From: an uncultured Acidobacteriota bacterium
GTDB taxonomy: Bacteria > Acidobacteriota > Thermoanaerobaculia > Multivoradales > JAHEKO01
DNA length: 64,000 nucleotides
Reading direction: 5' to 3'
Assembly: GCA_963713825.1 (NCBI GenBank)
Contig: CAVQNG010000005.1
Coordinates: 448,001-512,000 of the forward strand
The notes under the pieces were generated by a model. That model was not told where the DNA came from. It saw only the letters and a list, made by a program, of their open reading frames with translations, and did not search any database. This document shows positions 1 to 64,000 of this stretch, one piece after another (positions within the stretch are counted from its first letter, which is position 1; every line of letters starts with the position of its first letter). Made by a program: the position numbers and the translations under genes.

Positions 1-69
1 AAGAATCAGATTGGTGGCTCGCCCCCTACGCCCCTATTTCCCTAAGCCCTTATGCCTCTGATGGTGCCA

Positions 70-233
70 GAGGTTCGTTCGGGTGGTTCGACAGGGGGCG
101 CCTCGTCGAGCGCGGCGCAAGGGCCACGAAGGAACACTAAAGATGAGGCGCGATGACGAGACGAGGTGGCGGCCCCCCGTTGCAGTCTGAGTAGCCGACG
201 CCGTCCCCCCGGCGAACCACCCGGACGGATCTC
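70..233 (+). repeat. 164-bp fold-back dispersed repeat (family A), copy 1
   Basis: Begins GAGGTTCGTTCGGGTGGTTCG and ends CGAACCACCCGGACGGATCTC (imperfect terminal inverted repeat); homologous to 10391-10554, 17257-17420, 49115-49278 and about 51455-51615. Confidence 0.9.
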
Positions 234-332
234 CCCGAGAAGATAGTCTGCCGTTCAGGACCCAGGACCCAAGGCCCAAAGATCGTCCGGAAGGGACGAC
301 CGGACGCCTCAACCCCTGGTTGGTTGGTGGGG

Positions 333-617
333 TTACCGGAGGACGTCCACGTCCCAGGAGATCATCCGCAGCTCCTCACCGCAGGTCTTGCAGAAGTTGT
401 CCATGCCCTCCTGGAGACTCTGCAGGGCTTCGTCGTCGAGGATCGTGAAGATCACTGCCGAAGACTTTGGAAAGGCGCTGGATCCGAGACGCGGACCCGT
501 AAGACCCATTCCGGCAGCGTGGGAGATCTCGGTGTAGCCGGCAACGCCAGAGCGGTTCAAGAAGACCTCCAGCTCCTCGCGCTTCGACTGATCGATGATG
601 ATCATGAGCATCTTCAT
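333..617 (-). CDS. P-II-like transporter-associated small protein (PG0541-like)
   Basis: 94 aa, GVAGYT..GxGxxGPRLGSSAFP pattern; last gene of the RND operon. Confidence 0.65.
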   Translation of the reverse strand: MKMLMIIIDQSKREELEVFLNRSGVAGYTEISHAAGMGLTGPRLGSSAFPKSSAVIFTILDDEALQSLQEGMDNFCKTCGEELRMISWDVDVLR

Positions 618-690
618 GCGGGTTTCTCCGATTGCGTTGAATGTGCCTGCGACTCATCGAAGCTCAGCGGGCCCCGAGGCCCGGAGCGCC

Positions 691-879
691 TCAGTCGGGT
701 ACGCCAATCGCGCGAAGCGCGGAAATCATCGGGCATTTCTTCGTGAAGGCCGACTGCAAGAGGTTGAGACCGACGAAGGCCGTGAAGAGAAAGAACCCCG
801 GGTGCACCCAGTAGCCGAGCGCCACCGACAGCAGGATAAGCAAGCCGGCGATGGCTCTGAGGTAGTCATTGACTGTCAT
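691..879 (-). CDS. DUF2892 / YgaP-like membrane protein
   Basis: FTAFVGLNLLQSAFTKKCP motif, two hydrophobic helices. Confidence 0.85.
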   Translation of the reverse strand: MTVNDYLRAIAGLLILLSVALGYWVHPGFFLFTAFVGLNLLQSAFTKKCPMISALRAIGVPD

Positions 880-903
880 GATTCGGTTCCTTTTTTGCCG
901 AAA

Positions 904-3900
904 CTAGTGGTCCTGGGGAACGATCTTCTCCAGGCCCACCGTCTTCAAATACATGTAGTACAGCAGCGGAATGACCATCAGGGTCAGGGCGGTGGAGACG
1001 ACGACCCCCGAGATGAGAGCGACAGCCAGGCCCTGGAAGATGGGGTCGAGCAGGATCACGAGCCCACCGACGACCAAGGCCGCGGCGGTGAGAAAGATCG
1101 GTCTGAATCGCACCACTCCCGCCTTGACGACCGCGGTCTCCAGTTTCTCTCCAGCCGCCAGCTCGAGGTTGATGAAGTCAACCAGCAGGATCGAATTGCG
1201 CACGATGATGCCCGCCAGGGCGATGAATCCGATCATGGAGGTGGCGGTGAAGAAGACTCCTCCGATGGCGTGGGCCGGGAGGATGCCGATCAGCGTCAGG
1301 GGAATCGGTGCCATGATGATGAGCGGCGTGATGAAGGAGCGGAACCAGCCCACCACCAGGACATAGATGAGGACCAGAACGACGGCGAAGGCGACTCCCA
1401 TGTCGCGAAAGACCTCGTAGGTGATCTGCCACTCGCCGTCCCACTTCATGGCGTAGCCGGTGGTGTCGTCCGGCATGCTCGAAGAGAGGATCGGGAGTGG
1501 CCCGCCGGTGGTGGGGTCTTGCAGCGCCTCGACGCGGTCTTGCATGTCGAGGATGCCGTAGATCGGTGATTCCTCGTTACCCGCCACTTCGCCGATCACG
1601 TACGTCAGCGGCTGCAGGTTCTTGTGGTAGATGAAGCGCTCGCGGGAGGTCGGGCGGACCTTGACCAACTCGCCGACGGGCACCATGCGGCCCTCCGAGC
1701 CGTGGACGGAGATCCCAAGCAGACCATCGATGCTGGAACGCTGCGATCGATCGAGCCGCAGGACCAGGGGTACCGACTCGCGGGCCGTCTCGTCACGCAG
1801 CAGACCGACTTCGGCGCCCTCGAGGGCGACGCGCAGAGTGCGCACGACGGCTTCGGGGGTCGTGCCGGCACGAACGGCCTTTTCCCGATCGACCTCGAAC
1901 TCGACCTGCGGTCCGGGATTTTCGACCCACCAATCGACATCTACGATGCCCGGTGTCGTCTCGAAGATGTCCCGCACCTGTTGGGCCAGCTCGAGTCGTT
2001 GATCGAGGTCGGGTCCGTAGATCTCCGCCACCATGGTGGAGAGTACCGGTGGTCCTGGTGGAACTTCGGTGACCTTGACGTTGGCTTGCGTGCCTTCGAC
2101 GACGGGAGCCAGCAGGTCCCGCAGCTCCTTGGCGAAGGGATGACTGGCGCGATCTCGATGATGCTTGGGCAAGAGGTTGATCTGCAGGTCGGCCACCAGA
2201 GGCCCGCTGCGCAGGAAGTAGTGGCGCACGAGGCCGTTGAAGTTGAACGGCGCCGAGGTGCCGACGTAGATCTGGACGTCCGTGACCTCTGGCAGCGTAC
2301 GGACCTTCTCGGCGAGGCTGCGAGCGATGCCGGCCGTCTCTTCGAGCGTGCTGCCCTCGGGCATGTCGATAACGACCTGCAGCTCGCTCTTGTTGTCGAA
2401 GGGCAGCATCTTGACCTTGACGACCCGTGCCGCCACCAGGCTCATGGAGAGCAAAAGGGCCACGACCACCGCGCCCAGAAGGGCCCAGCGTCGCCAGGCC
2501 TTGGCGAGCAGCGGACGAAACAGTCGTTCGTAGAGCTTCAGGAAACGTGTTTCGGAAGCGGTCTCGGCGTCGTGCTCGGCCGGTCCCTCAGCCAGCTTCT
2601 CGGCGGTGCGACGGAAGAGCTTGAAGGTCAGCCAGGGCGAGACCACAAAGGCGACGATCAAGGAAAACAACATGGCGGCCGAGGCGTTGATCGGAATCGG
2701 CCGCATGTACGGCCCCATCAGTCCCGACACGAAAGCCAGCGGTAGCAGAGCGCCGATGACCGTGAAAGTGGCCAGAATGGTCGGATTGCCGACCTCATCC
2801 GTGGCGTAGACGGTAGCGTGCCGGGGATTGGTCCAGCCCAACAGGTAGTGCCGATGGATGTTCTCGACGACTACGATCGCGTCGTCCACCAGGATGCCGA
2901 TGGCGAAGATCAGGGCGAACAGGGTGACACGATTCAGGGTGTAGCCGAACAGGTAGGAAGCCGCCAGGGTCAGCGCCAAGGTCGTTGGCACCGCGACGAG
3001 AACGACGATCGCTTCGCGTCGACCCAGGGCCAGAGCCATCAAGCCGACGACGGAGAGCGTCGCGATCCAGAGGTGCTTCATGAGCTCGGAGGACTTCTCC
3101 CCCGCCGTATAGCCGTAGTCCCGAGTCTTGGTGACGTGCACGTTGTCGGGAATCACCGGCCCCTTGAAAGCCTCCAGACGTTTCTCGAGGTCGGTAACGA
3201 GATCAACGGCGTTGGTGCCGGGTTTCTTGGCGATGGCAACGGTAACGGCCGGAGTGTCGAGGCCTGGTGGCAGGTCCTTCTCGCCACCGGCGGCGCCCCC
3301 CATCATCCAGACGTAGTCGGCGGGTTCGTCCGGCCCGTCGATGACTGTCGCCACATCACGCAGATAGACAGGATTGCCACCATAGATGCCGAGAACGGCG
3401 TTCTCGACGTCCTTTGCGGTGCGAAAGAAGCTACCGACTTCGACCACGGTCTCGGTGTCCGCGCTGGCGAACGAGCCCGCCGGCAATCTCCAGTTGAGCC
3501 CGGCCAGGGCCTGGTAGGCCTGCAAGAGCGAGACGTGATGGGATGACAACCGCTCGCGGTCGAACTGGACCTGGACCGCCCGCTTCTGACCGCCCAGGAT
3601 CGACACCTGCGCCACTCTGGGATGGCGAGTCAACTCGGTCTTGAGCTCCTGGGCGACCTGCCGCAGCTGCATGGAAGTGGCGTCATTCGACCAGAGAGTG
3701 AAGGCGACCACTGGTACGTCGTCGATGCTGCGGGGCGCCACCACCGGTGGCACGGTGCCTTCGGGGAGCGTTGCCGCGATCTCGGCAACCTTGGAGTGCA
3801 CCCTCACCACAGCCTGGTCGGGATCGGTGCCGACGAGAAAGCGGACGATGATCATGCCGCCCGAGGGTTGGGTGATGGAGTACACGTACTCGACATTGTC

Positions 3901-4221
3901 GATCTCGTAGATGGCCTTCTCGAGAGGAGAGATGACCCGTCGCTCCACCTCCTGAGCCGACGCCCCGGGCAGGCCGACGAACACATCGATCATCGGCACC
4001 TTGATCTGGGGCTCTTCCTCTCGTGGTGTGACCATGACGGCGAAGGCACCAACCAGGAGCGAGGCCACCACCAGCAGTGGCGTCAGCTTCGACTCCAGGA
4101 AGGCCTGGGCGACGCGGCCGGAAAAGCCGATCGGTCGGCGAGTCTGCTTGAGGCGCAGGGCCTCGCGGCGGGCTGCGTCGCCGCCATTCGACTGCGGTGT
4201 CTTGTTGTCGGCTGCCATCAC
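904..4221 (-). CDS. RND efflux transporter permease (AcrB/AcrD/AcrF family)
   Basis: About 1100 aa; PREEEPQI, GILVDDAIVVVENI, GIIVRNSILLVDF and RFRPIFLT motifs. Confidence 0.95.
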   Translation of the reverse strand: MMAADNKTPQSNGGDAARREALRLKQTRRPIGFSGRVAQAFLESKLTPLLVVASLLVGAFAVMVTPREEEPQIKVPMIDVFVGLPGASAQEVERRVISPLEKAIYEIDNVEYVYSITQPSGGMIIVRFLVGTDPDQAVVRVHSKVAEIAATLPEGTVPPVVAPRSIDDVPVVAFTLWSNDATSMQLRQVAQELKTELTRHPRVAQVSILGGQKRAVQVQFDRERLSSHHVSLLQAYQALAGLNWRLPAGSFASADTETVVEVGSFFRTAKDVENAVLGIYGGNPVYLRDVATVIDGPDEPADYVWMMGGAAGGEKDLPPGLDTPAVTVAIAKKPGTNAVDLVTDLEKRLEAFKGPVIPDNVHVTKTRDYGYTAGEKSSELMKHLWIATLSVVGLMALALGRREAIVVLVAVPTTLALTLAASYLFGYTLNRVTLFALIFAIGILVDDAIVVVENIHRHYLLGWTNPRHATVYATDEVGNPTILATFTVIGALLPLAFVSGLMGPYMRPIPINASAAMLFSLIVAFVVSPWLTFKLFRRTAEKLAEGPAEHDAETASETRFLKLYERLFRPLLAKAWRRWALLGAVVVALLLSMSLVAARVVKVKMLPFDNKSELQVVIDMPEGSTLEETAGIARSLAEKVRTLPEVTDVQIYVGTSAPFNFNGLVRHYFLRSGPLVADLQINLLPKHHRDRASHPFAKELRDLLAPVVEGTQANVKVTEVPPGPPVLSTMVAEIYGPDLDQRLELAQQVRDIFETTPGIVDVDWWVENPGPQVEFEVDREKAVRAGTTPEAVVRTLRVALEGAEVGLLRDETARESVPLVLRLDRSQRSSIDGLLGISVHGSEGRMVPVGELVKVRPTSRERFIYHKNLQPLTYVIGEVAGNEESPIYGILDMQDRVEALQDPTTGGPLPILSSSMPDDTTGYAMKWDGEWQITYEVFRDMGVAFAVVLVLIYVLVVGWFRSFITPLIIMAPIPLTLIGILPAHAIGGVFFTATSMIGFIALAGIIVRNSILLVDFINLELAAGEKLETAVVKAGVVRFRPIFLTAAALVVGGLVILLDPIFQGLAVALISGVVVSTALTLMVIPLLYYMYLKTVGLEKIVPQDH

Positions 4222-5309
4222 GACACCTCCACACGGGTGCCGGCCGAAGGGGGTGCTGGCAGGTCCAGAAGGACGCTCTCGCCGCCGGTCAGGCCGGAGA
4301 GAATCTCGACCCGGTCTCCGGGGAGACGCCGTCCTACCGTGACGACCCGGGTGCTGGCGAAGCCGTCGTTCGTGCGCACGACCACCATCTGAATGCCACC
4401 CCGGCGCAGGACGGCTGCGTCGGGAACGGCGATGAGCGTCTGCTCGTCGGTCGGGATGAATGCGCGGCCGGTGGCCCCACTGGGAAGCTCGGGTGCGTTC
4501 AAGGCCAGCTTGACCTGAAACGAGTGACTGGCCGGATCGGCCCCGGGCGGAATCTCCACGACGCTGCCGGTCATCTCGGTCAGGTCGGACTGCGAATCGA
4601 TGCCGACCCGCAGCTCGTCACCGTAGGCCAGCTTGGCCTGAGCCATCAGGGTTTCGGGGATCGACACGACGAGTCGCCGCCCCGCCGTGGACTCGATGAC
4701 CAGAAGGGGACGACCTGGCGCGGCCAGATCACCGACCTCGACCATCTTGCGACCTACCCGGCCGGAGAAGGGGGCGACGACGCGGGAGTCACCGGCGACC
4801 GACGAGGCCGAGGAAACGGCTCCCTGGGCCTGTTCGACGGCTGCCTTGGCCTGTTCGTACTGCATTCGAGCCATGTCCAGCTCGAGCTCGGACGCCGCGT
4901 TGCTCTCGGCCAGCGCTTGAAAGCGCTCGTAGTTCCGTGCGGCCAGCGCCAGGGCCGCGTCGGCCTGTCCGAGACCTCCCCTGGCTTGCGAGAGCTGCCC
5001 CTCGGAGGCCTGAGGATCGATCTCGAGTAGGAGCTGGCCCTTGGTGACCACATCGCCGGCTTTGACCCGGACGGCCGTTACCATGGCCATGACCCTGACC
5101 GAGATGGCGGCGGTCTGCTCGGCCTCGACCGTACCGAAGACCTGGACTTCCTGGGCCGCGTCGAGCCGCTCGACCGTAGCGACGGAAGCGCTGATCGTGC
5201 TGTGAGTGGTCTCGGGCTCGACGTCGTGCGAGCCGCCGCAGGCGAGCCCCAGCAAGGCTGTCGAGACCAGAACCAGGCTGGTCAGTCGGAAAGAGTCCTT
5301 GGCTATCAT
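4218..5309 (-). CDS. RND periplasmic adaptor (membrane fusion protein), likely lipoprotein
   Basis: LGLAC lipobox, VKAGDVVTKGQLL, APFSGRV and VEILSGL motifs; overlaps neighbours by 4 nt. Confidence 0.93.
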   Translation of the reverse strand: MIAKDSFRLTSLVLVSTALLGLACGGSHDVEPETTHSTISASVATVERLDAAQEVQVFGTVEAEQTAAISVRVMAMVTAVRVKAGDVVTKGQLLLEIDPQASEGQLSQARGGLGQADAALALAARNYERFQALAESNAASELELDMARMQYEQAKAAVEQAQGAVSSASSVAGDSRVVAPFSGRVGRKMVEVGDLAAPGRPLLVIESTAGRRLVVSIPETLMAQAKLAYGDELRVGIDSQSDLTEMTGSVVEIPPGADPASHSFQVKLALNAPELPSGATGRAFIPTDEQTLIAVPDAAVLRRGGIQMVVVRTNDGFASTRVVTVGRRLPGDRVEILSGLTGGESVLLDLPAPPSAGTRVEVS

Positions 5310-6679
5310 GATTCTGTCCTCGAGGAGGTTGTGGTCGCAGGGGTCGGAATGACGCTCTCAGGCCGGCGACCGGATCGGGCCGCCAGTTCCAGCGTGGCCA
5401 GATAGGCTTCGGCCGCCGCCACCAGTTGACGGGTCTCGGCTTCCTGCCGGGCCGTGGAGGCGTCGAGCAGATCGATCATCTTGACGACACCCTTCTTGAA
5501 TCTCTCTTCGGTGATGCGTTCGGCCTCGGAGGCCGCGTGTTGGGCAGCCAGTGCCGTGTCGTAGCGCTGACGGGCACTGGTCGCCGTTTCGTAGGCATCC
5601 TTGACACCGAGACGAATGCCGTCTTCGAACTGTTCGAGTTGTTGGCGGCCGGCTTCCAGGTCGGCCTCGGCGGCGGCCTTGGCGGCGCGATGCCGGTTGC
5701 CCGAGAAGATGTCGATGCTGGCCATCGCGGCGACCGAGCCTGAATGCGCGCCGGTCCCGAAAAGGTTCTGGTCGTAGAAGTCGTACTTGGCCTGCAGGCC
5801 GATCTTGGGGAGCAGAGCTGAGCGCTGCACCCGGACTTCGAGCTCGGCGGCCGATAGCAGGCGGCGGGCCGCTTCCAGATCGGCCCGGGTCTCGGCGGTC
5901 GCCAACCAGGGATCGATGCCCTCTTCGATCGGCTGCGGATCAGGCAGCTTGCGGAGCTCCCACGCCGATGAGGGGTCGGCGCCGAGGCGAAACGAAAGAT
6001 TGGCCTCGGCCACCTTGGCCTGGCCCCGGGCCTGGTAAAGCAGATCCTGAATTCGCGACAACTCCACTTCGGCCATCAGGAGCTCTGAGCGAACCAGCAT
6101 TCCCTGGTCGACGTAGGCCCTGGCGATACTCACGTGCGCATCGACGGTCTCCAGGGAACGCTCCAGTAGGATGAGATTTTCACGCACCTGGGCGAGACGA
6201 ATGTAAGCTTCGGCGGCGGCCAAGGCCGCACTGTCGGCTGCCCAGGAGGTCTTGATCTCGTCCGCTTCAGCGGCCAGCCTGGCCTGGTCGATGCGTCCAG
6301 ACAGGCCGCCGCCCATGTAGATGGGCAGCATGAGCTCGAATCGGCTCGTGGCGTTCTCGAACCAGTCCGGGTTGTTGGGGTCGCTCATGACGAAATCATC
6401 GAACGAGAACACCCCTTGATTGAGCTGTAGCGCGAAGACCTCGGCAGGCGTGTTGGTGGTCATCCAGATCTCCTGGAATCGCACCTGGGGCAGCCGATAG
6501 CCCTTGGCCTGCTTGAGGCGGGCGGCGCCCGCCTCGGCCTGCGCTTGTGCGGCGGTGACCTCGCGAGCCTGACTGCGAGCGGTAGACATGGCGTCGAGGA
6601 GGCTCAGCTCGTCGGCTTCGGCTGTAGCCAGGCACAGTGAGCCCAGCAACACCATACCCAAGGCAAGGTTGCGCGTCAT
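5306..6679 (-). CDS. TolC family outer-membrane efflux protein
   Basis: Signal peptide, duplicated helical repeats, ERFKKGVVKMIDLLDA C-terminal motif; operon position. Confidence 0.92.
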   Translation of the reverse strand: MTRNLALGMVLLGSLCLATAEADELSLLDAMSTARSQAREVTAAQAQAEAGAARLKQAKGYRLPQVRFQEIWMTTNTPAEVFALQLNQGVFSFDDFVMSDPNNPDWFENATSRFELMLPIYMGGGLSGRIDQARLAAEADEIKTSWAADSAALAAAEAYIRLAQVRENLILLERSLETVDAHVSIARAYVDQGMLVRSELLMAEVELSRIQDLLYQARGQAKVAEANLSFRLGADPSSAWELRKLPDPQPIEEGIDPWLATAETRADLEAARRLLSAAELEVRVQRSALLPKIGLQAKYDFYDQNLFGTGAHSGSVAAMASIDIFSGNRHRAAKAAAEADLEAGRQQLEQFEDGIRLGVKDAYETATSARQRYDTALAAQHAASEAERITEERFKKGVVKMIDLLDASTARQEAETRQLVAAAEAYLATLELAARSGRRPESVIPTPATTTSSRTES

Positions 6680-6765
6680 TGTCTTGTATCCTCCCTAGCG
6701 CGGATGAGAGCCACACCTGTCGCAGCGGTTCGTGCAACGTCTTCAGCGACTCACAGCTCTAGATA

Positions 6766-7098
6766 CTAGTTCGTGAGGGTCGTATCAATCCACTGCTTGA
6801 GATGGCCTTTGGGCAGAGCACCGACGACGCGATCCACTTCGGCGCCATCCTTGAAGAGCACCATGGTCGGAATGCCCTGGACTCCGAGGCGTTGGGCGTA
6901 GATGGGATTCTGATCTGTGTTGACCTTGGCGATCACGACCTTGTCACCGAGCTCACCAGCCAGCTCTTCCAGAACGGGTGCGATCATCCTGCAGGGTCCG
7001 CACCAGGGTGCCCAGAAGTCCACCAGGACGGGTACGTCGGAGTTGACGACCGTCTCGTCGAACTGCTCGTCAGTGATCTGAAGGGGAGTTGTCGTCAT
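6766..7098 (-). CDS. trxA: Thioredoxin
   Basis: DFWAPWCGPCR active site, GIPTMVLFKDG. Confidence 0.95.
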   Translation of the reverse strand: MTTTPLQITDEQFDETVVNSDVPVLVDFWAPWCGPCRMIAPVLEELAGELGDKVVIAKVNTDQNPIYAQRLGVQGIPTMVLFKDGAEVDRVVGALPKGHLKQWIDTTLTN

Positions 7099-7407
7099 TG
7101 CGGTATCTCCTTGAATATTCGAAGTTGGCTATGTGTTTGCGGCGCTGCGACCGTTTGATCGCCTTGCCTGCCCCTTGAGAGACACGAACTTTGGAGAAGG
7201 TTCCCGAAAGGGAGAAAACCCTGTGTATCGCTATATGGATATTCAATTATGAGTCCGTTTCTGTTACTATCCCTCCAGACGAAAAATAGCTGGGGGCCGT
7301 GTATCCGCACACAGGAGCGGTGCATTCAATGTCTCGTAGGCTATTGAAGAAACTAGAAAGGTACTGAAATTCTCGTTCAGAGAATCAATGTGAGGAGGAG
7401 GATCGTG

Positions 7408-9066
7408 ATGTCTAAGTTCAAGTCTCTTCGAGTTTCACTTGGAATCGGTCTGGCGCTGATCGCCTTGCAGGCGCTGTCAGTGGTTCCAGCCACGGCACAG
7501 GTGGATATCTATGTGCTGGGGCGGCCGGGCTCGACATTCTCGCCACATTCGGCCCGAAATCTGGAGGAGATGAAAGATCTCTTCGATCGCTTCGAGCCGG
7601 ACATCCGTGAAGTACTCGAAATCGGTGGCTGGGGTGGAAACGCCGATGACCTGTTCGCGACGATGCGCGCGGCCAAAGAGGGCGACGGTACGGTTACCAG
7701 GACCACCATCAACCCCGGTGACACGCTGAAGTGGATGGCCAACCGCAAGGGCGGAGAGCCGTCTGTCGTCGTGAATCCGCGCTGGGCGGCCAAGCAGTCC
7801 GTTCCGGCATGGCAGATCCTCGTGACCTCTGGCGACACCGAGTACACCTTCATCGTGCCCGAGACCTGCATGAACCTGGCTTACAAGAGCTCGCGTTCGG
7901 TTGCCAAGCCGAAGCCGACCTGCAATATCAAGGCTAGCTACGACCAGGGTACTGACACGATCACGGTCACCGGAAGCAGCGACGGCGAGTTCAAGATCAC
8001 CGACGCTGGCCTGCCGGGTGGCAAGGGCAGTGTTGCCGATCTGAAGAGCACCGGCCCGATGACCTGGACCTTCACACCGAAGACCGACGGCACCTACACC
8101 TTCAACGGTCAGTCGGTCAAGGATGGTCAGACGCAGACCTGCACGGCCAGCGTCCGCGTGGGCAAGGCCAAGGCAGCCTGCGCCATCGACGTGATCGTCG
8201 ATCCTGAGACGAAGGTCATCTCGGTCGACAGCAGCCGGACCACCGGCGATTTCGAGTTGACCAGTCTGACGCTGCCGGACGGCACCGCCGGTGACATGGC
8301 CATGATCGAGTCCGCTGGTGATTCCAAGTGGACGTACGATCCTGCCGGTTCGCTGAAGCGGCGGCCAGGTGACTACAACTACACCTTCGCTGGCAAGTCG
8401 ACCCTGTACGACACCGAGTCGACTTGCGACACGTCGGCCATCATTCGCATCGAAGGTCCGGATTATGCCTGGATCGGCCGTGGCTACTACATCCACAACT
8501 ACCCAGGCTCGGATACCCTGCACGTCGAGAACCCAACGGGTTTCGATCCGCCGATCTTCACGCAGTTCTGGGCTGATGGTGGCAATGGCTTTGGTGGTGA
8601 GGTCGAGTACATGTTCAAGCCGAACATGGGCATTTGGGGCGGTATCGCCTTCTCGAACATCAAGACCAGCCTGATGTACGACCGGGCCGATGTCTGGCTG
8701 ACCGGCACCGACAGAGTCGATCTGCGGCAGTTCAGCCTGGGTTACAACTACCACTTCACGCCGGACCGGCGCGCCGACATCTACGCTGGCGTGCTCGCGT
8801 CCTGGGTGAACTTCAGCTCCTCGACCTTCAACTTCTCAGAGATCCCGCCGGAGCTCGGTGGGCCTGTGGACTATCAGGTCAAGTACGATAACGAGCTGTC
8901 CGGTGGCCTCAACCTGGGTATCGACTACCCGTTCTCGGAAGGCGGCCCCTGGGTCCTCTCCGGTGGGCTGAGGTACATGTTCCTGGCGCTGGAGGGTGAT
9001 GCAAACGTCTACCACATCACCATCGATCCGCTGCAGTTGTTCATCGGCGTCGGCTACCGCTGGTAG
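7408..9066 (+). CDS. Multidomain outer-membrane protein: N-terminal domain, two Cys-bracketed beta-rich repeats, C-terminal OmpW-like barrel
   Basis: AGGAGG RBS, signal peptide, LGYNYHFTP and GVGYRW barrel terminus; paralogous to 9311-10015. Confidence 0.75.
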   Translation: MSKFKSLRVSLGIGLALIALQALSVVPATAQVDIYVLGRPGSTFSPHSARNLEEMKDLFDRFEPDIREVLEIGGWGGNADDLFATMRAAKEGDGTVTRTTINPGDTLKWMANRKGGEPSVVVNPRWAAKQSVPAWQILVTSGDTEYTFIVPETCMNLAYKSSRSVAKPKPTCNIKASYDQGTDTITVTGSSDGEFKITDAGLPGGKGSVADLKSTGPMTWTFTPKTDGTYTFNGQSVKDGQTQTCTASVRVGKAKAACAIDVIVDPETKVISVDSSRTTGDFELTSLTLPDGTAGDMAMIESAGDSKWTYDPAGSLKRRPGDYNYTFAGKSTLYDTESTCDTSAIIRIEGPDYAWIGRGYYIHNYPGSDTLHVENPTGFDPPIFTQFWADGGNGFGGEVEYMFKPNMGIWGGIAFSNIKTSLMYDRADVWLTGTDRVDLRQFSLGYNYHFTPDRRADIYAGVLASWVNFSSSTFNFSEIPPELGGPVDYQVKYDNELSGGLNLGIDYPFSEGGPWVLSGGLRYMFLALEGDANVYHITIDPLQLFIGVGYRW

Positions 9067-9088
9067 ATCTCTGCGTTTGAATGACTCG

Positions 9089-9119
9089 CCGCTGCGCCTT
9101 CGGGCGCAGCGGGTTTTTT
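9089..9119 (+). terminator. Rho-independent terminator
   Basis: CCGCTGCGCC-TTCG-GGCGCAGCGG stem followed by T tract. Confidence 0.85.
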
Positions 9120-9310
9120 CACTCGAACGAACCTTCTGTACCGAAAGCTCGTAATACTTCTAGAGGATGGGATATGGAGATAGCAATATCCGTATCTTCT
9201 TTCAGTGGCATTCGGGGAATGGATTTCCGGATGCGTCCAGGTAGCGGATCTGTAGACAGGCCGGTTCCGCCTGGACAAATCGAAAAACATGTAAGAAAGG
9301 GAGAACCAAT

Positions 9311-10015
9311 ATGAGTCGTTTCATTGGGAAGAGAATGAGGTTCGCAATCGCCATCGGCGTTGCGTTCCTGGCCCTGCAGTTCATTGGAGTCGCCGACTCC
9401 TCCGCGCAGGATGCAGACTTTCGCTGGATTTCACGCCTCCACTATGTGCACGTCTGGCCGGGCTCGGATACGGTCACGTTCACCCCTCCCGGTGCGCCGG
9501 GCCCGGGACTTGTCACCAGCGATTTCTTTGTCGATGGCGGCAATGGATTCAATGCCGAATTGGAATACCTGGTGACGCCCAGGATCGGCACCTATTTCGG
9601 CCTGACTTTCGACAACATGAAGACCAACATGAGTTTCGATATTGTCGGAGACTCGACGCCCATTCTCTATTCGAATGACCGGGTCGACATGCGCGGGATA
9701 AACCTGGGTGCAAACTTCCACTTCACGCCGGAGAGTCGCTTTGACCTCTACGCGGGTGCTCTGCTGTCGTGGGTAGGCTACAGCTCGTCGACCTTCTACT
9801 TCCCCGAGTTCGACTACGACCTTCAGGTAAAGTACGACGACGAGCTGGCGTGGGGGGTCAACTTCGGAGGCGACTTCGCGTTCGGTGAGGACAGCCCGTG
9901 GTTTGCCTCTGTGCAAGTTCGGTACATGCTCCTGGCGTTGGAGGGAGACTCCAACGTCGAGAAGCTGACCGTCGACCCCGTGAAGGGCTTCTTCGGTTTC
10001 GGCTATCGCTGGTAG
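9311..10015 (+). CDS. OmpW-family outer-membrane beta-barrel protein
   Basis: Signal peptide, LGANFHFTP, DPVKGFFGFGYRW terminus. Confidence 0.8.
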   Translation: MSRFIGKRMRFAIAIGVAFLALQFIGVADSSAQDADFRWISRLHYVHVWPGSDTVTFTPPGAPGPGLVTSDFFVDGGNGFNAELEYLVTPRIGTYFGLTFDNMKTNMSFDIVGDSTPILYSNDRVDMRGINLGANFHFTPESRFDLYAGALLSWVGYSSSTFYFPEFDYDLQVKYDDELAWGVNFGGDFAFGEDSPWFASVQVRYMLLALEGDSNVEKLTVDPVKGFFGFGYRW

Positions 10016-10037
10016 ATTCTGTTGGCTGCAACTCTTG

Positions 10038-10070
10038 GCCGCTGTGTCCTTTTGGGCACAGCGGCTTTTT
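10038..10070 (+). terminator. Rho-independent terminator
   Basis: GCCGCTGTGTCC-TTT-GGGCACAGCGGC followed by T tract. Confidence 0.8.
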
Positions 10071-10390
10071 CGTTGCAGCGCAAAGGGGTTGAGGCGTCCG
10101 AGCGTAACTCTCGGCCGACCCTTGAGGGCTTGAGGGTTGAAGCGTCCGTCGTACCTCCGGCCGGCCTTTGGGGGCTTGGGGGTTGAGAAGGCCGACCGAA
10201 CCAGGGATCTCCCTCGTCTGCGGCCTCACCCGACCATGCCCCTCCGACGAGAGAGACCCATGGCCCGATCTACCACCTTCGAGACACATCAATCATCGGA
10301 TTGCTGACTCACCCCCTACGCCCCTATCGCCCTAGGCCTCTAAGCCCTTAAGCCCCTACTGCCCTAAGCCCTTACGCCCCATTGGTGCCA

Positions 10391-10554
10391 GAGGGTCGTT
10401 CGGGTGGTTCGACAGGGGGCGCCGAGTCGAGCGCAGCGCAAGGTCCCAGATAGGGCACAGGAGATGAAGCGCGATGACGAGACGAGGCGGCGGCCCGCCC
10501 GTCATAGTCTGAGTAGCCGCCGCCGTCCGCCTGCGAATCGCCCAGACGAACCTC
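10391..10554 (+). repeat. 164-bp fold-back repeat family A, copy 2
   Basis: Alignable to 70-233; preceded by the same CCCCTACG/GCCCTAAG degenerate 8-mer tract. Confidence 0.9.
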
Positions 10555-10572
10555 CACGAAATGGGTAGCTGA

Positions 10573-11424
10573 TCAGAGGTCTTTGCGATCGTCCTGGAGA
10601 CGCTCGGCAGTGTCTGCAGCCCGTTGGGACCAGAAGCCGGCGATGGAGCCGGAGAGGTCGTGCCAACGGAGATGGCGTTCCTGCCAGGATCCAGCCTCAT
10701 TGGCGAGCCAATCCAGAGTGGACGCGGGATCCTGCCCGAGCAGGGCCTTGAGTGCATAGCGGCGCTCTGCCACGCGTGTTGCCAACTGCAGATCCCGGCC
10801 CGCCCTCACCAGATCGCTGCGCACCAGGAGGATGCCGCTACGGACTGGGCTGAGTAGTGAATCGAGCCATGCCTCTCCACCCTCAGCCGTCGGATCGAGC
10901 AGCGCCGGTGCCTCGCGCAGGTGGAGCGGTAGGATATTCGGCCGGCCGAGCTCGATAGCCTCAGACTGCAGAACCTCCCGGAGTAGCTCGCCCCAGGCCT
11001 GGTAGAACGGCGAGGCGAGCTCCTGCAGCTTCTCCAGGTATACGGGTACCCAGCTTACGATGTGCTCCCAGAGAAATGTCGTGCGGAGGTGTCTCCATCG
11101 GCTGGCAGTCTCAGCATCAGCGGTCTCTTCTTCGAGCTCACAGAGGCGGGCGTACAAAGCCAGCACGAGCGATAGATGGTCGGACTCGGGTGGGGGAGTC
11201 TGCTCGAGAACGCGCCAGAAGCCGGCGATCCGATCGCGGGCTTCGCCCCCCAACATCCCCTCGGGGCCAAGATAGACGGAGGCATACGGGTACAGCTGAA
11301 ACAGGAAGAGGTCGTCGTAATCGACGGGCTCTGGTGGAGTGCCGAGTCGGAGCAGCTCGGCGATGCCGGGCGTCTCGCGCCCCGGAGGCTCGGCCAGAGC
11401 GGCTAGTGATCGAAGCAGCTCCAC
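10573..11424 (-). CDS. TorD/DmsD-family molybdoenzyme maturation chaperone (C-terminally extended)
   Basis: YPYASVYL, ESDHLSL, FLWEHIVSWVP motifs; directly downstream of the Mo enzyme. Confidence 0.88.
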   Translation of the reverse strand: MELLRSLAALAEPPGRETPGIAELLRLGTPPEPVDYDDLFLFQLYPYASVYLGPEGMLGGEARDRIAGFWRVLEQTPPPESDHLSLVLALYARLCELEEETADAETASRWRHLRTTFLWEHIVSWVPVYLEKLQELASPFYQAWGELLREVLQSEAIELGRPNILPLHLREAPALLDPTAEGGEAWLDSLLSPVRSGILLVRSDLVRAGRDLQLATRVAERRYALKALLGQDPASTLDWLANEAGSWQERHLRWHDLSGSIAGFWSQRAADTAERLQDDRKDL

Positions 11425-11469
11425 GACAGGAGTGCCAGGTCGGTGCGGCGGCAGGGCGGCGATTTGCCC

Positions 11470-14379
11470 CTACCGACGGGCCTCTTCCGGCAATAGATAG
11501 GCCTTCTTGACCGGCTTCACAGGCCGGATCAGCCAGCCAGGGCGACGGGTTCCGTCCGGCGAGTAGACCGCCGCCGAACGGGTCTTCTCGAGCCACGCGT
11601 TGAAGACCTCGTGGCTCTTTTCCGTGTCCACCCAGACTTCACCGTAACGGTCACCCATCTTGGCTCTTCGCACCCGGACTGCCTGATGCCAGCAATGCAT
11701 GCCGGAGATAGGGTCTGGGTGCACCGGGAAGGTCATGTTCTGATGGACGCCCGCGTCGGTCCACCAGATTCGACTCGTGTCCGGATCGCTCGAGGCATAG
11801 GGCTCGACGCCACGCTTGCGCTTGAGGGTCCACTCCGAGCCCTTGTGGTCCAGGCTCGCGGTGGTCATCATCTGCCGCTGGCCATGATCGTGGATCTTCC
11901 AGCGCCCCATGTGGTGGCTACAAGCCACGACGCCGGGTTTGATCCCTTCCGTCACCCAGGCCTTGAGCACGAAGTAGCCGATCTCGGTCTCGACCCGAAC
12001 CAGATCTCCGGTCTCCTTGATTCCCAGTCGCTTCGCATCGATGGGATGCAGCCAGAGAGGATTGGTGTGGGCGATCTCGTCCAGCCACTTGGAGTTGGCA
12101 CTTCGGGTGTGGATCTGCACCGGCAGACGGAACGTAGAGATGAGGACCATTTGGTCGTCATCCATGCTCTCCGGGTGGACGTGACTTCTGATGTAGGTCG
12201 GCAGGGCGTATTCCTTCCAGCCCCATTCAGCGATCGTCGTGGAGTAGAACTCCAGAAGCCCGCTAGGTGTGGGAAAGCCTCGCAGGACCTCGCCATCGAT
12301 GCGCACACCGGCCGGCCTTCGTCCTTCGGCGTCGCCATCGGGTGCGCCGATCGGTGCCATGTTCAAGGGTGGCGGAGCCGGAGACCTGGTGAAGACTCGG
12401 CCGAAACGATCCTCCGCGACATCTTCGAGCTCCTCGGAAGGGACCGGGTTCTCGTAGAGCGGTCCGACATCGGAGGCGACTTCGAAGGCACCGTAGCGTC
12501 GCATGAATTCGAGGGGCTTCAAGCCCTCCTTGGCGGCGGCTTCGGGCAGGCCGGGCACCGAATTGTCGAAGATCCAGCCGTAATACTCGTCGACTGTCAG
12601 AGGCTCGCCGGGCTTCTCCTTCGACTCCACGAACGGGCGGATTCCCAGACTGCCGTCAGGATCGATCCGCCAGGACAGATCCAGCCAGAACTCGTTCTCC
12701 TCCCAGACTTCACCGGGATTGCTGTGGCGGGTGTCGCTGATGGTCTCTCCCAGACGCTCTCTGGCAGCGCGCAGCACGGGTTGGCGGAAACCGATCCACT
12801 GGCCGGCGTAGGTCTCGTAGGAGTGGATGTCGTGGCGCTCGGAGGCCAGACCCATCGGCAGGATGTAGTCGGCGAAGTAGGCCGTCTCGTTCCAGGTCGG
12901 TGTCAGGGCGACGTGCAGCCCGACCTTTTCCTCGTCGGTGAGCATCTCGATCCACGAGAAGCCGTCCGGGTTGGTCCACACCGGGTTGTAGACCCGGCTG
13001 AAATAGACGTCGAGGCGTTTCTCCGACCGCTTGACCAGATGAGGCAACAGAAACGACAACTCGTTCATGGCCAGCGGGAACTCGATCGGCCAGGTCAGCT
13101 CGTTCCAATGCTCGGGATGACGTGGCAGGTGAATGGGTCTCGGGACGAATTTGTTCCAAGCGTTGGGATAGAGCCCTCCCGGAGTCGCCACCGCTCCCAT
13201 CAGGGCGTTGAGCATGAAGAGAGTACGCGATACCTGCCAACCACCTTCGTTGGCTGCTGCGGCGCTTCGCCAGTTGTGGGTCGAGAGGCGTGTGCCAGCG
13301 GTGGAGACGATCTCGGCCACCTGACGCAGAACCTCTGCCTCGATCCCCGACTCCTGCTCGGCGAACTCGAACGTGTAGCTCTCGTACTCTGCCTGCAACA
13401 GGCGCTCGAAGCTCTCGAAGGTCGGCTCGATGCCCGGATGCTCTTGGTCGAGATACTCCTGCCAGTTCCACCAGCGACGCACGTAGTCGCGGTTGTAGAG
13501 CTTCTTCTGGATCAGGTAGTTGGCGATCGCCAGGTGGATGGCAGCCTCGGAACCGGGCTGCGGTGCCAGCCAGAAGTCGGCATGCGTCGCGGTATTGGAG
13601 AGCCGCGTATCGAGCACGATCAGCTTGGCGCCCTGCTGTTTGGCTTCGATGATGCGCTGGGCATGCGGATTGAAGTAGTGGCCGGTCTCGAGATGGGCGC
13701 TGACCAAGAAGATGACTTTGGCTCGGGCGTGATCCGGGCTGGGCCGGTCGATTCCGGTCCAAAACTGGTAACCGGCTCGAGCGCCCGACGAACAGACGTT
13801 GGTATGGGAGTTGTGGGCGTCGCAGCCCCAGGCAGCCATCAACCGCTCTGTGAAGCCATCTTCACCGGGCCGGCCGACGTGGTACATGATCTCTTCCTGC
13901 CGCCCCTCTTGAATCGCTTTGCGAATGCGTCCCGCCACGTCGTTGAGAGCTTCCTCCCAGCCGACCCTCTCCCACTTGCCCGCACCCCTTTCGCCGACTC
14001 TCTTGAGCGGATGGAGGATGCGGTCGGGATCGGTCACCTGATTGAGTGTCGCCGGTCCCTTGGCACAGTTGCGGCCGCGCGAGCCGGGGTGCTCCGGGTT
14101 GCCCTCGAACTTGGCGATGTCGAGCGTGTTCTTGTCGATGTAGGCCAGCAGGCCGCAAGCCGACTCGCAGTTGAAGCACGTCGTGGGCACCAGCATGAAG
14201 CGTTTCTCGACGCGCTTCGGCCAGGCCTTCGAGTCGAGCTCTACCCAGTCGTCCCAGCGCTCCTTCGGAGGAAAGGAGGCCAGATGGATGCGGCTGGCTC
14301 CCGGGTAGAAGGTCTCGCCTCGCGCTTCCGTTTCCGCGCGAGCGGCGCTGACTCTCTCATTGAGGTCTTTGAGGCTCAT
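11470..14379 (-). CDS. Molybdopterin (bis-PGD) oxidoreductase catalytic subunit, Psr/Ttr/Soe-like, no Tat signal
   Basis: CFNCESAC..NCAKG FS0 cluster, HTNVCSS putative Mo-ligand Cys, HTRSAN, LWLHPIDA C-terminal domain. Confidence 0.9.
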   Translation of the reverse strand: MSLKDLNERVSAARAETEARGETFYPGASRIHLASFPPKERWDDWVELDSKAWPKRVEKRFMLVPTTCFNCESACGLLAYIDKNTLDIAKFEGNPEHPGSRGRNCAKGPATLNQVTDPDRILHPLKRVGERGAGKWERVGWEEALNDVAGRIRKAIQEGRQEEIMYHVGRPGEDGFTERLMAAWGCDAHNSHTNVCSSGARAGYQFWTGIDRPSPDHARAKVIFLVSAHLETGHYFNPHAQRIIEAKQQGAKLIVLDTRLSNTATHADFWLAPQPGSEAAIHLAIANYLIQKKLYNRDYVRRWWNWQEYLDQEHPGIEPTFESFERLLQAEYESYTFEFAEQESGIEAEVLRQVAEIVSTAGTRLSTHNWRSAAAANEGGWQVSRTLFMLNALMGAVATPGGLYPNAWNKFVPRPIHLPRHPEHWNELTWPIEFPLAMNELSFLLPHLVKRSEKRLDVYFSRVYNPVWTNPDGFSWIEMLTDEEKVGLHVALTPTWNETAYFADYILPMGLASERHDIHSYETYAGQWIGFRQPVLRAARERLGETISDTRHSNPGEVWEENEFWLDLSWRIDPDGSLGIRPFVESKEKPGEPLTVDEYYGWIFDNSVPGLPEAAAKEGLKPLEFMRRYGAFEVASDVGPLYENPVPSEELEDVAEDRFGRVFTRSPAPPPLNMAPIGAPDGDAEGRRPAGVRIDGEVLRGFPTPSGLLEFYSTTIAEWGWKEYALPTYIRSHVHPESMDDDQMVLISTFRLPVQIHTRSANSKWLDEIAHTNPLWLHPIDAKRLGIKETGDLVRVETEIGYFVLKAWVTEGIKPGVVACSHHMGRWKIHDHGQRQMMTTASLDHKGSEWTLKRKRGVEPYASSDPDTSRIWWTDAGVHQNMTFPVHPDPISGMHCWHQAVRVRRAKMGDRYGEVWVDTEKSHEVFNAWLEKTRSAAVYSPDGTRRPGWLIRPVKPVKKAYLLPEEARR

Positions 14380-14400
14380 CGCGTAGCTCCTTGTGCTCCC

Positions 14401-15942
14401 TTAAGCGAGGGGTACGGCTTGACCGGCCTGGACGTAGGCGTGCTCGAAGGCGAGCAGGCCGATGAGGGCGAACGGTACGGCGATCGGAGCACCGATCAAG
14501 GGTGCTGCGACGGCCACCGCCGCCAAAGCCAGTCCGGTCCAGAAGTAGAGTTTGAAGCGGCCGCCGGTCATCTCGTGGGTTGCCGCTTTGGCGTGGGCTG
14601 TAGCGTGCGTCAGCGTGATCTCACCCAGGATCATCAGGACGTGGATGAAGCTGGCGGTCGCCAGGCCCCAGAGCAGGGGAGTTACGGCTCGCGGCTCCCA
14701 AAGCAGTGCGAAGGGCAGCAACACGGCCGACCCCGCCAAGAGGGTCTGCACCAGGAGGTGCGGCGGCAACAGGGGACTCTGCCATAGGTCGCGCGCCTTG
14801 GCCTGGGCAAACAGATAGGCGGTATAGACGGCGGTCATGGTGGCCAGCGGGATGCCCGGCCAGAGCAGCATCTGGTGCCAGTCGCCCTTGGCGAGCAGGC
14901 TGGCCAGGAAATGCAGCCCCAGAATGGCCGAGTAGCCTCCGATGATGTAGGACCCCCGCACCAGCCAGCTGCGCCAGTGTGATTTCGTGAAGATCATGTA
15001 GAAGCGGGTGGGATGGTCGAGGTCCCAGATCAGCAGAACGCCGGTCAGACCCAGGAAGGCTCCCGCCACGACGGGGGCGGTCCACTGCCAGAGGCTGCTG
15101 CTCGCATCGATCATTCCGAACAGCACCAGCAGCGCCGCCACCAGGTAGGCACCGGCGGCGATCCCCTTGGTCAGCGTGTAGAGGCTCACCCGCCAGTCCC
15201 AGGGTGCCTTGTGAGGCACGTCGTAGGCCAGCACGGCAGCAGCGGAGGAGTTGCTGGCGTCCGGGCTTCCCGATACGACACTCTGTCCGCCCTGCTTCTG
15301 CTGGCTCCAGATGAAGATGCCGCCGGGCGGTCTCTGGGCAGCCAGGGGATCGAGAGTGGCCTGATGGGCGCCCCGGTAGTAGAGCTTCGGATGCGTCTCC
15401 TTCTCGGGCCGCCGCACGGCTACAGGCTGTCGATTGACCATCTGGGCGACCCGGGTGTTGGGGTCGTTCATGTCGCCTATCATGATGGCCTCGGTGGGGC
15501 AGACGACCACGCAGGCCGGTTCCAGCCCGACATCGAGGCGGTGAGCGCAGAAGTTGCACTTCTCCGCTGAATGATCTTCTGGGTTGATGAAGATGGCGTC
15601 GTAAGGGCACGAGGCGATGCAGGCCTTGCATCCGATGCAAATTGACTTGTCGAAGTCGACGATGCCGTCCGCTCGCTGGTGCATGGCCTGGGTGGGGCAG
15701 GCGGCGACGCAGGGCGGGTCTTCACACTGATTGCAGCGGGTCACCTGATAGGCGCGGCGGGCCGCCGGGAACTTGCCGACATCGACATACTTGACGTAGG
15801 TTCGCGTCACCGACAGCGGGACGTCGTTCTCTGATTTGCAGGCCGTGGTGCAAGCATGGCAACCGATGCAACTGGCATGATCGACTACCTTGCCCCACTT
15901 GAGCGGGTCGGTGCGGGTTTGAGCTGGTAGCGGCTCGGCCAT
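14401..15942 (-). CDS. Fused 4x[4Fe-4S] subunit and NrfD/PsrC membrane anchor
   Basis: CIGCHACTTAC, CNQCEDPPCVAACP, CIGCKACIASCP, KCNFC motifs, then DLDHPTRF..SWLVRG NrfD helices; start set at the GGAG-preceded ATG. Confidence 0.9.
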   Translation of the reverse strand: MAEPLPAQTRTDPLKWGKVVDHASCIGCHACTTACKSENDVPLSVTRTYVKYVDVGKFPAARRAYQVTRCNQCEDPPCVAACPTQAMHQRADGIVDFDKSICIGCKACIASCPYDAIFINPEDHSAEKCNFCAHRLDVGLEPACVVVCPTEAIMIGDMNDPNTRVAQMVNRQPVAVRRPEKETHPKLYYRGAHQATLDPLAAQRPPGGIFIWSQQKQGGQSVVSGSPDASNSSAAAVLAYDVPHKAPWDWRVSLYTLTKGIAAGAYLVAALLVLFGMIDASSSLWQWTAPVVAGAFLGLTGVLLIWDLDHPTRFYMIFTKSHWRSWLVRGSYIIGGYSAILGLHFLASLLAKGDWHQMLLWPGIPLATMTAVYTAYLFAQAKARDLWQSPLLPPHLLVQTLLAGSAVLLPFALLWEPRAVTPLLWGLATASFIHVLMILGEITLTHATAHAKAATHEMTGGRFKLYFWTGLALAAVAVAAPLIGAPIAVPFALIGLLAFEHAYVQAGQAVPLA

Positions 15943-16068
15943 CGATACTCCCTCCCGTATGTCGGGCCCCATGTTAAGAGATGGGAGGACCGACCGCAAT
16001 CCTCATTTCGAGCCCTTTGACAGGACCCGCTCGTTGCAGCAAACTGGTCGCTCGGAGGGGCGAAGAGA

Positions 16069-17139
16069 ATGACAGCGGAGAGTCGGCAGGAATCCACGGC
16101 ATCTGATGGTGAGACGGCGACCAGCAGGGGTTGGCTGGACCCTGGCAGCCTTTCCACGAGCGAAGGCACGACTGCCCTGGTGCACCTCTATCGAGGCGAG
16201 GTGACTCGATCCAATACTTGGCGCACTCGACTCGACGCGACAACCAACTGGGCCGTGGTGACCACGGGCATCGCGCTGTCCTATGCCTTCGGCGCCGCCG
16301 ACAACACTCCGGTGGTCATCCTCATCGTCAGCCTCCTGGTGCTGCTGTTTCTTTTCATCGAGGCTCGTCGGTATCGCTACTACGAGCTTTGGACCCATCG
16401 AGTTCGTCTCATGGAGATGAACTTTTACTCCGGCCTACTATCGGCCAACTTCAAGCCGGAAGTAGGGTGGGCACAGGAAATCGTCGACACCCTGCAGCAC
16501 CCATCCTTCCCTATCGGGCTGCTGGAAGCTCTGGGTCGGCGCTACCGACGCAACTATGCCCTGCTGTTCTTCATCCTTACCTTGAGCTGGCTTGCCAAGA
16601 TCGTCATTCATCCGACGTCGGTCGAGAGCTGGAGTCAGTTTCTCGAGCGTGCCTCGGTGGGTCCCGTCCCAGGCTGGGTAGTCCTGATCGGTGGGGTCCT
16701 CTTCAATGGTGGGCTGCTAGCGTTAGGCCTCTTTACTGTAGGCCTGCGTCGTACCGATGCCGAGGTCTTCGACCGCACGCCGCGCTTCTATCGCAGGCTT
16801 TGGGCCAGGATACGAGCCGCGACGCGAGAGTCCCTGGAAATCGACCTGGGGTCCTTCAAGCCCCATCTCGGGGGTGGCCGCAAGCTCGTCTTCGTCATCT
16901 CGGACGAGGTCGAGGCGGTGAGCAGGCCGCTGATGAATGAGCTCGACCGAGGAGTGACCCTCATCAAGGGACAAGGCATGTACAGCGGCAGGGAGCACGG
17001 CATCCTGATGTGCGTGGTGCGGAGCCGCCAGGTGGAGCCACTGAAGGAGATCGTGCACCAGGCCGACCCGAACGCCTTCGTGGTCATCAGTGCGGCCCAG
17101 GATGTCCGCGGCGAGGGCTTTCGCCCGCTGGAAGCCTAG
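16069..17139 (+). CDS. DUF2270 membrane domain fused to DUF2179/YitT-type C-terminal domain
   Basis: HLYRGEVTRSNTWRTRLDATTNWAV (DUF2270); RGVTLIKGQGMYSG..DPNAFVVI..VRGEGF (DUF2179). Confidence 0.8.
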   Translation: MTAESRQESTASDGETATSRGWLDPGSLSTSEGTTALVHLYRGEVTRSNTWRTRLDATTNWAVVTTGIALSYAFGAADNTPVVILIVSLLVLLFLFIEARRYRYYELWTHRVRLMEMNFYSGLLSANFKPEVGWAQEIVDTLQHPSFPIGLLEALGRRYRRNYALLFFILTLSWLAKIVIHPTSVESWSQFLERASVGPVPGWVVLIGGVLFNGGLLALGLFTVGLRRTDAEVFDRTPRFYRRLWARIRAATRESLEIDLGSFKPHLGGGRKLVFVISDEVEAVSRPLMNELDRGVTLIKGQGMYSGREHGILMCVVRSRQVEPLKEIVHQADPNAFVVISAAQDVRGEGFRPLEA

Positions 17140-17256
17140 GGAGGTTGAGGTGCTCGGCGACTTCGCCGATCGGTCCTTGAGGGCTTGGGGTTGAGGCAGT
17201 CGGTCGTGCCATCCGGCTGTTCTTCTGGGTCCTGGGCAAAAGACCGAAAACTTGTT

Positions 17257-17420
17257 GAGGTCCGTCCGGGTGGTTCGCAGGGGGACGGCGACGGCTACTC
17301 AGACTGTGACGGATGGGCCGCCACCTTGTCTCGTCATCGCGCCTCATCTGTCTTGCCCTTCGATGGACCTTGCGCTGCACTCGACTCGGCACCCCCTATC
17401 GGACCACCCGAACGGGCCTC
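17257..17420 (-). repeat. 164-bp fold-back repeat family A, copy 3
   Basis: Reverse-complement match to 70-233. Confidence 0.88.
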
Positions 17421-17471
17421 CAATCATCAGCGATCAAGTGTTCTCGGGCGAGATCAGGTGTGGCGCGAAAG

Positions 17472-17502
17472 AAAAACGGCCGACCCGAGGGTCGGCCGTT
17501 TT
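17472..17502. terminator. Bidirectional intrinsic terminator
   Basis: AAAACGGCCGACCC/GGGTCGGCCGTTTT inverted repeat between convergent genes. Confidence 0.8.
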
Positions 17503-17522
17503 GGAACGTCGAGGGCCTTGCA

Positions 17523-18791
17523 CTAGAAGCCCCAGGAGTAGCTGATCTCGATGTCCCACTGACTCATGGCCAGGGTGATGTCCTGCAGGCCAGGAACCTC
17601 GAGCATATTGGGTCCGGTGACCTCGACCTCGGGGGCGTACATCAGCGAGAAATTGAGACCGCTGCTGTCGCCGAAAGCCCTGGTGAAGCCGAAGGTGAAG
17701 TGGTCTTCCATGACGCCGGGGGCGAGGATGTTGAACAGCACCTCGCTCTCCGGGATCGGCTGGTCGGTGAACGAATAGCCGAAGCGCCACGCCCAGGCGT
17801 TCTCGGGGTCGTATTGCAGACCGAACTTCCAGACGGACATATCCTGCCAGCCGAAGCCGGCGCCGCCGTCGTCTCCCAGCCGTGCCGTCTGCAGGTTGGG
17901 CAGCAGTGGGTTGCTGATCGACTTGATGTTGCTGTAGTAGATGTCCTGATAGTCGACGAGCAGGCTCATGGCCGGCGTTGCGTGGATGGCGATGCCAGCG
18001 GTCAGGCTAGCCGGGATGTTGAACCCGCCCCGCTCGGCGAACAGGCCCGCATAGTCGGTGAACTCGTCCATGCTCATCTCGGTCTCGTAGGAGATACCGA
18101 ACGAGAACCGGTCGGTGAACCGCCCCAGGTAGCCTACCTTGGCGCCGTAGCCGGTGGAGGTGGACTTGCCGTTGTCTGAGAGCTTGGTGGGATCGGAGGA
18201 GAAAGGCGCGAAACTGCCGACGCCCTGGGCCTCGAAGGTCTGGTAGACAAAGATCGGCATGATGCCGATGGAGTGTTTGTCCGCGAACTCGACAGCCCAG
18301 GGAATGCCTACGAAGAGCTGCTCGAGATTCACGCCAGTGGGCTGGCCGGCATAGAAGGTCGCAGCAGGGTAGTCGGTGTTCATTCCACCATGACCATAGA
18401 GGTTGACGCCCAGGGTCATGTTGTCACCGATTCGCCAGCTGCCGCCGAAGTAGGGGATGTAGAAGTAGTTGGAATCGCTCTCCACCTTTCCGGGTGTCAA
18501 GCCAAAGGTGCCGGGGAAACCAGAGGGGTTGCCCGTTACCGTGTAAGACCGGTCGGGGCTGAAGACCCCGATTCCGGCATCGTAGCGCTTGCCCACGACC
18601 ACCATTCCAGCCGGGTTGGTCGCCGCTGCCATGGTGTCCTGAGGCATGGCCACGCCGGCGCCCGCAAGCGCTTTGGCGATGGTGCCGTAACCATGAGCGA
18701 AGTAGCCGTTGGTGGCCTGAGCGGGCGAGACCATCGCCAGAGCCAGGAGAACGGCCAATGATCCGAAGAGGATCCTGTGAAACTTGGTCAT
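17523..18791 (-). CDS. OmpP1/FadL-family outer-membrane transporter (copy 1)
   Basis: ATNGYFAHGYG..LAGAGVA..NPAGM hatch motif, GGMNTDY, SYSWGF terminus. Confidence 0.88.
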   Translation of the reverse strand: MTKFHRILFGSLAVLLALAMVSPAQATNGYFAHGYGTIAKALAGAGVAMPQDTMAAATNPAGMVVVGKRYDAGIGVFSPDRSYTVTGNPSGFPGTFGLTPGKVESDSNYFYIPYFGGSWRIGDNMTLGVNLYGHGGMNTDYPAATFYAGQPTGVNLEQLFVGIPWAVEFADKHSIGIMPIFVYQTFEAQGVGSFAPFSSDPTKLSDNGKSTSTGYGAKVGYLGRFTDRFSFGISYETEMSMDEFTDYAGLFAERGGFNIPASLTAGIAIHATPAMSLLVDYQDIYYSNIKSISNPLLPNLQTARLGDDGGAGFGWQDMSVWKFGLQYDPENAWAWRFGYSFTDQPIPESEVLFNILAPGVMEDHFTFGFTRAFGDSSGLNFSLMYAPEVEVTGPNMLEVPGLQDITLAMSQWDIEISYSWGF

Positions 18792-19064
18792 TTGAATCTG
18801 CCTCCCTTGTTATCGGTCTTGCTTGGTACAACCAACAACACGATTCTCGGTACTGCTGATACGCAGCTTCCCAAGTTGGCGCGATCTCATGATGTGGGGT
18901 CGACAAACAAGTGGAAAGCTCAGCCGACAAACAGCCGAGCAATCGATCTGGCTTGGGTATGGTGCCACGCAGGTCCTTTTCGGACCACGGTCAACGGGAT
19001 GGCTCTGTCGCCCCTGCAGGGTGGGATTCGAGCCCTGAAATAGGGTGGTTGGATCGAGCGAGCC

Positions 19065-19078
19065 TACTCTTTTGGGTA
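19065..19078. promoter_or_regulatory. Putative CsoR-family operator upstream of fadL copy 1
   Basis: TACTCTTTTGGGTA, near match to TACCC-N4-GGGTA. Confidence 0.4.
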
Positions 19079-19163
19079 GGTAGCGTGATTGGATTGTCAG
19101 TGGAAACAAAGAGGCCCCTCTCCGTAGAAAGGGGCCTGTACTCGATTCGTGGCTAGCGGACGA

Positions 19164-19463
19164 TCAACCGTAACGATTCAGGAGGCTCAGGACCTCCGAG
19201 ACTTCCTCTCGAACTTCGGGTGTGTCGCAGGCGTGGCCGGCCAGCCGGCGGGAGACAGCACAGGAGATCTGGTCGCTGAAGGCCTTGTTGAGCGCCCCGC
19301 GGGCCGCAGCCAGCTGCTGGGCGATCTTCTCGCAGTCTTCGTCGTCAGAGATCATCTTCTGGATGCCGCGAAGCTGACCCTCGACCCGTGCCAGTCGGGC
19401 CAGTAGGCGCTTCTTGTCCTCGATCGGCACGACCGCTTTCTTGATCGGTGCTACAGAAGCCAT
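19164..19463 (-). CDS. CsoR/RcnR-family repressor, probably persulfide-sensing (CstR-like)
   Basis: RLARVEGQLRGIQKM..DCEKIAQQLAAARGAL; extra Cys and no canonical metal-binding His; sulfurtransferase context. Confidence 0.85.
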   Translation of the reverse strand: MASVAPIKKAVVPIEDKKRLLARLARVEGQLRGIQKMISDDEDCEKIAQQLAAARGALNKAFSDQISCAVSRRLAGHACDTPEVREEVSEVLSLLNRYG

Positions 19464-19495
19464 GGTGTTCCTTCCTGGCGCGCAAAAAGAGAGAA

Positions 19496-20074
19496 TCAAA
19501 TAAAGAGATTCGTTCGGGACCTGAGGGACTCACCCAGGAACGCGGCCACGCCAGCGGGCTCGAGACCGTCCATGAGCTCCTCGTCCGCGATCCCCATCAC
19601 ATCCTTGGACATCTCGCAGGCCAGCATCTTCACACCCATCTCTCTGGCCATTTCGATCATTTCCTCGAGCGAGGAAACGTTGTTGTCCTTCATCATCTGG
19701 CGCAGCATCTTGGCGCCGACACCGAAGTAGTTCATCTTGGAGACGGGCAGTTGCGTGGAATTGCTCGGGCTCATGACCGACATCATCTTCTCGAACAGGC
19801 CCTTGCCAGCCAGGTTGCTGTCCTTCTTGAGAACACTCAAGCCCCAGAAGGTGAAGAACATGCTGACTTCCTGGCCCAGGGCGGCGGCGCCCGTGGCGAT
19901 GACGAAAGCAGCCAGGACGCGGTCCAGGTCGCCGGAGAAGACGATCAGGGCGACCATGTCCTCAGGCTGTGATTCCTCGAGGCTCTGTACACGCTGCTCG
20001 ACGGCGGATAGCCGCTCCAGCAGCTCGTTCACGTCGACTTTGCCGCTTGGGGTCGTGACATCACTTACCGACAT
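19496..20074 (-). CDS. DsrE2-type (DsrE/DsrF/DrsH-like) sulfurtransferase
   Basis: VFSGDLDR, MFFTFWGL, LACEMSKDVMG motifs. Confidence 0.9.
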   Translation of the reverse strand: MSVSDVTTPSGKVDVNELLERLSAVEQRVQSLEESQPEDMVALIVFSGDLDRVLAAFVIATGAAALGQEVSMFFTFWGLSVLKKDSNLAGKGLFEKMMSVMSPSNSTQLPVSKMNYFGVGAKMLRQMMKDNNVSSLEEMIEMAREMGVKMLACEMSKDVMGIADEELMDGLEPAGVAAFLGESLRSRTNLFI

Positions 20075-20086
20075 CGTGGTGCTCCT

Positions 20087-20341
20087 TTAGCTGGTCTTCT
20101 GGATGAAGTGGAGGAAAAGCTCGGTACCGTCTTCTTCGACGGTCTCCTGGCCCAGAAGCTCGACGTTCTTGCCGATCTTGGCCCAGCCCTGAAAGTCCTT
20201 GATGGAGCCGCGGTCTGTGCTGATGATCCTGAGGACCTGTCCCTCAGTCAGCTCGCCGATTTTCTTGCGGGCCTTGACCACGGGCATGGGGCAGTTGAGG
20301 CCTTTGGTGTCGAGAGTCTCGTCGTAGTGGACTTCATTCAT
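20087..20341 (-). CDS. tusA: TusA-family sulfur carrier
   Basis: LDTKGLNCPMP motif, 84 aa. Confidence 0.9.
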   Translation of the reverse strand: MNEVHYDETLDTKGLNCPMPVVKARKKIGELTEGQVLRIISTDRGSIKDFQGWAKIGKNVELLGQETVEEDGTELFLHFIQKTS

Positions 20342-20424
20342 GATTCGCGTCCTCTTCTGCCGCTGATGCGGCTGCCGAATCCAAGGTAGATGTGCTTCCC
20401 TGTAATCACAAGTAAGGTCCGTTG

Positions 20425-20454
20425 AATCTAGGATACCCCTGGTGGTATTGTCAA
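20425..20454 (-). promoter_or_regulatory. Sigma-70 promoter for tusA-dsrE-csoR with CsoR-type operator between -35 and -10
   Basis: Minus strand TTGACA-18 nt-TAGATT; spacer contains ATACCACCAGGGGTAT, a G/C-tract palindrome of the CsoR/CstR type. Confidence 0.75.
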
Positions 20455-20550
20455 GCGGCCTTTGATTCAGTAGAAGGAGGGGGACCTTGTCGCCGAGGCG
20501 AGCCGATCTCGGGCTCGTCGGGAAATGAAGCCATCGAGGAGGAAGAAACC

Positions 20551-21783
20551 ATGACGTCAGCCGATTCCTCAGCCATGGAGTGGCAGCCAGGGCAGCTGCT
20601 GGAGCACCTGGAGCGGGAAGACGACCTGTTCATCTTCGACGTTCGGAACGAAGACGAATACGAGAGTTGGAAGATCGAGGGGAAGAAGAAGATCCCCATG
20701 GTCAACGTGCCTTACTACGAGATGCTCGAAGTCGATGAGCACGACGACGTGGTCGACACCTTCGTCGACTATCTCGAAGGTGCATGGATGGACAAGCTGC
20801 CCAAGGAGACGCCGATTCTGGCCGTCTGCGCCAAGGGTGACACCTCGGAGTACGTTGCCGAGGCCATGCGACGACTGGGTTTCGATGCTTTCAACATGGC
20901 GGGTGGCACCAAGGCCTGGGGCGACTACTACCACGTGCGCGCCATCGAGGAGACGGAGCATCGCAGTGTGTACCAGATCAGTCGTCCGGCGCGGGGTTGC
21001 CTGAGCTATCTCATCGGCAGTGCTGGTAAGGCCGCGCTCATCGACCCGCTGCGGCACGAACAGCACTATCTCGACCTGGCAGCCGAGAAAGGTCTCGAGA
21101 TCGTTCTGGTTCTGGATACCCACGGGCATGCGGATCACATCAGTGGCGGTCCGGCGATCGCCGAGCATTCTGGAGCGCCTTACTACCTGCACCCCTACGA
21201 TGGGATTCACCCCATCGACGTCCTGCCGGCCAAGATCCCGTACCTGTTCGTCCGTGACGAGCAGGAATTCAAGGTGGGGGAGTGCACGATCCACACGTTT
21301 CACATTCCAGGTCATACGCTGGGTAACCTGGCGTACCTGTTGGACGGCAAGTATCTGTTCACCGGTGACAGCATCTTCATCAAGTCCATCGCACGACCCG
21401 ATCTAGGCGGCCACGGCGACACCTGGGCGCCGATCCACTATCAGTCGCTGCGTAGGTTGCTGGAGCTGTCGGAGGATGTGATCGTCTTGCCGGCCCACTT
21501 CGCCACGCTCGCCGAGGAGAATGGACAGGGACTGTTTGCGGATTCTCTCGGCGAGCTGAAGAAGGTCAATGACGGCCTGCTGATGGTCCAGAAGGGCGAG
21601 GAGGCGTTCGTCAGCTACATCCTCGCGAGTCTGCCCAAGTTCCCGGAGGAATACATCGAGATCAAGCGCGTTAACGCGGGCCTGGTCGAAGTGGGTGAGG
21701 CAAAGGCCTCGGAGCTCGAGCTGGGCAAGAACATCTGCGCGCTCTCAGAAGCCTACGAAGACGACGAAGCGGCGGCCGGCTGA
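20551..21783 (+). CDS. Rhodanese / metallo-beta-lactamase-fold fusion (persulfide dioxygenase-like)
   Basis: N-terminal rhodanese DVRNEDEY..VCAKGDTS; THGHADHISG, PGHT, FTGD..ARPDL MBL motifs. Confidence 0.88.
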   Translation: MTSADSSAMEWQPGQLLEHLEREDDLFIFDVRNEDEYESWKIEGKKKIPMVNVPYYEMLEVDEHDDVVDTFVDYLEGAWMDKLPKETPILAVCAKGDTSEYVAEAMRRLGFDAFNMAGGTKAWGDYYHVRAIEETEHRSVYQISRPARGCLSYLIGSAGKAALIDPLRHEQHYLDLAAEKGLEIVLVLDTHGHADHISGGPAIAEHSGAPYYLHPYDGIHPIDVLPAKIPYLFVRDEQEFKVGECTIHTFHIPGHTLGNLAYLLDGKYLFTGDSIFIKSIARPDLGGHGDTWAPIHYQSLRRLLELSEDVIVLPAHFATLAEENGQGLFADSLGELKKVNDGLLMVQKGEEAFVSYILASLPKFPEEYIEIKRVNAGLVEVGEAKASELELGKNICALSEAYEDDEAAAG

Positions 21784-21891
21784 GCCCGGGCCACGAGCTC
21801 TTTTCGAGTTGGCTCCCCGTCTTGAATCCAAGACGGCCCGAGGTCGTGAGACCTCGAGCCGCTCGGGTTGTCCGATCACCACTTCTGGCAA

Positions 21892-22284
21892 TCAGTCTGC
21901 GTCGTCGGGCTGCTCCGGATCCACCCCCGGCGGTTCCGGATGAGGCGCCATGAGGTACTCTCGCAGACCTTCCATGTCGGTGGCGAGTGACTGATACTGC
22001 TTGCCCTGCTTGGTCAGCTTGGCAGAGCCAGGCTTGCGTACATGGCAGGCTGTGCACTTACCGAAGTCCTGCGTTACGTGGTCATACCCGTCGAATGAGC
22101 CCATGAGCTCGTAGTATTTGCCCTCGTCGGTCATCAATTTGCTGCCGGGCTTGTCATGGCAGACCGTGCAGGCGGCGTCTTCCTTGTTGGCGATCGCCTT
22201 GGTGGCAAAAGCCGAGCCGGCGGGAATCAGCTGTGCAGCCAACGCTATGGCAGTGATACCAGCGATGATCCATAGTTTCTTCAT
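21892..22284 (-). CDS. Small periplasmic diheme cytochrome c
   Basis: Signal peptide; CTVCH and CTACH within an internal duplication. Confidence 0.8.
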   Translation of the reverse strand: MKKLWIIAGITAIALAAQLIPAGSAFATKAIANKEDAACTVCHDKPGSKLMTDEGKYYELMGSFDGYDHVTQDFGKCTACHVRKPGSAKLTKQGKQYQSLATDMEGLREYLMAPHPEPPGVDPEQPDDAD

Positions 22285-22327
22285 GATCTTGGTCTCCTGA
22301 GGAGCCTAGGTGGCGCCTCGCTTGTCC

Positions 22328-23647
22328 TCATTTCCTCGCCCAGGCCCACGAAATACCGAAAGCGGCCGTCCACTGACTGTGCTCGACTGTCGTTCCCGGA
22401 CCGAAGGGATTCACCTGGGGATTGGGGTTGTTGTTGGTCTGTGATGTGTTGAAGGCGTGCTCGATCCCGAACTCATAGGAGATGCTGCCCGCCAGGTAGC
22501 TGAAGCCGAAGGAGAGGTGGTCTTCGACGGTGGCGGGAAACAGCGGGTTGAGGGTGTCATCGGGAACCGGATTCTCACCGTAGTTGTAGCCGGCCCTCAG
22601 GGTCAGCGTGTCGTTCACCCGGTAGTCGGCGCCGAAAGCGTAGACCCATTGATCCTTCCAGTTGAAGACGAAGGGCAGGACCACCTCATCGAATGGCGGC
22701 GGTAGGGGTGCGTCTGGGTTCTTGCCCGTTACCGTGATGGTGTCAATGGCGTCATCCCAGTAGTTCTTCTTGATATCGAGCGCCAGTATCCATCGGTCGT
22801 TGGGTCGCAGGGCGAAGCCGACGCCGGCTTGAGCCGCGAACGTGAATCCGTCCACCTCAGCTTCGTACCCGACCTTCTGTCCGATGAACGGGAATCCGTT
22901 GTAGTTGACCGCCAGGTCACCTCCGGTGAAATCGCTCTTGGTCTCGGTCTGGTAAATGGCGCCGACCGAGAACTTTGGCGTCGCTCGCCACATCCATCCC
23001 AGTCGGAAGTTGTATTGCAGACCGCCAGCCGTACCCATTTCCACTCCGGGAAAGCTGAAGGCGGGGTTGTCGGTGTTGAAGAACGAGGTTTCGGGCCAGA
23101 ACGCGAACGCGACATCCGCATAACCGACATTGGCTGCAAGTCCAATCGACATGTCTTCGTTGATGGCGTACGAGACGGTTGGAACGAGTGTTCCGAAGCG
23201 GACCTCGCTGTCCGTCTTGTCCTGGGTGCCGAAGAAGGTGTTCGTGTTCTTGAACGTGGCACCCATTCCTCCCTGGGCGACCATTCCGATCCCCCAGGAC
23301 CATGGCGAATCTTTGCCGGCACGCACATAGGCGAAGGAGGGCAGCGGGAAGTAGCTGCTCTCGGAGTCGATAGGCGACGGATTGACCATGTTCTCGAAGG
23401 TCAGCGATGGAACCAATACTGCGAGGTTGGCCGTAAAGTGGTTTCCCTGGAGTTGAGAGATGCCGGCCGGGTTGAAGTTGATCGCCAGGCTCCGGTCCGA
23501 GATGGCGAGATTGGCGCCACCTCGACCCAGGGTCTCTGCTCCATAGGCGGTGAGGTACATGCCGTTGGTGGCGGGCAGTTGAGCCGGGGCCACCAGAACC
23601 ATGACCATAAATGCCAGTGGCCAGGCGCGAATTATTCGGGTGTACAT
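22328..23647 (-). CDS. OmpP1/FadL-family outer-membrane transporter (copy 2)
   Basis: ATNGMYLTAYG..GRGGA..NPAG hatch motif, LRAGYNYGENPV. Confidence 0.88.
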   Translation of the reverse strand: MYTRIIRAWPLAFMVMVLVAPAQLPATNGMYLTAYGAETLGRGGANLAISDRSLAINFNPAGISQLQGNHFTANLAVLVPSLTFENMVNPSPIDSESSYFPLPSFAYVRAGKDSPWSWGIGMVAQGGMGATFKNTNTFFGTQDKTDSEVRFGTLVPTVSYAINEDMSIGLAANVGYADVAFAFWPETSFFNTDNPAFSFPGVEMGTAGGLQYNFRLGWMWRATPKFSVGAIYQTETKSDFTGGDLAVNYNGFPFIGQKVGYEAEVDGFTFAAQAGVGFALRPNDRWILALDIKKNYWDDAIDTITVTGKNPDAPLPPPFDEVVLPFVFNWKDQWVYAFGADYRVNDTLTLRAGYNYGENPVPDDTLNPLFPATVEDHLSFGFSYLAGSISYEFGIEHAFNTSQTNNNPNPQVNPFGPGTTVEHSQWTAAFGISWAWARK

Positions 23648-23709
23648 GATTGTCTCCTGAAAAATCCGGTGCTCGATGAGTTGGGAAGGTCCCAATCAGG
23701 GCATCGGGA

Positions 23710-24246
23710 TCAGATAAAGATGATCTGTGCTCCAGCGCTCTTCTCGTAGAAGTCCATTACAGTCAGGACCTCATCGACCTGAGGCAACAGGTCCGTTTCT
23801 TCGAGCTTGAACATGTCCATGGCCATGCGGCAGGCATAGAGCTCTGCGCCGGCGTCGGAGAGCATCTCGATGAACTCCCGTACTGGTGGGATGTCGAGAT
23901 CCTCCATCTGCTTCTTCATCATCTTGCTGGCCACGGCTTCCATGCCCGGCAGTCCACCGACCATCGTCGGCATCATGGGCAGGGCGGGATTGCCGACGGT
24001 CGCCACGTGAAGGTTGTCGACCTTCTTCTCGGTAATCATGTCGAGGCCCCAGAAGGTGAAGAACACCATGGCCTCGATGCCCATCATCCGGGCGCCGTTG
24101 GCCATCACCAGCCCGGGATAGGCCATGTCCAGAGAGCCTTTCGAGCAGATGATGCTGACCCTCTCTATCGGTTCTCGTTGGGGCTCCTCGTCCGCTACCG
24201 TGGGCTGTCCACTGATGACGGGTTCGTTGATTGTTGTCGTTGTCAT
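23710..24246 (-). CDS. DsrE2-type sulfurtransferase (copy 2)
   Basis: SKGSLDMAYP, FFTFWGL, YACRMAMDM motifs. Confidence 0.9.
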   Translation of the reverse strand: MTTTTINEPVISGQPTVADEEPQREPIERVSIICSKGSLDMAYPGLVMANGARMMGIEAMVFFTFWGLDMITEKKVDNLHVATVGNPALPMMPTMVGGLPGMEAVASKMMKKQMEDLDIPPVREFIEMLSDAGAELYACRMAMDMFKLEETDLLPQVDEVLTVMDFYEKSAGAQIIFI

Positions 24247-24323
24247 GATCGTCTCTCAGTTCCTTGATAGATCGAGCTCGATTGCCAGATCGATGCTCGG
24301 TTTTGTTTGGTTTTTCGATGGCC

Positions 24324-24641
24324 TCAGATGCAGCCTTGGGGCTTCGGCAGACCGGACACCATGGCGGCAAGCTTGCCGGGGCCCTTTGGAAACAACTGGT
24401 AGAGGTCCTTCATGTTGACACCCGAGTTTTTGGAGATCCGACGCAGCCCCGGGGGCGTTCCCTGCTTGGCCGCATCCTCCCGGCAGAAGGTGATGACCTT
24501 CCAATGCTGGTCGTTGAGCTCGTCGATGCCGATTTCTTTGGCGATGGCCTCGGCTACCTCGGGTGTCCACTGACTGCTATCCATCAGAAAGCCCTCGTCG
24601 TTGACCTCGATGGACTGTCCGGCGTACTCGACTACTGGCAT
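24324..24641 (-). CDS. tusE: TusE/DsrC-family sulfur relay protein (single C-terminal Cys, TusE type)
   Basis: NDEGFL..WTPEVA..HWKVI..LFPKGP..GLPKPQGCI; second DsrC cysteine absent. Confidence 0.85.
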   Translation of the reverse strand: MPVVEYAGQSIEVNDEGFLMDSSQWTPEVAEAIAKEIGIDELNDQHWKVITFCREDAAKQGTPPGLRRISKNSGVNMKDLYQLFPKGPGKLAAMVSGLPKPQGCI

Positions 24642-24712
24642 GTTGGTGCCTCCTTTCAACAACTTGTTTGGCAGTAATTTCGATCAATGCGAATTCGAAG
24701 AATCTGGGTCTC

Positions 24713-25975
24713 TCAAGAGGTCAACTCTGCATCCGCTGCGAGCTTGCCCGGGCGCTTCTTCCCAACCATCGACATCTGGTTCGGAACCGGAATCGGATGG
24801 CCGGGCAGCAGCGCGTGCCAGTAAACGTGCCGGAACATGAGCTTGCCCCAGTGGTTGAACCGGCTTTCCTTGAGGAGCGGGAAGGGGCCCACGGTCGGGA
24901 GAGGGTAGACGCCCGGCAGCGGCTCCTGCTCGTAGTTGAAATCGATCAGCATGGCCCTGCCGTAGCCGCTCTCGATGAAGCAGTTGGCGTGGCCGTCGAA
25001 GACCGCCTTGGGAGTCTCGCCCTTGATGAGGTGCAGAACGTTGTCCACGACCACTTCGGCCTGGAAGTGCGCCACCGAGCCGGCCTTCGAGGTCGGCAGG
25101 TCCGTAGCGTCGCCAAGCACGAAAATGTTGTCGTAGTTGTTGGCGATCAGGCTGTGTCGGTCGGTCGGAATGAAGGCCAGGTCGTCGCCCAAGCCTGAAT
25201 CTTGGATGAACTGGGCACCCATGTGCGTCGGGATGGTGATCAACATGTCGAAGGGGACTTCGCGCTCGTCGTAGGAGCGCAGCACCTTGCGATCGACATC
25301 CACTTCGCTGGCGTTGTACTCGGCCTCGACCTTGATGCCGCGGTCGTCGAGGATGCCGCCCAGGGCTTTCGCGGCGATGGGCTTGGTGAAGGCGCCGTCG
25401 AGGGGTGTGACGTAGGTCAGCTCGACGTTGTCCCGGATGCCCTTCTCGGTGAAGAAAGACTCTGCGAGGAACGTGATCTCCAAGGGTGCGACGGGGCACT
25501 TGATGGGCATCTCGACGGTGTTCACGACCACCCTGCCGCCTTCGAACGTCTTCAGGGCATCGCGCATGGCAACCGAGCCCTCGAGTGTGTAGAAGTCGAA
25601 AATGCTCTTCTGCCACTCGTCGCCGAGAAGCCCAGGAGTCTCTTCCGGGCGAATATGGGAGCCGGTGGCGATCACGAGAAGGTCGTATGGGACCTTGTCG
25701 TCGCCGTCGAGAATGACTTGATTGTTGTCGGCATCGACCTGCTGGACCTGGCGCTGGATCCACTCGATTCCCTTGCCGAGAGTGCTCTTCCGCGGCCGAA
25801 TGGTCTTTTCCGGAGTCTGCATCTCGAACGGGATGAAGATGAGATCCGGCTGAAACAGGTGGTCGGTGTCCGGGTCGATGATCTTCAACGCCCAATCCGA
25901 GGGCAACTTCTTGCGGAGCATGTTGGCGACGGTCGTGCCCGCCGTACCAGCTCCCAGGATGACGAAGTTCTTCAT
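24713..25975 (-). CDS. sqr: Sulfide:quinone oxidoreductase-like flavoprotein (type III-like)
   Basis: GAGTAG Rossmann motif, IKCPVAPLE, GDAT..SKAGSVAH, FDGHANCFIE. Confidence 0.82.
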   Translation of the reverse strand: MKNFVILGAGTAGTTVANMLRKKLPSDWALKIIDPDTDHLFQPDLIFIPFEMQTPEKTIRPRKSTLGKGIEWIQRQVQQVDADNNQVILDGDDKVPYDLLVIATGSHIRPEETPGLLGDEWQKSIFDFYTLEGSVAMRDALKTFEGGRVVVNTVEMPIKCPVAPLEITFLAESFFTEKGIRDNVELTYVTPLDGAFTKPIAAKALGGILDDRGIKVEAEYNASEVDVDRKVLRSYDEREVPFDMLITIPTHMGAQFIQDSGLGDDLAFIPTDRHSLIANNYDNIFVLGDATDLPTSKAGSVAHFQAEVVVDNVLHLIKGETPKAVFDGHANCFIESGYGRAMLIDFNYEQEPLPGVYPLPTVGPFPLLKESRFNHWGKLMFRHVYWHALLPGHPIPVPNQMSMVGKKRPGKLAADAELTS

Positions 25976-26017
25976 GAAAGTTCCTTTCTCTAGAATCGTT
26001 GCTCGCTCATATTGAGT

Positions 26018-26033
26018 AGCATTGAGCGTGCCA
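26018..26033 (-). promoter_or_regulatory. Sigma-54 (-24/-12) promoter of the sqr-tusE-dsrE-fadL-cytc operon
   Basis: Minus strand TGGCACGCTCAATGCT (GG-N10-GC), about 40 nt upstream of the sqr ATG. Confidence 0.8.
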
Positions 26034-26103
26034 ACATTGTAACTACTGGTTTCAAAGGGGTTAAGGTGATACCACTCGGATCAGCGGAGTGCTACGAGAC
26101 CTA

Positions 26104-26132
26104 ACGTTTCACTGAAACGTTTCATTTGAAAC
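26104..26132. promoter_or_regulatory. Tandem palindromic upstream activator sites for the sigma-54 activator
   Basis: ACGTTTCA-C-TGAAACGT and GTTTCA-TT-TGAAAC, 70-100 nt upstream of the sigma-54 promoter. Confidence 0.65.
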
Positions 26133-26252
26133 TTTATGTTGCAACGCAAAGTTCCGTGATGCCCCACAGGAGCGCCGAGAAAAGGGTGGCACCTCGAGAG
26201 AGCGTCGAGGCAGTGAGGCTATGTGGCGGGAAAAAAACGGGTGGCACCCGGG

Positions 26253-27674
26253 TTACTTGAGGAGGCCGTGTTCGCGCATCTTCCGCCACAGGGTCGTACG
26301 GCTCATGCCCAGAGCCTCGGCCGCTTCGGCGCGTCGCCATTGATGGGCTTCGAGGGCAGCGCGAAGGCGCTCGTGCTCCGGGTCGCTGTCGAGCGGAACT
26401 TCGACGCGGCGCTCGGGTTCCGACTGCGGCTCGGGGCTCGGCCGGAAGGGCCGGGTGACGGTCACTGGCAGGGGTTCGGCGCCTGAGATCTCCAGTGGCA
26501 GGTCCCGTGGATGGAGGGTCTGGCTTCGGCTGACCGCTATCGCGTACTCGAGGGCGTTCTCCAACTCGCGGACATTGCCGGGCCAGGAGTAGCGCAGCAG
26601 AGCCCGCATCGCATCGGGTGAGAGCCTGACCGAGCGATCATGCCGGGCACCGACGCGGGCCAGGAGGTGACGGGCCAGGGGCTCGATGTCCTCACGCCTC
26701 TTGCGCAGAGGCGGTACTTCGATGGGTACGACACGCAAGCGGTAGTAGAGATCTTCACGAAAGGAGTCGTCGAGGATGGCCTGCCGAAGGTCCTTGTTAG
26801 TCGCCGCGATGATCCTGGCGTCCGAGCTTCGGCTCTCGCTCTCACCAACGCGCTCGAAGGTCCTCTCCTGCAGCACGCGCAAGAGCTTCACCTGCAAATG
26901 AACGGGAATGTCGCCCACCTCGTCGAGGAAAATGGTGCCGCTCGAAGCGAGCTCGAAACGACCTACCCGGTCCCGCACGGCTCCTGTAAAGGCACCTCGT
27001 ACATGGCCGAAGAGCTCACTCTCGAGCAGGTCCTGCGGGATGGCTCCCGAATTGACAGCCACGAAAGGGCCCTTGCTGCGAGGTGAGTGCACATGGATGG
27101 CCCGTGCGACGAGCTCCTTGCCGGTACCGCTCTCGCCAGTGATGAGAACCGTGGCATCGCTTCCTGCCAGGTGCTCGATCAGCCCGAAGATGCGCAGCAT
27201 CGAGGCTGACCTCGCCACCAGCCCAGAGAACACCGTCGGAGCGGCCGAGCCCGCCTGGTGATCCTCCTGGCTGGGTCGGACGACGACAACGTAGGCCACT
27301 CTGGGGTCGCATACCTCGGAGTCGGCGTGGATCACAGGCGCCGTGCTGATCGAGACGAGGTGAGGCTGAAATCCTTCAATCTGCAGGTTGCCGCCCCAGC
27401 CTTCGCGACGGTCACCGGCCGCGAGGGCCCTACGCAGCGACCCTTCGTTGCCGAACAGCTCACTCCCCAGGATGGATTCGATCGGCAGTCCGAGAATGGA
27501 TTTGGCTGCTCCCGGACCCATGATCCGATCCAGGCCTTTGGAGGCGTGAACGACATGGAACTGGCGATTGACGCAGATCAGAGCCCGGCCGAGCGACTCG
27601 AAGAGAGTGCTGACGCCGTCGAGGATGTCGTCGGCACCGAGCCCGGCAGGGGGCCACTCCTCTAGGGGAGGCAC
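26253..27674 (-). CDS. Sigma-54-dependent activator (PAS, AAA+, Fis HTH)
   Basis: GESGTGKE, GAFTGA, FLDEVG, WPGNVREL, LGMSRTTLWRKM; GTG start after GAGGA. Confidence 0.93.
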   Translation of the reverse strand: MPPLEEWPPAGLGADDILDGVSTLFESLGRALICVNRQFHVVHASKGLDRIMGPGAAKSILGLPIESILGSELFGNEGSLRRALAAGDRREGWGGNLQIEGFQPHLVSISTAPVIHADSEVCDPRVAYVVVVRPSQEDHQAGSAAPTVFSGLVARSASMLRIFGLIEHLAGSDATVLITGESGTGKELVARAIHVHSPRSKGPFVAVNSGAIPQDLLESELFGHVRGAFTGAVRDRVGRFELASSGTIFLDEVGDIPVHLQVKLLRVLQERTFERVGESESRSSDARIIAATNKDLRQAILDDSFREDLYYRLRVVPIEVPPLRKRREDIEPLARHLLARVGARHDRSVRLSPDAMRALLRYSWPGNVRELENALEYAIAVSRSQTLHPRDLPLEISGAEPLPVTVTRPFRPSPEPQSEPERRVEVPLDSDPEHERLRAALEAHQWRRAEAAEALGMSRTTLWRKMREHGLLK

Positions 27675-27702
27675 GGGTTCATCCTCAGAGCAGGCACGGC
27701 TT

Positions 27703-28215
27703 TCACTCCCACCAGATATCCAGCTCTTCCGGTGGATTGAGCTTTTCGGGCTCGAAGCCCAGACGGCGCAGCTCGGTGATAACGGCTTCTTCCACCTCGG
27801 GTATCGCCGCCATGACCGGCTCGCTGAGCGTAGTCTGTAGCTCGACCTGGGAGGGGATGACTCCGACCAGAAGTACGTCGTCCGGCGCCTCGCCGATGAA
27901 ATCACCAGCCAGCAGCGCGTCTCGCAAGCTGGGATCGTGGGGTGACAGGCGCAAAGCGGGAAGGATCTTGGCGATATCCTGTTGCCGGTAGAGACGCACC
28001 TCGCCCGGCTCTCCCTTGGCTTTCACGGCATCCAGAACGATCACAGCGTCGAACTGGGCCATGTAGTTGACGAACTCCGGCCCTGGCGTGCCGAGATCGA
28101 GAAGCTCGATCTCCGACGGGAAGATGTAGTTGGCCTTAAGGAATTGGAGGACGTACGCACCGAAGGCGTCGTCCCCCATGATGATGCTGCCCAATGAGAT
28201 GATTCCAACTTTCAT
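27703..28215 (-). CDS. hybD: [NiFe]-hydrogenase maturation endopeptidase (HybD/HyaD family)
   Basis: LGSIIMGDDAFG, LDLGT, VLDAV..GEPG, SPH motifs. Confidence 0.88.
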   Translation of the reverse strand: MKVGIISLGSIIMGDDAFGAYVLQFLKANYIFPSEIELLDLGTPGPEFVNYMAQFDAVIVLDAVKAKGEPGEVRLYRQQDIAKILPALRLSPHDPSLRDALLAGDFIGEAPDDVLLVGVIPSQVELQTTLSEPVMAAIPEVEEAVITELRRLGFEPEKLNPPEELDIWWE

Positions 28216-28242
28216 GGGCTGCAAGTATATGCGCGTTCTCGG

Positions 28243-28368
28243 CTATTCCTTGCCTCCAGGCTCGCGGAGATAGCGCACGAAGTAGATCAGCAGCACGAGG
28301 AAGCACATCAGCAGCAGGTACTCGAGGCCTTTGGTCTCGAAGATGTTGACGTAGGTGTAGGTTTCCAT
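28243..28368 (-). CDS. 41-aa single-helix membrane peptide (HmcD-like), absent from the ORF track
   Basis: GGAG RBS then METYTYVNIFETKGLEYLLLMCFLVLLIYFVRYLREPGGKE*; directly follows the NrfD gene. Confidence 0.7.
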   Translation of the reverse strand: METYTYVNIFETKGLEYLLLMCFLVLLIYFVRYLREPGGKE

Positions 28369-28384
28369 GGGTTCAGACTCCCTT

Positions 28385-29638
28385 CTACAGGCTGGCCGCA
28401 ATGGGTGGACGCGCGGTTTTCCTCTGCTCTTGCTCGGGCAACTCGTGAGCCTCGCGGAGTACCGGCATGCGCAGAACGATCCAGCGGAAGACCCAGATCT
28501 CGGCCGAGACCACCATCATCGTGACCACGATCTCCTGCCAGGAGGGGTAGTAGCGGACGGCCGCGTTCCAGTTGTAGGCGATCACCGAGATGTTGAGGCG
28601 ATTGACGACGATACCGAGGAGTGTGAGCACCGCGGCGGCTCGGATGATGCCGATGTGCCGGTGGCGCGCTCCGTAGGCGAACATGATGCAGGGAATCAGG
28701 ACGAGACCGATGATCTCGAGCAGATACCAGGCTCCCCAGCCGCCCCGGACCATCGTCCACTGCTTGTCGTGGAGAAAGATCAGCGCCCGGAAGAAGTAGT
28801 ACACGAACATGGAGATGGCGGCGCCCTTCGCCAGACCGATCACGATGTCGTCAAAGGAACCGTGCTTCTTCGGGTCGATCTGGTCCTTGAAGACCCGATG
28901 GCTGATGGTGCCTTCGAAGATGATCATGGAGAGTCCTGCGAAGATGCTCGAGACGAGGAAGAAGATGGGAATGAACTCGGAGTACCAGAGTGGGTGGATC
29001 TTGGGCTTGGCCATCAGGTAGAGGGCGCCGAGACCCGACTGGTGCAAGCTGGACAGGGTGACACCAAAGATCACCGCGGCCAGCGTCAGGGAGGAGAGGA
29101 TTCTTCGGGCTCGGCGGGCTCCCAGCCACTCGGCTACAACGGGAGAGAATTCGAGCAATTCCGTGAGCATGTAGAGCAGGAAATGCCAGGAAACCAGAAA
29201 GAGGACCGAGTTGAATCCGAAGCTATTGCCGATGATGGGGTTGATGATGTTCCAGGGCCGGCCCAGGTCGAGGGCCAGAGCGCCGGCGTAGAAGACATAC
29301 GCCAAAAGGCCGTTCAGGACCGTGGCACGGACGATGGGGTGGTATTTCTCCATACGCATGATGTAGACGGCGAACGTGATCGTGTAGGCGCCCCCGGCGA
29401 AGGCGACGCCAGTGACGACGTCGAATCCGATCCAGAAACCCCAGGGATACTCCTGTGAGAGATTGGTGACCGCACCCAGGCCCTTGGTGAAACGGACGAC
29501 CAGGATCCCCAGCCCGAGGAGCATGATGGGCACCGAGATCACGTTGAAGGGCGTGAAGATTTTGCCCCGTGGGCGCAGCTGGGAACGGACGAAGTTCCAG
29601 AATCCACCCTGGTCACGGACGACAGTCATCGAAGTCAT
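28385..29638 (-). CDS. NrfD-family membrane subunit (HmcC/HybB-like)
   Basis: YPWGFWIGFDV, DLGRPW, SSLHQSGLG, RLNISVI, YYPSWQE. Confidence 0.9.
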   Translation of the reverse strand: MTSMTVVRDQGGFWNFVRSQLRPRGKIFTPFNVISVPIMLLGLGILVVRFTKGLGAVTNLSQEYPWGFWIGFDVVTGVAFAGGAYTITFAVYIMRMEKYHPIVRATVLNGLLAYVFYAGALALDLGRPWNIINPIIGNSFGFNSVLFLVSWHFLLYMLTELLEFSPVVAEWLGARRARRILSSLTLAAVIFGVTLSSLHQSGLGALYLMAKPKIHPLWYSEFIPIFFLVSSIFAGLSMIIFEGTISHRVFKDQIDPKKHGSFDDIVIGLAKGAAISMFVYYFFRALIFLHDKQWTMVRGGWGAWYLLEIIGLVLIPCIMFAYGARHRHIGIIRAAAVLTLLGIVVNRLNISVIAYNWNAAVRYYPSWQEIVVTMMVVSAEIWVFRWIVLRMPVLREAHELPEQEQRKTARPPIAASL

Positions 29639-29672
29639 GGTCGTGCTCCGTAATTCTGGTCTGTCATGACCG

Positions 29673-30518
29673 TCAGTCCTCCTCGTCCGAACCGGACATC
29701 TGATTGAGTCCATAGAGCAGGGCAGGTACCCCGAACAGCACTAGAGGAACGCCGTAGAGGAAGTCGCGTGTGTACTCTGGATAGGGAGTCGTTCCCAGGT
29801 CGGTCCGGAAGCCCAACTCCTCGAAGGGCACGGCCGACAGATAGAGCCAGCCGGTGCCACCCACTTCGTGCTCGCCGTAGATCTTGTGCACGTAGCGGTC
29901 GGGGTGGTTGTAGATCCGCACCCGGGCAATCTCCATGAGATCCCTCTTCTTGCCGAACATGAGGGCATCGGTGGGGCAGGAATCGACGCAGGCTGGTTTC
30001 TTGCCCTCTTGAAGGCGATCGAAGCAGAGGTTGCATTTCTGGATTTTGGGGTTCCATTCGTTGTACTCGAACTTGGGGATGTCGAAGGGGCAAGAGACCA
30101 TGCAGAATCGACACCCCATGCATTTCGACGAGCGCCAGATGACCGGACCCTCCTGGGTCTTGTACATGGCGTTGGTGAGGCAGGCAGCGGTACATGCGGG
30201 CTGCCAGCAGTGCATGCACTGGGTTTTGACGAAGACCTCGCCTCGGGTCGTGTCGTAGCGATTGACGACGGTCCAGGCAGACTCGCTGGTCTTACGCGGC
30301 GTCTCGAGAGCCTCGTCGTTGACAGTGTCTGGGACGGGGAAGCCGTGCTCGGTCGCACAGGCCTTCTCGCAGGCCCTGCACCCGATGCAACGGGTGGTGT
30401 CGACCAGCACGCCGGAGAACTCCGGCGAGGGTGCCGCGCTCTCGGACCCCCGTGCGTCGGTGCCGGTCAAGGCCATTCCGGCGACTCCTGTGACCTTCAG
30501 GAAATCCCTCCGATTCAT
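29673..30518 (-). CDS. Tat-exported 4Fe-4S dicluster protein (HmcB/HybA-like)
   Basis: MNRRDFLK Tat signal, four FeS Cys clusters, C-terminal TM helix. Confidence 0.92.
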   Translation of the reverse strand: MNRRDFLKVTGVAGMALTGTDARGSESAAPSPEFSGVLVDTTRCIGCRACEKACATEHGFPVPDTVNDEALETPRKTSESAWTVVNRYDTTRGEVFVKTQCMHCWQPACTAACLTNAMYKTQEGPVIWRSSKCMGCRFCMVSCPFDIPKFEYNEWNPKIQKCNLCFDRLQEGKKPACVDSCPTDALMFGKKRDLMEIARVRIYNHPDRYVHKIYGEHEVGGTGWLYLSAVPFEELGFRTDLGTTPYPEYTRDFLYGVPLVLFGVPALLYGLNQMSGSDEED

Positions 30519-31045
30519 CCTGCGACCTCCTTCTCAGGCGACAGCCGGTTGTGCCTTGCGCTTTCCTGCGAAGACGGGTTCGCTGCTCCCTGATGGCAGG
30601 TGCCGCAATTGCGGCTCGCATCGGGACCTTTGGCGACCTCGTGGCACTTCCAGCAGCTTTGATGAATGACGACCTTGGCGCTCATGGTCTCGTCGGCGAC
30701 GGTGTGTGGCGCGCTGTGGTGGCAGGTGGAACAGGCCTGTGGACAGGCCGGGGTCTCACTCTCGTGATGACAGGTCGTGCAGTCGATCCAGAAGTCCTGT
30801 AGGTAGTCCTCATGGGGCATCTGCAGCCTGACGGCATTGGTTTCGTGATGGCAGTCCGCACAGGGGATCTCGAAGTCCTCGCTGTGCATCTGGTGTGCGA
30901 AGGTCACCTCGCCGACCGAGGAAGGCGACACGATGACGTCTGGGGGCGCGGGTGAGAGGCAGCGATCCTCGGCTGGTTGGCCTGCGGCGGTGGTCGCGAC
31001 CAGGCCGAGAGCCAGCACGAAGAGAAAAAGGGTGGCACCTTTCAT
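30515..31045 (-). CDS. Cytochrome c3-like multiheme protein (5 CxxCH)
   Basis: Signal peptide, VTFAHQMH, CADCH, CTTCH, CSTCH, CWKCH, CGTCH. Confidence 0.88.
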   Translation of the reverse strand: MKGATLFLFVLALGLVATTAAGQPAEDRCLSPAPPDVIVSPSSVGEVTFAHQMHSEDFEIPCADCHHETNAVRLQMPHEDYLQDFWIDCTTCHHESETPACPQACSTCHHSAPHTVADETMSAKVVIHQSCWKCHEVAKGPDASRNCGTCHQGAANPSSQESARHNRLSPEKEVAG

Positions 31046-31106
31046 GCTTCGGTCCTCCAGGGTTCAGACTCACTCGAGTCAGAGTAGAAACTTCAGTCCA
31101 ATCGGC

Positions 31107-32294
31107 TCAAGAAACCGGCGCGGCGGTGTTGCTGGAGCCTACGAATGTGTCGCCGAAGACGGACCAGGTGATCTCGACGCCCTTCATCTTGGCTTCTTCA
31201 GGAGTCAGCGCCGTGGCCCGCTCGCCTTCTTCCTCCGCTTGCCTCAGAGTCGTCAATCGACTCCAGAAGTCACGAATCTCGCCCTCGTACCAGGGCAGGG
31301 CGTCGGCGCCGATCCTGAGGTCACCGAGCTCCTGGCTGAGCCTGGCCGGCTCCATGCAGCAGATCCACCCCAGGGCGAACGGCCGCCGGGTAACCAGTTC
31401 CAGGTAGTAGGTGAGGTCGTGGTTGACTCCAGTGACCTTGCCGGTGAGCGGCGAGGGGAAGGTCAGAAGGGTATCGCCCCGCCGTAGGGAGAAGAGTGGC
31501 TCTCCCTTGCGAACCTGGCTGCCTTGCGCCGGAAACTCGATGTCCTTGATGTCTTCGAGCGTCTTCAGGGCGAAGTCATCGAGGCCGATTCGCGCTTCGC
31601 CGGTGATGTCGATGCCGACCCAGGTGTGCTCGGGCGAGACGTAGATTCCACCCGGTACGTTGATGACGTTGGGCGAATGGGACTCTTCGACGGCAGCGGT
31701 CACCAGCTGGACCCGGGGAGCGATCTCCTTCTCGATGCGGTCCCGACGCCGAATCAGGCATTTGTTGGTGAAGGCGCCCAGCTCGTCTGGCGTGAAGGGC
31801 TTCTCCACGTAGTCCATGGCGCCGAATCGCATCGTCGACACCGCGGTCTCGATGGTTCCGTAGCCGGTGATCATGACGACGTCGATGTCGGGCCGGAGGT
31901 GCTTGACCGCCTTGGTCAAGTCCATACCGTCCATGCCGGGCATCTTCAGATCGGTGAAGACGAAGTCGTAGTCGTGCTTACGGACGAGTCCCAGCGCCTC
32001 TTGGGCAGTCTCGACGGTATCGATGGAGAAGCCCTCCAACACAAGGATCTTGCGGAAACTGTCGAGGACGACGGGCTCGTCGTCGACTGCCAGAATGCGG
32101 GCCTTCGGCGAATCCACTTCGACCCGCTTGAGACTCACGGCTTCATCGGTGTAGTCGAGCTTGAGGCCGGTATCGAGGGCCTCGGCCCGCTCCTTCTTGA
32201 GCTTGGCGTCCTCTCTTTTCTTCAGTGCCAGGCGCAGCAGGAGATCGACGACGAAGAAGACAACAATGGTCAACAGGACGATTACGACTACCAT
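31107..32294 (-). CDS. Membrane-anchored receiver domain fused to GcvH-like domain (no lipoyl Lys)
   Basis: N-terminal TM helix, AVDDE..FTDLKMPGMDG..KPF receiver, then EHTWV..RIGLDDF..PSPLTGKVTGVN..GW H-protein fold. Confidence 0.85.
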   Translation of the reverse strand: MVVVIVLLTIVVFFVVDLLLRLALKKREDAKLKKERAEALDTGLKLDYTDEAVSLKRVEVDSPKARILAVDDEPVVLDSFRKILVLEGFSIDTVETAQEALGLVRKHDYDFVFTDLKMPGMDGMDLTKAVKHLRPDIDVVMITGYGTIETAVSTMRFGAMDYVEKPFTPDELGAFTNKCLIRRRDRIEKEIAPRVQLVTAAVEESHSPNVINVPGGIYVSPEHTWVGIDITGEARIGLDDFALKTLEDIKDIEFPAQGSQVRKGEPLFSLRRGDTLLTFPSPLTGKVTGVNHDLTYYLELVTRRPFALGWICCMEPARLSQELGDLRIGADALPWYEGEIRDFWSRLTTLRQAEEEGERATALTPEEAKMKGVEITWSVFGDTFVGSSNTAAPVS

Positions 32295-32322
32295 GGCTTT
32301 ACCTCCCACTCGAAACGGTGGT

Positions 32323-33156
32323 TCACGAAACCGGTTTCCTTTCGCCTTCATGGGTCGGGCGGTGTTCAATCACGGTCAGCTCCCGCTCGAGGTCCGAAGG
32401 GATGATTTGTGCAAGCCAGCCGGTGCCGAACGGATCCCGGTCGAGGATCTGCGGGTCGGCTCCGAGTTGCTCGTTCGTGGTCAGGATCTGTCCGCTCAAT
32501 GGGGCCCAGACACGGTGCACCAGGCCTCCATGGCTGAGAATTCGAATCAGGGTCTTGCCCTGAACCGTGTTCTCGGAGCCGCCTGAGAACTCGATCGACT
32601 CGATCTCCCGGAGCAGTCCAGCGAAGGTCTCGGCGGCACCGAGAGTCGCTGTCCCGTCTTGGTCGAGGCGAACCCAGCTGTGGCGCCCGAGTTGATAGCC
32701 CTCGACTCCGGCGTCGGCGTCGTGGCGGGCGGCCTCTGCTGCCAGGAAGTCAGGCGACAAGGCGCCTGGGGCCGAGCTCACGAGACGAAAACGCAGAGAA
32801 CGACGTACCACACCCAGAAGCTCGCGAGCGTCGAAGGGTTTCGGTATGAAATCGAAGGCGCCCAGGTGAAAGGCCTCGAGGGCGTTCTCCAGGGTCGCGT
32901 AGCCGGTGATCATGACGATCTCAGGAGGGGCGGCGAGGGCTCGGCAGAGGTCGAAGATCTCGAAGCCGGATGCCCCGGGCAGCTTCAGGTCGCAAAGCAC
33001 GATCTTGTAGGTGGCGACGTTCAACCTGGCGGCGGCGCTCTCCATTTCCGGTGCCATGTCGGTTGAGAGTCCGGCTCGACTCAGCACGCGCTCGGCCGCC
33101 ATCTGGACAACCGGCTCGTCTTCGACGATCAGGACGTCAATCTGTGGCTTGGTCAT
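32323..33156 (-). CDS. Receiver domain fused to GcvH-like domain (no lipoyl Lys)
   Basis: IVEDE..LCDLKLPG..PKPF receiver; HSWVRL..APLSGQI..N..DPFGTGWL H-protein fold. Confidence 0.82.
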   Translation of the reverse strand: MTKPQIDVLIVEDEPVVQMAAERVLSRAGLSTDMAPEMESAAARLNVATYKIVLCDLKLPGASGFEIFDLCRALAAPPEIVMITGYATLENALEAFHLGAFDFIPKPFDARELLGVVRRSLRFRLVSSAPGALSPDFLAAEAARHDADAGVEGYQLGRHSWVRLDQDGTATLGAAETFAGLLREIESIEFSGGSENTVQGKTLIRILSHGGLVHRVWAPLSGQILTTNEQLGADPQILDRDPFGTGWLAQIIPSDLERELTVIEHRPTHEGERKPVS

Positions 33157-34675
33157 CGCTCGTCCCTTGGGTGTATCCGCTGGTCTCGTTGACTGGCAGA
33201 AGGATCGTGAAAGTGGTTCCCCGGTTCGGTTTGCTGTCCACGGAGATGGTGCCGCGATGTTCCTCGACGATGCCCCAGACCACCGCCAGGCCGAGACCGG
33301 TGCCACCCGTATCTCGGGTCGTGAAGAAGGGTTCGAAGACTTTTTGTAGATTCTGGCTTGGTATACCGCAGCCGTTGTCCGCGACTTTGATCTCGATGTG
33401 CGGAGTGCCTTCGATTTTCTGCAGGTCGGTCCCGACGAAGATCTCACCGCCCTTTTTGGGTCCGATGGCAAGAGCCGCATTGACGAGGAGGTTGATGAGC
33501 ACCTGGACCAACTGGTTGGCGTCGACCCGGATGTCAGGAAGCTCCTCGAGAAGGCCGCGGGTTACCTGGATATTGGCGACATCGAGCTCGTGATCGACGA
33601 TGGACAGAGCCTGGTTGACGATGGTATTGATGTCGGAGTTGGTCTTGCGGGGTGGCACCTGGCGTGAGAAATCGAGGAGGCCCTTGACGATGTCGCGGCA
33701 CCGTTTGGTCTCTCGGACGATGGTCTCCAGGTCTTCGCGGACTGCGGGATCCTGGTCGGTCTGGCTGAGCAGGAGACTGCTGAAAGTGAGGATGCCGGTC
33801 AGGGGATTGTTGATCTCGTGGGCGATTCCCGCCGCCAGCTGGCCGACCGATGCGAGCTTGTTGGACTGGTAGAGCTGGCTTTCGGTCTCGGCGATCTTCT
33901 GGGTCATCTCGTTGAAGGAATGCTGGAGCTTGCCGAGCTCGTCGTTGCGCTGAACTTCGATCCGGTAATTGAAATCCCCCGCTGCGACGGCGTCGGTAGC
34001 TTTCATCAGTTTGCCGACCGGCTTGCCGACGAGACGATGGACGATCAGCCAGATCAGGAAGCTGATGGAGAGGATGGCGATGGCAATGGAAAGCAGGGCT
34101 TTGGCTCGCTCTTCTGCCATGTGGCGTTCCGTGCTGGCGAGATCCAGGGTGATATCCAGGACGCCGAGGACGGCTTGATCTGGCGGGTGAGCGTGACAGT
34201 CGGCTTCGGTGCAGCTGGGCTCGTTATAGATGGGCTTGATGATGCCGAGCTGGGCGTGGCCTTCCGAGTCGTCGAAGAAGCGTGTCCGGGATGTTCTGTC
34301 GGGTCGCTCGAGGGGGGAGTCCGAGGCGTGACAGACATAGCAGGCTTCGGCGTGCTTATCGACCATGGTGCCGATGGTGCCCTTGTCGGGGGAGTAGATG
34401 ACACGGCCGTCTTTGTTGAGGATGCGGATGCCGAGGATGTTCTCTTGGCGGCCGATCGCATCGATGATCTGGTGCACCTCCTCCGGTTGATTCTGGAGCA
34501 TGGCGAAGCGGGTGCTTCGTTGGATGGTCTCGGCGCACTGGTCCGCGTAGCTCTCCATGAGGGTGACCATGGAATGGCGGTGGGTGACGATGAGGAGATT
34601 GGAGAGGAGGCCGAAGATGACGGCCGCCGTCAAAGCCACTGCCACGATGAGCCGGTGACTGATCCTTGTCCTCAT
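33137..34675 (-). CDS. Sensor histidine kinase with periplasmic c-type heme motifs, HAMP, HisKA and HATPase domains
   Basis: Two TM helices enclosing CYVCH and CTEADCH; AHEINNPL H-box; DNGCGI, PFFTT, GTGLGL. Confidence 0.92.
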   Translation of the reverse strand: MRTRISHRLIVAVALTAAVIFGLLSNLLIVTHRHSMVTLMESYADQCAETIQRSTRFAMLQNQPEEVHQIIDAIGRQENILGIRILNKDGRVIYSPDKGTIGTMVDKHAEACYVCHASDSPLERPDRTSRTRFFDDSEGHAQLGIIKPIYNEPSCTEADCHAHPPDQAVLGVLDITLDLASTERHMAEERAKALLSIAIAILSISFLIWLIVHRLVGKPVGKLMKATDAVAAGDFNYRIEVQRNDELGKLQHSFNEMTQKIAETESQLYQSNKLASVGQLAAGIAHEINNPLTGILTFSSLLLSQTDQDPAVREDLETIVRETKRCRDIVKGLLDFSRQVPPRKTNSDINTIVNQALSIVDHELDVANIQVTRGLLEELPDIRVDANQLVQVLINLLVNAALAIGPKKGGEIFVGTDLQKIEGTPHIEIKVADNGCGIPSQNLQKVFEPFFTTRDTGGTGLGLAVVWGIVEEHRGTISVDSKPNRGTTFTILLPVNETSGYTQGTSDDQATD

Positions 34676-34690
34676 CCGCCCCCCTCCCTC

Positions 34691-35960
34691 GGTGCCACCC
34701 TTTTTTCTGCGACAAAGGGCGGTTCTGCGTGAAGGTGCTTTGGGGACCGAGGCAGTCGGCTCAATGAACGAATTGCTGACTGCATTTCCGAGCCGACGGC
34801 GCTGCCCTCGATCGTCCGCAGTCAGTATGCGGCCGATACGAGGCAAAGAAAACGTCCCTTGGGGTATGAAGCCCTCGTCTGTCCGTATTGCTGCCCGATG
34901 CACCTTAGGGCTTACGATGGGTTGCAGTCTCTACGACTTCCCGATGACAGTTTCTTCTGAGACTGGCAGCTAGGTCGGGCCTCGCGCATGTTGCCGGCAG
35001 GGGAGGTGAGGTGGAAAGGCGCCTTCAGGAAATTCGCCGAAGATGTCTGCAGAGTTCAATCGGTTGGCGGCATTCTGGAAGGCCTCAACGAAGCATGAGT
35101 AGGCCTCTCGAAAGAGAGTGCGGGCCTCCTGAGAGACACAATGAACGAGCGGGGCAGGAGACCACTCGGATTTTCTTGGCTTGGTATGAGGGTCCTGGGT
35201 GAGGATGTTCTTCTTGCCCAAAGGGCGACTGCTGCGGGCTCGATGCCGTGCCAAAGCGTCTGCTTCGATTTCAGAAATCAGCTCACGGATGCGCTTCCGC
35301 ATGAGTGCTGGGCGAAGGGATCGCCAGCATGGGATGGGAACGAACTCAACGTGCTCACTTTCACAGAATTGAGATGAATCTCGATGTGCCGCGCCGGGAG
35401 TGGCGACCCGCTGCCGGGTTCTATCGATCCAAATGCCCTCTAGCCTTGCACCATCCAAAAGAGGTCGGATGGAGCTGACACCTGGCCAATCGAGCGGGCT
35501 CGACACTAGGTTCTCTTTGCAGCTGTTGGCCATGATGTAGCGGAGTCGGGCGATCTGTGCTTCTGGCTCGTCACTGACCACGATGTGCTGATATCGACGA
35601 TGCCAGAAGGGACCACGCCATCGATGCAGCCGTCCTGCCTCTTTGGCTAGATTCCCCTGGAAGTACCCGACAAATTTCGCCAGTTGTCGCGCGCTCTCTA
35701 CCGTGAGCAGAAGGTGGTAGTGGTTCGATAGGACTACGCAGGCGTGGAGTCTGACTCCATAGATGCGCTGTGCCCGACCGAGCACTCCAATGAGCAAGCG
35801 ATTGAGCTCGGCTGAAGGTCTCAGCAGGAATCGACCCTGAATGGTGCGATTCGTGACCTCGACGAGGCTGCCTCCTGAAGGAATGAATCGAAGGCGTCGT
35901 CCCATAACCATCCAAGACGAAATGCCGCCCCGACATCTTTCAAGAAAAAAGGTGGCACCT
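34691..35960. mobile_element. RAYT-type element bracketed by an inverted GGTGCCACC(C)TTTTTT / AAAAAAGGTGGCACC motif
   Basis: Motif at 34691-34706 and its near reverse complement at 35945-35960 flank the HUH transposase; interrupts the hybC-kinase gene run. Confidence 0.5.
34970..35905 (-). CDS. REP-associated tyrosine (HUH/Y1) transposase
   Basis: EVTNRT, HACVVLSNHYHLL (HUH), GPFWHRRY, RYIMANS..LV..P.DWPGVSS. Confidence 0.85.
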   Translation of the reverse strand: MGRRLRFIPSGGSLVEVTNRTIQGRFLLRPSAELNRLLIGVLGRAQRIYGVRLHACVVLSNHYHLLLTVESARQLAKFVGYFQGNLAKEAGRLHRWRGPFWHRRYQHIVVSDEPEAQIARLRYIMANSCKENLVSSPLDWPGVSSIRPLLDGARLEGIWIDRTRQRVATPGAAHRDSSQFCESEHVEFVPIPCWRSLRPALMRKRIRELISEIEADALARHRARSSRPLGKKNILTQDPHTKPRKSEWSPAPLVHCVSQEARTLFREAYSCFVEAFQNAANRLNSADIFGEFPEGAFPPHLPCRQHARGPT

Positions 35961-36064
35961 GAAGAAAGAGCCGAGGCGCCACGGGGGCGACTCGGCTCGG
36001 AAATGGCGTCGGGGCTTAGGCGCCGAACGCGGATTGCGACGCCGGCCCCTCTTCCAGTCAATTC

Positions 36065-37762
36065 TTACAGTGCTTTCACTTTCACCAGTTCCTTGCCCTC
36101 GGCATCATGGGTATGAATCGCACAAGCCAGGCACGGGTCGAACGAGTGAATGGTGCGCACAACCTCGAGAGGTCTCTCGGGATCGGCCACCGGGTTGCCC
36201 ATGAGTGATGCCTCGTAGGGCCCCATCCTTCCCTTGGCGTCTCTCGGCCCGGCGTTCCAGGTCGAGGGCACGACACACTGGTAGTTCTCGATGACTCCGT
36301 CGCGAGCGACAACCCAGTGCGACAGCGTGCCGCGCGGAGCTTCGTGGAAGCCGAACCCTTTCTGCACGCCCTTGAACTCGGGCTTCCGCCAGATCTCCAC
36401 GTCTCCGCTGGCGATGTTGTTGGCCAGCAGACCCCAGTGCTTCAGGGCCAGATCCGACAGCACGACGCACCGAATGCACCGCGCCGCGTGCCGTCCGAGG
36501 GTCGAATGCAAGACCTTCGGGGTCAGCTTGACGCCCGCCATGTTGCCAGCCTGCTCTAGGACGTAGGTGCCGTACTTGGCAAAGAGCTCGTTGCCCGAGG
36601 CCAAGCCCATCAGCACCTGAGCCAGCGGACCCACCTGCATCGGCTCGTCCTGGAACCGAGGCGACTTCACCCAGGAGTAGTCCCCGTCGTCTTCCCATTC
36701 GCTGTACTTGGGAACGGTCTCCTCCTCCCAGGGGTGACGCTGCCAGTCACCGTCGTACCAGGAGTGAGCAATCCCTTCCTCGACGTTGTCGCGGAAGTAC
36801 TCGTCATTGAAGCTCGAGATCGGCTTGTACGAACCGAGATCAGCATTCATGATCGTGCCGCCCGGCAGGTCGAACTCTGTCCCCGCTTCGTCGAGCGGCA
36901 GATCTGGCACAGCCATGTAGTTCGTCACGCCCGCCCCGTATCCCAGCCACTCCGGATACATGGAGCCGATGGCGATGACGTCCGGTAGATAGACGTTCTT
37001 CACAAAGTCCTGAACCTCTGTCAGCAGCACCTTTGCCTGATACAGCTTCTTCATGTTCAACGTGGCTTCGTTGTCCATGTTGATGGCGTTGGCGACGCCT
37101 CCGACAGCCAGGTTCTGAATGTTGGGGGTCTTCGACCCCAGAATGGTCACCACCTGATTGGCCTTGCGCTGATACTCGAGGGCCTGCAGGTAGTGGCTTG
37201 CCGCCAGCAGGTTGACCTCGGGTGGCAGATGCATGGCTGGGTGACCCCAGTAGCCGTTGGCGAAGATCCCCAACTGCCCGCTGTCCACCACACCTTGCAG
37301 CCTCGCCTTGACCGCCGCGAGCTGCTTGGTGCTATTTCCAGGCCACTCCGAAATGCTCTCCGCTAGCTTGCTCGCCGCGGCCGGATCGGCTTTCAGAGCC
37401 GACACGATGTCGACCCAGTCGAGCGCCGACAGGTGGTAGAAGTGCACGATGTGATCGTGCAGCCCGTGGGCCGCCAAGATCACGTTGCGAATGTACTGGG
37501 CGTTGATGGGTACGGTCATACCCACCGCATTCTCCACCGCGCGCACCGAAGTGATGGCGTGCACGGTGGTGCACACCCCGCAAATGCGCTGGGTGAAGAG
37601 CCAGGCGTCCCGCGGGTCGCGGCCCTGGAGAATGACTTCGATCCCTCGCCACATCTGGCCCGAGGACCAGGAATTCTGCACCTTGCCGCCATCGACTTCG
37701 ACGTCGACGCGCAGGTGGCCCTCGATGCGAGTGATCGGGTCGACTGTGATCCGTCTACTCAT
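36065..37762 (-). CDS. hybC: [NiFe]-hydrogenase large subunit, group 1 (Hyb-type)
   Basis: DPITRIEGH, QRICGVCTTVH (L1), SFDPCLACAIH (L2) plus cleavable tail. Confidence 0.95.
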   Translation of the reverse strand: MSRRITVDPITRIEGHLRVDVEVDGGKVQNSWSSGQMWRGIEVILQGRDPRDAWLFTQRICGVCTTVHAITSVRAVENAVGMTVPINAQYIRNVILAAHGLHDHIVHFYHLSALDWVDIVSALKADPAAASKLAESISEWPGNSTKQLAAVKARLQGVVDSGQLGIFANGYWGHPAMHLPPEVNLLAASHYLQALEYQRKANQVVTILGSKTPNIQNLAVGGVANAINMDNEATLNMKKLYQAKVLLTEVQDFVKNVYLPDVIAIGSMYPEWLGYGAGVTNYMAVPDLPLDEAGTEFDLPGGTIMNADLGSYKPISSFNDEYFRDNVEEGIAHSWYDGDWQRHPWEEETVPKYSEWEDDGDYSWVKSPRFQDEPMQVGPLAQVLMGLASGNELFAKYGTYVLEQAGNMAGVKLTPKVLHSTLGRHAARCIRCVVLSDLALKHWGLLANNIASGDVEIWRKPEFKGVQKGFGFHEAPRGTLSHWVVARDGVIENYQCVVPSTWNAGPRDAKGRMGPYEASLMGNPVADPERPLEVVRTIHSFDPCLACAIHTHDAEGKELVKVKAL

Positions 37763-37774
37763 TCCAATGTCCTC

Positions 37775-38971
37775 CTAATGGGCTTCCGCTGTGGTGGATC
37801 GGCCAGCCAGGATCGGAAAGACCGTGACCAGTGCCACGTACAGCACGATTTCGATTGCAACGATTCCGATCGTGACGAACATCTCCGGCACGGTCGGGAA
37901 GTACGAGAAATTCTCGCCCGGCATGAAGGCCACCAGATACGTGTCGAACCGGTACATGGTTCCGGCGAGGACCAGCATCATGGCAGCGCGAAACAGATAG
38001 CCGAGATTCTGTCGTTTCTGGGCGTTCATCAGCATCACCGCAGGAACGGCGAAGCAGATGATCTCGAGCCAGAACATCAGAGAGAAGACGTTGAACTGAA
38101 ACATCAGGCCGAGCCGTCCGCGCAGTACCAGTTCCACCAGGCGCAGAGCCAGGTAGACCCAGATGATGTAGGCGGCTACCTTGCCGATGTTTGCCAACAT
38201 CGAGGTGTGGGACGGGCGCCCGAAGTAGCGACTCGCCAGCGCCGATTCCATCACCACCACCGCATAGCCCATGGCGATGCAGGAGATCAGGAATAGCAAC
38301 GGCACGAGCGGCGTGTTCCACAGGCCGTGCAGCCGTGGCCCCGACAGCAGCATCAGGCTGCCCAGGGACGACTGATGCATGGTCGGCAGCAGCACTCCCA
38401 GCGCGATGATCCAGATCAGCAGTTTGTTGACAATGCCGTAGGCTTTCTTCGAGAAGTTGGCCAGCCCCTCCTTGGGACTGTCCTTCCACTTCTCAAAAAA
38501 CGCCGGCGACAGCTCGATCCATAGAACGATGACGTAGGCCATCACACACAGCGCTACTTCGAGCAGGGCGGAGTTCCAGTTGTACTTGCCCATGTCGGGG
38601 AAGCCACCCAGCGGGATGCGCCAGATGAACCACGGCCGGCCCACATCGATGGCGATGGCCAGCCCCGCCATGGAGTAACCGAGGGCGCTGGTCAAGATCG
38701 CCGGACGAACCAGCGGATGGTACTTGCCCTTGTTGAAGATATAGACCAACAGGGCCATGGCGAAGCCGCCGCAACCCAGGGCCGTACCGGTGACGACGTC
38801 GAAGGCGATCCAGAGACCCCACGGATAACCGTCGGTGAGTCCTGTCGACCTGCCAAGACCGACGGCGAAGCGCCAGAGGATGAGGACAACACCGAGGATG
38901 CCGAGCCACAAGATCCACTTGTTGACTTTGCCGAAGGCCGGGCCACCTAGAGGTTGTGCTTGCTCGCTCAT
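37775..38971 (-). CDS. hybB: Hydrogenase-2 NrfD-type membrane subunit
   Basis: YPWGLWIAFDV, YHPLVRPA, PTMHQSSLG, MYRFDTY. Confidence 0.93.
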   Translation of the reverse strand: MSEQAQPLGGPAFGKVNKWILWLGILGVVLILWRFAVGLGRSTGLTDGYPWGLWIAFDVVTGTALGCGGFAMALLVYIFNKGKYHPLVRPAILTSALGYSMAGLAIAIDVGRPWFIWRIPLGGFPDMGKYNWNSALLEVALCVMAYVIVLWIELSPAFFEKWKDSPKEGLANFSKKAYGIVNKLLIWIIALGVLLPTMHQSSLGSLMLLSGPRLHGLWNTPLVPLLFLISCIAMGYAVVVMESALASRYFGRPSHTSMLANIGKVAAYIIWVYLALRLVELVLRGRLGLMFQFNVFSLMFWLEIICFAVPAVMLMNAQKRQNLGYLFRAAMMLVLAGTMYRFDTYLVAFMPGENFSYFPTVPEMFVTIGIVAIEIVLYVALVTVFPILAGRSTTAEAH

Positions 38972-39861
38972 GCCTCACCAGCCTCTTCTGCATCGCCATC
39001 CTTGCGACGATTGCGCCACATCACGACGCCCAGCATTGCGTAGAGCGCTGCTGGTGCGATGAAGCCCTGGTACACGCCGTGTTGGATGGTCTGCTGCATC
39101 TCGGGCACCGGCTCTTCGTCATCGAACCGGAAACCGAGCTTCTCGAACGGCACATGCGACAGGTAGAGCACCTGCGTGCCGCCCAGATCCTTCTCGCCGT
39201 AGATCTTGGGCTCATAGCGATCGGGGTACTCGGCGAGGCGCCGCTTGGCTTCTGCCAGAAGCTCATCGTAGGTACCGGCGATAACCGCCTCACGTGGGCA
39301 GACCTCGCAACATGCGGGCTCCCACTGTTTGTCCCCTGCTCGCTGCCGGCAGTACTCGCACTTGACGATGTAGGGGTTGAGGCTGGACCACTCGAACTGC
39401 GGAACGTTGAAGGGGCATGCCATCTGGCAATAGCGGCAGCCGATGCAGCGGTCCTTGTCCCAGGTGATCACACCGTACTTCTCTTTGCGGAAGGAGCCGA
39501 TCATGCAAGCCCCGACGCAGGCCGGGTCCACACACTGCATGCACTGGCGCTTGACGTAGGAACGCCGATCACCTTCCGAGTAGAGCTTGATGATGTTCTT
39601 GGTGTATTCGTTGAGATCGGTGGGAGCGTCGTAGTTCTCCATCCCTGGGGTCGTGGTGTCCGCCGGCAAGTCGTTGGCCTCTTTGCAGGCCCTCACGCAG
39701 GCTTTGCACCCGATGCACAGGGTGGTGTCGTAGAGCATGCCGCGAGCATCTTCCGGGACAACCTTGCGCTCGCGGGCAGCCTTGACAGGCGACGCGCTCG
39801 CCACCGCTGCGGCACTGGCGGTGGCCATGCCCTTGAGCAGGGAGCGTCGATCGAATGCCAT
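38968..39861 (-). CDS. hybA: Hydrogenase-2 ferredoxin subunit
   Basis: DRRSLLK Tat signal, CIGCKAC and further FeS motifs, GGTQVLYL, C-terminal TM. Confidence 0.92.
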   Translation of the reverse strand: MAFDRRSLLKGMATASAAAVASASPVKAARERKVVPEDARGMLYDTTLCIGCKACVRACKEANDLPADTTTPGMENYDAPTDLNEYTKNIIKLYSEGDRRSYVKRQCMQCVDPACVGACMIGSFRKEKYGVITWDKDRCIGCRYCQMACPFNVPQFEWSSLNPYIVKCEYCRQRAGDKQWEPACCEVCPREAVIAGTYDELLAEAKRRLAEYPDRYEPKIYGEKDLGGTQVLYLSHVPFEKLGFRFDDEEPVPEMQQTIQHGVYQGFIAPAALYAMLGVVMWRNRRKDGDAEEAGEA

Positions 39862-39863
39862 GG

Positions 39864-40991
39864 CTAGCTCTCCTCTTCTTCGGGCTCGTCACCGAGCTTC
39901 TTCGAGGCGGCGTAGCCGGCACCCAGCAGGCCTCCCGCCACGAGTCCGGCCACACCCGTTGCCACCGCTCCGACCTTGCCTTGTGGGGCGCCGATCGGCG
40001 GGTAGGTGTCGGGGTTGGTCGGACGCTCGATGTCCACCGTGTCGGTAATCGATGTCTGCCAGAGGACCTTCTGCTCCGTGCAGCCGACGCAGGGGTGTCC
40101 CAGCCCGATGGGCCAGGCATCGACGACCTCGCCAAACGCCTGAACCGAGCAGTTGGCGTGGGTCACAGGTCCTTTGCAGCCGAGCTTGTACAGGCAGTAG
40201 CCCTGGCGATGGTTCTCGTCGCCGTAGGCCTCTGCAAACCGCCCGGCGTCGAAGTGCGCCCGCCGCGGGCAGTGCTCGTGGATCGTCCGGCCGTAGGCCC
40301 ACTTGGGCCGAGCCAGCTCATCGAGCGCCGGAAGCGTGCCGAAGGTGGCGTACTGCAGAGCCGTTCCGAGGAAGTTGTAGGGGTTGGCCGGGCAACCGGG
40401 AATGGTCACGACGGTCTTGCCCTCGAGAATCATCGGTGCGCCGGTGGCGCCGGTCGGATTCGGTTCGGCTGACGGGATGCCGCCCCAGGATGCGCAAGAG
40501 CCAATCGCGATAATGGCCCCTGCCATCTCTGCAGCCTCGTTCAGGATGTCGACGGCCGTGCGGCCACCGATCATGCAGTAGATCCCATCGTCCTTCTCCG
40601 GGATTGCACCCTCGACCACCAGAATGAACTTGCCCTTGTGCGCCTCCATGGCGGCCATTCGGACCTCTTCGGCCAGATGACCCGAGGGCACCATGAGGGC
40701 CTCGTGGTAGTCCAGCGAGATCAGATCCAGGATCAGCTCGTCGAGGCCCGGGAAGCGCGTACGCAACAGGGTCTCTGTACAGCCGGTGCACTCCTGGAAC
40801 GACAACCAGATTACCGACGGCTTCTGACCTGCAATGGCGGCCTCCGCCATCTTCACACCGGCTCCTGCCGGCAATCCGACGGCCGCGGCCGCAATGCTGC
40901 AGATCTTCAAGAAGTCTCGGCGGTCCACGCCTCTGCCCAGCATCTCCTCGCTGGACACCCCTTTCACGACTCTTGGCAGCAACATATCCAC
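39864..40991 (-). CDS. hybO: [NiFe]-hydrogenase small subunit
   Basis: RRDFLK Tat signal, QECTGCTE, GSCASWGG, PGCP, HEHCPRR, CLYKLGCKGP, C-terminal TM. Confidence 0.95.
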   Translation of the reverse strand: MDMLLPRVVKGVSSEEMLGRGVDRRDFLKICSIAAAAVGLPAGAGVKMAEAAIAGQKPSVIWLSFQECTGCTETLLRTRFPGLDELILDLISLDYHEALMVPSGHLAEEVRMAAMEAHKGKFILVVEGAIPEKDDGIYCMIGGRTAVDILNEAAEMAGAIIAIGSCASWGGIPSAEPNPTGATGAPMILEGKTVVTIPGCPANPYNFLGTALQYATFGTLPALDELARPKWAYGRTIHEHCPRRAHFDAGRFAEAYGDENHRQGYCLYKLGCKGPVTHANCSVQAFGEVVDAWPIGLGHPCVGCTEQKVLWQTSITDTVDIERPTNPDTYPPIGAPQGKVGAVATGVAGLVAGGLLGAGYAASKKLGDEPEEEES

Positions 40992-41046
40992 CTCCGCGTT
41001 TAGTGGTTCGGACGACTGCTTGTGCCGCTTCCAAACTGTGGCCTAT

Positions 41047-41064
41047 TTGTGACATCTGCCACAG
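41047..41064. promoter_or_regulatory. Rex/CRP-FNR-like site upstream of hybO
   Basis: TTGTGA-CATCTG-CCACAG. Confidence 0.45.
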
Positions 41065-41074
41065 TCCCTACAAA

Positions 41075-41093
41075 TACCCTCAGGGGTAGTCAA
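41075..41093 (-). promoter_or_regulatory. CsoR-type operator abutting a TTGACT -35 for the hyb operon
   Basis: Minus strand TTGAC-TACCCCTGAGGGTA, same layout as at the tusA promoter. Confidence 0.6.
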
Positions 41094-41197
41094 TTCATCG
41101 CATGCGGGTAGCCCTCTCGACTGTCCTATTGGGTAGGTTCCGAGGCGGCTGGTCTGTGAGACAATGCCGCGCAGACCGGCCTCGACTGTGATGGACC

Positions 41198-41545
41198 ATG
41201 CACGAGTACTCCATAGTGAGCGCCCTCCTGGCCCGTGTCGAAGCCGAAGCCCGGGCGCATGGTGCCGAGGCAGTGCACCGCATCCGGGTGCAGATCGGTG
41301 AGCTCTCGGGAGTGGAACCGGAGCTCCTCGAATCAGCCTACGAGCTGGTTCGTGAGCGCACGATCTGCGAGAAGGCCGAGCTCGAGATCGTGCCCGTCGA
41401 AGCCCGGTGGGCTTGTAGCTCTTGCAAGAGCACGATCCCCAAGGGAGCGGTTCTGCGCTGCTCGGTCTGCGACCTACCGGCCCAGCTGGCCGAGGGGGAT
41501 GAGATACTGCTGGAACGGGTGGAAATGGAGGTTCCTGATGTGTGA
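41198..41545 (+). CDS. hypA: Hydrogenase nickel metallochaperone
   Basis: MHE start, CSSC..CSVC. Confidence 0.95.
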   Translation: MHEYSIVSALLARVEAEARAHGAEAVHRIRVQIGELSGVEPELLESAYELVRERTICEKAELEIVPVEARWACSSCKSTIPKGAVLRCSVCDLPAQLAEGDEILLERVEMEVPDV

Positions 41546-42251
41546 GACCTGTGGTTGTGGTGATTCCGATCTCGTTCCCGTCGAGGTTCACGAGGCCATC
41601 CTGTCGGAGAACGAGCGGGGTGCGCGCCACAATCGCGAGCACTTCGTCGAGCAACAGGTGCTGGCGATCAACCTGATGGGCTCGCCTGGATCGGGCAAGA
41701 CCGCCGTTCTGGAAGCGACTGCCAAGGCCATGGAGGGCAGCTGGCGCTTGAGCGCCATGAGCGGCGATCTGGCGACCGACAACGACGCCAACCGCCTCGA
41801 AGCGGCGGGGATCCCCTCCCAATCGATTACGACCGGCTCGGCCTGTCATCTGGACGCCAAAATGGTGCACCAGGGGCTTCACCAGCTGCCCTGGCGGGAG
41901 ACCGATCTCCTCTTCATCGAGAACGTGGGCAATCTGGTGTGTCCAGCGGTTTATGACCTGGGCCAGGCCTTCAATGTCGTGGCGTTGGCGGTGACCGAAG
42001 GCGAGGACAAGCCCCTCAAGTACCCGGTGATGTTCCGGACAGCGGACCTGGTGTTGCTGACCAAGGTGGACCTGTTGCCTCACCTGCCGCAGATCGATGT
42101 AGCGACCATCGAGGACGGCCTGGCTCGCACCATGCCGGAGCCGAATGTCATCCACGTTTCGGCGATCACCGGCGAAGGCATGGACCGCTGGATCGAGTGG
42201 CTCGAGGCAAAACGGACCGCCGCACTCACGGAGGTCGCTGCCAAGGCATGA
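41538..42251 (+). CDS. hypB: Hydrogenase nickel incorporation GTPase
   Basis: MCETCGC, GSPGSGKT, CHLDA, ENVGNLVCP, KPLKYP. Confidence 0.95.
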   Translation: MCETCGCGDSDLVPVEVHEAILSENERGARHNREHFVEQQVLAINLMGSPGSGKTAVLEATAKAMEGSWRLSAMSGDLATDNDANRLEAAGIPSQSITTGSACHLDAKMVHQGLHQLPWRETDLLFIENVGNLVCPAVYDLGQAFNVVALAVTEGEDKPLKYPVMFRTADLVLLTKVDLLPHLPQIDVATIEDGLARTMPEPNVIHVSAITGEGMDRWIEWLEAKRTAALTEVAAKA

Positions 42252-42994
42252 CCGAGCCCCTGATCATCCTGGCCGCCACCGCGGCGTCGATCGGCCTGGT
42301 CCACACCCTGATCGGGCCAGACCACTACGTGCCGTTCATCGCCTTGGCGGGCGCCCGTAATTGGTCTCTATCCAAGACTTTAGGCATCACGGCGGTGTGT
42401 GGCGTCGGCCATGTGCTCGGCTCCGTGGTGCTCGGTGGTCTGGGGATCCTCCTCGGCCTGGCTCTTGGGGGCTTGGAGTGGTTCGAGGGCTTTCGAGGCG
42501 AGATCGCAGGTTGGCTGCTGCTGGGATTCGGACTGGCTTACATGGCCTGGGGACTTCGTCAGGCGTATCGCAACCGGCCTCACACCCACTGGCACGGTCA
42601 TGCGGACGGGTCTCTGCACGAGCACACCCACACCCACCAAGAGGAGCACGCCCACGTTCACGCGGCGGTCCAGGAAGCGCCTCGAGATGAACAGGCGAAG
42701 GCGACAACCGGTAAGCGCATTACACCCTGGGTCCTTTTCCTCATCTTCATCTTCGGCCCGTGCGAGGCCCTGATTCCGGTACTCATGTACCCAGCGGCCG
42801 ATGGCAGTTGGTGGGGTGTTGCCCTGGTCGTGATGGTCTTCGGCGTCACGACGGTCGCCACCATGCTGGTGACGGTCGCTGTCGGCTACCTGGGAATCTC
42901 TCGTCTACCTCTGGGCCGACTCGAACGCTTCTCCCACGCCCTCGCCGGCCTGGCCCTCGTCGTCTGCGGCCTCGCAATCCAACTCGGCTTCTGA
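42248..42994 (+). CDS. His-rich nickel permease-like membrane protein (UreH/NiCoT/TauE-like)
   Basis: HTLIGPDHY, GVGH, HTHWHGHADGSLHEHTHTH loop, GPCE. Confidence 0.75.
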   Translation: MTEPLIILAATAASIGLVHTLIGPDHYVPFIALAGARNWSLSKTLGITAVCGVGHVLGSVVLGGLGILLGLALGGLEWFEGFRGEIAGWLLLGFGLAYMAWGLRQAYRNRPHTHWHGHADGSLHEHTHTHQEEHAHVHAAVQEAPRDEQAKATTGKRITPWVLFLIFIFGPCEALIPVLMYPAADGSWWGVALVVMVFGVTTVATMLVTVAVGYLGISRLPLGRLERFSHALAGLALVVCGLAIQLGF

Positions 42995-43022
42995 TCACCT
43001 CCAGGTTCTCAGAACTTCCTTT

Positions 43023-43047
43023 GTAGGGGAGGGGCTTGCCCCCTCCC
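43023..43047 (+). repeat. GTAG-type REP
   Basis: GTAG-GGGAGGGG-CTTGC-CCCCTCCC; siblings at 60508, 62156, 62415, 63208, 63294. Confidence 0.75.
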
Positions 43048-43354
43048 GAGTAGAACCCCGTATCCCCTGCGGTCCAGTCCTTTCGGTCTACCTGGGGCAC
43101 TACCCCTTCGGGTAGGCTGTTCCCACCTAGGCGAGTGTGTTCTTTACCACCTCACAATGGTATTTATCAGATGCCTCGACAAAGGCAGAGCCGGTGAAAT
43201 TCCGGGCGCAGGCCACGGGTCTTCTCTTTTTCCCATAACTGCCTCCAGTGGAAGTGTGTCCAGACGTCCCGTCTGGAAGGAAGGAAAACTCGGAAAACTC
43301 GGGGACACTATTCAAGTTACCGAGCCCGCCCCGAAAAAAGGGTGGCACCTTTGG

Positions 43355-44425
43355 TCAGCAGATACGAGGGAGCTGCTCGCCGCTGAGCATGTCGACGACA
43401 CGCATGCCGCCGACGCGGCTGCGGAGGTAGACGCGGCCATGGTGCTCGTCCACGACCTCGCCGATGATGGCCGCTTCCTTGCCGAGTGGGTCGGAGCGCA
43501 TCGCTTCGAGGACGTTGTCCGCCGCTTGCGGGGCCACGATCGCCAGGCATTTTCCTTCGTTGGCGACATAGAGGGGGTCGAAGCCGAGGATCTCGCAGGC
43601 GCCGCGCACTTCTTCCTGCAACGGGATGGAGTGCTCGTCGAGCCGGAAGCCGATCTTGGATTGCTCGGCGATCTCGTTGAGCGCACTGGCCACACCGCCA
43701 CGGGTGGGGTCACGCAGCACATGCACGTCGTCCCCTCCGGCAGCCAGGACCTTCTCGACCAGCGGATAGAGGGTCGCCGAATCGCTCTCCAATTGGGTCT
43801 CGAACTCGAGACCTTCGCGCACCGACATGATGGCGATGCCGTGGACTGCGATCTGTCCGCTCACCAGCACCTTGTCGCCAACCTGCGCCTTGAGTGGAGT
43901 GATATCGACGCCATCGGGGATGATCCCGAGCCCGGTGGTGTTGATGTAGATGCCGTCCCCTTTACCCTTGTCCACCACCTTCGTGTCTCCGGTGACCACT
44001 GACACACCAGCCTCATCGGCTGCCCTCTGCAGCGATTGGACGATGCGCCAGAGATCTTCCATTGGCAGGCCCTCTTCCAGGATGAACCCGGCCGACAGCG
44101 CCATCGGTTTGGCGCCGCACATGGCCAGGTCGTTGACCGTGCCGTGTACCGCCAGCGATCCAATGTCACCGCCAGGAAAGAAGAGCGGGCTGATGACGAA
44201 GGAGTCGGTGGAGAAGGCCAAGCGACTTCCGCCCACGCCCAGAATGGCCCCATCGTGGAGCATGTCGAGCTCCGGATTGGCGAAGGCCTTGGCGAACATT
44301 CCTTCGATGAGAATCTGGGAGAGGCGCCCCCCGCCGCCGTGCGCGAGCTGCACAGATGGGTAGTCGCTCAGAGGGATCGGGCACACCGCACCCGCGAACG
44401 TAATTTCGGAGCTGTCGTCGCTCAT
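43355..44425 (-). CDS. hypE: Hydrogenase maturation carbamoyl dehydratase
   Basis: [36 protein letters not shown]-terminal PRIC. Confidence 0.96.
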
Positions 44426-45511
44426 TGTCCCCGTCCATACTGGTAGTAGGCGGCGCAGGCCCCTTCAGCGGAGACCATCGGGGCGCCCAGAGGGTGCTCA
44501 GGCGTGCACTTCGTACCGAAGGCCGTGCACTCGATGGGGTTTCTGCAGTCCCTTCAGGATCTCACCGGCGATGCACTCCGGCGCCTCCTGGGTCACGATG
44601 TCTCCCACGTCGTAGCGCTGCTCGGCGTCGAAGGTGACCAGCTCTTCTTTCAGCCGATAGCCGCTCATGGGGATCTCACCGATACCCCGCCATTTGCGGT
44701 CGCAGACGTCGAAGACCTGTCCCAGGAGCTTCTGGGCCGGCTTGTTACCGTCCCGCGTCACCGCCCTCGTGTACTGATTCTCGACGCCGTAACGGCCTTC
44801 CTCGAGAGCCTTCAACGTCATGTAGATGCCGTGCAACAGATCGAGTGGCTCGAAGCCGGTCACGATGAGGGGGATCTTGTACTTCTCGCCAATGGGCTCG
44901 TACTCCCAGTAACCCATCACCGCGCAAACATGGCCAGCCGCGAGGAACCCCTGCACTTGGTTGTCGGGAGCGCTCAAGAGAGCCTCCATGGCTGGGGGCA
45001 CCAGGACGTGCGAGCAGAGGATGGAGAAATTCTCGATGCCGAGTTGGTGTGCCTGCCAGACGGCCATCGCGTTGGGTGGGGCAGTGGTCTCGAAACCGAC
45101 GGCGAAGAACACCACCTCCTTATCCGGATTCTGCTGGGCCAGCTTCACCGCGTCCAGAGGTGAGTAGACCATCCGTACGTCGGCCCCCTCGCTCTTGACG
45201 GCCAGCAGATCCGAGGTCGAGCCGGGCACCCTGAGCATGTCGCCGAAGGAGGTGAAGATCACATTCGGTCGGCGCGCGATCACCAGCGCCTTGTCGATGA
45301 GCTCGAGAGGTGTCACGCAGACCGGACATCCGGGGCCGTGCACGAGAGTCACCGACTCGGGCAGCAACCGATCGACGCCCGACTTGATGAGCGTGTGTGT
45401 CTGGCCGCCACAGATCTCCATCAGGGTCCAGTCGCGAGTGACCAGTTCCTCGATTCCCTCGACGAACTTGCGAGCGTCCTCCTCGCTGCGGTACTCGTCG
45501 ATGAACTTCAT
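44422..45511 (-). pseudogene. hypD: HypD with a +1 frameshift near 44533-44540 (real lesion or sequence error)
   Basis: [18 protein letters not shown] in the main frame; conserved tail [30 protein letters not shown] continues in another frame to a TGA overlapping the hypE ATG. Confidence 0.85.
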
Positions 45512-45802
45512 CTAGTTGGCCTCGCCGGGTCCGGTCGGCTGGACCTCACTCGGCTGCGGCACGTCGAGCTCTTCGAGCTCGCCCATCTCCTTGAGGAACT
45601 CGAAGACCTTGTGGGCTTCCGCTTCGTCGATCGTACTGATCGCGAAGCCGACGTGCACGACGACGTAGTCGCCGACCTCGACCTCCGGCGTGTAGGCGAG
45701 ACAGACCTCTTTGACGATGCCGCCGAAGCTCACCCGCGCCATATTCATGCCGGTTGGATCTTCCCGGATTTCGAGGATCTGGCCTGGAACACCTAAACAC
45801 AT
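45512..45802 (-). CDS. hypC: Hydrogenase assembly chaperone
   Basis: MCLGVPG, VGDYVVVHVGFA. Confidence 0.96.
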   Translation of the reverse strand: MCLGVPGQILEIREDPTGMNMARVSFGGIVKEVCLAYTPEVEVGDYVVVHVGFAISTIDEAEAHKVFEFLKEMGELEELDVPQPSEVQPTGPGEAN

Positions 45803-45814
45803 CTTGCACCCCCT

Positions 45815-48229
45815 CTAGTCAGTCAACGGACTCGATCCCTCTGCCATTCGCGCCGCGGCGACCGCGATCTGTCCCAAGCTGATGCCACCATCATTGGGTG
45901 GCACCTGCCGGTGCAACAAGACGTCGAAGCCGGCCTCGCGCAGCCGCTGACTGGCTCGCTCGGTCAGGAGCCGGTTCTGGAAGCAGCCTCCCGTCAAGGC
46001 TACTTTCGGCTCCCCGACCGCTTTGGCGACCGCCAGTATGGCCTCCACCAGAGCGTTGTGGAACCTGGCGGCAATGATACCGACATCCACCCCGCGTCGC
46101 GAGTCCTCGATCATGGCCTCGACAAGCGGCTGCCAGTCGATCTCCAGGATCTCTTCCCGATCCTCGGGCGCCGCCTGGAAGAGCTCGCGATCAGCCGAAG
46201 GTGTGGCGACGACGACAGGGTAGGCGGCGAGCACATCTTTGTCGGCGATCCACTCCACGGCCATAGCAGCCTGGCCTTCGAAGGCGACCCTCTGCTGAAT
46301 CCCCAGAATGGAGGCCACCGCGTCGAAGAGGCGGCCGGCGCTGGTCGTGCGCGGGGTGTTGAGCCCTGTCTCGAGCATGTGTCCCAGCAAGCGGAGCTCC
46401 GCCTCGTCGAAGGCCTGCACCGGTGTCAGGTCATCGCGATCCAAAGCCTCGTCACCGAGCATCTCCCATAGAAGTGCCAGCCCGCATCGCCGGGGCTGTT
46501 TGACGGCCGCATCGCCTCCCGGTAAATGGAAGGGCCGGAGTCGGCAGACGCGAGAGAACGAGGCCATGTCCCCGAGCAGGAACTCGCCTCCCCATACCGT
46601 GCCATCGGTGCCATATCCGGTGCCGTCCCAGGTGACCCCCAACGCCCTGGTCTCGACCTCGTTCTCCATCAGGCAGCCAGCCAGATGGGCATGGTGGTGC
46701 TGCACGGCGAACGTCGGCTTGCCGACGAGCAGGTTCTTCCAGGATGATCCCTCGCCGATTTGTGACGTCGATGTATCTGCATCGCTACCGTCGACGATCT
46801 GCTGCACCCATCGGGTCGAGGGGTAGTCAGGATGCAGGTCGTTGACGATCGCTACGGGCTCGGCCTCGTACATGTCGAGAAAGTCCCGGGCCACCGCCTC
46901 GAAGGCTTCGAAGGCCTGGGGTGTTTCCATGTCGCCGATGTGCTGGCTCAAGAAGACCTTGTCACCGACGGAGAGCGCGACCGTGTTCTTCAGGTGGGCT
47001 CCCACCGCAAGCAGAGTCGGGAGCGGCTTGGCGGCGACGATCGGCATGGGGGCCATACCTCGCGCGCGGCGGATCGGTTGAGCCTTGCCAGCGACAACCG
47101 AGACCACGCTGTCATCGACATGGCGCTGGATCGGTCGGTCGTGGACCAGGAGCAGGTCCGCGATCCCGCCGAGGCGGTCCAAAGCCTCTCCGTTGTCGAT
47201 GCAGATCGGCTCGTCGCTCAAGTTGCCGCTGGTCGCGACGACTGGGAAGCTGAGCTCCCCGAGCAGCAGGTGATGCAGCGGGGTATAGGGAAGCATCAGG
47301 CCGAGCCACGGATTGTCCGGTGCCACCGCCGCGGCGATCCCGGCAAACGGCTGACGCTGCAGTAAGACGATGGGGCTCTCCGGGGATTCCAACAGGGTTT
47401 CTTCGGCGGGATCCACGAGGCAGATCCGTCGCGCTTCCTCGATGTCCCGCACCATGAGTGCCAGGGGTTTTTCATAGCGCGCTTTGCGTTGTCGCAGGCG
47501 GGTGACCGCGGCGGCGCTGCGACCATCGACCATCAGATGGAAGCCGCCCAGGCCCTTGACCGCCAGAATCTCTCCGCGGCGGAGGGCTTCAGCCGCCTGT
47601 TGCAAAGCGAAGTCGCCGGTCGCTTGGGTGTTCCCTCTGGTGTCCCACAGGGCGAGTTGGGGGCCACAAGCCGGACAGGCATTGGGCTGGGCGTGAAACC
47701 TCCGGTCCATGGGCTCGGTGTATTCGCCACCGCACTCCGGGCACATTTGGAAACCGCGCATCGTCGTATTCGGGCGGTCGTAGGGCAACGCCTCGATGAT
47801 GGTGAAGCGTGGGCCGCAGTTCGTGCAATTCGTAAATGGGTAACGGAAACGCCTGTCGCCTTTGTCCAGCACCTCGGCGAGGCAGTCGGGGCAGGTGGCG
47901 ATGTCCGGCAGCATGACTACCGACTTGGTGCCCTCCTCCTCGCTGTGCCGAATTTCGAAGGTCTCGAACCCCTCCGGCGCCAACCAGTTCATCTCCAGGC
48001 TATGAATGACGGCGCGAGGAGGCTTCTCGACCGGCAGGCGACGCAGGAAGGTGTCCAGAATCTCCTTCGGTCCCTCGACTTCGATGAAGACCCCGCGACT
48101 GTCGTTGAGGACCCACCCCGGCAGCTCCATCTCGTGGGCCAGGCGGTAGACGTAGGGCCGAAACCCGACGCCCTGTACGGCGCCACGGATCTCGATTCCC
48201 AGCCTCCTGGTGTCCTGGTCGGACGTCAT
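45815..48229 (-). CDS. hypF: Carbamoyltransferase HypF
   Basis: GAVQGVGFRP, CPDC..CTNCGPR, FHAQPNACPACGP, QHHHAH, DGTGYG, PPNDGG. Confidence 0.96.
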   Translation of the reverse strand: MTSDQDTRRLGIEIRGAVQGVGFRPYVYRLAHEMELPGWVLNDSRGVFIEVEGPKEILDTFLRRLPVEKPPRAVIHSLEMNWLAPEGFETFEIRHSEEEGTKSVVMLPDIATCPDCLAEVLDKGDRRFRYPFTNCTNCGPRFTIIEALPYDRPNTTMRGFQMCPECGGEYTEPMDRRFHAQPNACPACGPQLALWDTRGNTQATGDFALQQAAEALRRGEILAVKGLGGFHLMVDGRSAAAVTRLRQRKARYEKPLALMVRDIEEARRICLVDPAEETLLESPESPIVLLQRQPFAGIAAAVAPDNPWLGLMLPYTPLHHLLLGELSFPVVATSGNLSDEPICIDNGEALDRLGGIADLLLVHDRPIQRHVDDSVVSVVAGKAQPIRRARGMAPMPIVAAKPLPTLLAVGAHLKNTVALSVGDKVFLSQHIGDMETPQAFEAFEAVARDFLDMYEAEPVAIVNDLHPDYPSTRWVQQIVDGSDADTSTSQIGEGSSWKNLLVGKPTFAVQHHHAHLAGCLMENEVETRALGVTWDGTGYGTDGTVWGGEFLLGDMASFSRVCRLRPFHLPGGDAAVKQPRRCGLALLWEMLGDEALDRDDLTPVQAFDEAELRLLGHMLETGLNTPRTTSAGRLFDAVASILGIQQRVAFEGQAAMAVEWIADKDVLAAYPVVVATPSADRELFQAAPEDREEILEIDWQPLVEAMIEDSRRGVDVGIIAARFHNALVEAILAVAKAVGEPKVALTGGCFQNRLLTERASQRLREAGFDVLLHRQVPPNDGGISLGQIAVAAARMAEGSSPLTD

Positions 48230-48358
48230 CAGTTCCTTTCGAGCTTGCGCGAAGGCGTATTCTAGCGACTCGTGCGATTGTTTATACTGGGCCCGGCATT
48301 GATCTGCTGTTCCGCGCCGGCAGGGATACCTCGAGGTGGGCCTTCAGGAGGGAAGGGT

Positions 48359-48856
48359 ATGAGCGACGACGCCCGTGTGAGCGGCACATCCCCAATCGAC
48401 AACCAGTCCGACCGCAGTCTGGAACAGGAGCGGTTCCCAAGACGGACCCTATTCAAGGTCCTCGGTGGTGCTGCCGGAGTCGCGGCCGTGACCCAATTGA
48501 CTGGACTGTCGGGCTGTGGCCCCAAGGTTCCCGAGCCGCCTCCTGTGGCGGAAGTCCCCCTGAGCTCGCTTCCCGAGGGTGAAAAGGTGCGAGCGATGAT
48601 GGGAGTCACTCCCATCGAGGTCACCCGCACCGGAGACGAAGTCACCGCCCACTCACTGTGGTGCACCCATCTGGGGTGTGAAGTGAAGTGGGACGGCGAG
48701 CAGAAGAAGTACTTCTGCCCCTGCCATGAGGGCGTCTACAACGCCAAGGGAATCCCCATCAGCGGCCCGCCACCCCGCCGCCTCGACAAGCTGCAAGTGA
48801 CCGTTGCGGATGGCATCGCAAGCATCACTACCATCGAAGCGGTAACCGAAATCTGA
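48359..48856 (+). CDS. Rieske [2Fe-2S] protein with Tat/lipoprotein-type signal
   Basis: PRRTLFK..LSGC, CTHLGC, CPCH, GPPPRRL. Confidence 0.88.
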   Translation: MSDDARVSGTSPIDNQSDRSLEQERFPRRTLFKVLGGAAGVAAVTQLTGLSGCGPKVPEPPPVAEVPLSSLPEGEKVRAMMGVTPIEVTRTGDEVTAHSLWCTHLGCEVKWDGEQKKYFCPCHEGVYNAKGIPISGPPPRRLDKLQVTVADGIASITTIEAVTEI

Positions 48857-48939
48857 ATCGGCAGCTCGACCGCGGTCGCGTGGAGGTCCGTCCGGGTGGT
48901 CCGCAGGCGCTGGTCCCTAGGACATCTGGTCATTGTGGA

Positions 48940-49020
48940 GGGGTCCGACGTGGGGCCCCCAGGGGGCTATCCTCCCTTCCGCTGCAAGAACCCCCATGGA
49001 GGTCCCCACGCCGGACCCTG
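48940..49020 (+). repeat. 81-bp fold-back repeat family B, copy 1
   Basis: GGGTCCGACGTGGGG..CCCCACGCCGGACCC hairpin; reverse complement at 51682-51762. Confidence 0.85.
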
Positions 49021-49114
49021 GGCGCGGCCTTGCACTTCTGTACCTTCGAGCTTTCTGTCCCCTACGCTCCTAGGCCCCTGCGCCTTCAATGCCTCAATGC
49101 CACCATTGGTGCCA

Positions 49115-49278
49115 GAGGTTCGTTCGGGTGGTCAGAAAGGGGGTGCCACGTCGAGCGCAGCGCAAGGGCCTTCGCAGAGCAGATGAGATGAGGCGCGATG
49201 ACGTGACAAGGTGGCGGCCCGCCCGTTGCAGTCCGAGTAGCCGACGCCGTCCCCCTAAGGGCCACCCGGATGGACCTC
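49115..49278 (+). repeat. 164-bp fold-back repeat family A, copy 4
   Basis: Alignable to 70-233. Confidence 0.9.
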
Positions 49279-49402
49279 GATGAGACAGCAACAACCTGCA
49301 AAGGCCCCCGGGGTGCAATTCGGGTCGGGGTTCCGGTGTTACAGTAGGTAGAGGCAGACTTAGAGTTTTCAGGCACTGCGTTGATCCCGTTGGGGGGAGC
49401 AC

Positions 49403-50986
49403 ATGGCGCTGCCTCAGATTGTGGTTACCGGCTCTTCCGGATTTCTCGGCCGGCACTTGCTGGACGAGTTGAAGGAGGAGTATCGGATCTTCGGGATCGC
49501 CCGCCGCTCGCCAGCCAAGGTGGGCGCACCCATCCACCGCAACATCACCTGGTATCAAGCCGACATCGGTGACCAGCTGGAGCTGGCCACGGCCTTCCGC
49601 AAGATCCGCGAAGAGGGTGGCGCTGAGATGGTGATCCATCTGGCAGCGCACTACGACTTCATTCGCGACAAGCATCCCAACTACTGGCGAACCAACGTCG
49701 AAGGGCTGCGCAACGTCCTCGAGGAGTGCCTCGATCTCCGCTTGCGGCGCTTCGTCTTCGCGAGCTCGGCAGCCGCCTGTGGTTTCCCGCCATCCTACGA
49801 ACCGGCGCGGGTGCTGACCGAAGACACACCGGCCGACGGCAGGCACATCTATGCCATAACCAAACGACTGGGCGAAGAGATGGTGGAGGAGTACAGCGAC
49901 GACATCCCCACCGCCACGATTCGGTTTGCAGCGCTGTTCTCCGACTGGTGTGAGTACCCGCCTCTGTTCATCTTCTTGCAGACCTGGCTCTCGAAGAGTT
50001 GGCGCCGCCGGATGTTGGGCGGCAAGGGAGAGTTCGCGATCCCGTACCTCCACGTCCGTGAAGCCGTGCGGGTGGTGAGGAGAGTCATGCGGCAGGCCGA
50101 CGACTTATCGAGCGGCGACGTATTCCTGGCCTGCCCGGATGGGGGAGTGACTGCACGGTACCTCTTCGAGGAAGCGACGATGCTCTACTTCGGTTCGGGT
50201 GAAGAGCCGATCTGGGTGCCGCGGTGGTTTTGTCGCCTGGGGATGAAGACGCGGGAGAGGATCCTGACCCTGCTGGGACACACTCCCTTCGAGCGCGCCT
50301 GGATGGCGGACTACATCGATCGGCAGCTGTTGGTCGATGCCCGCCAGACCCGCCAGATCCTGGACTGGGAGCCTCGTCCCCGCTTGAACATCTCGCGGCG
50401 ACTTCCCTTCATGATCGAGAACTTCAAGACCGATCCTGTGGAGTGGTACCAGAAGAATCACGCAGCAATGCGCATAGAGCCGCCGCTGGACAATTTGCGC
50501 GTCCATCGGATGTTGGAGAAATACGAATCGAGAATCCTCGAAGGCATGTCCACACTGATGACGAATCGCGACGGCAGAGAGCGGTTCCCCTCCTACCAGA
50601 CGCTCTCTGCCGATGAGCAACTGTGGAATCACCGTGTCGCTTTGCGTCACGTCATGGATTCGGTCCGCACGAGGGACAAGTCGATCTACGCCTCCTTCTG
50701 TCGAGACTTGGCCGAGCTTCGGTCTGGGCAGGGTTTCGAGGCCGAGGAGGTCTGCGAGGCCCTTCGCACTCTGCGGGATGTCTGCATGCGGGTCCTGTTT
50801 CAGGACCCCGAAGCCGAGGGCCTGGCTCAAGAGATCGAAGACCACATCACCATGACCATGCTGTTCGGCTGCGATCAGATCGAGGACACCTTCGAGCAAC
50901 TGGTGGATGTCGACATTTCATGGGAAGAGAAACGGGATAAAGTAGCCTCCGAGATGGAGGAGCCCGCCGTTGCCAACGAACCCTGA
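49403..50986 (+). CDS. Extended SDR (NAD-dependent epimerase/dehydratase) with C-terminal helical domain
   Basis: TGSSGFLG, HLAAHYDF, YAITK, FSDWCEYPPL; C-terminal R..QGF..EEV helical region. Confidence 0.85.
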   Translation: MALPQIVVTGSSGFLGRHLLDELKEEYRIFGIARRSPAKVGAPIHRNITWYQADIGDQLELATAFRKIREEGGAEMVIHLAAHYDFIRDKHPNYWRTNVEGLRNVLEECLDLRLRRFVFASSAAACGFPPSYEPARVLTEDTPADGRHIYAITKRLGEEMVEEYSDDIPTATIRFAALFSDWCEYPPLFIFLQTWLSKSWRRRMLGGKGEFAIPYLHVREAVRVVRRVMRQADDLSSGDVFLACPDGGVTARYLFEEATMLYFGSGEEPIWVPRWFCRLGMKTRERILTLLGHTPFERAWMADYIDRQLLVDARQTRQILDWEPRPRLNISRRLPFMIENFKTDPVEWYQKNHAAMRIEPPLDNLRVHRMLEKYESRILEGMSTLMTNRDGRERFPSYQTLSADEQLWNHRVALRHVMDSVRTRDKSIYASFCRDLAELRSGQGFEAEEVCEALRTLRDVCMRVLFQDPEAEGLAQEIEDHITMTMLFGCDQIEDTFEQLVDVDISWEEKRDKVASEMEEPAVANEP

Positions 50987-51380
50987 CACACCCCTGACAT
51001 CCGATTCCTTCTGGCCACGTGCCGAGAAGTGGCTAGTCGTCCTGATCGCCATCCACAGTTTCGTCGTCGCCCTCTTCTTGATGTTCCTGACCCGTTGGGG
51101 TGCCGCTTTCGGTGGTTGGGGAGATGTTTCACCCCTGTTCTTCGCACGTCAGGCCGGGGTCTTTCACATTGTCGTGGGGATCGGGTACCTGCTCGAGTAC
51201 TTCAGGGACCGGGGTGTCACATTCTTGCTGACCACCAAGGTTCTGGCGGTGTTGTTCCTGGCGTCGATGATGGTGGTGGCCGAGCCCGCTCCCTGGGCCG
51301 TTCCGCTGTCGGGCGTCGCGGACGCCTTCATGGCGCTGGTGGTTTACCTCGTACACCGCAAGGCAAAACAAGTCAGTTGA
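50970..51380 (+). CDS. Small four-helix membrane protein
   Basis: Four hydrophobic segments, FFARQAGVFH; overlaps the SDR stop. Confidence 0.7.
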   Translation: MPTNPDTPLTSDSFWPRAEKWLVVLIAIHSFVVALFLMFLTRWGAAFGGWGDVSPLFFARQAGVFHIVVGIGYLLEYFRDRGVTFLLTTKVLAVLFLASMMVVAEPAPWAVPLSGVADAFMALVVYLVHRKAKQVS

Positions 51381-51454
51381 TCCCGTACGGGTTCAACCTC
51401 CGGCTTGGGGGTTGAGGCGGCCGGACTTCGTCCCGGCTCGATCTTTTGGGGCGT

Positions 51455-51615
51455 GGGGCGATGGGTGGGCCGCCTGGGGGACAGCGTCGGCTACTCAGAC
51501 TGCAACGGGTGGCCGCCACCTTGTCACGTCATCGCGCCGGATCTCTCATGCTCTGCGATGGCCCGTGCGCTGCGCTCGACGTGGCACCCCCTGACGAACC
51601 ACCCGAACGAACCTC
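51455..51615 (-). repeat. Fold-back repeat family A, copy 5 (one end degenerate)
   Basis: Reverse-complement match, most similar to copy 4. Confidence 0.85.
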
Positions 51616-51681
51616 TGGCACCTTTGAGGTCAGTAGGGCGCTGAGGCAGTGGGGCAGTGAGGGCTTGAGAGCACACCGGTT

Positions 51682-51762
51682 CAGGGTCCGGCGTGGGGAC
51701 CTCCATGGGGGTTCTTGCAGCGGAAGGGAGGATAGCCCCCTGGGGGCCCCACGTCGGACCCC
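51682..51762 (-). repeat. 81-bp fold-back repeat family B, copy 2
   Basis: Reverse complement of 48940-49020. Confidence 0.85.
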
Positions 51763-51826
51763 CGCACGATCAGTCCCGCAGCCCAGGACCCAAGTCCCAA
51801 GACCCAGGATAGATCGGCGACTGGGG

Positions 51827-53443
51827 TCAATCGCTGGCGTCGAGCTTTTCGCGCAGCTCGAACTCGGCGGAGGAGGGCTTGGTGTCACGGTGGTGGGTGC
51901 GCCACAGCTGGTCCTGGTACCGGAAGGTGGGCGCCGCCACTTCGCCTTCCTGCATGTACTCGAAGATCTCCTGCACCTGGTCGATGCTGAAAGTGATCGT
52001 CGTCGTGATGTAGTCGTGCAGGTCCTTGTCCGTCACTCCCGAGTCGGGGAGGTTGCCCAGCACTTCCAGGCAGACATGGTTCAGCGCCGCCAGGGCCGAG
52101 GCCACCTCCTCACACGCGAACCCCTGCTGACATCGCAGCTCGGCGACGTCGCGGCAGTAGGCCATGAGGATGCCCTTCTCGCGCGTCCGAATCGAAGTCA
52201 TGAGCGTGTGGATGATCACCTTGATATGCCAGTCGAGATCGTCGGCGGGAAGAGCCTGATAGCTGGAGAGGGGGTCCTCGCCGCGCTCGCCGACAAGGAT
52301 CTCCGCGAACTGCCGGGCGATCTCCTCTTCGTGGGCTTCCAGCAGGCGGTAGATCCGCAGGTTGGGCCGCATCTTGACCGCCATCGCCTCCTGGTTGCGC
52401 CGCGACCACTCCACGGGATCGGTCTGCATGTTCTCGATCAGGAACGGGAAGCGTCGCAGGATGTCGAGGCGCGGGTGCGGCTCCCAGTCCAGGATCTCAT
52501 GGGTGTAGGTGGCTTCTGCCGTCAGCTGCAGATCGATGAACTTTGCCATCCAGGGCCGCTCGAAGGGCCGGTTGCCCAGTAGCCGACCCATCGCATCCCG
52601 CATCACCATGCCGGGGCCGGCGAGAAACTTGGGCATGTGGATGGGTTTGGGTGCCTGACCGTAGTAGTAGGAGGTGGCCGCTTCGAACAGCTCCTGATGA
52701 GTGACGGCGCCATTGGTGCTGGCGTTCAAGACAGCGACCTGCTCCAGATCGTCGGCCTTCTCGACAACTTTGCGCAGGAAGTTCGCACCGTCGCGCACAT
52801 GCAGGTAGGGGACGGCTGACTCTCCCTTGCCACCGAGGATCTTCGAGTTCCACTGGTTCGACAACCAGGTCTCGAGGAAGACGAAGAGAGGCGGGTACTC
52901 ACACCAGTCCGAGAACATGGCGGCGAATCGGACGATGGCCGAGGGCACCTCGTCGGCGTACTCGCGTAGCATCTCCTCACCCTTGCGCTTGCTGACCGCA
53001 TAGGGATGCTGACCGTCGGGCGGACTTTGCTCTGTAAGTGCCTGTCCAGGGGGAGGGAACTCGCAGGCGGCCAGGGAGCTGGCGAAAATGAACCGCTTCG
53101 GCTTCATCACCCGGCACTGCTCGAGGAGGTTGCGCAGGCCGTCGAGGTTGGTTCGCTGGTACTCCGGATGATCCTCGCCGCTGAAGTCGTAGTAGGCGGC
53201 CAGGTGAATCACGGAGTGGATCTCGTCGCCGTTCTTGACCTCGTTGCAGACCGCCTGGAGGGCGTTCTCGTTGCAGATGTCGAACTGATGCCAGCTGATG
53301 TTGGGGTGCTTGGGCACGCCGCTCTCGGACTGCGAGCGCAGGTCGATGGCGATCAGCTTGTACTGCGATTTGAGGAGATCGAGAACCCGTCGCCCGAGAA
53401 AGCCCGAGGCCCCCGTGATCGCGACCCGTGGTAGTGATTCCAT
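51827..53443 (-). CDS. Extended SDR with C-terminal helical domain, paralog of 49403-50986
   Basis: TGASGFLG, HLAAYYDF, YAVSK, FSDWCEYPPL, PFERPWMA, CRDVAELRCQQGF. Confidence 0.85.
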   Translation of the reverse strand: MESLPRVAITGASGFLGRRVLDLLKSQYKLIAIDLRSQSESGVPKHPNISWHQFDICNENALQAVCNEVKNGDEIHSVIHLAAYYDFSGEDHPEYQRTNLDGLRNLLEQCRVMKPKRFIFASSLAACEFPPPGQALTEQSPPDGQHPYAVSKRKGEEMLREYADEVPSAIVRFAAMFSDWCEYPPLFVFLETWLSNQWNSKILGGKGESAVPYLHVRDGANFLRKVVEKADDLEQVAVLNASTNGAVTHQELFEAATSYYYGQAPKPIHMPKFLAGPGMVMRDAMGRLLGNRPFERPWMAKFIDLQLTAEATYTHEILDWEPHPRLDILRRFPFLIENMQTDPVEWSRRNQEAMAVKMRPNLRIYRLLEAHEEEIARQFAEILVGERGEDPLSSYQALPADDLDWHIKVIIHTLMTSIRTREKGILMAYCRDVAELRCQQGFACEEVASALAALNHVCLEVLGNLPDSGVTDKDLHDYITTTITFSIDQVQEIFEYMQEGEVAAPTFRYQDQLWRTHHRDTKPSSAEFELREKLDASD

Positions 53444-53472
53444 GGCGAGGCAAATATACACGATGGCAAGAG

Positions 53473-53560
53473 AGGGCATAAGGGCTTAGGGGCGTAGGGG
53501 TAGGGCAGTGAGGCCATGGGGCATTGGGGCAGTGGGGCATTGAGGCAGTGAGGGATTGGG
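53473..53560. repeat. Degenerate 8-mer tandem tract (GGGGCAGT / GGGCATTG / GGGCTTAG)
   Basis: Visible tandem units; related tracts near 22-60, 10313-10380, 49060-49100, 51635-51668 and 56345-56510. Confidence 0.7.
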
Positions 53561-53650
53561 ACTTGAAGCGGCCAGCGCCTCTGCCGGCCGTATCGCGGCT
53601 CAGCTATGAGTTGTTGCCAACGCAGGGTTTTCCGATAGAGTTGCCCCCCG

Positions 53651-55471
53651 ATGACGAACATCCTGGGGATTTCGGCGTTCTACCATGACTCCGCGGCCTG
53701 CCTCGTGCAGGACGGAGAGCTCGTGGCCGCTGCCCAGGAGGAGCGCTTCACCCGCAAGAAGCACGACCACCGATTTCCCGATTCAGCAGTGCGGTACTGC
53801 CTGCAGGAGGCTGGCATCACGGCCGATCAACTGGATGCCGTGGCCTTCTACGACAAGCCCTGGCTGAAGTTCGAGCGGTTGCTGGAGACCTACCTCTCCT
53901 TTGCACCGGCGGGCCTGCCTTCGTTCCTGAAGGCGATGCCGCTGTGGCTGAAGCAGAAGCTCTGGATGGGCGAGCTGATCCAGAAACAGGTCGGCTTCGA
54001 GGGCGACTTGCTCTACCCCGAGCACCATCAATCCCACGCTGCCTCGGCCTTCTATCCCTCGCCGTATCAGCGGGCAGCGATCTTGACCATCGATGGTGTC
54101 GGCGAATGGGCCACCGCATCCTGGGGTGTAGGCCATGACCACAATGTAGACATCCGCTGCGAGCTGATGTTTCCTCACAGCCTCGGATTGCTCTATTCGG
54201 CCTTCACCTACTACACCGGTTTCCGAGTCAACTCGGGTGAGTACAAAGTGATGGGCCTCGCCCCGTACGGCGAGCCGAAGTACGTCGACCTGATCCTCGA
54301 CAATGTGATGGACCTGCGCGAGGACGGCTCCTTCTGGCTGGACATGGACTACTTCAACTACTGCCAGGGTCTGACGATGACCTCGGAGAAGTTCCATCGG
54401 CTTTTCGGGGGCCCGCCGCGGGCTCCGGAGTCGGAGCTGACGCAGAAGGAGATGGACCTGGCCCGCTCGGTCCAGGAGGTCACTGAAGAAGCCATGTTGC
54501 GCATGGCCCGGCATGTGAAGAAAGAGACCGGCGAGAAGTACCTCTGTCTGGCCGGCGGCTGTGCCCTCAACTGCGTGGCCAACGGCAAGATCCTGCGCTC
54601 CGGCATCTTCGAGGACATCTTTATCCAGCCGGCTGCTGGAGATGCCGGCGGAGCGCTCGGAGCGGCCCTCTTCACCTGGCACCAGGTGATGCAGAAACCT
54701 CGAACGGCAGCCGGAGATCGTGACTCCCAGAAGGGTTCCTACTTGGGGCCGGCGTTCGAGTCCAAGACGATCGAGACGTGGCTCGAACGGGAGGAGATCC
54801 CCTACGAGCGACATGAGCCCGAGGCAATCCCAGGCCTGGTCGCCGACATCATCGACGACGAGAAGGTCGTTGGCTTCTTCGCGGGCCGAATGGAATTCGG
54901 TCCCCGAGCCCTGGGTGGGCGCAGCATTATCGGCGATGCCCGCTCGACCAAGATGCAGTCGATCATGAACCTGAAGATCAAGTACCGGGAGTCCTTCCGG
55001 CCTTTCGCGCCCTCCTGTCTCGTCGAGGATGTCTCGGAGCTCTTCGAGCTCGACCGTCCCTCGCCCTACATGCTCCTCGTGGCGGACGTCCAGAAGAGTC
55101 GGCGCAAGGCGATGACCGAGGAGCAGAAGAGCTTCTTCGGCATCGAGAAGCTGAATGTGCCCCGCTCGGACATACCGGCGATCACCCATATCGACTACTC
55201 TGCCCGTGTGCAATCGGTCGATGGTGTCAACAACCGGCCCTACTACGACACGATTCGAGCTTTCAAGGAGAAGACCGGCTACGGGGTGGTCGTCAACACG
55301 TCGTTCAATGTGCGCGGGGAGCCCATCGTCTGCACGCCGCAGGATGCGTTTCTCTGCTTTATGCGCACTGAGATGGACGTGCTGGTGCTCGAGAACCTCG
55401 TCCTCTACAAGACACAGCAAAAGGAGCTCGAAGGCGACGAGGACTGGCGGGAGCAGTATGACCTGGACTGA
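53651..55471 (+). CDS. O-carbamoyltransferase (NodU/CmcH/SxtI family)
   Basis: YHDSAA..QEERFTRKKH, EHHQSHAAS, EYKVMGLAPYG, EFGPRALG, RESFRPFAP, NTSFNVRGEP. Confidence 0.95.
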   Translation: MTNILGISAFYHDSAACLVQDGELVAAAQEERFTRKKHDHRFPDSAVRYCLQEAGITADQLDAVAFYDKPWLKFERLLETYLSFAPAGLPSFLKAMPLWLKQKLWMGELIQKQVGFEGDLLYPEHHQSHAASAFYPSPYQRAAILTIDGVGEWATASWGVGHDHNVDIRCELMFPHSLGLLYSAFTYYTGFRVNSGEYKVMGLAPYGEPKYVDLILDNVMDLREDGSFWLDMDYFNYCQGLTMTSEKFHRLFGGPPRAPESELTQKEMDLARSVQEVTEEAMLRMARHVKKETGEKYLCLAGGCALNCVANGKILRSGIFEDIFIQPAAGDAGGALGAALFTWHQVMQKPRTAAGDRDSQKGSYLGPAFESKTIETWLEREEIPYERHEPEAIPGLVADIIDDEKVVGFFAGRMEFGPRALGGRSIIGDARSTKMQSIMNLKIKYRESFRPFAPSCLVEDVSELFELDRPSPYMLLVADVQKSRRKAMTEEQKSFFGIEKLNVPRSDIPAITHIDYSARVQSVDGVNNRPYYDTIRAFKEKTGYGVVVNTSFNVRGEPIVCTPQDAFLCFMRTEMDVLVLENLVLYKTQQKELEGDEDWREQYDLD

Positions 55472-55483
55472 TCGTTGGGAATG

Positions 55484-55526
55484 CGGTGACAGGCACCTCA
55501 TTTCTGAAATGAGGTGCCTGTCACCG
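55484..55526. repeat. Long palindrome CGGTGACAGGCACCTCATTTC-T-GAAATGAGGTGCCTGTCACCG (REP-doublet-like)
   Basis: 21-bp arms read directly from the sequence. Confidence 0.8.
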
Positions 55527-55543
55527 AAAAAAGGAAGAGGCTG

Positions 55544-55945
55544 ATGAGCGAGCACGCAGCCAAGACCGTCAAAGAGCTCCGGAAGTTCGGCTTCGCATTC
55601 ACGGGCGGTCTGACGCTTCTCGGTAGCCTGCTCCTCTGGCGGGGCAAGGCGCCGGGTCCCTATGTCCTGGGAGCGGCCGCTGTGGTCCTAACCCTGGCTC
55701 TGCTGGCACCTGCCGCGCTTCGACCGCTGGAAAAGACGCTCGCCACGATCTTCCGGTGGGTCACGGCTGCCCTGACTTACGTGATCCTGGTTGTGACCTA
55801 CTATCTGGTGGTGACCCCGATGGGGATCATCATGCGACTTCTGGGCAAGGATCCCCTGCATTTGAAGCGAGAGCCGAATCGACCATCCTTCTGGGTATCG
55901 GTAGAGGAGGATGGGCCGGCGTCGCGGCCGGACAAGCCGTACTAG
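55544..55945 (+). CDS. SxtJ-family membrane protein
   Basis: KELRKFG, YYLVVTPMG..GKDPL..SFW; follows the carbamoyltransferase. Confidence 0.85.
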   Translation: MSEHAAKTVKELRKFGFAFTGGLTLLGSLLLWRGKAPGPYVLGAAAVVLTLALLAPAALRPLEKTLATIFRWVTAALTYVILVVTYYLVVTPMGIIMRLLGKDPLHLKREPNRPSFWVSVEEDGPASRPDKPY

Positions 55946-56152
55946 AGGGTCGAGGCGGCCGTCATGCTTCCGGCCGATCTTTGAGGGCTTGGGGGTTGAA
56001 GAGGCCGTCGCTTGCTCCGGCCGGGTCTTTGGGGCGATGGGGCAGAGAAGTACTGAAGCGACCGGCGTCTCTGCCGGCCGGGGTGTGTGGGGGAGGGGAA
56101 GGTTCTTCTATAATCGAGATCTGATTAGTGGCTTTGAAGGGATAGGCAGCTC

Positions 56153-56311
56153 ATGGCATCGAATTCCAAGATCGGCACCATCTGGGGCTTTCTCAAGACC
56201 CGCAAGAAGTGGTGGCTGACGCCCATCATTCTCACTCTGGTCCTGCTGGCGGCCCTGATCGTGCTGACCGAGTCCTCGGCGGTCGCGCCGTTCATCTACG
56301 CGTTGTTTTAG
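56153..56311 (+). CDS. DUF5989 / SxtK-like 52-aa peptide, absent from the ORF track
   Basis: MASNSKIGTIWGFLKTRKKWWLTPII..SAVAPFIYALF. Confidence 0.88.
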   Translation: MASNSKIGTIWGFLKTRKKWWLTPIILTLVLLAALIVLTESSAVAPFIYALF

Positions 56312-56753
56312 GCGCGGGCTCGTACCTCGCCCACGCAGGGTAATGAGGGCTTGGGGTTGAGGAGTCCGGCGTTCCTTCGGGCAATCCTTGAGGCAGTGGG
56401 GCACTGAGGGCTTGGGGGTTGAGGCGCTCGGCGAGTGCGCCGAGCGGTCTTTGGGGGCTTGGGGGAAGACGGATTCAATACCCCTCGGCCCTTACGCCCC
56501 TAAGCCCATCTGAATCGGCCGCCCCTACAGAGTAGACGCGTTTGAAGCGGCCGGACCTGTGCCGGCCGGGGAGCCCCAAGCCCCAGAACCCAAGCCCCCA
56601 TTGCCTCAAAGGTCGGCCGGAGCAAGCGACGGACGATTCAACCCCCAAGCCCTCAAAGAATCGGCCTACACGAAGTGTGGCCGCCTCAACCCCCAGGCCC
56701 TCAAAGACCAGCCGAAGGTACGCCGGCTGGCTCAACCCTCTGTTCACATTCCC

Positions 56754-56815
56754 TACCCTCTAGGGTAGCTGCCAAACCCACCCGACTGTGTGCCCCTCGA
56801 CTACCCCCGGGGGTA
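56754..56815. promoter_or_regulatory. Two CsoR-type operator-like palindromes upstream of the decaheme operon
   Basis: TACCCTCTAGGGTA (56754) and perfect TACCCCCGGGGGTA (56802), the latter preceded by TCGAC. Confidence 0.6.
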
Positions 56816-56833
56816 TAAGAGGGGATCCCGAGC

Positions 56834-56851
56834 TTGTGCGAACCTTCACAA
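56834..56851. promoter_or_regulatory. Rex/CRP-like 18-bp site
   Basis: TTGTGCGAACCTTCACAA compared with the Rex consensus TTGTGAA-N4-TTCACAA. Confidence 0.5.
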
Positions 56852-57145
56852 GCGGAGGGCACAGGAGCCTTCAAGAAAGCTCATCCTGGCCCCCGCTTTC
56901 GGAACGACCCTTAGGGGGTAACGCAAGTTGTCTGGACTATCGTGGCGTTGTTGACCGACGGTTGAGGCGTGCTGGCAGCAGGCCTGCGACCATCAAGCTG
57001 TGTCGGCAGCAGCCGAAGCGGGCGGTACAAGGCGCGGATCCGACCCACACGCGAAGGCCAGCCTACTTGCATTTTCCCGAGGGGCCGCTCACGGGGGTGG
57101 GGGCCGTTTTCACCTGAATAGCGTTTCCGAGAGGGAGGTCTCGTA

Positions 57146-58081
57146 ATGAGATTTCATGGGAAGTTGCTGTTCCTGGTGGCATCAGCTGTCCTGTTGGTCG
57201 CGGCGGTAGCGACGGCGGGCGACGTACCGACGGCGGACAACGCCTACATCGGTAGCGAAGCCTGCCTGGACTGCCATGAAGTGGCTGACTTGGGGCTCAT
57301 GGAGCACGACGTGCACATGCAGATCCAATCTTTCGAAGTGCAGGGCCGCGAGGTCGGCTGCGAGGGCTGTCATGGCCCTGGCAAGCTGCATATGGAGGAG
57401 AGCGATCCGGAATTGATTCGCACCTTTGCTGATGATGCGGACTACTCCCAAGAAGTGTGCATGAACTGCCACGCCACCAAGAACCTGCCGGAATGGGATG
57501 CCTCGATCCACGCACTCGAGGCCGTCCAGTGCACTGATTGTCACGGGGTGCACAAGAGGACGTTCAAGCCCAATGAAGCGTGCACAGCCTGCCACGCGGA
57601 TGCGAGGGCCGCTTTCGAGCTGCCGTCGCACCATCCGCTACGCGAGGGCAAGATGGAATGCTCTAGCTGTCACGACCCACACTCTGCCACCGAGTTCATG
57701 CTCAAGACGCGCATGCGCAAGGCCGATCTTTGCTACACCTGTCATCAGGACAAAGAAGGCCCGTTCATCTTCGAGCATCCCCCGGTGCAAGAGGACTGCA
57801 ATCTCTGCCACACGCCGCACGGCTCCGTGGCCGACAACCTGCTCACCGCCAATGAGCCGACGTTGTGCTTGCAGTGCCATGACTTCCACTTTCACACCGG
57901 ATACCGCGCCTCCGACAGCCTCGAAGTGGACGTTGGAGGAATCGAGCGAGAGAACCCGTTCGGTCCCGAGGGCTTCCAGATTGCCTACTCGACCAATTGC
58001 ACGCAGTGCCATGCCCGGGTCCACGGATCCGACACCCCGTCGCAGACGCCGACGAACTACGGCAAGGGCCTGACCCAGTAA
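57146..58081 (+). CDS. DmsE/MtrA-family decaheme cytochrome c
   Basis: Signal peptide; 10 CxxCH motifs; PSHHPLREGKM, GPFIFEHPPV, VHGSD motifs. Confidence 0.93.
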   Translation: MRFHGKLLFLVASAVLLVAAVATAGDVPTADNAYIGSEACLDCHEVADLGLMEHDVHMQIQSFEVQGREVGCEGCHGPGKLHMEESDPELIRTFADDADYSQEVCMNCHATKNLPEWDASIHALEAVQCTDCHGVHKRTFKPNEACTACHADARAAFELPSHHPLREGKMECSSCHDPHSATEFMLKTRMRKADLCYTCHQDKEGPFIFEHPPVQEDCNLCHTPHGSVADNLLTANEPTLCLQCHDFHFHTGYRASDSLEVDVGGIERENPFGPEGFQIAYSTNCTQCHARVHGSDTPSQTPTNYGKGLTQ

Positions 58082-58093
58082 AGGAGGAGAGAG

Positions 58094-60259
58094 ATGAAAA
58101 CAACCTATCGACTCCTACTGGTAGCTCTGGTAGTGGCAACGGTCCCGGCGGCGACGATGGCGGCTATCGGTGACGGTGGCACCATCATTGTCGAGCGGAC
58201 TTTCTGGCTTGGATACTGGGACTCCAGCGTCGACGGATCTCCGGATCTCGCCGCCGAGTACCGAGTGATCGGTGACGGCCCCGACCTGGGCGTCAAGCTG
58301 AAGACCATCCACGAGTGGGGCGCAGTCGACTTCTACGGCCGGTATCGCGATTCGGCAGACCAGAAGTACAAACTGGACTTCGACGTCAATCGCGTGTTCC
58401 GTTCACAGAATTTGCTCAATTCGCTCATCCATCGGCTCGGACATCAGCCGATCGAGCACTTCCAGGCGGCGACCAATCATGGCCGTGTGGTGTGGGAGAG
58501 CGACCTCGATCCAGATTCGGAATACGACCTCAAGTACCAGGTCTTCGAGACCAAAAACGAGGTTCAGTTGCCGAGCGTCGACGGCCTTACGGTCGGTTTC
58601 GGCTATCGCAACCAGCAGCGTAAGGGGACGCGTCAGCACACGACGATTTCTCACTGCGATGCTTGTCATGTGAACAGTCAGGACCGGCCGACCGACGAGA
58701 CCACGGACGACGCCTATATCGATCTGAAATACGCCTGGGCTTCGAACTTCGTTCGCGGCAGCTACACCGGGCGCAGCTATAGTGAGAGCCCACAGAACAT
58801 CTCGCTACTGTTCGATGACGCGCTGCAACCGGAATTGAGAACCCCGGTTTTCGACAATCGTGTCCAGTGGGATGTCGACGAAGGCCCGCAGCCCGTGGAC
58901 CTGAAGCCGGACATCTCGAAGGACATCTTCAAACTCGACACCCTGATCAATACCAGCGGTTGGGGCATCGTCGGCGAAGGCGTCTGGTCTTCGACCGAGA
59001 ACGACTACACACGCAACAAGACCGATTTCACCGGTTTCATGGCGAGTGTGGCCAAGCGTTTCGGCTCGGATCGGCGCTGGAACTTCCGCTGGCGGGGTCG
59101 TACCTACTCGGTTGACAATTCCACGGTGGAGTTGGTTCCGATCCAGCGGCCAGGTACGGCTGGACCGCAGTCACCGGGGACCTATGGTTCCTACTACCCC
59201 GATTGGCCGCAGACATTCACCCGACTGCCGGCAGTGAAACGGGACGTCCTCGAGTCGAAGGCCGATCTCGTCTTCGGTAGGTCCACTCGCGGTATCGGAC
59301 AGTTCCGGTTCACCTGGAACTACGACAAGCAGGATCGTGAGTACTACGAAGTGGCCCCGGGAACGACCGACACCACGAAGAACCTGCTCGGTGTGTCCTG
59401 GTCGGCACGACCTGGGAAGGGTTGGAAGACGTATGCCGGCATCAAGTACGCCGACATCAGCAATCCCTTTCAGATCGTTGATGGCAAGTACTCGACGCTG
59501 GTCTCACAACCGTCCGGAGGCAGCCCCTTCGACCCGCGTGCGGCCCAGTACTGGCAGATGCACAACGCTCGCATCGCCGAAGGAACGACGTCGCCAGCGT
59601 CCTACTTCCAGGCTGACTTGCGTGGCACCTACCTGCACGACGGCAACATGCTGACGGCTTCGTACCGCTACTGGAAGGGTGACAACAATGACGGTGATCT
59701 GAATGACTGGGCGCGGGATTCCCAGGCCTTCAACATCACCTACTGGGCGACACCCTCGCCGGATTGGCAGTGGTACGTCGGTTACAACTACAACGACACC
59801 TCGATGGACACGGTGTTCACCATCCCGATCTTCGATGGGTGAGCGGGCTCCATTGTTTCGGGCCAGGCTGGCTCGGATTCGAGCACGACCAAGTACACAT
59901 CCACCGTCAACACCGGGATGGGTGGCCTGAAGTTCAAGGTCACAGAAGCATTCAAGATTGGTTTCGACCTGGCATACGTCGATGCCACGGCTGGAATGGA
60001 CTCATTCCGATTCGAAACCGCTGAAGCATGGGCGGCTACCAAGCCGAACCAGAACTACGACATGTCGCTGGTCAACACCTATTCGGATCTCGACACCTCG
60101 CGATTCGAGTCGGACCTGTGGGCCAAGTTCGGCTTCGGGAAGTCTCTCTTCCTGTATGGCGACTGGCGGTATGTCGACTATGCCGACGACGCGCCGTATC
60201 TCTACGACACGTCCGGCGAGATCAGCTGGTACACGCTCAGCCTAGGCTGGTCGTTCTGA
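58094..60259 (+). CDS. Outer-membrane porin partner of the decaheme cytochrome, CxxCH-containing putative selenoprotein (721 aa, Sec583; GSU2204/MtrB-like)
   Basis: ORFs 58094-59842 and 59918-60259 share a frame and are separated only by TGA at 59840; SECIS-like hairpin follows; joined protein ends in the barrel signal SLGWSF; CDACH motif. Confidence 0.85.
59840..59884 (+). promoter_or_regulatory. UGA plus bacterial SECIS-like hairpin
   Basis: TGA, 14 nt, stem TTCGGGCCA / TGGCTCGGA with GGC loop starting 23 nt after the UGA; lower GCTC/GAGC pairing. Confidence 0.75.
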
Positions 60260-60296
60260 TGCACTTTCGTTAGCCTCCTTGGTGCATCGGTTCCAA

Positions 60297-60332
60297 GACC
60301 CCGCCCTTCATTGGGCGGGGTCGTTTTTGTTT
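60297..60332 (+). terminator. Rho-independent terminator
   Basis: GACCCCGCCC-loop-GGGCGGGGTC then T tract after the porin gene. Confidence 0.85.
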
Positions 60333-60533
60333 CAGGCCGGCGGAACTTCCGGCCCTTGATTGTCCTGGGGCTTGGGTCCTGGGTCGTGAAGGGTTGAAGC
60401 GGCCGTCGCCCCTGGCGGCCAGGGTGGGTGGGGGAACCGGATTTGCGGCGTCCGGCCACGGGTGATTGAATCGGCCGTCGCCTCTGTCGGCCGGGGTGGG
60501 CGGTGGTGTAGGGGAGGGCCTTGCGCCCTCCCG

Positions 60534-62114
60534 CTATGGTGCCAGCCAAGCGAGCGGTCGAATCTGCCCCAGATCCTGCTCCGCGGCCATCCTCTCCAAC
60601 ATCTCATGATCCACTTGGTACAACCTCCAGAACCCCTCTCTCGTGACCGGAACCAACGCTGGGACCAGCGCAACATTTTCGTGGTTCTCTGCGCTTCCGT
60701 TGGCCAAGACCACATCGAACCAGGCCAGATCGCTCAGCTTCAGGTTCCACGGCTCCCATTCGAGGTTGTGGGTCCAGGCGTGGCTGTAGGTTTCCTTGAA
60801 CACCACCGGCATCGGGGCGAAGTTGGCGAAGGAGAAGGCGAGCGTCCCGCCGCCGCGCACCTGGGCGTAGGCAGGGAGCTGCAGAAAGGGCAGCCGCTTG
60901 ATCACCTGGCTTCGTTGCTGCGTCTCGATGCCGAGAACTCGTGACTGCGGCGGTACCTGCTCCAGCGCCTGCTCGAAGCCCGAGAGCTCGTGACGCTCGT
61001 AGAAGCTCCAGAGGATGGCCAGCATCGCGACGAACAGAAGGGCGACGGCTGAGGTCCCGATTCGGGCGAGCGAGGGCTTGATTCTCGGTGCCGGTGCGGC
61101 CAGGACCAGCAGCACCAGCGCCGGTGCCGTCCACCGTTGCGCGAATTCGGTCGTCTGGTGGTAGAGATTGGGGAGCGCCAGTGCTGCGAGGAACAGCATC
61201 GATCCTGCGAGCGCGAGGGCCCCGTCACCCTCTTCTCGGAGGCTCTTGCGGTTCTGGACCAGCCCCACCGCGACCCATAACAGGATCAGTCCGAGCATAA
61301 CGATTTCCGTGGGGCCTCTGACCCCACCGAAGCCCGTGTTCACCAACCAGCTCGGATTCAGTCGTTGCCAAGGCATGGGAGCCCAGTCCACCGGAGACGT
61401 GAACTGCAGCTTCTCCAGGTTTCCGTACCAGAGGGCTGCAAGGACCAGTACTGGGGCCACAGCCGCGAATCGCCTCAGGCGTCGCTTCCGAAGAGGCAAG
61501 CGAGCCGCCACATCGTGGACCACCAACCAGATGAACCCGGCCACCAGCCAAAGGGCGTGGCTGAAATAGAGCAGCAGGAATCCCAGCAGCAGTTTCCACT
61601 CGGAGCGCTTTTCGGCCGGCTGGGTCGTCAGGTGGATCCACAAGAGAAACACCGGCAACCCGACTACGAAGGGAGCGAACCCCCAGTACATCGAGAGGCT
61701 GAAGAAGAAGAGGGATGCCAAGACCGCCGACGAGATGCTCCGCCCGCGGCTGGCCGCCAGCGCGTGGATCCCACCTGCCCAGGCCATTCCGAACAGCGCC
61801 ATCCCGATCAGGCCGACCTTCATCGGCTCCACGAGCTTCCAGAGAGCCCCGAACACCAGATAGGCGATCCAGTAGGGCGTCAGCCACTGGACGCGATAGA
61901 CCGAATCGGGATTCCCGAGGGTCTCGAAGAACAACCGCACCTGCGCCACATGCTGCGGCAAGTCCGCCGATGGAGGAACATCCACCGCCAGAAACGGCAC
62001 CACCATCAGTCCCATCGCCAGCAGCGCAAACCACAGCCTCGCTGAGTTCAGCTGCGCCCGAAGCGGCCGGCGCCCCTGCCGGCCGGGGTGTGCGCGGGAT
62101 TGGTCAGGTCCCAT
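60534..62114 (-). CDS. Polytopic membrane protein, possibly GT-C glycosyltransferase-like (start uncertain)
   Basis: DLPQH early loop, about 10 TM segments, soluble C-terminal domain; the first ~25 codons overlap a repeat. Confidence 0.6.
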   Translation of the reverse strand: MGPDQSRAHPGRQGRRPLRAQLNSARLWFALLAMGLMVVPFLAVDVPPSADLPQHVAQVRLFFETLGNPDSVYRVQWLTPYWIAYLVFGALWKLVEPMKVGLIGMALFGMAWAGGIHALAASRGRSISSAVLASLFFFSLSMYWGFAPFVVGLPVFLLWIHLTTQPAEKRSEWKLLLGFLLLYFSHALWLVAGFIWLVVHDVAARLPLRKRRLRRFAAVAPVLVLAALWYGNLEKLQFTSPVDWAPMPWQRLNPSWLVNTGFGGVRGPTEIVMLGLILLWVAVGLVQNRKSLREEGDGALALAGSMLFLAALALPNLYHQTTEFAQRWTAPALVLLVLAAPAPRIKPSLARIGTSAVALLFVAMLAILWSFYERHELSGFEQALEQVPPQSRVLGIETQQRSQVIKRLPFLQLPAYAQVRGGGTLAFSFANFAPMPVVFKETYSHAWTHNLEWEPWNLKLSDLAWFDVVLANGSAENHENVALVPALVPVTREGFWRLYQVDHEMLERMAAEQDLGQIRPLAWLAP

Positions 62115-62443
62115 GTCGCGACTCTGGCGTATGCAGTCCGTGCTGGGTGGGGGATGTAGGGGCGGGGCTTGTCCCCGCCCGCGGACGCCCCTGCCGGCCG
62201 TTTGTCACTTTGGCCTGTGAGATGTCCTTTTTGGGTGCTAAGTGGTGTTTTTTGGACGGTGAGCTGTCATTGTTTGCTGCAGCGGCCGGCGCCCCTGCCG
62301 GCCGGGGAGTGTGGGGGTGCCCGGATCCGTGCCGGCCTTCCAACGACGAACTCGAATTGTCAGCTCCCATGCCGCCCCGACTCTAGCGCATGGCGGTTGG
62401 GTTGGGAGGGGGATGTAGGGGCGGGGCTTGCCCCCGCCCGCTG

Positions 62444-62863
62444 TCATGCATCTGCCGGCAGGATCCGAAACGGCTTCCCGCCAGCACCTCTCAGCGCCCG
62501 GAAGTGCCTGTGATCGAGCGTCAAGAGGTCGAGGACGTTTTGCTTCTCCGACAACACGACGATCGATGCATCGGCCAAGCCGATCCCCAGATCGGAGTAC
62601 TGCTCGATGATCTCTCTAGCACGCTTGATGTCTGCGAGTTCGAAGGGAGCAAGATCATAGGCCCCACGCTCGACTTCTCGAAGAAGAGTGAGCTCTTTGG
62701 GGATACCCGCGAGCTTGGTAACCAGGTAGTCCAGCTCGGCGAGAACGAAGGGAGACAGAAACAAGAGTCCTTTGTTCTTGGTGAGAACCTTGGCGCAGTC
62801 TTTATGGCTGCGTTGGTCAGGAGATAGGGCGGCGAGCAATCCGCAGGAGTCGACCAGCATCAT
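62444..62863 (-). CDS. vapC: PIN-domain toxin
   Basis: LVDS, VLAELDYL, LGLADAS-like GLADASI, LTLDHRHF. Confidence 0.88.
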   Translation of the reverse strand: MMLVDSCGLLAALSPDQRSHKDCAKVLTKNKGLLFLSPFVLAELDYLVTKLAGIPKELTLLREVERGAYDLAPFELADIKRAREIIEQYSDLGIGLADASIVVLSEKQNVLDLLTLDHRHFRALRGAGGKPFRILPADA

Positions 62864-63096
62864 GACTCGCCGAAGCCCTCGAGCAGCTCGTCCACGCGTT
62901 CTGCGGCAGTAGGATCGCCCAGGCCTTCCGAGAACAGTGGAATCGTGGGCTTGGGCCTTGGGCGTTGGTCGACAGCTCGCTGAATCGCAGCACGAATGAT
63001 CTCCGCTTCGGAGCGCTTCTCCTCGGCGGCCATCTTCTCGAGATCTGCCTTCAGAGCTTCAGGGAGGTAAACCGTCGTCTTGATCATGCCATACAT
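62860..63096 (-). CDS. vapB: Ribbon-helix-helix (CopG-like) antitoxin
   Basis: KTTVYLPE..SEAEIIRAAI; overlaps the vapC start. Confidence 0.85.
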   Translation of the reverse strand: MYGMIKTTVYLPEALKADLEKMAAEEKRSEAEIIRAAIQRAVDQRPRPKPTIPLFSEGLGDPTAAERVDELLEGFGES

Positions 63097-63448
63097 TATG
63101 CCATACCTCGAAAGTCATTGATTCCGTTGCTATTTGTCAGCCATCACTGGTAGAGATGACGGGAAGTCGATGGAGGTTCTTGCAGACCATCTTGTGCAGG
63201 GCGGAACGTAGAGGAGGGGCTTGCCCCCTCCCACGGGCGCCCGCAAGGGGCGCCCCTACATTTGGCCGTCATGGATGGGAATGGGCGGGGAATGTAGGGG
63301 AGGGCCTTGCGCCCTCCCGGGGTGCCCCCTTGTGATCCCATTCCTTCGGGTGGGTCCGGATCCTGCCCTTTTAGGGCTTGGGTCCAGGGGGTCGGCCGGA
63401 TACCATAGGCGCGGCCTCGGAGTCGAGGCCGTCTCTAGGAGGATTCCA

Positions 63449-64000
63449 ATGACTCGAATTCGCATTCCCATGGCCTTTCTGGCCCTCCTCGTTGCCCTGA
63501 CGGCAGTGCCTGCAATGGGTGACGAGATCGACAAGCCCTACCGAATGGAGATCGGCGACCCGGCTCGCAAGACCCAGAAGGCCGACCTCGTCCTGGACGC
63601 CATCACCGACACTCGCACGGGTGAGCTTCTGAGCCCCGCACAGCTGGCCGACAGGCTGGCCGACAAGCGCATCGTGTTCATGGGCGAGAGCCACACCGAC
63701 ATCTTCTTTCACCGCTCCCAGTTCCAGATCATCGAGGCCCTGCAGAACGCCGGCCGCGAGGTCCTGATCGGCCTCGAGATGTACCCCTACACCAAGCAGG
63801 AGTTGCTGGATAACTGGGTGGCCGGCCGCTACACCGAAGAGGGCTTCCTCGAGATCTCGCAGTGGTACGAGGCCTGGGGCTACCACTGGGACTACTACCG
63901 CTCCATCTTCATGTTCGCGCAGGAGCACGGCCTCCCCATGTACGCCCTCAATACTCCGCGCGAGATCATCGCGGCAGTCCGCAAGAAGGGCTTCGACGAG
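63449..64000 (+). CDS. ChaN-family protein (truncated by window end)
   Basis: AGGAGG RBS, signal peptide, IVFMGESH, IGLEMYP, YYRSIF..ALNTPR; frame open to the window end. Confidence 0.85.
   Translation, partial: MTRIRIPMAFLALLVALTAVPAMGDEIDKPYRMEIGDPARKTQKADLVLDAITDTRTGELLSPAQLADRLADKRIVFMGESHTDIFFHRSQFQIIEALQNAGREVLIGLEMYPYTKQELLDNWVAGRYTEEGFLEISQWYEAWGYHWDYYRSIFMFAQEHGLPMYALNTPREIIAAVRKKGFDE

Follow-up and report, generated by a model that had tools for sequence, protein, structure and literature searches.

Copies of a 14-bp palindrome, TACCC-N4-GGGTA, recur between the genes of a 64-kb stretch of Acidobacteriota DNA (the window), where they stand in the promoter of a tusA-dsrE-csoR operon as well as upstream of [NiFe] hydrogenase, hydrogenase nickel-insertion and decaheme cytochrome genes. 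The palindrome belongs to an operator type that is conserved beside homologues of the CsoR-family repressor encoded in the first of these operons, and the most economical reading of the sequences, to which we give slightly better than even credence, is that the regulon of this one repressor reaches the hydrogenase and cytochrome genes.

The csoR locus and its probable operator

The locus that encodes the repressor comprises the following features.

17523..18791, minus strand: FadL/TodX-family outer-membrane channel gene, a candidate regulon member (Pfam Toluene_X, 2.5e-22)
19065..19078, no strand assigned: site TACTCTTTTGGGTA, one mismatch, 274 bp upstream of the FadL-like gene
19164..19463, minus strand: CsoR-family (PF02583) repressor gene, 99 aa (P0001; Pfam E=1e-20)
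19496..20074, minus strand: DsrE2-like sulfur carrier gene (Pfam DrsE_2, 2.9e-53; NCBIfam DsrE2 below cutoff)
20087..20341, minus strand: TusA sulfurtransferase gene, first in the tusA-dsrE-csoR operon (Pfam TusA, 1.7e-17)
20434..20454, minus strand: tusA promoter-operator, probably autoregulatory, TTGACA, A, then TACCACCAGGGGTA (14-bp site 20434-20447; -10 TAGATT)
20551..21783, plus strand: rhodanese and metallo-beta-lactamase (MBL) fusion gene, persulfide-dioxygenase-like (Pfam Rhodanese, Lactamase_B)

The presence of a CsoR-family repressor in this operon, which the initial annotation had proposed, was borne out by a score of 74.3 bits against PF02583 (DUF156, Trns_repr_metal; cutoff 22.8), placing the protein in the CsoR/RcnR superfamily. 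It shares its operon with the DsrE2-like gene and, according to a profile search of all six-frame open reading frames, is the only PF02583 gene in the window. As is usual in the superfamily, a G/C-tract TAC/GTA pseudo-palindrome lies in the repressor's own promoter: the 20434 site sits between the TTGACA and TAGATT hexamers of a promoter-like site on the minus strand (20454..20425), just as had been annotated between a -35 and a -10 element, and this single site also overlaps the promoter region of the divergent rhodanese-MBL gene. The same tusA-dsrE-csoR and rhodanese-MBL cluster, with the rhodanese-MBL gene adjoining the repressor gene, is found in four related Acidobacteriota loci (L002, L003, L004 and L007). 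The tusA promoter-operator is kept in all four, with an offset in L003, and TTGACA abuts the operator in the other three as it does in the window. Site retention in these repressor-encoding genomes was compared at the tusA-dsrE-csoR operon and at the FadL-like genes, and it is shown for the former only.

Comparison of 80 homologue loci revealed a 14-bp TAC-N8-GTA site (up to two mismatches, no more than 260 bp upstream) in 45, against 235 of 4181 control windows (5.6%). These upstream sites share the 14-bp geometry and G/C tract of the window (ATACCC-N4-GGGTAT), and a weight matrix built from 44 distinct upstream operators, all of them non-Acidobacteriota, gave the consensus ATAC(C/T)C-N4-GGGGTAT. 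Genes flanking the sites encode persulfide dioxygenase (PDO)-rhodanese fusions, TauE, rhodaneses, YgaP-like and sulfite-oxidase-like proteins and DsrE. Since so many homologues have a like site upstream, beside sulfur-detoxification genes, the 20434 site is almost certainly the operator of the 19164-19463 repressor, and the operator type itself appears to be a property of this repressor subfamily. The shared geometry is informative, given that the cst operator of S. mitis is 15 bp long (PMC8643695, in excerpt) and that a one-base change in spacing costs another CsoR-family member 10- to 15-fold in affinity (PMC10318464, in excerpt).

The 19065 site lies past the csoR terminator (19112-19137). 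The FadL-like genes of L007 (sites at 8664/8670) and L002 (5576) are likewise preceded by TAC-N8-GTA sites, making three genomes in total with the window, and the three sets of sites align poorly in sequence.

Palindromes at hydrogenase and cytochrome genes

The remaining sites and the genes beside them are listed below.

36065..40991, minus strand: hybO-hybA-hybB-hybC, [NiFe] hydrogenase-2-type uptake hydrogenase operon (Pfam, NCBIfam)
41075..41093, minus strand: hybO promoter-operator, TTGAC abutting TACCCCTGAGGGTA (exact site 41075-41088)
41117..41135, plus strand: hypA-side element, TCGAC abutting TGTCCTATTGGGTA (two-mismatch site 41122-41135)
41198..42994, plus strand: hypA, hypB and a membrane protein gene, hydrogenase nickel insertion (Pfam HypA, CobW/HypB)
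43101..43114, no strand assigned: exact orphan site TACCCCTTCGGGTA within the 360 bp that separate two convergent genes
56754..56767, no strand assigned: distal of the two exact sites before the decaheme operon, TACCCTCTAGGGTA, 48 bp 5' of 56802
56797..56815, plus strand: decaheme-operon promoter-operator, TCGAC abutting TACCCCCGGGGGTA (exact site 56802-56815)
57146..59842, plus strand: GSU2203-family decaheme cytochrome c gene, then a GSU2204-family gene (NCBIfam, Pfam, translation)

Every site in the initial annotation was recovered at its coordinate. Exact copies of the motif (TACCCNNNNGGGTA) occur at 41075, 43101, 56754 and 56802, four in the 64-kb window, where 100 dinucleotide shuffles gave 0.02 on average and never as many as four; when one mismatch is allowed, 19065 and 20434 join them, giving six against 0.69 expected, a number again reached in none of the 100 shuffles. 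The 41122 site (TGTCCTATTGGGTA) is a two-mismatch match, a class that is barely enriched (23 against 13.7), and its weight comes solely from its context. A partial site annotated at 34853 is present at that position; because it carries three mismatches it amounts to one half-site, intergenic only if the kinase gene starts at the ATG near 34675, and it was left out of the count. As for whether the motif is equally common in coding or convergent DNA, which had been named as an outcome that would count against the proposed regulon, all six sites with at most one mismatch are intergenic, in a window of which 13.5% is intergenic by our own gene map. One of the six, 43101, does separate convergent genes as had been annotated (42197-42994, plus strand, and hypE, 43355-44425, minus strand). 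This orphan site has no Rfam match, no stable RNA fold downstream (z = -0.03) and no visible target gene.

Repetitive extragenic (REP) sequences are usually found between convergent genes, where 43101 also lies, and the window contains a repeat family as well as a gene resembling REP-associated transposases (34970-36061); furthermore, CCCC-TTCG-GGG could form a small hairpin. Even so, it is very improbable that the sites away from the csoR locus arose by chance, belong to a mobile or REP-like repeat or form RNA hairpins instead of serving as operators, given an enrichment far above chance, no Rfam match and no unusual folding. The sites are not copies of one element, as they share only 10 core bases and T[TC]GAC and differ in their N4 spacers and flanks, and the actual repeat family of the window (TGAGGGCTTGGGGGTTGAGG, 6 copies) is unrelated in sequence.

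The sites resemble each other further in promoter design. The composite pattern T[TC]GAC-N0-2-TAC-N8-GTA has three strict matches in the window (20434-20454 and 41075-41093 on the minus strand, 56797-56815 on the plus strand), where 200 first-order Markov simulations of a window yield 0.005 on average, and a relaxed pattern adds only 41117-41135 on the plus strand (four against 0.67 expected), in agreement with the earlier count of four sites abutting TTGAC or TCGAC. All four composites point toward the adjacent gene, namely tusA, hybO, hypA and the decaheme operon. The hybO element precedes its ATG (40985) by 90 nt, the hypA-side element precedes hypA by 62 nt, and the decaheme element stands 330 nt before its ATG; counted by hand, 22 of 30 positions agree between the decaheme and hybO elements. 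A search for a sigma-70-like -10 at the hyb, hyp and decaheme elements found none. Downstream, the hyb operon has NCBIfam matches to the hydrogenase 2 small subunit, HybA, the cytochrome b subunit and the large subunit; the two cytochrome-operon genes score above their cutoffs (GSU2203 family, 345.5 against 325; GSU2204 family, 452.8 against 350), and the GSU2204-family product is a CXXCH-containing outer-membrane-type protein.

The regulon of hydrogenase and cytochrome genes put forward in the initial annotation draws on promoters that share the design of the tusA promoter, whereas none of the 80 homologue loci, with up to 10 kb on each side, has a hydrogenase or cytochrome gene adjoining a site; in these loci the regulon is limited to sulfur detoxification. 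This confinement would suit an arrangement of two regulators, in which the CsoR-like protein acts at the divergent promoters of its own locus and possibly at the FadL-like gene, while the hyb, hyp, decaheme and orphan sites belong to a second protein whose gene lies beyond the window. That protein might be a CsoR-family paralogue that senses a metal (nickel would fit hyb and hyp) or an unrelated dimeric factor. The flanks of the sites speak for such a division. The base outside TAC/GTA is A or T in 95% of the 44 non-Acidobacteriota operators, a preference kept on both sides only at 20434 and on one side at 41075 and 56802, with C or G at 19065, 41122, 43101 and 56754, so that the hyb, hyp, decaheme and orphan sites mostly read CTAC...GTAG(G) instead of ATAC/GTAT. 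On the matrix, whose training set is non-Acidobacteriota and has a minimum of 16.6, the 20434 site scores 21.4, 41075 scores 16.2 and 56802 scores 15.4; because C/G replaces A/T at the outer flank, 19065 (5.9), 56754 (5.2) and 43101 (-0.1) fall far below the training range, and 41122 is outside the best 30. Shuffled windows reached scores of 17.5-23 in 3 of 20 runs. A GGGTAGG(T/C) extension at 19065, 41122 and 43101 is likewise atypical of the homologue upstream operators. Nickel-sensing CsoR-family members do exist (PMC8643695, in excerpt), and CsoR-family paralogues in Thermus have separate, non-cross-reacting operators in one cell (PMC10318464, in excerpt). However, the 14-bp geometry and the T[TC]GAC-abutting design are common to the tusA, hybO, hypA and decaheme promoters, G/C flanks also occur at sulfur-cluster sites of related Acidobacteriota (L004 9006, ...GGGGGTAGGG; L007 8664, CTACCCC...GGGTAGG), and a second PF02583 gene is absent from the 64 kb. 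Two regulators are a possibility to be taken seriously, though we consider them rather unlikely.

Cysteine positions and the class of sensor

The cysteines Cys44 and Cys68 are invariant in an alignment of 34 sequences. Best matches among solved structures are FrmR (E=2e-15), InrS and CsoR (range 2e-15 to 3.5e-5), and against these Cys44 aligns with position X of the W-X-Y-Z fingerprint and Cys68 with Ser59 of FrmR, that is, Y-1. The fingerprint reads x-C-A-R, with Ala69 at Y and Arg73 at Z. The signature of the persulfide sensor CstR is x-C-x-C, with cysteines at X and Z, and the metal and aldehyde sensors have their own ligand sets: x-C-H-C for Cu, H-C-H-H or H-C-H-C for Ni/Co and P-C-H for FrmR (PMC8643695). 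The canonical CstR pattern does not fit, as Z is Arg73 and the second invariant cysteine, Cys68, is at Y-1. Nor does a Cu(I)-CsoR, with Ala69 and Arg73 in place of the ligands, and copA and copZ missing from the window and from the loci examined; an Ni/Co sensor of the RcnR/InrS/NreA type, with an N-terminus (MASVAPIKK) that lacks His and Cys and no His at Y or Z (NCBIfam RcnR score 46.6, cutoff 138); or a FrmR formaldehyde sensor (Pro2, Cys35, His60), with Ala at residue 2 and at Y (NCBIfam FrmR score 52, cutoff 133).

The genomic neighbourhood is that of a CstR: TusA, DsrE2-like and rhodanese-MBL genes in the window and the four related Acidobacteriota loci, and PDO-rhodanese, TauE, rhodanese and sulfite-oxidase-like genes in the proteobacterial homologue loci. 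This context points to persulfide sensing by the 19164-19463 protein. The "persulfide-sensing" label of the initial annotation accordingly has the sulfur genes on its side, and against it a second cysteine one residue before Y instead of at Z. A real regulon with an effector other than sulfane sulfur (a metal, an aldehyde or general thiol oxidation) would accommodate a cysteine pair outside the canonical x-C-x-C positions, the best NCBIfam similarities being to FrmR and RcnR, even if far below cutoffs, and the "FrmR family" label that one source gives to relatives. We regard it as improbable, as there is no His at Y, no N-terminal His or Cys and no Pro2, the Cu, Ni/Co and FrmR signatures all fail, and TusA, DsrE, rhodanese, PDO-like and TauE neighbours, with no copA, rcnA or frmA, recur in Acidobacteriota and several proteobacterial groups.

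The closest parallel is CstR and its cst operon in Staphylococcus, Enterococcus and Streptococcus, which likewise combine the PF02583 fold, two conserved cysteines and the lack of a metal-ligand His with a gene position beside TusA, rhodanese and persulfide-dioxygenase-type genes, a promoter operator formed by a TAC...GTA inverted repeat around a G/C tract and, in some homologue promoters, two operators (PMC8643695, in excerpt). On the other hand, the second cysteine is here 24 residues past the first (Y-1), compared with 29 in CstR (Z; from the C31/C60 numbering), the operator is TAC-N8-GTA (14 bp) and not the 15-bp core of S. mitis (PMC8643695, in excerpt), the hosts are Acidobacteriota and Proteobacteria, and the proposed hydrogenase and outer-membrane cytochrome targets are without CstR precedent in the literature cited, itself seen in excerpt. 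TTHA1953 of Thermus thermophilus, a CsoR-family protein whose DNA binding needs reduced cysteines, represses the energy-conserving Sox pathway including cytochrome genes, distant from its own gene, and thereby offers a precedent for thiol-based CsoR-family control of an energy-yielding sulfur pathway with cytochromes (PMC10318464, in excerpt). Its cysteines (C39/C68) are 29 residues apart, it binds TACNNTACNNNNGTANNGTA without a G/C tract whereas the sites here have a single TAC/GTA pair with G/C tracts, and its targets are sox genes, not the hydrogenase and decaheme genes proposed here. Cu(I)-CsoR, the Ni/Co sensors RcnR and InrS, and FrmR share the domain and the binding of G/C-tract pseudo-palindromes (PMC10318464, in excerpt), but the protein here reads x-C-A-R, lacks their ligand sets and has no copA/copZ, rcnA or frmA neighbours.

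Proposed control of sulfur, hydrogen and electron-transfer genes

Given the above, the 99-aa protein with reduced thiols would most likely bind TAC-N8-GTA with a G/C tract (core TACCC-N4-GGGTA), by family analogy as a tetramer or a pair of tetramers. The palindrome at 20434 occupies the spacer that separates TTGACA from the -10, and thus the bound protein would block RNA polymerase both at tusA and at the divergently oriented rhodanese-MBL gene. Its action would extend to the hybO, hypA and decaheme promoters; other sites are present upstream of the FadL-like channel gene, 48 bp 5' of the decaheme element and within a gap between convergent genes. On modification of the Cys44/Cys68 pair by sulfane sulfur, as persulfide or polysulfide, the repressor would leave the DNA, co-inducing sulfur-relay and detoxification genes, the H2-uptake hydrogenase and nickel-insertion genes, and an outer-membrane electron conduit. 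We infer that the protein binds at the hyb, hyp and cytochrome genes, as we do its effector and the direction in which it regulates, and for the explanation as a whole, with one repressor and one regulon, the balance tilts modestly in favour.

A broader scenario is tentative and, in our estimate, rather doubtful: that an uncharacterised CsoR branch (C-X23-C, 14-bp operator), widespread in Proteobacteria and Acidobacteriota, was recruited in this lineage from a local sulfur-detoxification switch to a master switch. Sulfane sulfur would thereby turn on H2 uptake, nickel insertion, the outer-membrane decaheme conduit and a FadL-type channel through which hydrophobic sulfur might pass, so that the oxidation of H2 would be tied to the reduction of sulfur or metals outside the cell. 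Acidobacteriota of the Thermoanaerobaculia type abound in sulfidic and metal-rich sediments, and their genomes predict the use of H2, sulfur compounds and metal oxides, as described in PMC8528874, whose excerpted text holds no regulatory claim of this kind. Titles and abstract openings on a CsoR-hydrogenase link and on sulfur and hydrogenase in Acidobacteria likewise yielded no such regulon. If true, the regulon would be the first regulatory link in Acidobacteriota by which the sensing of sulfane sulfur is tied to the expression of hydrogenase and outer-membrane cytochromes, and it would widen the remit of CsoR/CstR-type proteins from detoxification to respiratory programming. Independently of the regulon, the comparison defines a large homologue group with non-canonical cysteine spacing, a 14-bp operator and a cst-like context.

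The initial annotation went further and proposed an H2-to-S0 respiratory programme, which is not evident in the window: neither the Psr/Phs-like (polysulfide/thiosulfate-reductase-like) operon at 10573-15999 nor the SQR operon has a site or half-site, and because the polysulfide-reductase-like operon has none, such a programme remains speculative. A sigma-54 enhancer-binding protein gene (26253-27905) adjoins the SQR-dsrC-dsrE operon, which carries a TGGCAC-N5-ATGCT element and upstream GTTTCA/TGAAAC repeats. This may be a sulfide-responsive module of the FisR type, and it constitutes a second, separate sulfur-linked control module, differing from the CsoR-type system in protein family and promoter type, with an SQR operon that lacks TACCC-N4-GGGTA. 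In L003 the equivalent SQR operon carries a CsoR-type site, showing rewiring between relatives.

The CsoR-family repressor and its very probable operator at tusA

The candidate repressor P0001, a 99-aa protein encoded downstream of tusA and a DsrE2-like gene, is the only PF02583 protein found by profile search of the window, and a search for a second CsoR-family gene in the window returned none. The genomes encoding its nearest relatives in a genome scan are Acidobacteriota/Thermoanaerobaculia metagenome-assembled genomes (56-62% identity); such genomes have been described with H2-, sulfur- and metal-related gene content, which the window fits (PMC8528874).

Genes and operons of the window considered here, assigned with Pfam and NCBIfam
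17523-18791 (-), FadL-like channel, lying beyond the csoR terminator (19112-19137)
19164-19463 (-), CsoR-family protein (P0001)
19496-20074 (-), DsrE2-like protein
20087-20341 (-), TusA
20551-21783 (+), fusion of rhodanese and metallo-beta-lactamase, divergent from tusA
40985/40991 to 36065 (-), hybO-hybA-hybB-hybC
41198-42994 (+), hypA and hypB with a membrane protein gene, divergent from hybO
48229 to 43355 (-), hypF-C-D-E
57146-58081 (+), decaheme cytochrome of the GSU2203 family, scoring above cutoff
58094-59842 (+), CXXCH protein of the GSU2204 family, likewise above cutoff

Cys44 and Cys68 of P0001 are invariant in an alignment of 34 relatives. Aligned to solved structures of the FrmR, InrS and CsoR/CstR type, Cys44 falls at X of the W-X-Y-Z ligand positions and Cys68 one residue before Y, with Ala at Y and Arg at Z. 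By the signature definitions of PMC8643695, the copper (x-C-H-C), nickel/cobalt (H-C-H-H or H-C-H-C) and FrmR (P-C-H) patterns are all absent, and the canonical CstR pattern x-C-x-C is not matched either. P0001 would resemble CstR and TTHA1953 as a thiol-modulated repressor of sulfur genes; it departs from CstR in its cysteine signature, the pair being 24 instead of 29 residues apart and in a different register, and in an operator geometry of its own. According to PMC8643695, a number of large clusters in the family have not been characterised at all, and the logos of uncharacterised clusters 6-9 in the supplement of that study may already include the P0001 subfamily. By analogy with the family, P0001 would bind as a tetramer, its reduced form blocking transcription from within the -35/-10 spacer; sulfane sulfur would then bridge Cys44 and Cys68 of neighbouring subunits, lowering DNA affinity and de-repressing the promoters.

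The operator is conserved beside homologues of the repressor. Among 80 loci encoding relatives, fetched by one genome scan, 45 have, no more than 260 bp upstream of the match, a site that deviates from the motif at two positions or fewer, compared to 235 of 4181 control windows (5.6%) of 280 bp taken elsewhere in the same loci. The 44 distinct upstream sites give the consensus ATAC(C/T)C-N4-GGGGTAT, with A/T as the base outside TAC/GTA in 95%. Since TTHA1953 loses affinity 10- to 15-fold when the distance between its repeats grows or shrinks by one base (PMC10318464), the shared 14-bp geometry is meaningful; the S. mitis cst operator is one base longer than TAC-N8-GTA (PMC8643695). Genes adjoining the sites encode the repressor, persulfide-dioxygenase/rhodanese fusions, TauE, rhodaneses, YgaP-like, sulfite-oxidase-like and DsrE proteins, and HlyD-type efflux components, and neither hydrogenase nor cytochrome was present among the 56 proteins scanned. 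The tusA-dsrE-csoR and rhodanese/metallo-beta-lactamase cluster recurs in four Acidobacteriota loci (L002, L003, L004, L007), where its promoter has TTGACA, immediately next to it ATAC-N8-GTAT, and then a TAG(A/G)TT or TATA-type -10, in agreement with window positions 20454..20425. With high confidence, the comparison identifies the site at 20434 as the operator of P0001, which very probably regulates its own operon.

Further copies of the motif and their promoter context

The initial annotation had proposed that the TACCC-N4-GGGTA motif links sulfur relay, hydrogenase and porin-cytochrome operons, and the motif is indeed overrepresented outside coding DNA. Exact TACCCNNNNGGGTA occurs at 41075, 43101, 56754 and 56802, four copies, where 100 shuffles that preserve dinucleotides average 0.02 and never reach four. 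With one mismatch permitted, 19065 and 20434 join the set, bringing the total to six against 0.69 expected (0/100 shuffles reach six), and all six are intergenic in our gene map, in which intergenic DNA makes up 13.5% of the window. The bare frame TAC-N8-GTA occurs ten times, at these six sites and four times in coding sequence. With two mismatches the motif exceeds expectation only slightly (23 vs. 13.7 expected in the window), and hence the hypA site at 41122 cannot stand on sequence alone; a partial site once suggested for a kinase gene (34853) has three mismatches and only a single half-site, and was discarded.

A further claim, that four sites abut a TTGAC or TCGAC element, was borne out. 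Three copies of the strict composite T[TC]GAC-N0-2-TAC-N8-GTA are present, where 200 first-order Markov simulations gave 0.005 per window and never more than 1; a relaxed form has four copies against 0.67 expected. All are intergenic, and each faces the adjacent gene. Besides the tusA promoter, three promoters show the design: TTGAC abuts TACCCCTGAGGGTA on the minus strand toward hybO, TCGAC abuts TGTCCTATTGGGTA on the plus strand toward hypA, and TCGAC abuts TACCCCCGGGGGTA on the plus strand toward the decaheme gene; placed side by side, the hybO and decaheme elements are identical at 22 of 30 positions by hand count. The repetition of this lineage-specific design at three further promoters is the main new argument for a regulator in common with tusA.

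FadL-like genes beside the cluster have TAC-N8-GTA upstream in the window (19065), in L007 (8664, 8670) and in L002 (5576). In a MAFFT alignment of the three upstream regions the window site does not lie opposite the others, and what the regions have in common is that each contains a site, with no block that can be aligned. FadL/TodX-family outer-membrane channels are recurrent in sulfur-relay clusters (window 17523-18791 and 22328-23695, both minus strand; L002 5729-7102; L007 about 8814-10096), and as an idea they might import hydrophobic sulfur species.

Paired operators are also seen in some homologue promoters, 37-39 bp apart (L016 725/762, L044 9916/9953, L069 3076/3113, L042 4670/4709) and with TTGA(C) directly after the distal operator. 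Paired sites in the window are 47-48 bp apart, and each of these spacings is near a half-integral number of helical turns. The 56802 site is nested in a longer palindrome (56793-56824, CCCCTC-N3-site-N3-GAGGGG) with 18-nt arms that are 83% complementary.

Two other origins of the motif were rejected. Derivation from REP or mobile repeats is opposed by the absence of common flanks around the sites and by the real repeat family of the window, which is unrelated in sequence. An RNA element found no match at gathering score in an Rfam search of the whole window; the search gave none at E<=1 in 42990-43360 and two sub-threshold matches only in 55946-57150, and the RNA fold of 43115-43240 was no better than shuffles. 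As for the repeats, six copies of a core TGAGGGCTTGGGGGTTGAGG (up to three mismatches, 0 expected) occur in both orientations in two intergenic regions (10123-10188 and 55944-56741); the family resembles REP/BIME-type extragenic repeats and has no relation to the TACCC motif. The stretch 55944-56741 is bordered by inverted repeats that are long and imperfect, and G-rich repeats also occur at 53480-53560. Directly 3' of hybC, ORF 34970-36061 (-) resembles a REP-associated tyrosine transposase (58.7 bits with NCBIfam, short of the cutoff of 80; Pfam Y1_Tnp 2.6e-6) with an HYH motif, its true start being probably near 35911.

One regulon or several controls

Several observations count against a single regulon. 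An A/T flank on both sides is found only at 20434, and on one side at 41075 and 56802, the remaining sites having C/G. A weight matrix trained on 44 non-Acidobacteriota upstream operators (minimum 16.6) gives 21.4, 16.2 and 15.4 for 20434, 41075 and 56802, compared to 5.9 for 19065, 5.2 for 56754 and -0.1 for 43101, with 41122 outside the 30 best. The matrix thus sets three sites apart from the rest, not decisively, as 3 of 20 mononucleotide shuffles scored 17.5-23. G/C-type flanks at Acidobacteriota sites adjoining the cluster (L004 9006, L007 8664) soften the flank objection and do not remove it. A sigma-70 consensus scan recovers the tusA promoter and returned nothing in 40900-43400 and 55900-57200, and this lack of a consensus -10 at the hyb, hyp and decaheme promoters counts on the same side, as do the site at 43101, which has no visible target in its surroundings, and the existence of paralogous CsoR-family members with non-overlapping operators, as reported in PMC10318464. 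Neither the Psr/Phs-like operon (10573-15999) nor the SQR-dsrC-dsrE operon has a site or half-site, which again speaks against one regulon.

Weighing these points against the tusA operator and the composite design at hybO, hypA and the decaheme operon, we lean slightly toward an extended regulon of P0001, in which motif and architecture suggest control of hyb, hyp, the decaheme operon and fadL. The specific 'H2-to-S0' physiology of the original proposal is more doubtful, because the candidate sulfur reductase lies outside the motif set. In the titles and abstract openings searched, a link of the CsoR family to hydrogenase or outer-membrane cytochromes was not described. Such targets, if true, would be new for the family.

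Sigma-54 enhancer control of the extra sites was set aside: a GG-N10-GC scan gave only a weak 8/11 match at 56973, on the downstream side of the decaheme sites, and neither hybO nor hypA yielded anything convincing. The sole good element, at 26033 (minus strand), belongs to the SQR-dsrC-dsrE operon, which adjoins an enhancer-binding protein gene; this is another control module linked to sulfur, distinct from the CsoR-type sites. The equivalent SQR operon in L003 does have a CsoR-type site, and thus wiring varies among relatives.

Other features of the window

Upstream of the SQR gene (region 25976-26252), at a distance of 45 nt, is the sigma-54-type element TGGCACGCTCAATGCT. Further upstream, GTTTCA/TGAAAC inverted repeats adjoin the enhancer-binding protein gene (26253-27905, minus strand), whose N-terminal domain has no assignment. 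The SQR-like protein (24713-25975, minus strand) matches the NCBIfam 'type III sulfide quinone reductase, selenoprotein subtype' (601.9 vs. a cutoff of 525), although in the window its frame runs through like that of an ordinary ORF. The Psr/Phs-like molybdopterin oxidoreductase (10573-15999, minus strand) combines its FeS subunit and an NrfD-type membrane subunit in a fusion, and a chaperone gene lies beside it; the same Psr/Phs-like pair in L004 (4141-8654) adjoins the tusA-dsrE-csoR cluster, and the window copy has no CsoR-type site upstream.

A small hydrophobic ORF of 52 aa (56154-56312, plus strand), missed by length-based ORF calling, follows carbamoyltransferase and SxtJ-like genes (53651-55945). 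At 31107-32369 (-), adjoining a HAMP histidine kinase gene (33137 to about 34675), a response-regulator receiver and a glycine-cleavage H-protein (lipoyl-carrier) domain are joined in one protein, which carries no DNA-binding domain. A PIN-domain gene and a ribbon-helix-helix gene at 62444-63096 (-) are likely a toxin-antitoxin pair.

Follow-up and report, generated by a model that had tools for sequence, protein, structure and literature searches.

What does a two-component system control when its regulators carry no DNA-binding output and the redox genes beside them encode no catalytic subunit? The question is raised by a run of seven co-oriented genes in the window, a 64,000-nucleotide stretch of DNA from an uncultured Acidobacteriota bacterium that was analysed as a whole. 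Read along the minus strand from 34675 to 28243, these encode a sensor kinase, two receiver-containing regulators (RR1 and RR2), a cytochrome, an iron-sulfur (FeS) protein, an NrfD subunit and a 41-aa peptide (Table 1), and we recover every gene, position and orientation given in the initial annotation. Pfam matches or translation confirm each of the last four products, i.e., the five-haem cytochrome, the Tat-exported FeS protein, the NrfD subunit and the peptide. Several genes had also been described as overlapping; this holds for kinase and RR1 (20 nt) and for the cytochrome and FeS genes (4 nt), while the other overlaps hinge on start codons that find no support among homologues. Pfam and NCBIfam detect no DNA-binding domain in RR1 or RR2, and a catalytic subunit is likewise missing among the genes of the cassette, as had been noted from the start. 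We found no description in the literature of a cassette combining such a kinase, receiver-GcvH proteins and a cytochrome-NrfD module, and its composition suggests an undescribed way of directly switching a respiratory complex. The earlier interpretation, a post-translational redox switch in which phosphorylated H-fold adaptors gate a membrane electron-transfer complex, is partly supported as a whole by the analysis given here.

Table 1. Features of the cassette and of the flanking hydrogenase locus, in window coordinates
Feature	Position	Strand	Length, domains and evidence
[NiFe] hydrogenase small subunit	39864-40991		
HybA-like protein	38968-39861		
HybB-like protein	37775-38971		
[NiFe] hydrogenase large subunit, hybC-like	36065-37762	minus	Pfam NiFeSe_Hases E 1.3e-218
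IS200-like Y1 transposase	34970-36061	minus	Pfam Y1_Tnp E 2.6e-6
Sensor histidine kinase	33137-34675	minus	512 aa; TM, periplasmic Cache/PAS-like domain, TM, HAMP, HisKA, HATPase_c (last three Pfam)
RR1, soluble receiver + lysine-less GcvH fold	32323-33156	minus	277 aa; Response_reg E 1.8e-22, GCV_H E 2.5e-14
RR2, TM helix + receiver + lysine-less GcvH fold	31107-32294	minus	395 aa; Response_reg E 1.6e-29, GCV_H E 2.3e-15
Periplasmic five-haem cytochrome c, c3/c7 class	30515-31045	minus	176 aa; Pfam Cytochrom_CIII, Cytochrome_C7
Tat-exported, C-tail-anchored 4x[4Fe-4S]-type protein, HmcB/HybA-like	29673-30518	minus	Pfam Fer4_11, TAT_signal
NrfD-family integral membrane subunit, HmcC/NhcC-like	28385-29638 (ORF open to 29713)	minus	Pfam NrfD
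41-aa single-pass membrane peptide	28243-28368	minus	ME.Y.YVNIFETKG + TM helix (translation)
Hydrogenase maturation protease HybD/HycI	27703-28224	minus	Pfam HycI E 4.5e-25

Conservation was surveyed in the best 79 matches to RR2, drawn from at least 574 tblastn-confirmed relatives (at least 597 stretches matched) with weaker relatives left out; 63 of these loci have enough sequence for linkage counts and 48 have full context. The loci span many phyla, and two come from one Geobacteraceae genome. Genes for the cytochrome, the FeS protein and NrfD follow RR2 directly, in the same orientation, in 49/63 loci, 48 of which also have the peptide gene after NrfD, so that the linkage on which the first interpretation depended is strong; because this gene order repeats across phyla, the arrangement is far beyond chance. 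Six further loci have a variant FeS/NrfD pair directly 3' of RR2, and in L071, the one of them that was read, NrfD carries a fused c-type cytochrome domain. Redox genes of this kind lie upstream in L051, L024, L075 and L077, and L021 and L068 have no FeS or NrfD genes within the stretch examined. Among the full-context loci, the kinase gene is found in 46/48, with the kinase/RR1 pair upstream in 25 and downstream in 21, and RR2 keeps its place beside the redox genes; RR1 is absent from 16/48 and is thus not essential to the core. The seven genes are a self-contained cassette that has been kept across phyla.

The hydrogenase setting is another matter. The cassette does lie between hybC and hybD in the window, as annotated, except that a Y1 transposase gene, which L001 shares and L005 lacks, also intervenes before the kinase. 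Being nested in a hydrogenase locus does not characterise the system: hydrogenase genes occur less than 10 kb from the cassette in only 4/79 loci (L001, L004, L005 and L013), a peculiarity of close relatives, which rules out the cassette as a regular part of Hyb-type [NiFe] hydrogenase loci.

The redox genes most resemble the NhcABCD and HmcABCDEF complexes of Desulfovibrio in subunit set and order (cytochrome, FeS protein, NrfD, small membrane peptide). The best NCBIfam match of the FeS protein is HmcB, at 338 bits, and that of the NrfD subunit is HmcC, at 415 bits (HybB, 262); both fall under the curated cut-offs of 420 and 550, respectively, which rules the two proteins out as HmcB and HmcC equivalogs and leaves them as relatives only. 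As in Hmc and Nhc, the FeS protein has a Tat signal for export and a tail anchor, with an RRxFL-type motif and a hydrophobic C-terminal tail in 58/58 homologues by a simple pattern test, and the cassette shares with Nhc, as described in PMC8076601, the lack of a cytoplasmic redox subunit. The cytochrome is weakly matched by NCBIfam models for c7, HmcA and nine-haem cytochrome c and has five CXXCH motifs in 58/61 homologues and nine in 3/61, unlike NhcA with nine haems or HmcA with sixteen. The 41-aa peptide, for which there is no matching NCBIfam or Pfam model, is likened to HmcD and NhcD by position alone. Mean column identity reaches 69% for NrfD (50 sequences, many phyla) and 74% for the peptide (50 sequences). 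Given that NrfD-like subunits are described as having ion-conducting pathways and a quinone site (PMC8076601), the five-haem cytochrome, tail-anchored FeS protein, cofactor-less NrfD and peptide would make up a periplasm-facing core of the Nhc/Hmc type, which may shuttle electrons between the quinone pool and periplasmic cytochromes.

What sets the cassette apart from Nhc and Hmc, besides a spread far beyond sulfate reducers, is its own kinase and receiver-GcvH proteins. A response-regulator gene also adjoins the hmc operon, where the Rrf1 (a response regulator) and Rrf2 genes reportedly influence expression of hmc (10.1101/2023.11.02.564894, citing Keon et al. 1997). The Geobacter Cbc clusters offer a second parallel, by description: CbcBA, an inner-membrane quinone oxidoreductase cluster, has a dedicated regulator in BccR (10.1101/2021.04.15.440034), and this pairing of a module that links quinone to periplasmic cytochromes with a nearby regulator is like that of the cassette, near which genes for multihaem cytochromes and for cytochrome b are often found. 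BccR is, however, a sigma-54 transcriptional activator, whereas the cassette regulators lack a DNA-binding domain.

Translation places the CYVCH and CTEADCH motifs of the kinase between two hydrophobic helices, and the pair, CXXCH and CX4CH at a spacing of 43-44 residues, is found in 64/64 homologues; phospho-acceptor and catalytic domains are both there (Pfam HisKA, E 7.1e-18; HATPase_c, E 1.7e-26). A profile of the kinase family matches PDB 3b42, the haem-c sensor GSU0935, with E 6.8e-5, such that CX4CH falls on the CXXCH of 3b42. Foldseek searches with an AlphaFold2 model (mean pLDDT 80.7) return the sensor domains of WalK, GSU0935, CitA and KinD, with both 3b42 and 3b47 among the matches. 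The Tll0287-like Pfam model does not match the kinase at E<=0.01, and Mcp40H-20_sensor is sub-threshold, at 19 bits versus 27. On profile and model, the kinase appears to carry haem of the c type, held by a periplasmic domain of Cache/PAS-like fold that is distantly related to Geobacter GSU0935. It had been called heme-sensing, but it does not sense haem, and "haem-containing sensor" fits better. The domain shares a periplasmic Cache/PAS-like fold and a putative covalent-haem motif with the sCache_haem, GSU0582-GSU0935 and Tll0287 sensors and differs in that the aligned motif is CX4CH rather than CXXCH, with a second, invariant CXXCH upstream. The sCache_haem family is described as a NO-binding input to kinases and chemoreceptors (PMC12889525); the kinase of the cassette might report either the redox state of the periplasm or a haem ligand such as NO.

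The strict conservation of both kinase haem motifs, which are periplasmic as is the cytochrome, is also what would be expected if the redox module were itself the sensory input, the five-haem cytochrome equilibrating with the quinone pool and setting the redox state of the kinase haems, and the regulators relaying the signal onward. This would make the cassette a sensor of the quinone pool and not a regulated enzyme, in keeping with the lack of a catalytic subunit and with a small cytochrome whose five haems are conserved. We regard this as improbable: a four-subunit membrane complex is costly if made for sensing alone, the GcvH output is left unexplained, and the frequent neighbours of the cassette, large multihaem cytochromes and cytochrome b genes, fit a working electron-transfer route. 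One BLAST cluster of such neighbours occurs in 24/79 loci, with multihaem cytochromes in 3/3 members scanned.

Pfam GCV_H scores above cut-off in both RR1 and RR2, and RR2 is built from an N-terminal TM helix, a receiver, a GcvH fold and two C-terminal helices. In an AlphaFold2 model of RR2 (mean pLDDT 86.2), residues 2-42 are helical and the GcvH domain superimposes best on the E. coli H protein (3a8j_E; target-normalised TM 0.92, rmsd 1.4 Å), with target-normalised TM scores of 0.88-0.92 against solved H proteins (Foldseek); the proposed fold of the C-terminal domains is thus upheld. In alignments with the H proteins of M. tuberculosis (3ift, for RR2) and E. coli (3a7a, for RR1), the lipoyl lysine is replaced, as had been read from the sequence, by Asp274 in RR2, which is the D of RRGDT, and by Gly in RR1, where it is the second G in SHGG, and Lys occupies this column in 0/104 RR2 homologues and in 3/120 of the RR1 homologues listed. 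A search with RR1 returns 416 homologues at E<=1e-3; among the 120 listed, GCV_H is present in 120/120 and Response_reg in 119/120. The phospho-acceptor sites are intact, with D71, D115, T143 and K165 of RR2 invariant in 104 sequences and D13, D56, T84 and K106 of RR1 at least 95% conserved in the 120 listed. RR2 is unusually conserved, at 50-90% identity between phyla, and this includes Asp and Arg residues in the membrane helix: D17 and R21, along with C312, are invariant in 104/104 sequences, and T9 does not vary across the 50 sequences from genome loci and is at least 90% conserved in the set of 104. RR1 and RR2 share the fold of GcvH and of lipoate-binding LbpA and are unlike both in lacking the lipoyl lysine and in being fused to a receiver; RR2 additionally carries a membrane helix and helices at its C terminus. 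A Pfam scan of 50 ORFs of the window detected neither gcvT nor gcvP.

By domains and residues, the kinase and receivers form a two-component set, their pairing being drawn from co-location. We infer that the kinase phosphorylates both receivers, whose sole output would be an H-protein fold incapable of lipoylation. This fold may dock on the membrane core of NrfD and peptide from the cytoplasmic face, where RR2 would be kept by its own conserved membrane helix, and phosphorylation would alter docking so as to tune activity post-translationally, e.g., through a cytoplasm-side ion pathway or quinone turnover. Our preferred reading, that the cassette is an Nhc/Hmc-like cytochrome c:quinone module controlled directly by phosphorylation, is in our judgement about evenly balanced between true and false. 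A broader and more tentative proposal, possible but somewhat doubtful, is that it exemplifies a widespread, undescribed class of respiratory complex switched directly by a two-component system, with the anchored regulator as a subunit of an NrfD-type quinone module and the lysine-less H fold acting from the cytoplasm as a plug or clutch under phospho-control. If so, periplasmic redox conditions or NO, acting via the dihaem kinase, would shift electron or ion flow in seconds without transcription.

Added support for a link between the H fold and the membrane module comes from the peptide. Its profile retrieves 178 representative proteins at E<=1e-3, and 22 of the best 150 matches are 225-250 aa long with the match at the N terminus. 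The genomic context of such fusions was read in one locus, L016, which contains a second FeS-NrfD pair, a paralogous module without receivers; flanking it are a receiver-less GcvH-fold protein with a TM anchor and a 230-aa protein in which the peptide, with its membrane helix, forms the N terminus and a GcvH-fold domain the rest. The peptide::GcvH family numbers 956 matches at E<=1e-3, with the peptide motif kept in 102 of the best 120. On the broader proposal, these receiver-less relatives would be an unregulated ancestral form.

The same family, which retains a Lys one residue off the canonical lipoyl position in 103/120 members examined, lends something to a different reading, in which the GcvH domains of the cassette are carriers or chemical relays, modified at another residue or working through RR2 C312, so that reducing equivalents or sulfur could travel between the cytoplasm and the membrane module, with the receiver only modulating this. 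The invariance of C312 agrees with such a role, as does the function of lipoate-binding H-like proteins described in sulfur oxidation (PMC6067878), and sulfur genes abound in the window (SQR, DsrC-like, DsrE-like and rhodanese). These genes are not, however, conserved neighbours in the other surveyed loci, RR1 has no equivalent cysteine, and NrfD subunits are described as lacking a redox cofactor able to deliver electrons to the cytoplasmic side (PMC8076601); we consider a carrier role very unlikely.

Docking on the membrane core must also be weighed against action elsewhere. Single-domain, non-DNA-binding regulators that act through partners are common, and the H fold of RR1 and RR2 might bind a transcription factor, an anti-sigma-type partner or another enzyme, such that expression of the operon, rather than activity of its products, is controlled via an unlinked or neighbouring DNA-binding protein. 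A candidate is at hand in the receiver-less PAS/sigma-54 activator encoded after hybD in the window and in L001-L004, which could be the real downstream target, and further pairs of a kinase and a sigma-54 regulator lie near many loci. We nevertheless think this unlikely, since RR2 is membrane-anchored and stays beside the redox genes, and since the receiver-less GcvH-fold proteins of L016, one of them peptide-fused, occupy the same positions. The sigma-54 activator gene, moreover, is outside the conserved core, and in the window a terminator-like hairpin comes after it and a sigma-54-like site precedes the SQR/DsrC/DsrE genes, pointing to another target for this activator.

We find a tightly packed run of seven minus-strand genes between hybC and hybD, as the initial annotation had described, encoding a kinase, RR1 (a soluble receiver plus GcvH-fold protein), RR2 (the same domains with an N-terminal transmembrane helix), a cytochrome c, an FeS protein, an NrfD-family protein and a small peptide. 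The gene overlaps then reported are real at two junctions, kinase/RR1 (20 nt) and cytochrome/FeS (4 nt), but the other junctions are gaps of 16–61 nt. A hairpin search reveals no minus-strand terminator-like hairpin in the intergenic gaps of the run; the single minus-strand match within it lies inside the NrfD gene, and the next, at 26238–26250, comes directly after a sigma-54 activator gene 3′ of hybD.

Genes of the cassette and its flanks in the window, followed by the proteins of the second module of the related locus L016
Feature	Position	Strand	Remarks
[NiFe] hydrogenase large-subunit gene (hybC)	36065-37762	-	upstream flank of run
IS200-like Y1 transposase gene	34970-36061	-	Pfam Y1_Tnp, E 2.6e-6; between hybC and kinase
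Kinase, 512 aa	33137-34675	-	HAMP, HisKA, HATPase_c; CYVCH and CTEADCH between two hydrophobic helices
RR1, 277 aa	32323-33156	-	receiver and Pfam GCV_H above cut-off
RR2, 395 aa	31107-32294	-	N-terminal hydrophobic helix; receiver and Pfam GCV_H above cut-off
Cytochrome c, c3/c7 class	30515-31045	-	five CXXCH
FeS protein	29673-30518	-	Tat signal
NrfD-family protein	28385-29638	-	
41-aa peptide	28243-28368	-	
HycI/HybD-type maturation protease gene (hybD)	27703-28224	-	downstream flank of run
L016 second module, 218-aa protein			N-terminal membrane helix and GcvH-fold domain; without receiver
L016 second module, FeS protein and NrfD protein			
L016 second module, 230-aa protein			first ~37 residues clearly homologous to the 41-aa peptide; rest a GcvH-fold domain
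L016 second module, 266-aa protein			Cys-rich N-terminus and GcvH-fold domain

The cysteine motifs noted in the sensor region of the kinase are a family trait, with a CXXCH and a CX4CH 43–44 residues apart in 64/64 homologous kinases of related loci. A profile of these 64 sensor regions matches the haem-c sensor domain of Geobacter GSU0935 (PDB 3b42; E 6.8e-5), with the kinase CX4CH aligned onto the CXXCH of GSU0935, and an AlphaFold2 model of the kinase (mean pLDDT 80.7) resembles the extracellular Cache/PAS-like sensor domains of WalK, GSU0935, CitA and KinD. On the basis of the conserved motifs, the profile match and the model, the kinase is best described as a putative haem-containing periplasmic sensor that probably carries two haems, and as a distant, atypical relative of the GSU0582/GSU0935/Tll0287 family, described in a 2026 preprint (PMC12889525) as NO-binding haem-c Cache domains.

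Among NCBIfam models, HmcB ranks first for the FeS protein (338 bits, cut-off 420; HybA, 223 bits) and HmcC for the NrfD protein (415 bits, cut-off 550; HybB, 262 bits), scores that lie below the cut-offs for equivalog-level Nhc/Hmc membership, and the cytochrome weakly matches the models for c7, HmcA and nine-haem cytochrome c. The likeness to NhcABCD extends to the cytochrome, FeS protein, NrfD and small membrane peptide, with a cytoplasmic redox subunit absent, and on these comparisons the module is Nhc/Hmc-like, neither Nhc nor Hmc. An assignment to NrfBCD was rejected, with NrfC at 102 bits versus a cut-off of 378 and a cytochrome that does not match the NrfB-like model. The features seen in the window hold widely: 58 of 61 cytochromes have five CXXCH motifs (the other three have nine), a simple pattern test finds a Tat motif together with a hydrophobic tail in all 58 FeS homologues, and mean column identity across 50 sequences reaches 69% for NrfD and 74% for the peptide. 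NhcABCD is classed as a cytochrome c3:quinone oxidoreductase in a review that credits NrfD-like subunits with a quinone site and ion-conducting pathways (PMC8076601). That the whole module serves as a quinone-pool sensor is a reading that we consider distinctly unlikely.

The GcvH fold proposed for the regulators is borne out by an AlphaFold2 model of RR2 built from 104 sequences (mean pLDDT 86.2), which comprises a long N-terminal helix (residues 2–42), the receiver, a GcvH-type barrel and two C-terminal helices, and whose best PDB Foldseek matches are H proteins (3a8j_E, target-normalised TM 0.92, rmsd 1.4 Å). Residue-level alignment with solved H proteins places Asp274 of RR2 (RRGDT) and the second Gly of SHGG in RR1 at the position of the lipoyl lysine, which is thus replaced in both, as first suggested; in family alignments, lysine occupies this column in 0/104 RR2 homologues and 3/120 RR1 homologues. 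Three positions before this column, RR2 has a basic residue that varies across the family, with Arg in 49 sequences and Lys in 37, and is therefore not a conserved lysine. With the lipoyl lysine absent, the reading as a functional H protein was rejected. The phospho-acceptor residues of RR1 and RR2 are invariant or nearly so in the family alignments, and Pfam and NCBIfam detect a DNA-binding domain in neither, in agreement with the earlier reading of their output. The two are paralogues, 29% identical across the receiver and GcvH domains. Matches in the ESM Atlas to the GcvH part of RR2 are GCV_H clusters of 178–262 aa, all with scores <0.9, and serve as leads only. In RR2, C312 (in GWIC; final strand of the GcvH fold) is invariant, as are D17 and R21 of the membrane helix, where T9 is nearly invariant, and an SLKRV segment is strictly conserved immediately before the receiver.

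A sequence search finds 416 RR1 homologues at E ≤ 1e-3, and among the 120 of these that are listed GCV_H is found in 120/120 and Response_reg in 119/120. RR2 belongs to a large family, with >4000 protein matches (identity 55–90% in the top 120), whose names say no more than "response regulator" or "CheY-like"; a scan of one genome per species with the RR2 alignment matches at least 597 stretches, and among those listed at least 574 are confirmed as relatives by tblastn. Our survey covers the 79 loci (L001–L079) that match RR2 best among these at least 574 relatives. According to record titles, the 79 loci include Acidobacteriota (Thermoanaerobaculia, Vicinamibacteria and others), KSB1/Zhuqueibacterota, Gemmatimonadota, Binatia, Calditrichota, Bacteroidota (Cytophagia, Rhodothermales, Ignavibacteria, Melioribacteraceae), Beta- and Gammaproteobacteria, Geobacteraceae and Spirochaetia. 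A tblastn search of a plasmid collection with RR2 gives receiver-domain matches only, in two records.

Downstream linkage was counted in the 63 of these 79 loci that extend at least 4.5 kb 3′ of RR2. Cytochrome, FeS and NrfD genes come next after RR2 on the same strand in 49/63, which establishes the conserved linkage that the initial annotation had set as a test, and the peptide is present in 48 of these 49. The cytochrome is missing from the module in L009 and the FeS gene is broken in L067; six loci have a variant FeS/NrfD pair (L018, L025, L039, L043, L071, L079) and six have nothing downstream. In L071 (11186–13555), the sole variant read, the FeS protein has no Tat signal and keeps its hydrophobic C-tail, and the NrfD protein, at ~520 aa, has an extra helix and a C-terminal c-type cytochrome domain with CXXCH motifs. 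Among the six loci with nothing downstream, the module lies upstream of RR2 and divergent in L051, a variant FeS/NrfD pair lies upstream in L024, L075 and L077, and no FeS/NrfD module is seen on either side within the locus stretches of L021 and L068. Where full context is available on both sides, the kinase is found in 46/48 loci (upstream in 25, downstream in 21) and RR1 in 32/48. From these linkage and position counts, RR2–cytochrome–FeS–NrfD–peptide is the invariant core and the kinase/RR1 pair is movable. Action of RR1 and RR2 on an unlinked regulator is, in our judgment, unlikely. A second RR2-like gene follows kinase–RR1 in L008, L046, L055, L060 and L072; the anchored regulator has therefore been duplicated in some lineages.

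Nesting in a hydrogenase locus is true of the window but not of the system: only 4 of the best 79 loci (L001, L004, L005 and L013, all Acidobacteriota) have hydrogenase genes within 10 kb, and the nesting is therefore a lineage feature. The L013 hydrogenase is of a more distant type, and hybC and hybD are ~19.5 kb apart in L004. The reading as a hydrogenase accessory module was rejected on the same count; in the window organism, the five-haem cytochrome may take electrons from the periplasmic hydrogenase. The Y1 transposase gene is present in L001 and absent from L005, and was therefore inserted after the cassette already adjoined hybC.

The standard cassette of L016 is followed by a second, receiver-less module at 14867–19403, in which the 230-aa protein is a fusion of the peptide to a GcvH-fold domain; a protein similar to its Cys-rich one adjoins the variant FeS/NrfD genes of L024. 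The fusion family (956 matches at E ≤ 1e-3) often goes under the name "glycine cleavage system protein H" and is listed with Pfam PF28260, and its best 120 members keep the peptide N-terminal motif in 102 cases and have a lysine one residue off the canonical lipoyl position in 103. A profile search with the peptide yields 178 representative proteins among 1.84 billion; the 150 best include 111 of ≤100 aa and 22 of 225–250 aa, the latter with the match at residues 1–37. The fusion, whose gene context comes from one locus, L016, is evidence of the Rosetta-stone type: it links the GcvH fold with the membrane core of peptide and NrfD, and places the fold on the cytoplasmic side. That the H-fold is a carrier or thiol relay we regard as improbable. 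The initial annotation proposed that phosphorylated H-fold adaptors dock on and gate a membrane electron-transfer complex. What the data establish is the anatomy, the missing lysine, the conservation and linkage, and the fusion. In our version of the mechanism, the kinase would read periplasmic redox or a gas ligand through its haems and would phosphorylate RR1 and RR2, their H-fold domains would dock onto the NrfD/peptide core from the cytoplasmic side, and phosphorylation would tune the complex, a chain to which, taken whole, we give roughly an even chance.

The known roles of response regulators are mainly those of transcription factor, second-messenger enzyme and motor or protease adaptor. 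Searches of CC-licensed PMC papers and bioRxiv preprints give no description of receiver–GcvH regulators, of an H-protein-fold output domain or of this cassette. Its parts belong to known families; new, within the open literature searched, are the H-fold output domain, the membrane-anchored regulator and the fixed coupling to an Nhc/Hmc-like module. Were the regulators to act on the complex itself, phosphorylation would directly switch a module that is quinone-linked and possibly ion-translocating, carried by soil, sediment and groundwater lineages among others (Acidobacteriota, KSB1, Gemmatimonadota, Burkholderiales, Ignavibacteria). A role would thereby also be assigned to many proteins that are annotated "glycine cleavage system protein H" and encoded beside FeS and NrfD genes. 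The system offers a testable case of a cofactor-carrying fold turned regulatory subunit.

Beyond the cassette, the commonest extra family is a BLAST cluster found in 24 of the best 79 loci (e.g., L047 16260–18281, L012 2355–4319 and L054 6948–9125). All three members scanned are large multihaem cytochromes c, one fused to a cytochrome b561 domain, and betaproteobacterial loci have an additional, separate cytochrome b561 gene; these neighbors fit a role of the cassette in periplasmic electron-transfer networks. In the window, hyp genes lie upstream, and hybD is followed 3′ by the PAS/sigma-54 activator gene, then by SQR, DsrC-like, DsrE-like and FadL-like genes and, further on, a polysulfide-reductase-like set. 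A sigma-54-like −24/−12 site with one mismatch (26019–26033, minus strand) precedes the SQR/DsrC-like/DsrE-like/FadL-like genes, and no sigma-54 promoter-pattern site is found upstream of the kinase; the 68 pattern matches in the whole window versus 59.6 expected by chance make the count itself uninformative. The activator may control the sulfide operon rather than the cassette. At 10576–15999 (minus strand), a molybdopterin oxidoreductase gene (11473–14379) adjoins a 532-aa ORF with Fer4_11 and NrfD domains, which looks like a PsrB–PsrC-type fusion, and a NarJ-like chaperone gene lies beside them. At 57146–59839 (plus strand), the gene of a 311-aa multihaem cytochrome (Paired_CXXCH, c3/c7, NrfB-like) precedes that of a 582-aa protein for which Pfam gives no match, a pair ~22 kb from the cassette.

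What the first reader, a model, noticed from the sequence alone, without database searches (positions are those of the whole stretch)
57146..60259. Porin-cytochrome conduit whose porin is a hidden heme-motif selenoprotein (UGA read-through with SECIS)
Seen: the porin ORF stops at IPIFDG-TGA (59840), but the frame stays open (AGSIVSGQAGSDSSTTKYTSTVNTGMGG..) for 138 more codons to SLGWSF, a typical beta-barrel terminus. The apparent second ORF has no signal peptide. A 9-bp stem with a G-initiated loop starts 14 nt after the UGA, and the protein has a CDACH motif. Known: bacterial SECIS hairpins sit immediately 3' of UGA with a loop G; MtrA/MtrB pairs move electrons across the outer membrane; Sec-containing porins have been noted in Geobacter-type organisms (ExtI, GSU2204 family, from recollection). 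Inference: a 721-aa barrel holding heme plus Sec that acts catalytically on extracellular S0/polysulfide or Se species, using electrons from the decaheme and ultimately H2. No MtrC-like outer cytochrome is encoded here.
Basis: partly seen in the sequence, partly recalled or inferred. Interest (0 to 1): 0.85.

Follow-up and report, generated by a model that had tools for sequence, protein, structure and literature searches.

The report
Selenocysteine-containing outer-membrane porin with decaheme partner
The apparent stop inside this outer-membrane porin gene is almost certainly a selenocysteine codon, making it a new acidobacterial member of an already catalogued but never studied family of heme-motif selenoprotein porins that pair with a ten-heme cytochrome.

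Summary
ORF 58094-59842 ends at TGA 59840-59842 and the frame stays open for 138 codons to 60259. The same in-frame TGA sits at the same place (FDG-U-A/G) in 15 of 15 related loci from other Acidobacteriota genomes, at 30-88% identity. Three full-length homologues carry Cys there. A hairpin 14 nt downstream meets all four published bacterial SECIS constraints and shows compensatory changes. Read through, the 721-aa protein models as one MtrB-like barrel (pLDDT 90.6; best PDB match 6r2q_B).

It is not a new kind. The porin scores above cutoff for NCBIfam NF041027, "GSU2204 family CXXCH-containing (seleno)protein". The cytochrome scores above cutoff for NF041028, "GSU2203 family decaheme". Two reviews already list the family as a selenoprotein.

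Unverified: Sec machinery in this genome (none in the window), heme attachment, and any role in sulfur, selenium or H2 chemistry. New here: Sec583 and the invariant CXXCH both sit at the tips of two unusually long beta-hairpins, inferred to face outward.

The parts
57146..58081 (+). Decaheme c-type cytochrome, 311 aa, with an N-terminal signal-like leader and ten CXXCH motifs. It is an MtrA/DmsE homologue of the GSU2203 (OmcK) family.
   Evidence: NF041028 345.5 bits (cutoff 325) and TIGR03508 DmsE-family decaheme 226.8 bits (cutoff 192.2). Chain 6r2q_A of the Mtr complex matches at E 1.3e-40. All ten CXXCH motifs are invariant in 13 orthologues. The gene lies directly upstream of the porin in 13 of 15 related loci.
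58094..60259 (+). Full-length outer-membrane beta-barrel gene, 721 codons plus stop, read through the TGA at codon 583. GSU2204 (OmcL) family, MtrB-like fold.
   Evidence: NF041027 451.4 bits (cutoff 350) over residues 11-582, profile 2-580 of 580. AF2 model pLDDT 90.6, pTM 0.82, with strands running straight through position 583. Foldseek best hit 6r2q_B, E 5.4e-22, TM 0.68/0.75. The frame is conserved in 15 of 15 loci.
58655..58669 (+). Codons for C188-D-A-C191-H192, the c-type heme-attachment motif inside the barrel protein.
   Evidence: C188, C191 and H192 are present in 67 of 67 homologues that cover these columns. In the model the motif sits at the turn between the long strands 165-186 and 191-215.
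59840..59842 (+). In-frame TGA, read as selenocysteine 583.
   Evidence: TGA is at the homologous codon in 15 of 15 loci. Cys aligns here in P0022, P0029 and P0141. Of 153 homologues, 78 end exactly here. TGA is otherwise the commonest true stop in the window, ending 21 of 34 Pfam-supported genes.
59857..59877 (+). bSECIS-type hairpin: 9-bp stem, apical loop GGC, loop starting 23 nt after the UGA.
   Evidence: -11.2 kcal/mol. It meets the four constraints of the bacterial SECIS model quoted in PMC13188914 section 5. 90.4% of cells are paired and 5 pairs have changes on both sides. RNAalifold recovers 8 of the 9 pairs.
60297..60332 (+). Intrinsic terminator after the second (real) TGA stop: 10-bp stem with 9 GC pairs, then a T-run.
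   Evidence: No terminator-like site follows the first TGA.

Best explanation
Genes 57146-58081 and 58094-60259 form a two-gene operon for an MtrAB-type (OmcK/OmcL-type) electron conduit across the outer membrane. The first gene encodes a periplasmic ten-heme cytochrome that threads into the barrel. The second encodes a 721-aa, roughly 26-strand MtrB-like barrel.

The barrel gene is not split. UGA-583 is decoded as selenocysteine, directed by a SECIS hairpin that begins 14 nt downstream. The gene is therefore a new acidobacterial (Thermoanaerobaculia-like) member of the known GSU2204 family of CXXCH-containing selenoproteins.

Shown here: the conserved UGA, the Cys-containing homologues, the covarying hairpin, family membership, the MtrA and MtrB homology, and the absence of a conserved third gene.

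Inferred: the invariant CXXCH carries a covalent heme. It and Sec583 sit at the tips of two unusually long beta-hairpins on the outward face. With the well-conserved long loops they would form the conduit's own terminal redox site, doing the job that a separate surface cytochrome (MtrC) does in Shewanella. The direction of electron flow (out to minerals or chalcogens, or in from a donor as in PioAB/MtoAB or interspecies transfer) is open.
For: Recoding:
- TGA at the same codon, with the frame kept, in 15 of 15 loci at 30-88% identity.
- 78 of 153 database homologues end at this very position. Only 5 span it, and 3 of those 5 have Cys there.
- Coding-type GC3 continues after the TGA.
- The hairpin meets the bSECIS constraints and covaries.
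- TGA is the normal stop for 21 of 34 other genes, so the code is not reassigned genome-wide.

Family: NF041027 and NF041028 both score above their curated cutoffs. The family is listed as a selenoprotein in PMC13188914 and PMC9312934.

Conduit:
- The decaheme matches 6r2q_A at 1.3e-40 and the barrel model matches 6r2q_B at 5.4e-22, with the next hit at 1.7e-07.
- The pair is adjacent in 13 of 15 loci and no other neighbour is conserved.
- Homologues of G. sulfurreducens OmcK/OmcL are described as a porin:cytochrome conduit in syntrophic sulfate reducers (passages of PMC10553843). GSU2203 and GSU2204 rise 2.7- and 2.4-fold on hematite (table in PMC4070692).

Redox site:
- CXXCH is present in 67 of 67 homologues.
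- The protein has no Cys other than C188, C191 and U583.
- Sec583 lies at the turn between strands 558-583 and 586-615, and CXXCH at the turn between 165-186 and 191-215.
- 19 of the 45 most conserved positions lie in the long loops and 1 in the short turns.

Sec use in the lineage: a related Thermoanaerobaculia locus (L011) encodes a Sec-type SelD.
Against: - No selA, selB, selD or tRNA-Sec in the 64-kb window, and no tRNA-Sec in the 15 loci. The rest of this genome could not be searched.
- No Rfam hit, although I know of no Rfam model for bacterial SECIS elements (recalled, not checked).
- The 81-nt region around the UGA folds no better than shuffles (z -0.52). Only the core hairpin stands out.
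- The Pfam MtrB_PioB match is below its gathering score (20 against 23 bits), and a profile of the family finds no PDB chain by sequence.
- Two distant full-length homologues (P0133, P0097) keep the CXXCH but have no Cys at the turn, so the Sec/Cys is not indispensable to every barrel of this kind.
- The outward orientation rests on counting DSSP strands from the two termini, not on coordinates. For the CXXCH it depends on treating the 6-residue strand 132-137 as part of a loop.
- Heme attachment to a barrel protein is unproven.
- The structure was modelled with Cys in place of Sec.
Confidence: 0.8

Rival explanations
1. The TGA at 59840 is a real stop. The cell makes a 582-aa truncated barrel and, separately, a 113-aa protein from the ATG at 59918 (a split or degenerate porin), or the TGA is a sequencing error.
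For: Under table 11 the gene calls this way, and most database entries are called this way: 78 N-terminal and 14 C-terminal pieces among 153. Sec machinery was not seen in the window.
Against: - 15 of 15 independent genomes keep TGA, never TAA or TAG, and never shift the frame; the one indel in the hairpin alignment is 3 nt.
- The 25 codons between the TGA and the ATG are conserved as protein and keep a high GC3 of 0.80.
- Cys replaces the stop in 3 full-length homologues.
- The second ORF has no signal peptide.
- The barrel closes only with the C-terminal strands and ends in the usual ...GWSF.
- The terminator follows the second stop only.
Confidence: 0.03
2. One reading: the Sec-heme barrel is a surface enzyme that reduces extracellular S0, polysulfide or selenium species with electrons that come, via the decaheme, ultimately from H2.
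For: - The window holds a NiFe hydrogenase with NrfD/FeS partners, hyp genes, a molybdopterin oxidoreductase with an FeS-NrfD subunit, DsrE, DsrC, a rhodanese fusion and an SQR-like flavoprotein.
- A lone Sec beside a heme motif suits chalcogen chemistry. His/Cys-ligated hemes of sulfur enzymes such as TsdA and SoxA are a precedent (recalled, not checked here).
Against: - None of these genes is in the operon. The nearest, the hydrogenase, is 16 kb away on the other strand with a transposase-like gene between.
- None is conserved beside the pair in the other loci, though one (L013) has hypF nearby.
- The only expression data found link the Geobacter homologues to iron oxides and to interspecies electron transfer, not to sulfur or selenium.
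- No substrate evidence of any kind.
Confidence: 0.12
3. Sec583 is real but is not part of an electron-exit site. It serves folding, assembly or regulation: a transient selenenyl-sulfide with a periplasmic partner or with the CXXC pair during barrel assembly, or a way to tie conduit synthesis to selenium supply. On this reading the CXXCH acts as a CXXC redox or structural motif like the N-terminal CXXC of Shewanella MtrB.
For: - Shewanella MtrB needs a CXXC motif (recalled, not checked).
- Some family members carry an extra Cys six residues before the Sec, in L009, L010, L012 and L015.
- Two distant homologues do without Cys or Sec.
Against: - The His of CXXCH is invariant, 67 of 67, which a plain CXXC role does not require.
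- The Sec form heavily outnumbers the Cys form. This points to a need for selenium chemistry rather than a disulfide role that Cys could serve.
- The extra Cys is absent from the window protein.
Confidence: 0.1

Closest known systems
GSU2204 family CXXCH-containing (seleno)protein (NCBIfam NF041027; OmcL of Geobacter sulfurreducens) with the GSU2203 family decaheme (NF041028; OmcK)
   Same: Both HMMs score above their curated cutoffs. The model ends exactly at the residue before the UGA. The CXXCH motif, the gene order (decaheme then barrel) and the lack of a third cytochrome gene all match. The family is already listed as a selenoprotein.
   Different: The host is an acidobacterium (best relatives are Thermoanaerobaculia MAGs at 79-88% identity), not a Geobacter or sulfate reducer. 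Identity to the more distant homologues found is 20-30%. The paper on the OmcKL conduit calls OmcK extracellular and never mentions selenocysteine (0 occurrences). Here the cytochrome is clearly MtrA-like.
MtrAB core of the MtrCAB complex of Shewanella (PDB 6r2q)
   Same: The decaheme matches chain A by sequence (E 1.3e-40). The barrel model matches chain B by fold (E 5.4e-22, TM 0.68/0.75). The expected mechanism is the same: a heme wire insulated inside a large barrel.
   Different: The barrels share 13% identity and the Pfam MtrB_PioB score is below threshold. There is no MtrC partner. The barrel here carries its own CXXCH and a Sec, which I recall MtrB lacks; its CXXC is N-terminal and has no His (not checked here).
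PioAB / MtoAB two-component conduits of Fe(II) oxidisers
   Same: They have two genes only, a decaheme plus an MtrB-like barrel, with no surface cytochrome (recalled). This shows that the missing MtrC is not in itself unusual and that inward electron flow is possible.
   Different: Not compared by sequence here. As far as I recall they are not selenoproteins and have no CXXCH in the barrel.
ExtHIJKL cluster of G. sulfurreducens (ExtI porin, ExtKL Sec-cytochrome)
   Same: It is a Geobacter outer-membrane cluster that also contains a predicted selenoprotein and is linked to selenite and tellurite reduction (passages of PMC5877670).
   Different: There the predicted selenoprotein is the cytochrome ExtKL (NF040886 in the table seen), not the porin. 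ExtI is a 45-kDa porin with no Sec reported.

Membership tests
GSU2204 family CXXCH-containing (seleno)protein (NF041027) | HMM score at or above the curated cutoff | tested here: met
   451.4 bits against a cutoff of 350; residues 11-582 on profile 2-580 of 580.
GSU2204 family CXXCH-containing (seleno)protein (NF041027) | CXXCH motif in the barrel protein | tested here: met
   C188-D-A-C191-H192; present in 67 of 67 homologues.
GSU2204 family CXXCH-containing (seleno)protein (NF041027) | In-frame UGA at the end of 'part 1', followed by a conserved C-terminal part | tested here: met
   TGA at codon 583 directly after the last profile position. The C-terminal 138 aa are conserved in 15 of 15 loci.
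GSU2204 family CXXCH-containing (seleno)protein (NF041027) | Adjacent GSU2203-family decaheme cytochrome | tested here: met
   NF041028 345.5 bits against a cutoff of 325. The gene ends 12 nt before the porin ATG.
Bacterial selenoprotein gene | Homologues with Cys aligned to the UGA | tested here: met
   P0022, P0029 and P0141 have Cys there. 2 of the 5 spanning sequences have no Cys.
Bacterial selenoprotein gene | bSECIS: 3-9 nt apical loop, 4-16 bp stem, G in the first two loop positions, 16-37 nt from the UGA, MFE at or below -7.5 kcal/mol | tested here: met
   Loop GGC (3 nt), 9 bp, 23 nt spacing, -11.2 kcal/mol. Conserved with compensatory changes.
Bacterial selenoprotein gene | selA, selB, selC and selD in the same genome | not testable with these tools
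   None in the window. A related MAG locus (L011) has a Sec-type SelD.
Bacterial selenoprotein gene | Selenium actually incorporated (75Se labelling or mass spectrometry) | not testable with these tools
   Needs an experiment. No such experiment on this family was found in searches.
MtrB/PioB outer-membrane barrel (Pfam PF11854) | Pfam HMM at or above the gathering score | tested here: not met
   20 bits against 23, and only residues 152-237.
MtrB/PioB outer-membrane barrel (Pfam PF11854) | MtrB-like large barrel fold with an MtrA-type decaheme partner | tested here: met
   6r2q_B at E 5.4e-22, TM 0.68/0.75. The partner matches 6r2q_A at 1.3e-40 and TIGR03508 above its cutoff.
MtrCAB three-component conduit | Surface decaheme lipoprotein (MtrC/OmcA type) encoded with the pair | tested here: not met
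   No cytochrome gene flanks the pair in the window. No conserved third gene within 10 kb in the related loci.
c-type cytochrome (heme covalently bound to the barrel) | Heme c attached at CXXCH | not testable with these tools
   Only the motif and its invariance are shown.

The most novel reading that the evidence does not exclude
The barrel is itself a redox enzyme and not a passive sheath. It would carry a covalently bound heme on one long outward hairpin and a selenocysteine on another, brought together over the mouth of the barrel above the last heme of the decaheme. There the selenolate ligates, or sits next to, the heme iron, as a selenium analogue of the His/Cys hemes of sulfur-oxidising cytochromes. 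This would be a cell-surface heme-selenium centre built into a beta-barrel. It would replace MtrC and handle extracellular chalcogen, mineral or partner-cell electron exchange.
Probability: 0.2. Interest if true: 0.8.

Novelty: new member of a known kind. Interest (0 to 1): 0.4.

Why it matters
Standard gene calling splits this gene, so most database entries for the family are truncated: 78 of 153 homologues stop at the UGA. The extracellular-electron-transfer paper that I read treats the OmcKL conduit without mentioning selenium. The selenoproteome reviews list the family only in tables, without a function.

An outer-membrane beta-barrel that carries both a heme motif and a selenocysteine would be unusual biochemistry: Sec and heme have to be put in place and the barrel then folded by BAM. 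Its spread to Thermoanaerobaculia and Vicinamibacteria suggests that selenium-dependent electron conduits matter in soil and sediment Acidobacteriota.

In practice, annotation of these genomes should join the two ORFs, and predictions of electron-transfer capacity should take selenium availability into account.

Tried and rejected
- Rfam at gathering thresholds over the whole window: 0 matches.
- tRNA scans of the window and of the 15 loci: no tRNA-Sec.
- NCBIfam on the C-terminal 138 and 113 aa alone: no family, so no 'part 2' model is in the library.
- A profile of the barrel family against PDB sequences: only a chance-level OprC hit at E 0.38. The link to MtrB appears by fold only.
- A 34-sequence alignment was too diverse for the locus search (error). 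A 7-sequence alignment worked, but its single pattern reached Acidobacteriota only. The taxonomic range seen in the loci is therefore biased.
- The word-index protein search gave only 4 hits, all truncated at 572-582 aa.
- Looking up source names for the Cys-type homologues failed because the cluster database was off. Their organisms are unknown.
- A complex prediction of barrel plus decaheme was not run. The tool does not accept read-through sequences and I did not send a trimmed version. Binding rests on homology to MtrAB only.
- Sec-to-heme distance: no coordinates of the model are given out.
- The 2008 paper that the review cites for this family has no 'cytochrome', 'heme' or 'outer membrane' in its main text. 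Its supplements, and those of PMC10553843, are closed and may hold the relevant tables.
- Haft & Tolstoy 2025 is not held.
- Genome-wide TGA recoding is rejected, because TGA ends 21 of 34 confident genes.
Full report
**1. The observation**

ORF 58094..59842 (+) ends with ...IPIFDG followed by TGA at 59840-59842. Read with TGA as a residue, the frame continues for 138 codons to ...SLGWSF and a second TGA at 60257-60259, giving 721 aa with the recoded position at 583. The heme-type motif C-D-A-C-H is at residues 188-192. Together with position 583 these are the only Cys-type residues in the protein. The nominal downstream ORF (59918..60259) has no leader peptide. A 9-bp hairpin with loop GGC lies at 59857-59877, starting 14 nt after the TGA.

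**2. Is the TGA a selenocysteine codon?**

Five lines of evidence agree.

(a) A scan of one genome per species found 15 related loci, all from Acidobacteriota MAGs (Thermoanaerobaculia, Vicinamibacteria, Thermoanaerobaculum), at 30-88% protein identity. All 15 have TGA at the homologous codon, in the context P-[IVL]-[FM]-[DE]-G-U-[AG]-[AG], and in all the frame continues into a conserved C-terminal part.

(b) An exhaustive profile-free search gave 299 homologues at E <= 0.001, of which 150 were listed. I re-scored those 150 plus three. Of the 153, 78 end at their own C-terminus exactly at query position 578-583. Another 14 are C-terminal pieces only, and 56 are fragments or alignments that stop earlier. 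Only 5 span the site. Of those 5, three (P0022, P0029, P0141) have Cys aligned with the TGA (…EG-C-GGGIIGG…). Two distant ones (P0133, P0097; 20-23% identity) have no Cys there.

(c) The hairpin meets the four constraints of the bacterial SECIS model as quoted in section 5 of PMC13188914: loop 3 nt beginning with GG, stem 9 bp, 23 nt between UGA and loop, and -11.2 kcal/mol. Over 15 distinct sequences 90.4% of the cells are paired, and 5 of 9 pairs show changes on both sides. 0 of 500 column shuffles reach the covariation score, and sliding the partner by one column drops pairing to 51.9%. RNAalifold recovers 8 of the 9 pairs. The wider 81-nt stretch is not unusually stable (z -0.52), and part of the nucleotide conservation also serves the conserved peptide S/G-G-Q-x-G.

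(d) The extension keeps the coding signature: GC3 is 0.775, against 0.758 upstream and a flat 0.67-0.68 in the following intergenic DNA.

(e) TGA is the ordinary stop of 21 of 34 Pfam-supported genes in the window, including this gene's own end, so a reassigned genetic code is excluded. A strong intrinsic terminator follows the second stop only.

A sequencing error, a split gene or a pseudogene cannot explain a TGA kept in 16 independent assemblies.

**3. What the two proteins are**

The barrel scores 451.4 bits (cutoff 350) on NCBIfam NF041027, "GSU2204 family CXXCH-containing (seleno)protein". The profile ends exactly at residue 582. The upstream gene (57146-58081) scores 345.5 bits (cutoff 325) on NF041028, "GSU2203 family decaheme c-type cytochrome", and 226.8 bits (cutoff 192.2) on the DmsE-family decaheme model. 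It has ten CXXCH motifs, all invariant in 13 orthologues. It matches chain A of PDB entry 6r2q, "Structure of the Mtr complex", at E 1.3e-40. That this chain is MtrA is my recollection; the sequence file mislabels it.

The barrel has only a sub-threshold Pfam MtrB_PioB match (20 against 23 bits) and no PDB relative by sequence. Its AlphaFold2 model was built from a 79-row alignment with Cys standing in for Sec. It is confident (mean pLDDT 90.6, pTM 0.82). Its best structural match by far is MtrB, 6r2q_B (E 5.4e-22, TM 0.68/0.75; next hit 1.7e-07, TM 0.25). The beta-strands run without interruption through position 583, and the last strand ends in the usual aromatic terminus. The barrel therefore needs the read-through part to close.

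**4. Gene neighbourhood**

The decaheme lies directly upstream in 13 of 15 loci. Of the other two, L015 begins inside the porin gene. L011 holds only the C-terminal 409 residues of the porin, with one extra in-frame TGA. All-against-all comparison of ORFs within 10 kb finds no other gene conserved next to the pair beyond close relatives. NCBIfam names for 74 neighbouring ORFs show unrelated functions. So the unit is a two-gene module without an MtrC-like surface cytochrome.

In the window the pair stands alone between REP-like repeat DNA and its own terminator. The NiFe hydrogenase (36065-40991), the hyp genes and the sulfur genes (molybdopterin oxidoreductase 11470-14379, DsrE, DsrC, rhodanese fusion) are 16-45 kb away, mostly on the other strand.

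**5. Where the special residues sit**

In the model Sec583 is at the two-residue turn between two very long strands (558-583 and 586-615). The CXXCH is at the four-residue turn between two other long strands (165-186 and 191-215). Their neighbours are 14-17 residues long.

Counting strands back from the C-terminus, which in outer-membrane barrels ends on the periplasmic side (general knowledge), puts the 584-585 turn on the outer face after five well-defined strands. The same parity puts the CXXCH turn outside, if the 6-residue strand 132-137 belongs to a loop. That choice also gives the usual pattern of 2-7-residue periplasmic turns and 28-46-residue outer loops, and 26 strands as in MtrB. 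This is an inference from the secondary-structure string.

The putative outer loops are at least as conserved as the strands (mean 0.576 against 0.541; short turns 0.474). They hold 19 of the 45 most conserved positions, against 1 in the short turns. That is unusual for surface loops and suggests a functional face. CXXCH is present in 67 of 67 homologues, G582 in 67 of 68, and His113 and His117 of an H-R-L-x-H-D-P loop motif in 61 and 54 of 67.

**6. Most likely mechanism**

By homology with MtrAB, the decaheme is inserted into the barrel and wires the periplasm to the cell surface (inferred; a complex prediction could not be run). Three facts fit a role in which the barrel supplies the terminal redox site itself:
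- no surface cytochrome is encoded;
- the barrel carries an invariant heme-attachment motif and a lone Sec on protruding hairpins;
- the Sec form vastly outnumbers the Cys form.

Whether Sec ligates the heme, reacts with a substrate or binds a metal is open, and so is the direction of electron flow.

The literature found gives little. GSU2203 (OmcK) and GSU2204 rise 2.7- and 2.4-fold with hematite (table in PMC4070692). Homologues of OmcK and OmcL are proposed as a porin:cytochrome conduit for interspecies electron uptake in sulfate-reducing partners of methanotrophic archaea (passages of PMC10553843). That paper contains the word selenocysteine nowhere.

**7. Comparison with what is known, and novelty**

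The family is known as a predicted selenoprotein. [quoted passage not shown] The main text of that survey does not mention it, and its supplements are closed.

My searches were GSU2204; GSU2203/OmcK; OmcL+OmcK; NF041027; selenoprotein+MtrB; and selenocysteine+porin-cytochrome. They found no experimental work on the Sec, the heme or the function.

The predicted selenoprotein of that cluster is the cytochrome ExtKL.

The window therefore holds a new, acidobacterial member of a known kind.

**8. Sec machinery**

None is in the window, and the genome could not be searched further. One related locus is informative. In L011 the gene directly upstream of the porin remnant is selD with an in-frame TGA at the catalytic Cys position (…S-C-A-G-U-A-S-K…). 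Reading it through extends the SelD profile match from positions 32-309 to 1-309 and raises the score from 334 to 363 bits. A 7-bp hairpin with loop GUC lies 33 nt after that UGA. So at least one Thermoanaerobaculia relative is equipped for, and itself depends on, Sec decoding.

**9. Verdict**

Interest is moderate: it is a well-supported but already catalogued selenoprotein family. Its biochemistry is wholly untested, and the hairpin-tip placement of Sec and CXXCH gives a concrete structural hypothesis to test.

Noticed in passing
L011:8943-11212: In a related Thermoanaerobaculia MAG, a Sec-type selD (in-frame TGA at 8994-8996, at the catalytic Cys position, with a SECIS-like hairpin 33 nt downstream) abuts a remnant of the Sec-porin gene. 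The remnant holds only residues 313-721, keeps the Sec TGA and has one extra in-frame TGA. There is no decaheme gene. It is either a rearrangement scar or a mis-assembly.
   Followed up: partly
window 55944-56741 and 60394-63330: The intergenic DNA on both sides of the operon is filled with short GC-rich palindromic repeats of REP type, in several families with 2-5 copies each. In L001 a REP-associated tyrosine transposase gene (12335-12784) sits right after the porin gene. Window ORF 34970-36061 has an IS200-like Y1 transposase domain.
   Followed up: no
window 31107-32369 and 32323-33480 (-): Two tandem genes each fuse a response-regulator receiver domain to a glycine-cleavage-H (lipoyl-carrier-like) domain, next to a HAMP histidine kinase (33137-34903). 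This domain pairing is uncommon.
   Followed up: no
window 11470-48229: A sulfur and hydrogen metabolism island. It holds a molybdopterin oxidoreductase with an FeS-NrfD fusion subunit, DsrE, a rhodanese-metallo-beta-lactamase fusion, DsrC and an SQR-like flavoprotein. It also holds two FadL-like outer-membrane proteins, a c3/c7-type cytochrome with FeS and NrfD subunits, a NiFe hydrogenase with its own FeS and NrfD subunits, and hypF/C/D/E.
   Followed up: partly
window 53651-56311: A carbamoyltransferase (NodU-like), an SxtJ-like small membrane protein and DUF5989 lie upstream of the operon. The carbamoyltransferase-sized ORF (606 aa) is in the same place in the close relatives L001 and L003.
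   Followed up: no
window 62444-63096 (-) and 63221-64000 (+): A PIN-domain / ribbon-helix-helix toxin-antitoxin pair, followed by a ChaN-like heme-binding (Cofac_haem_bdg) protein that runs off the window end.
   Followed up: no
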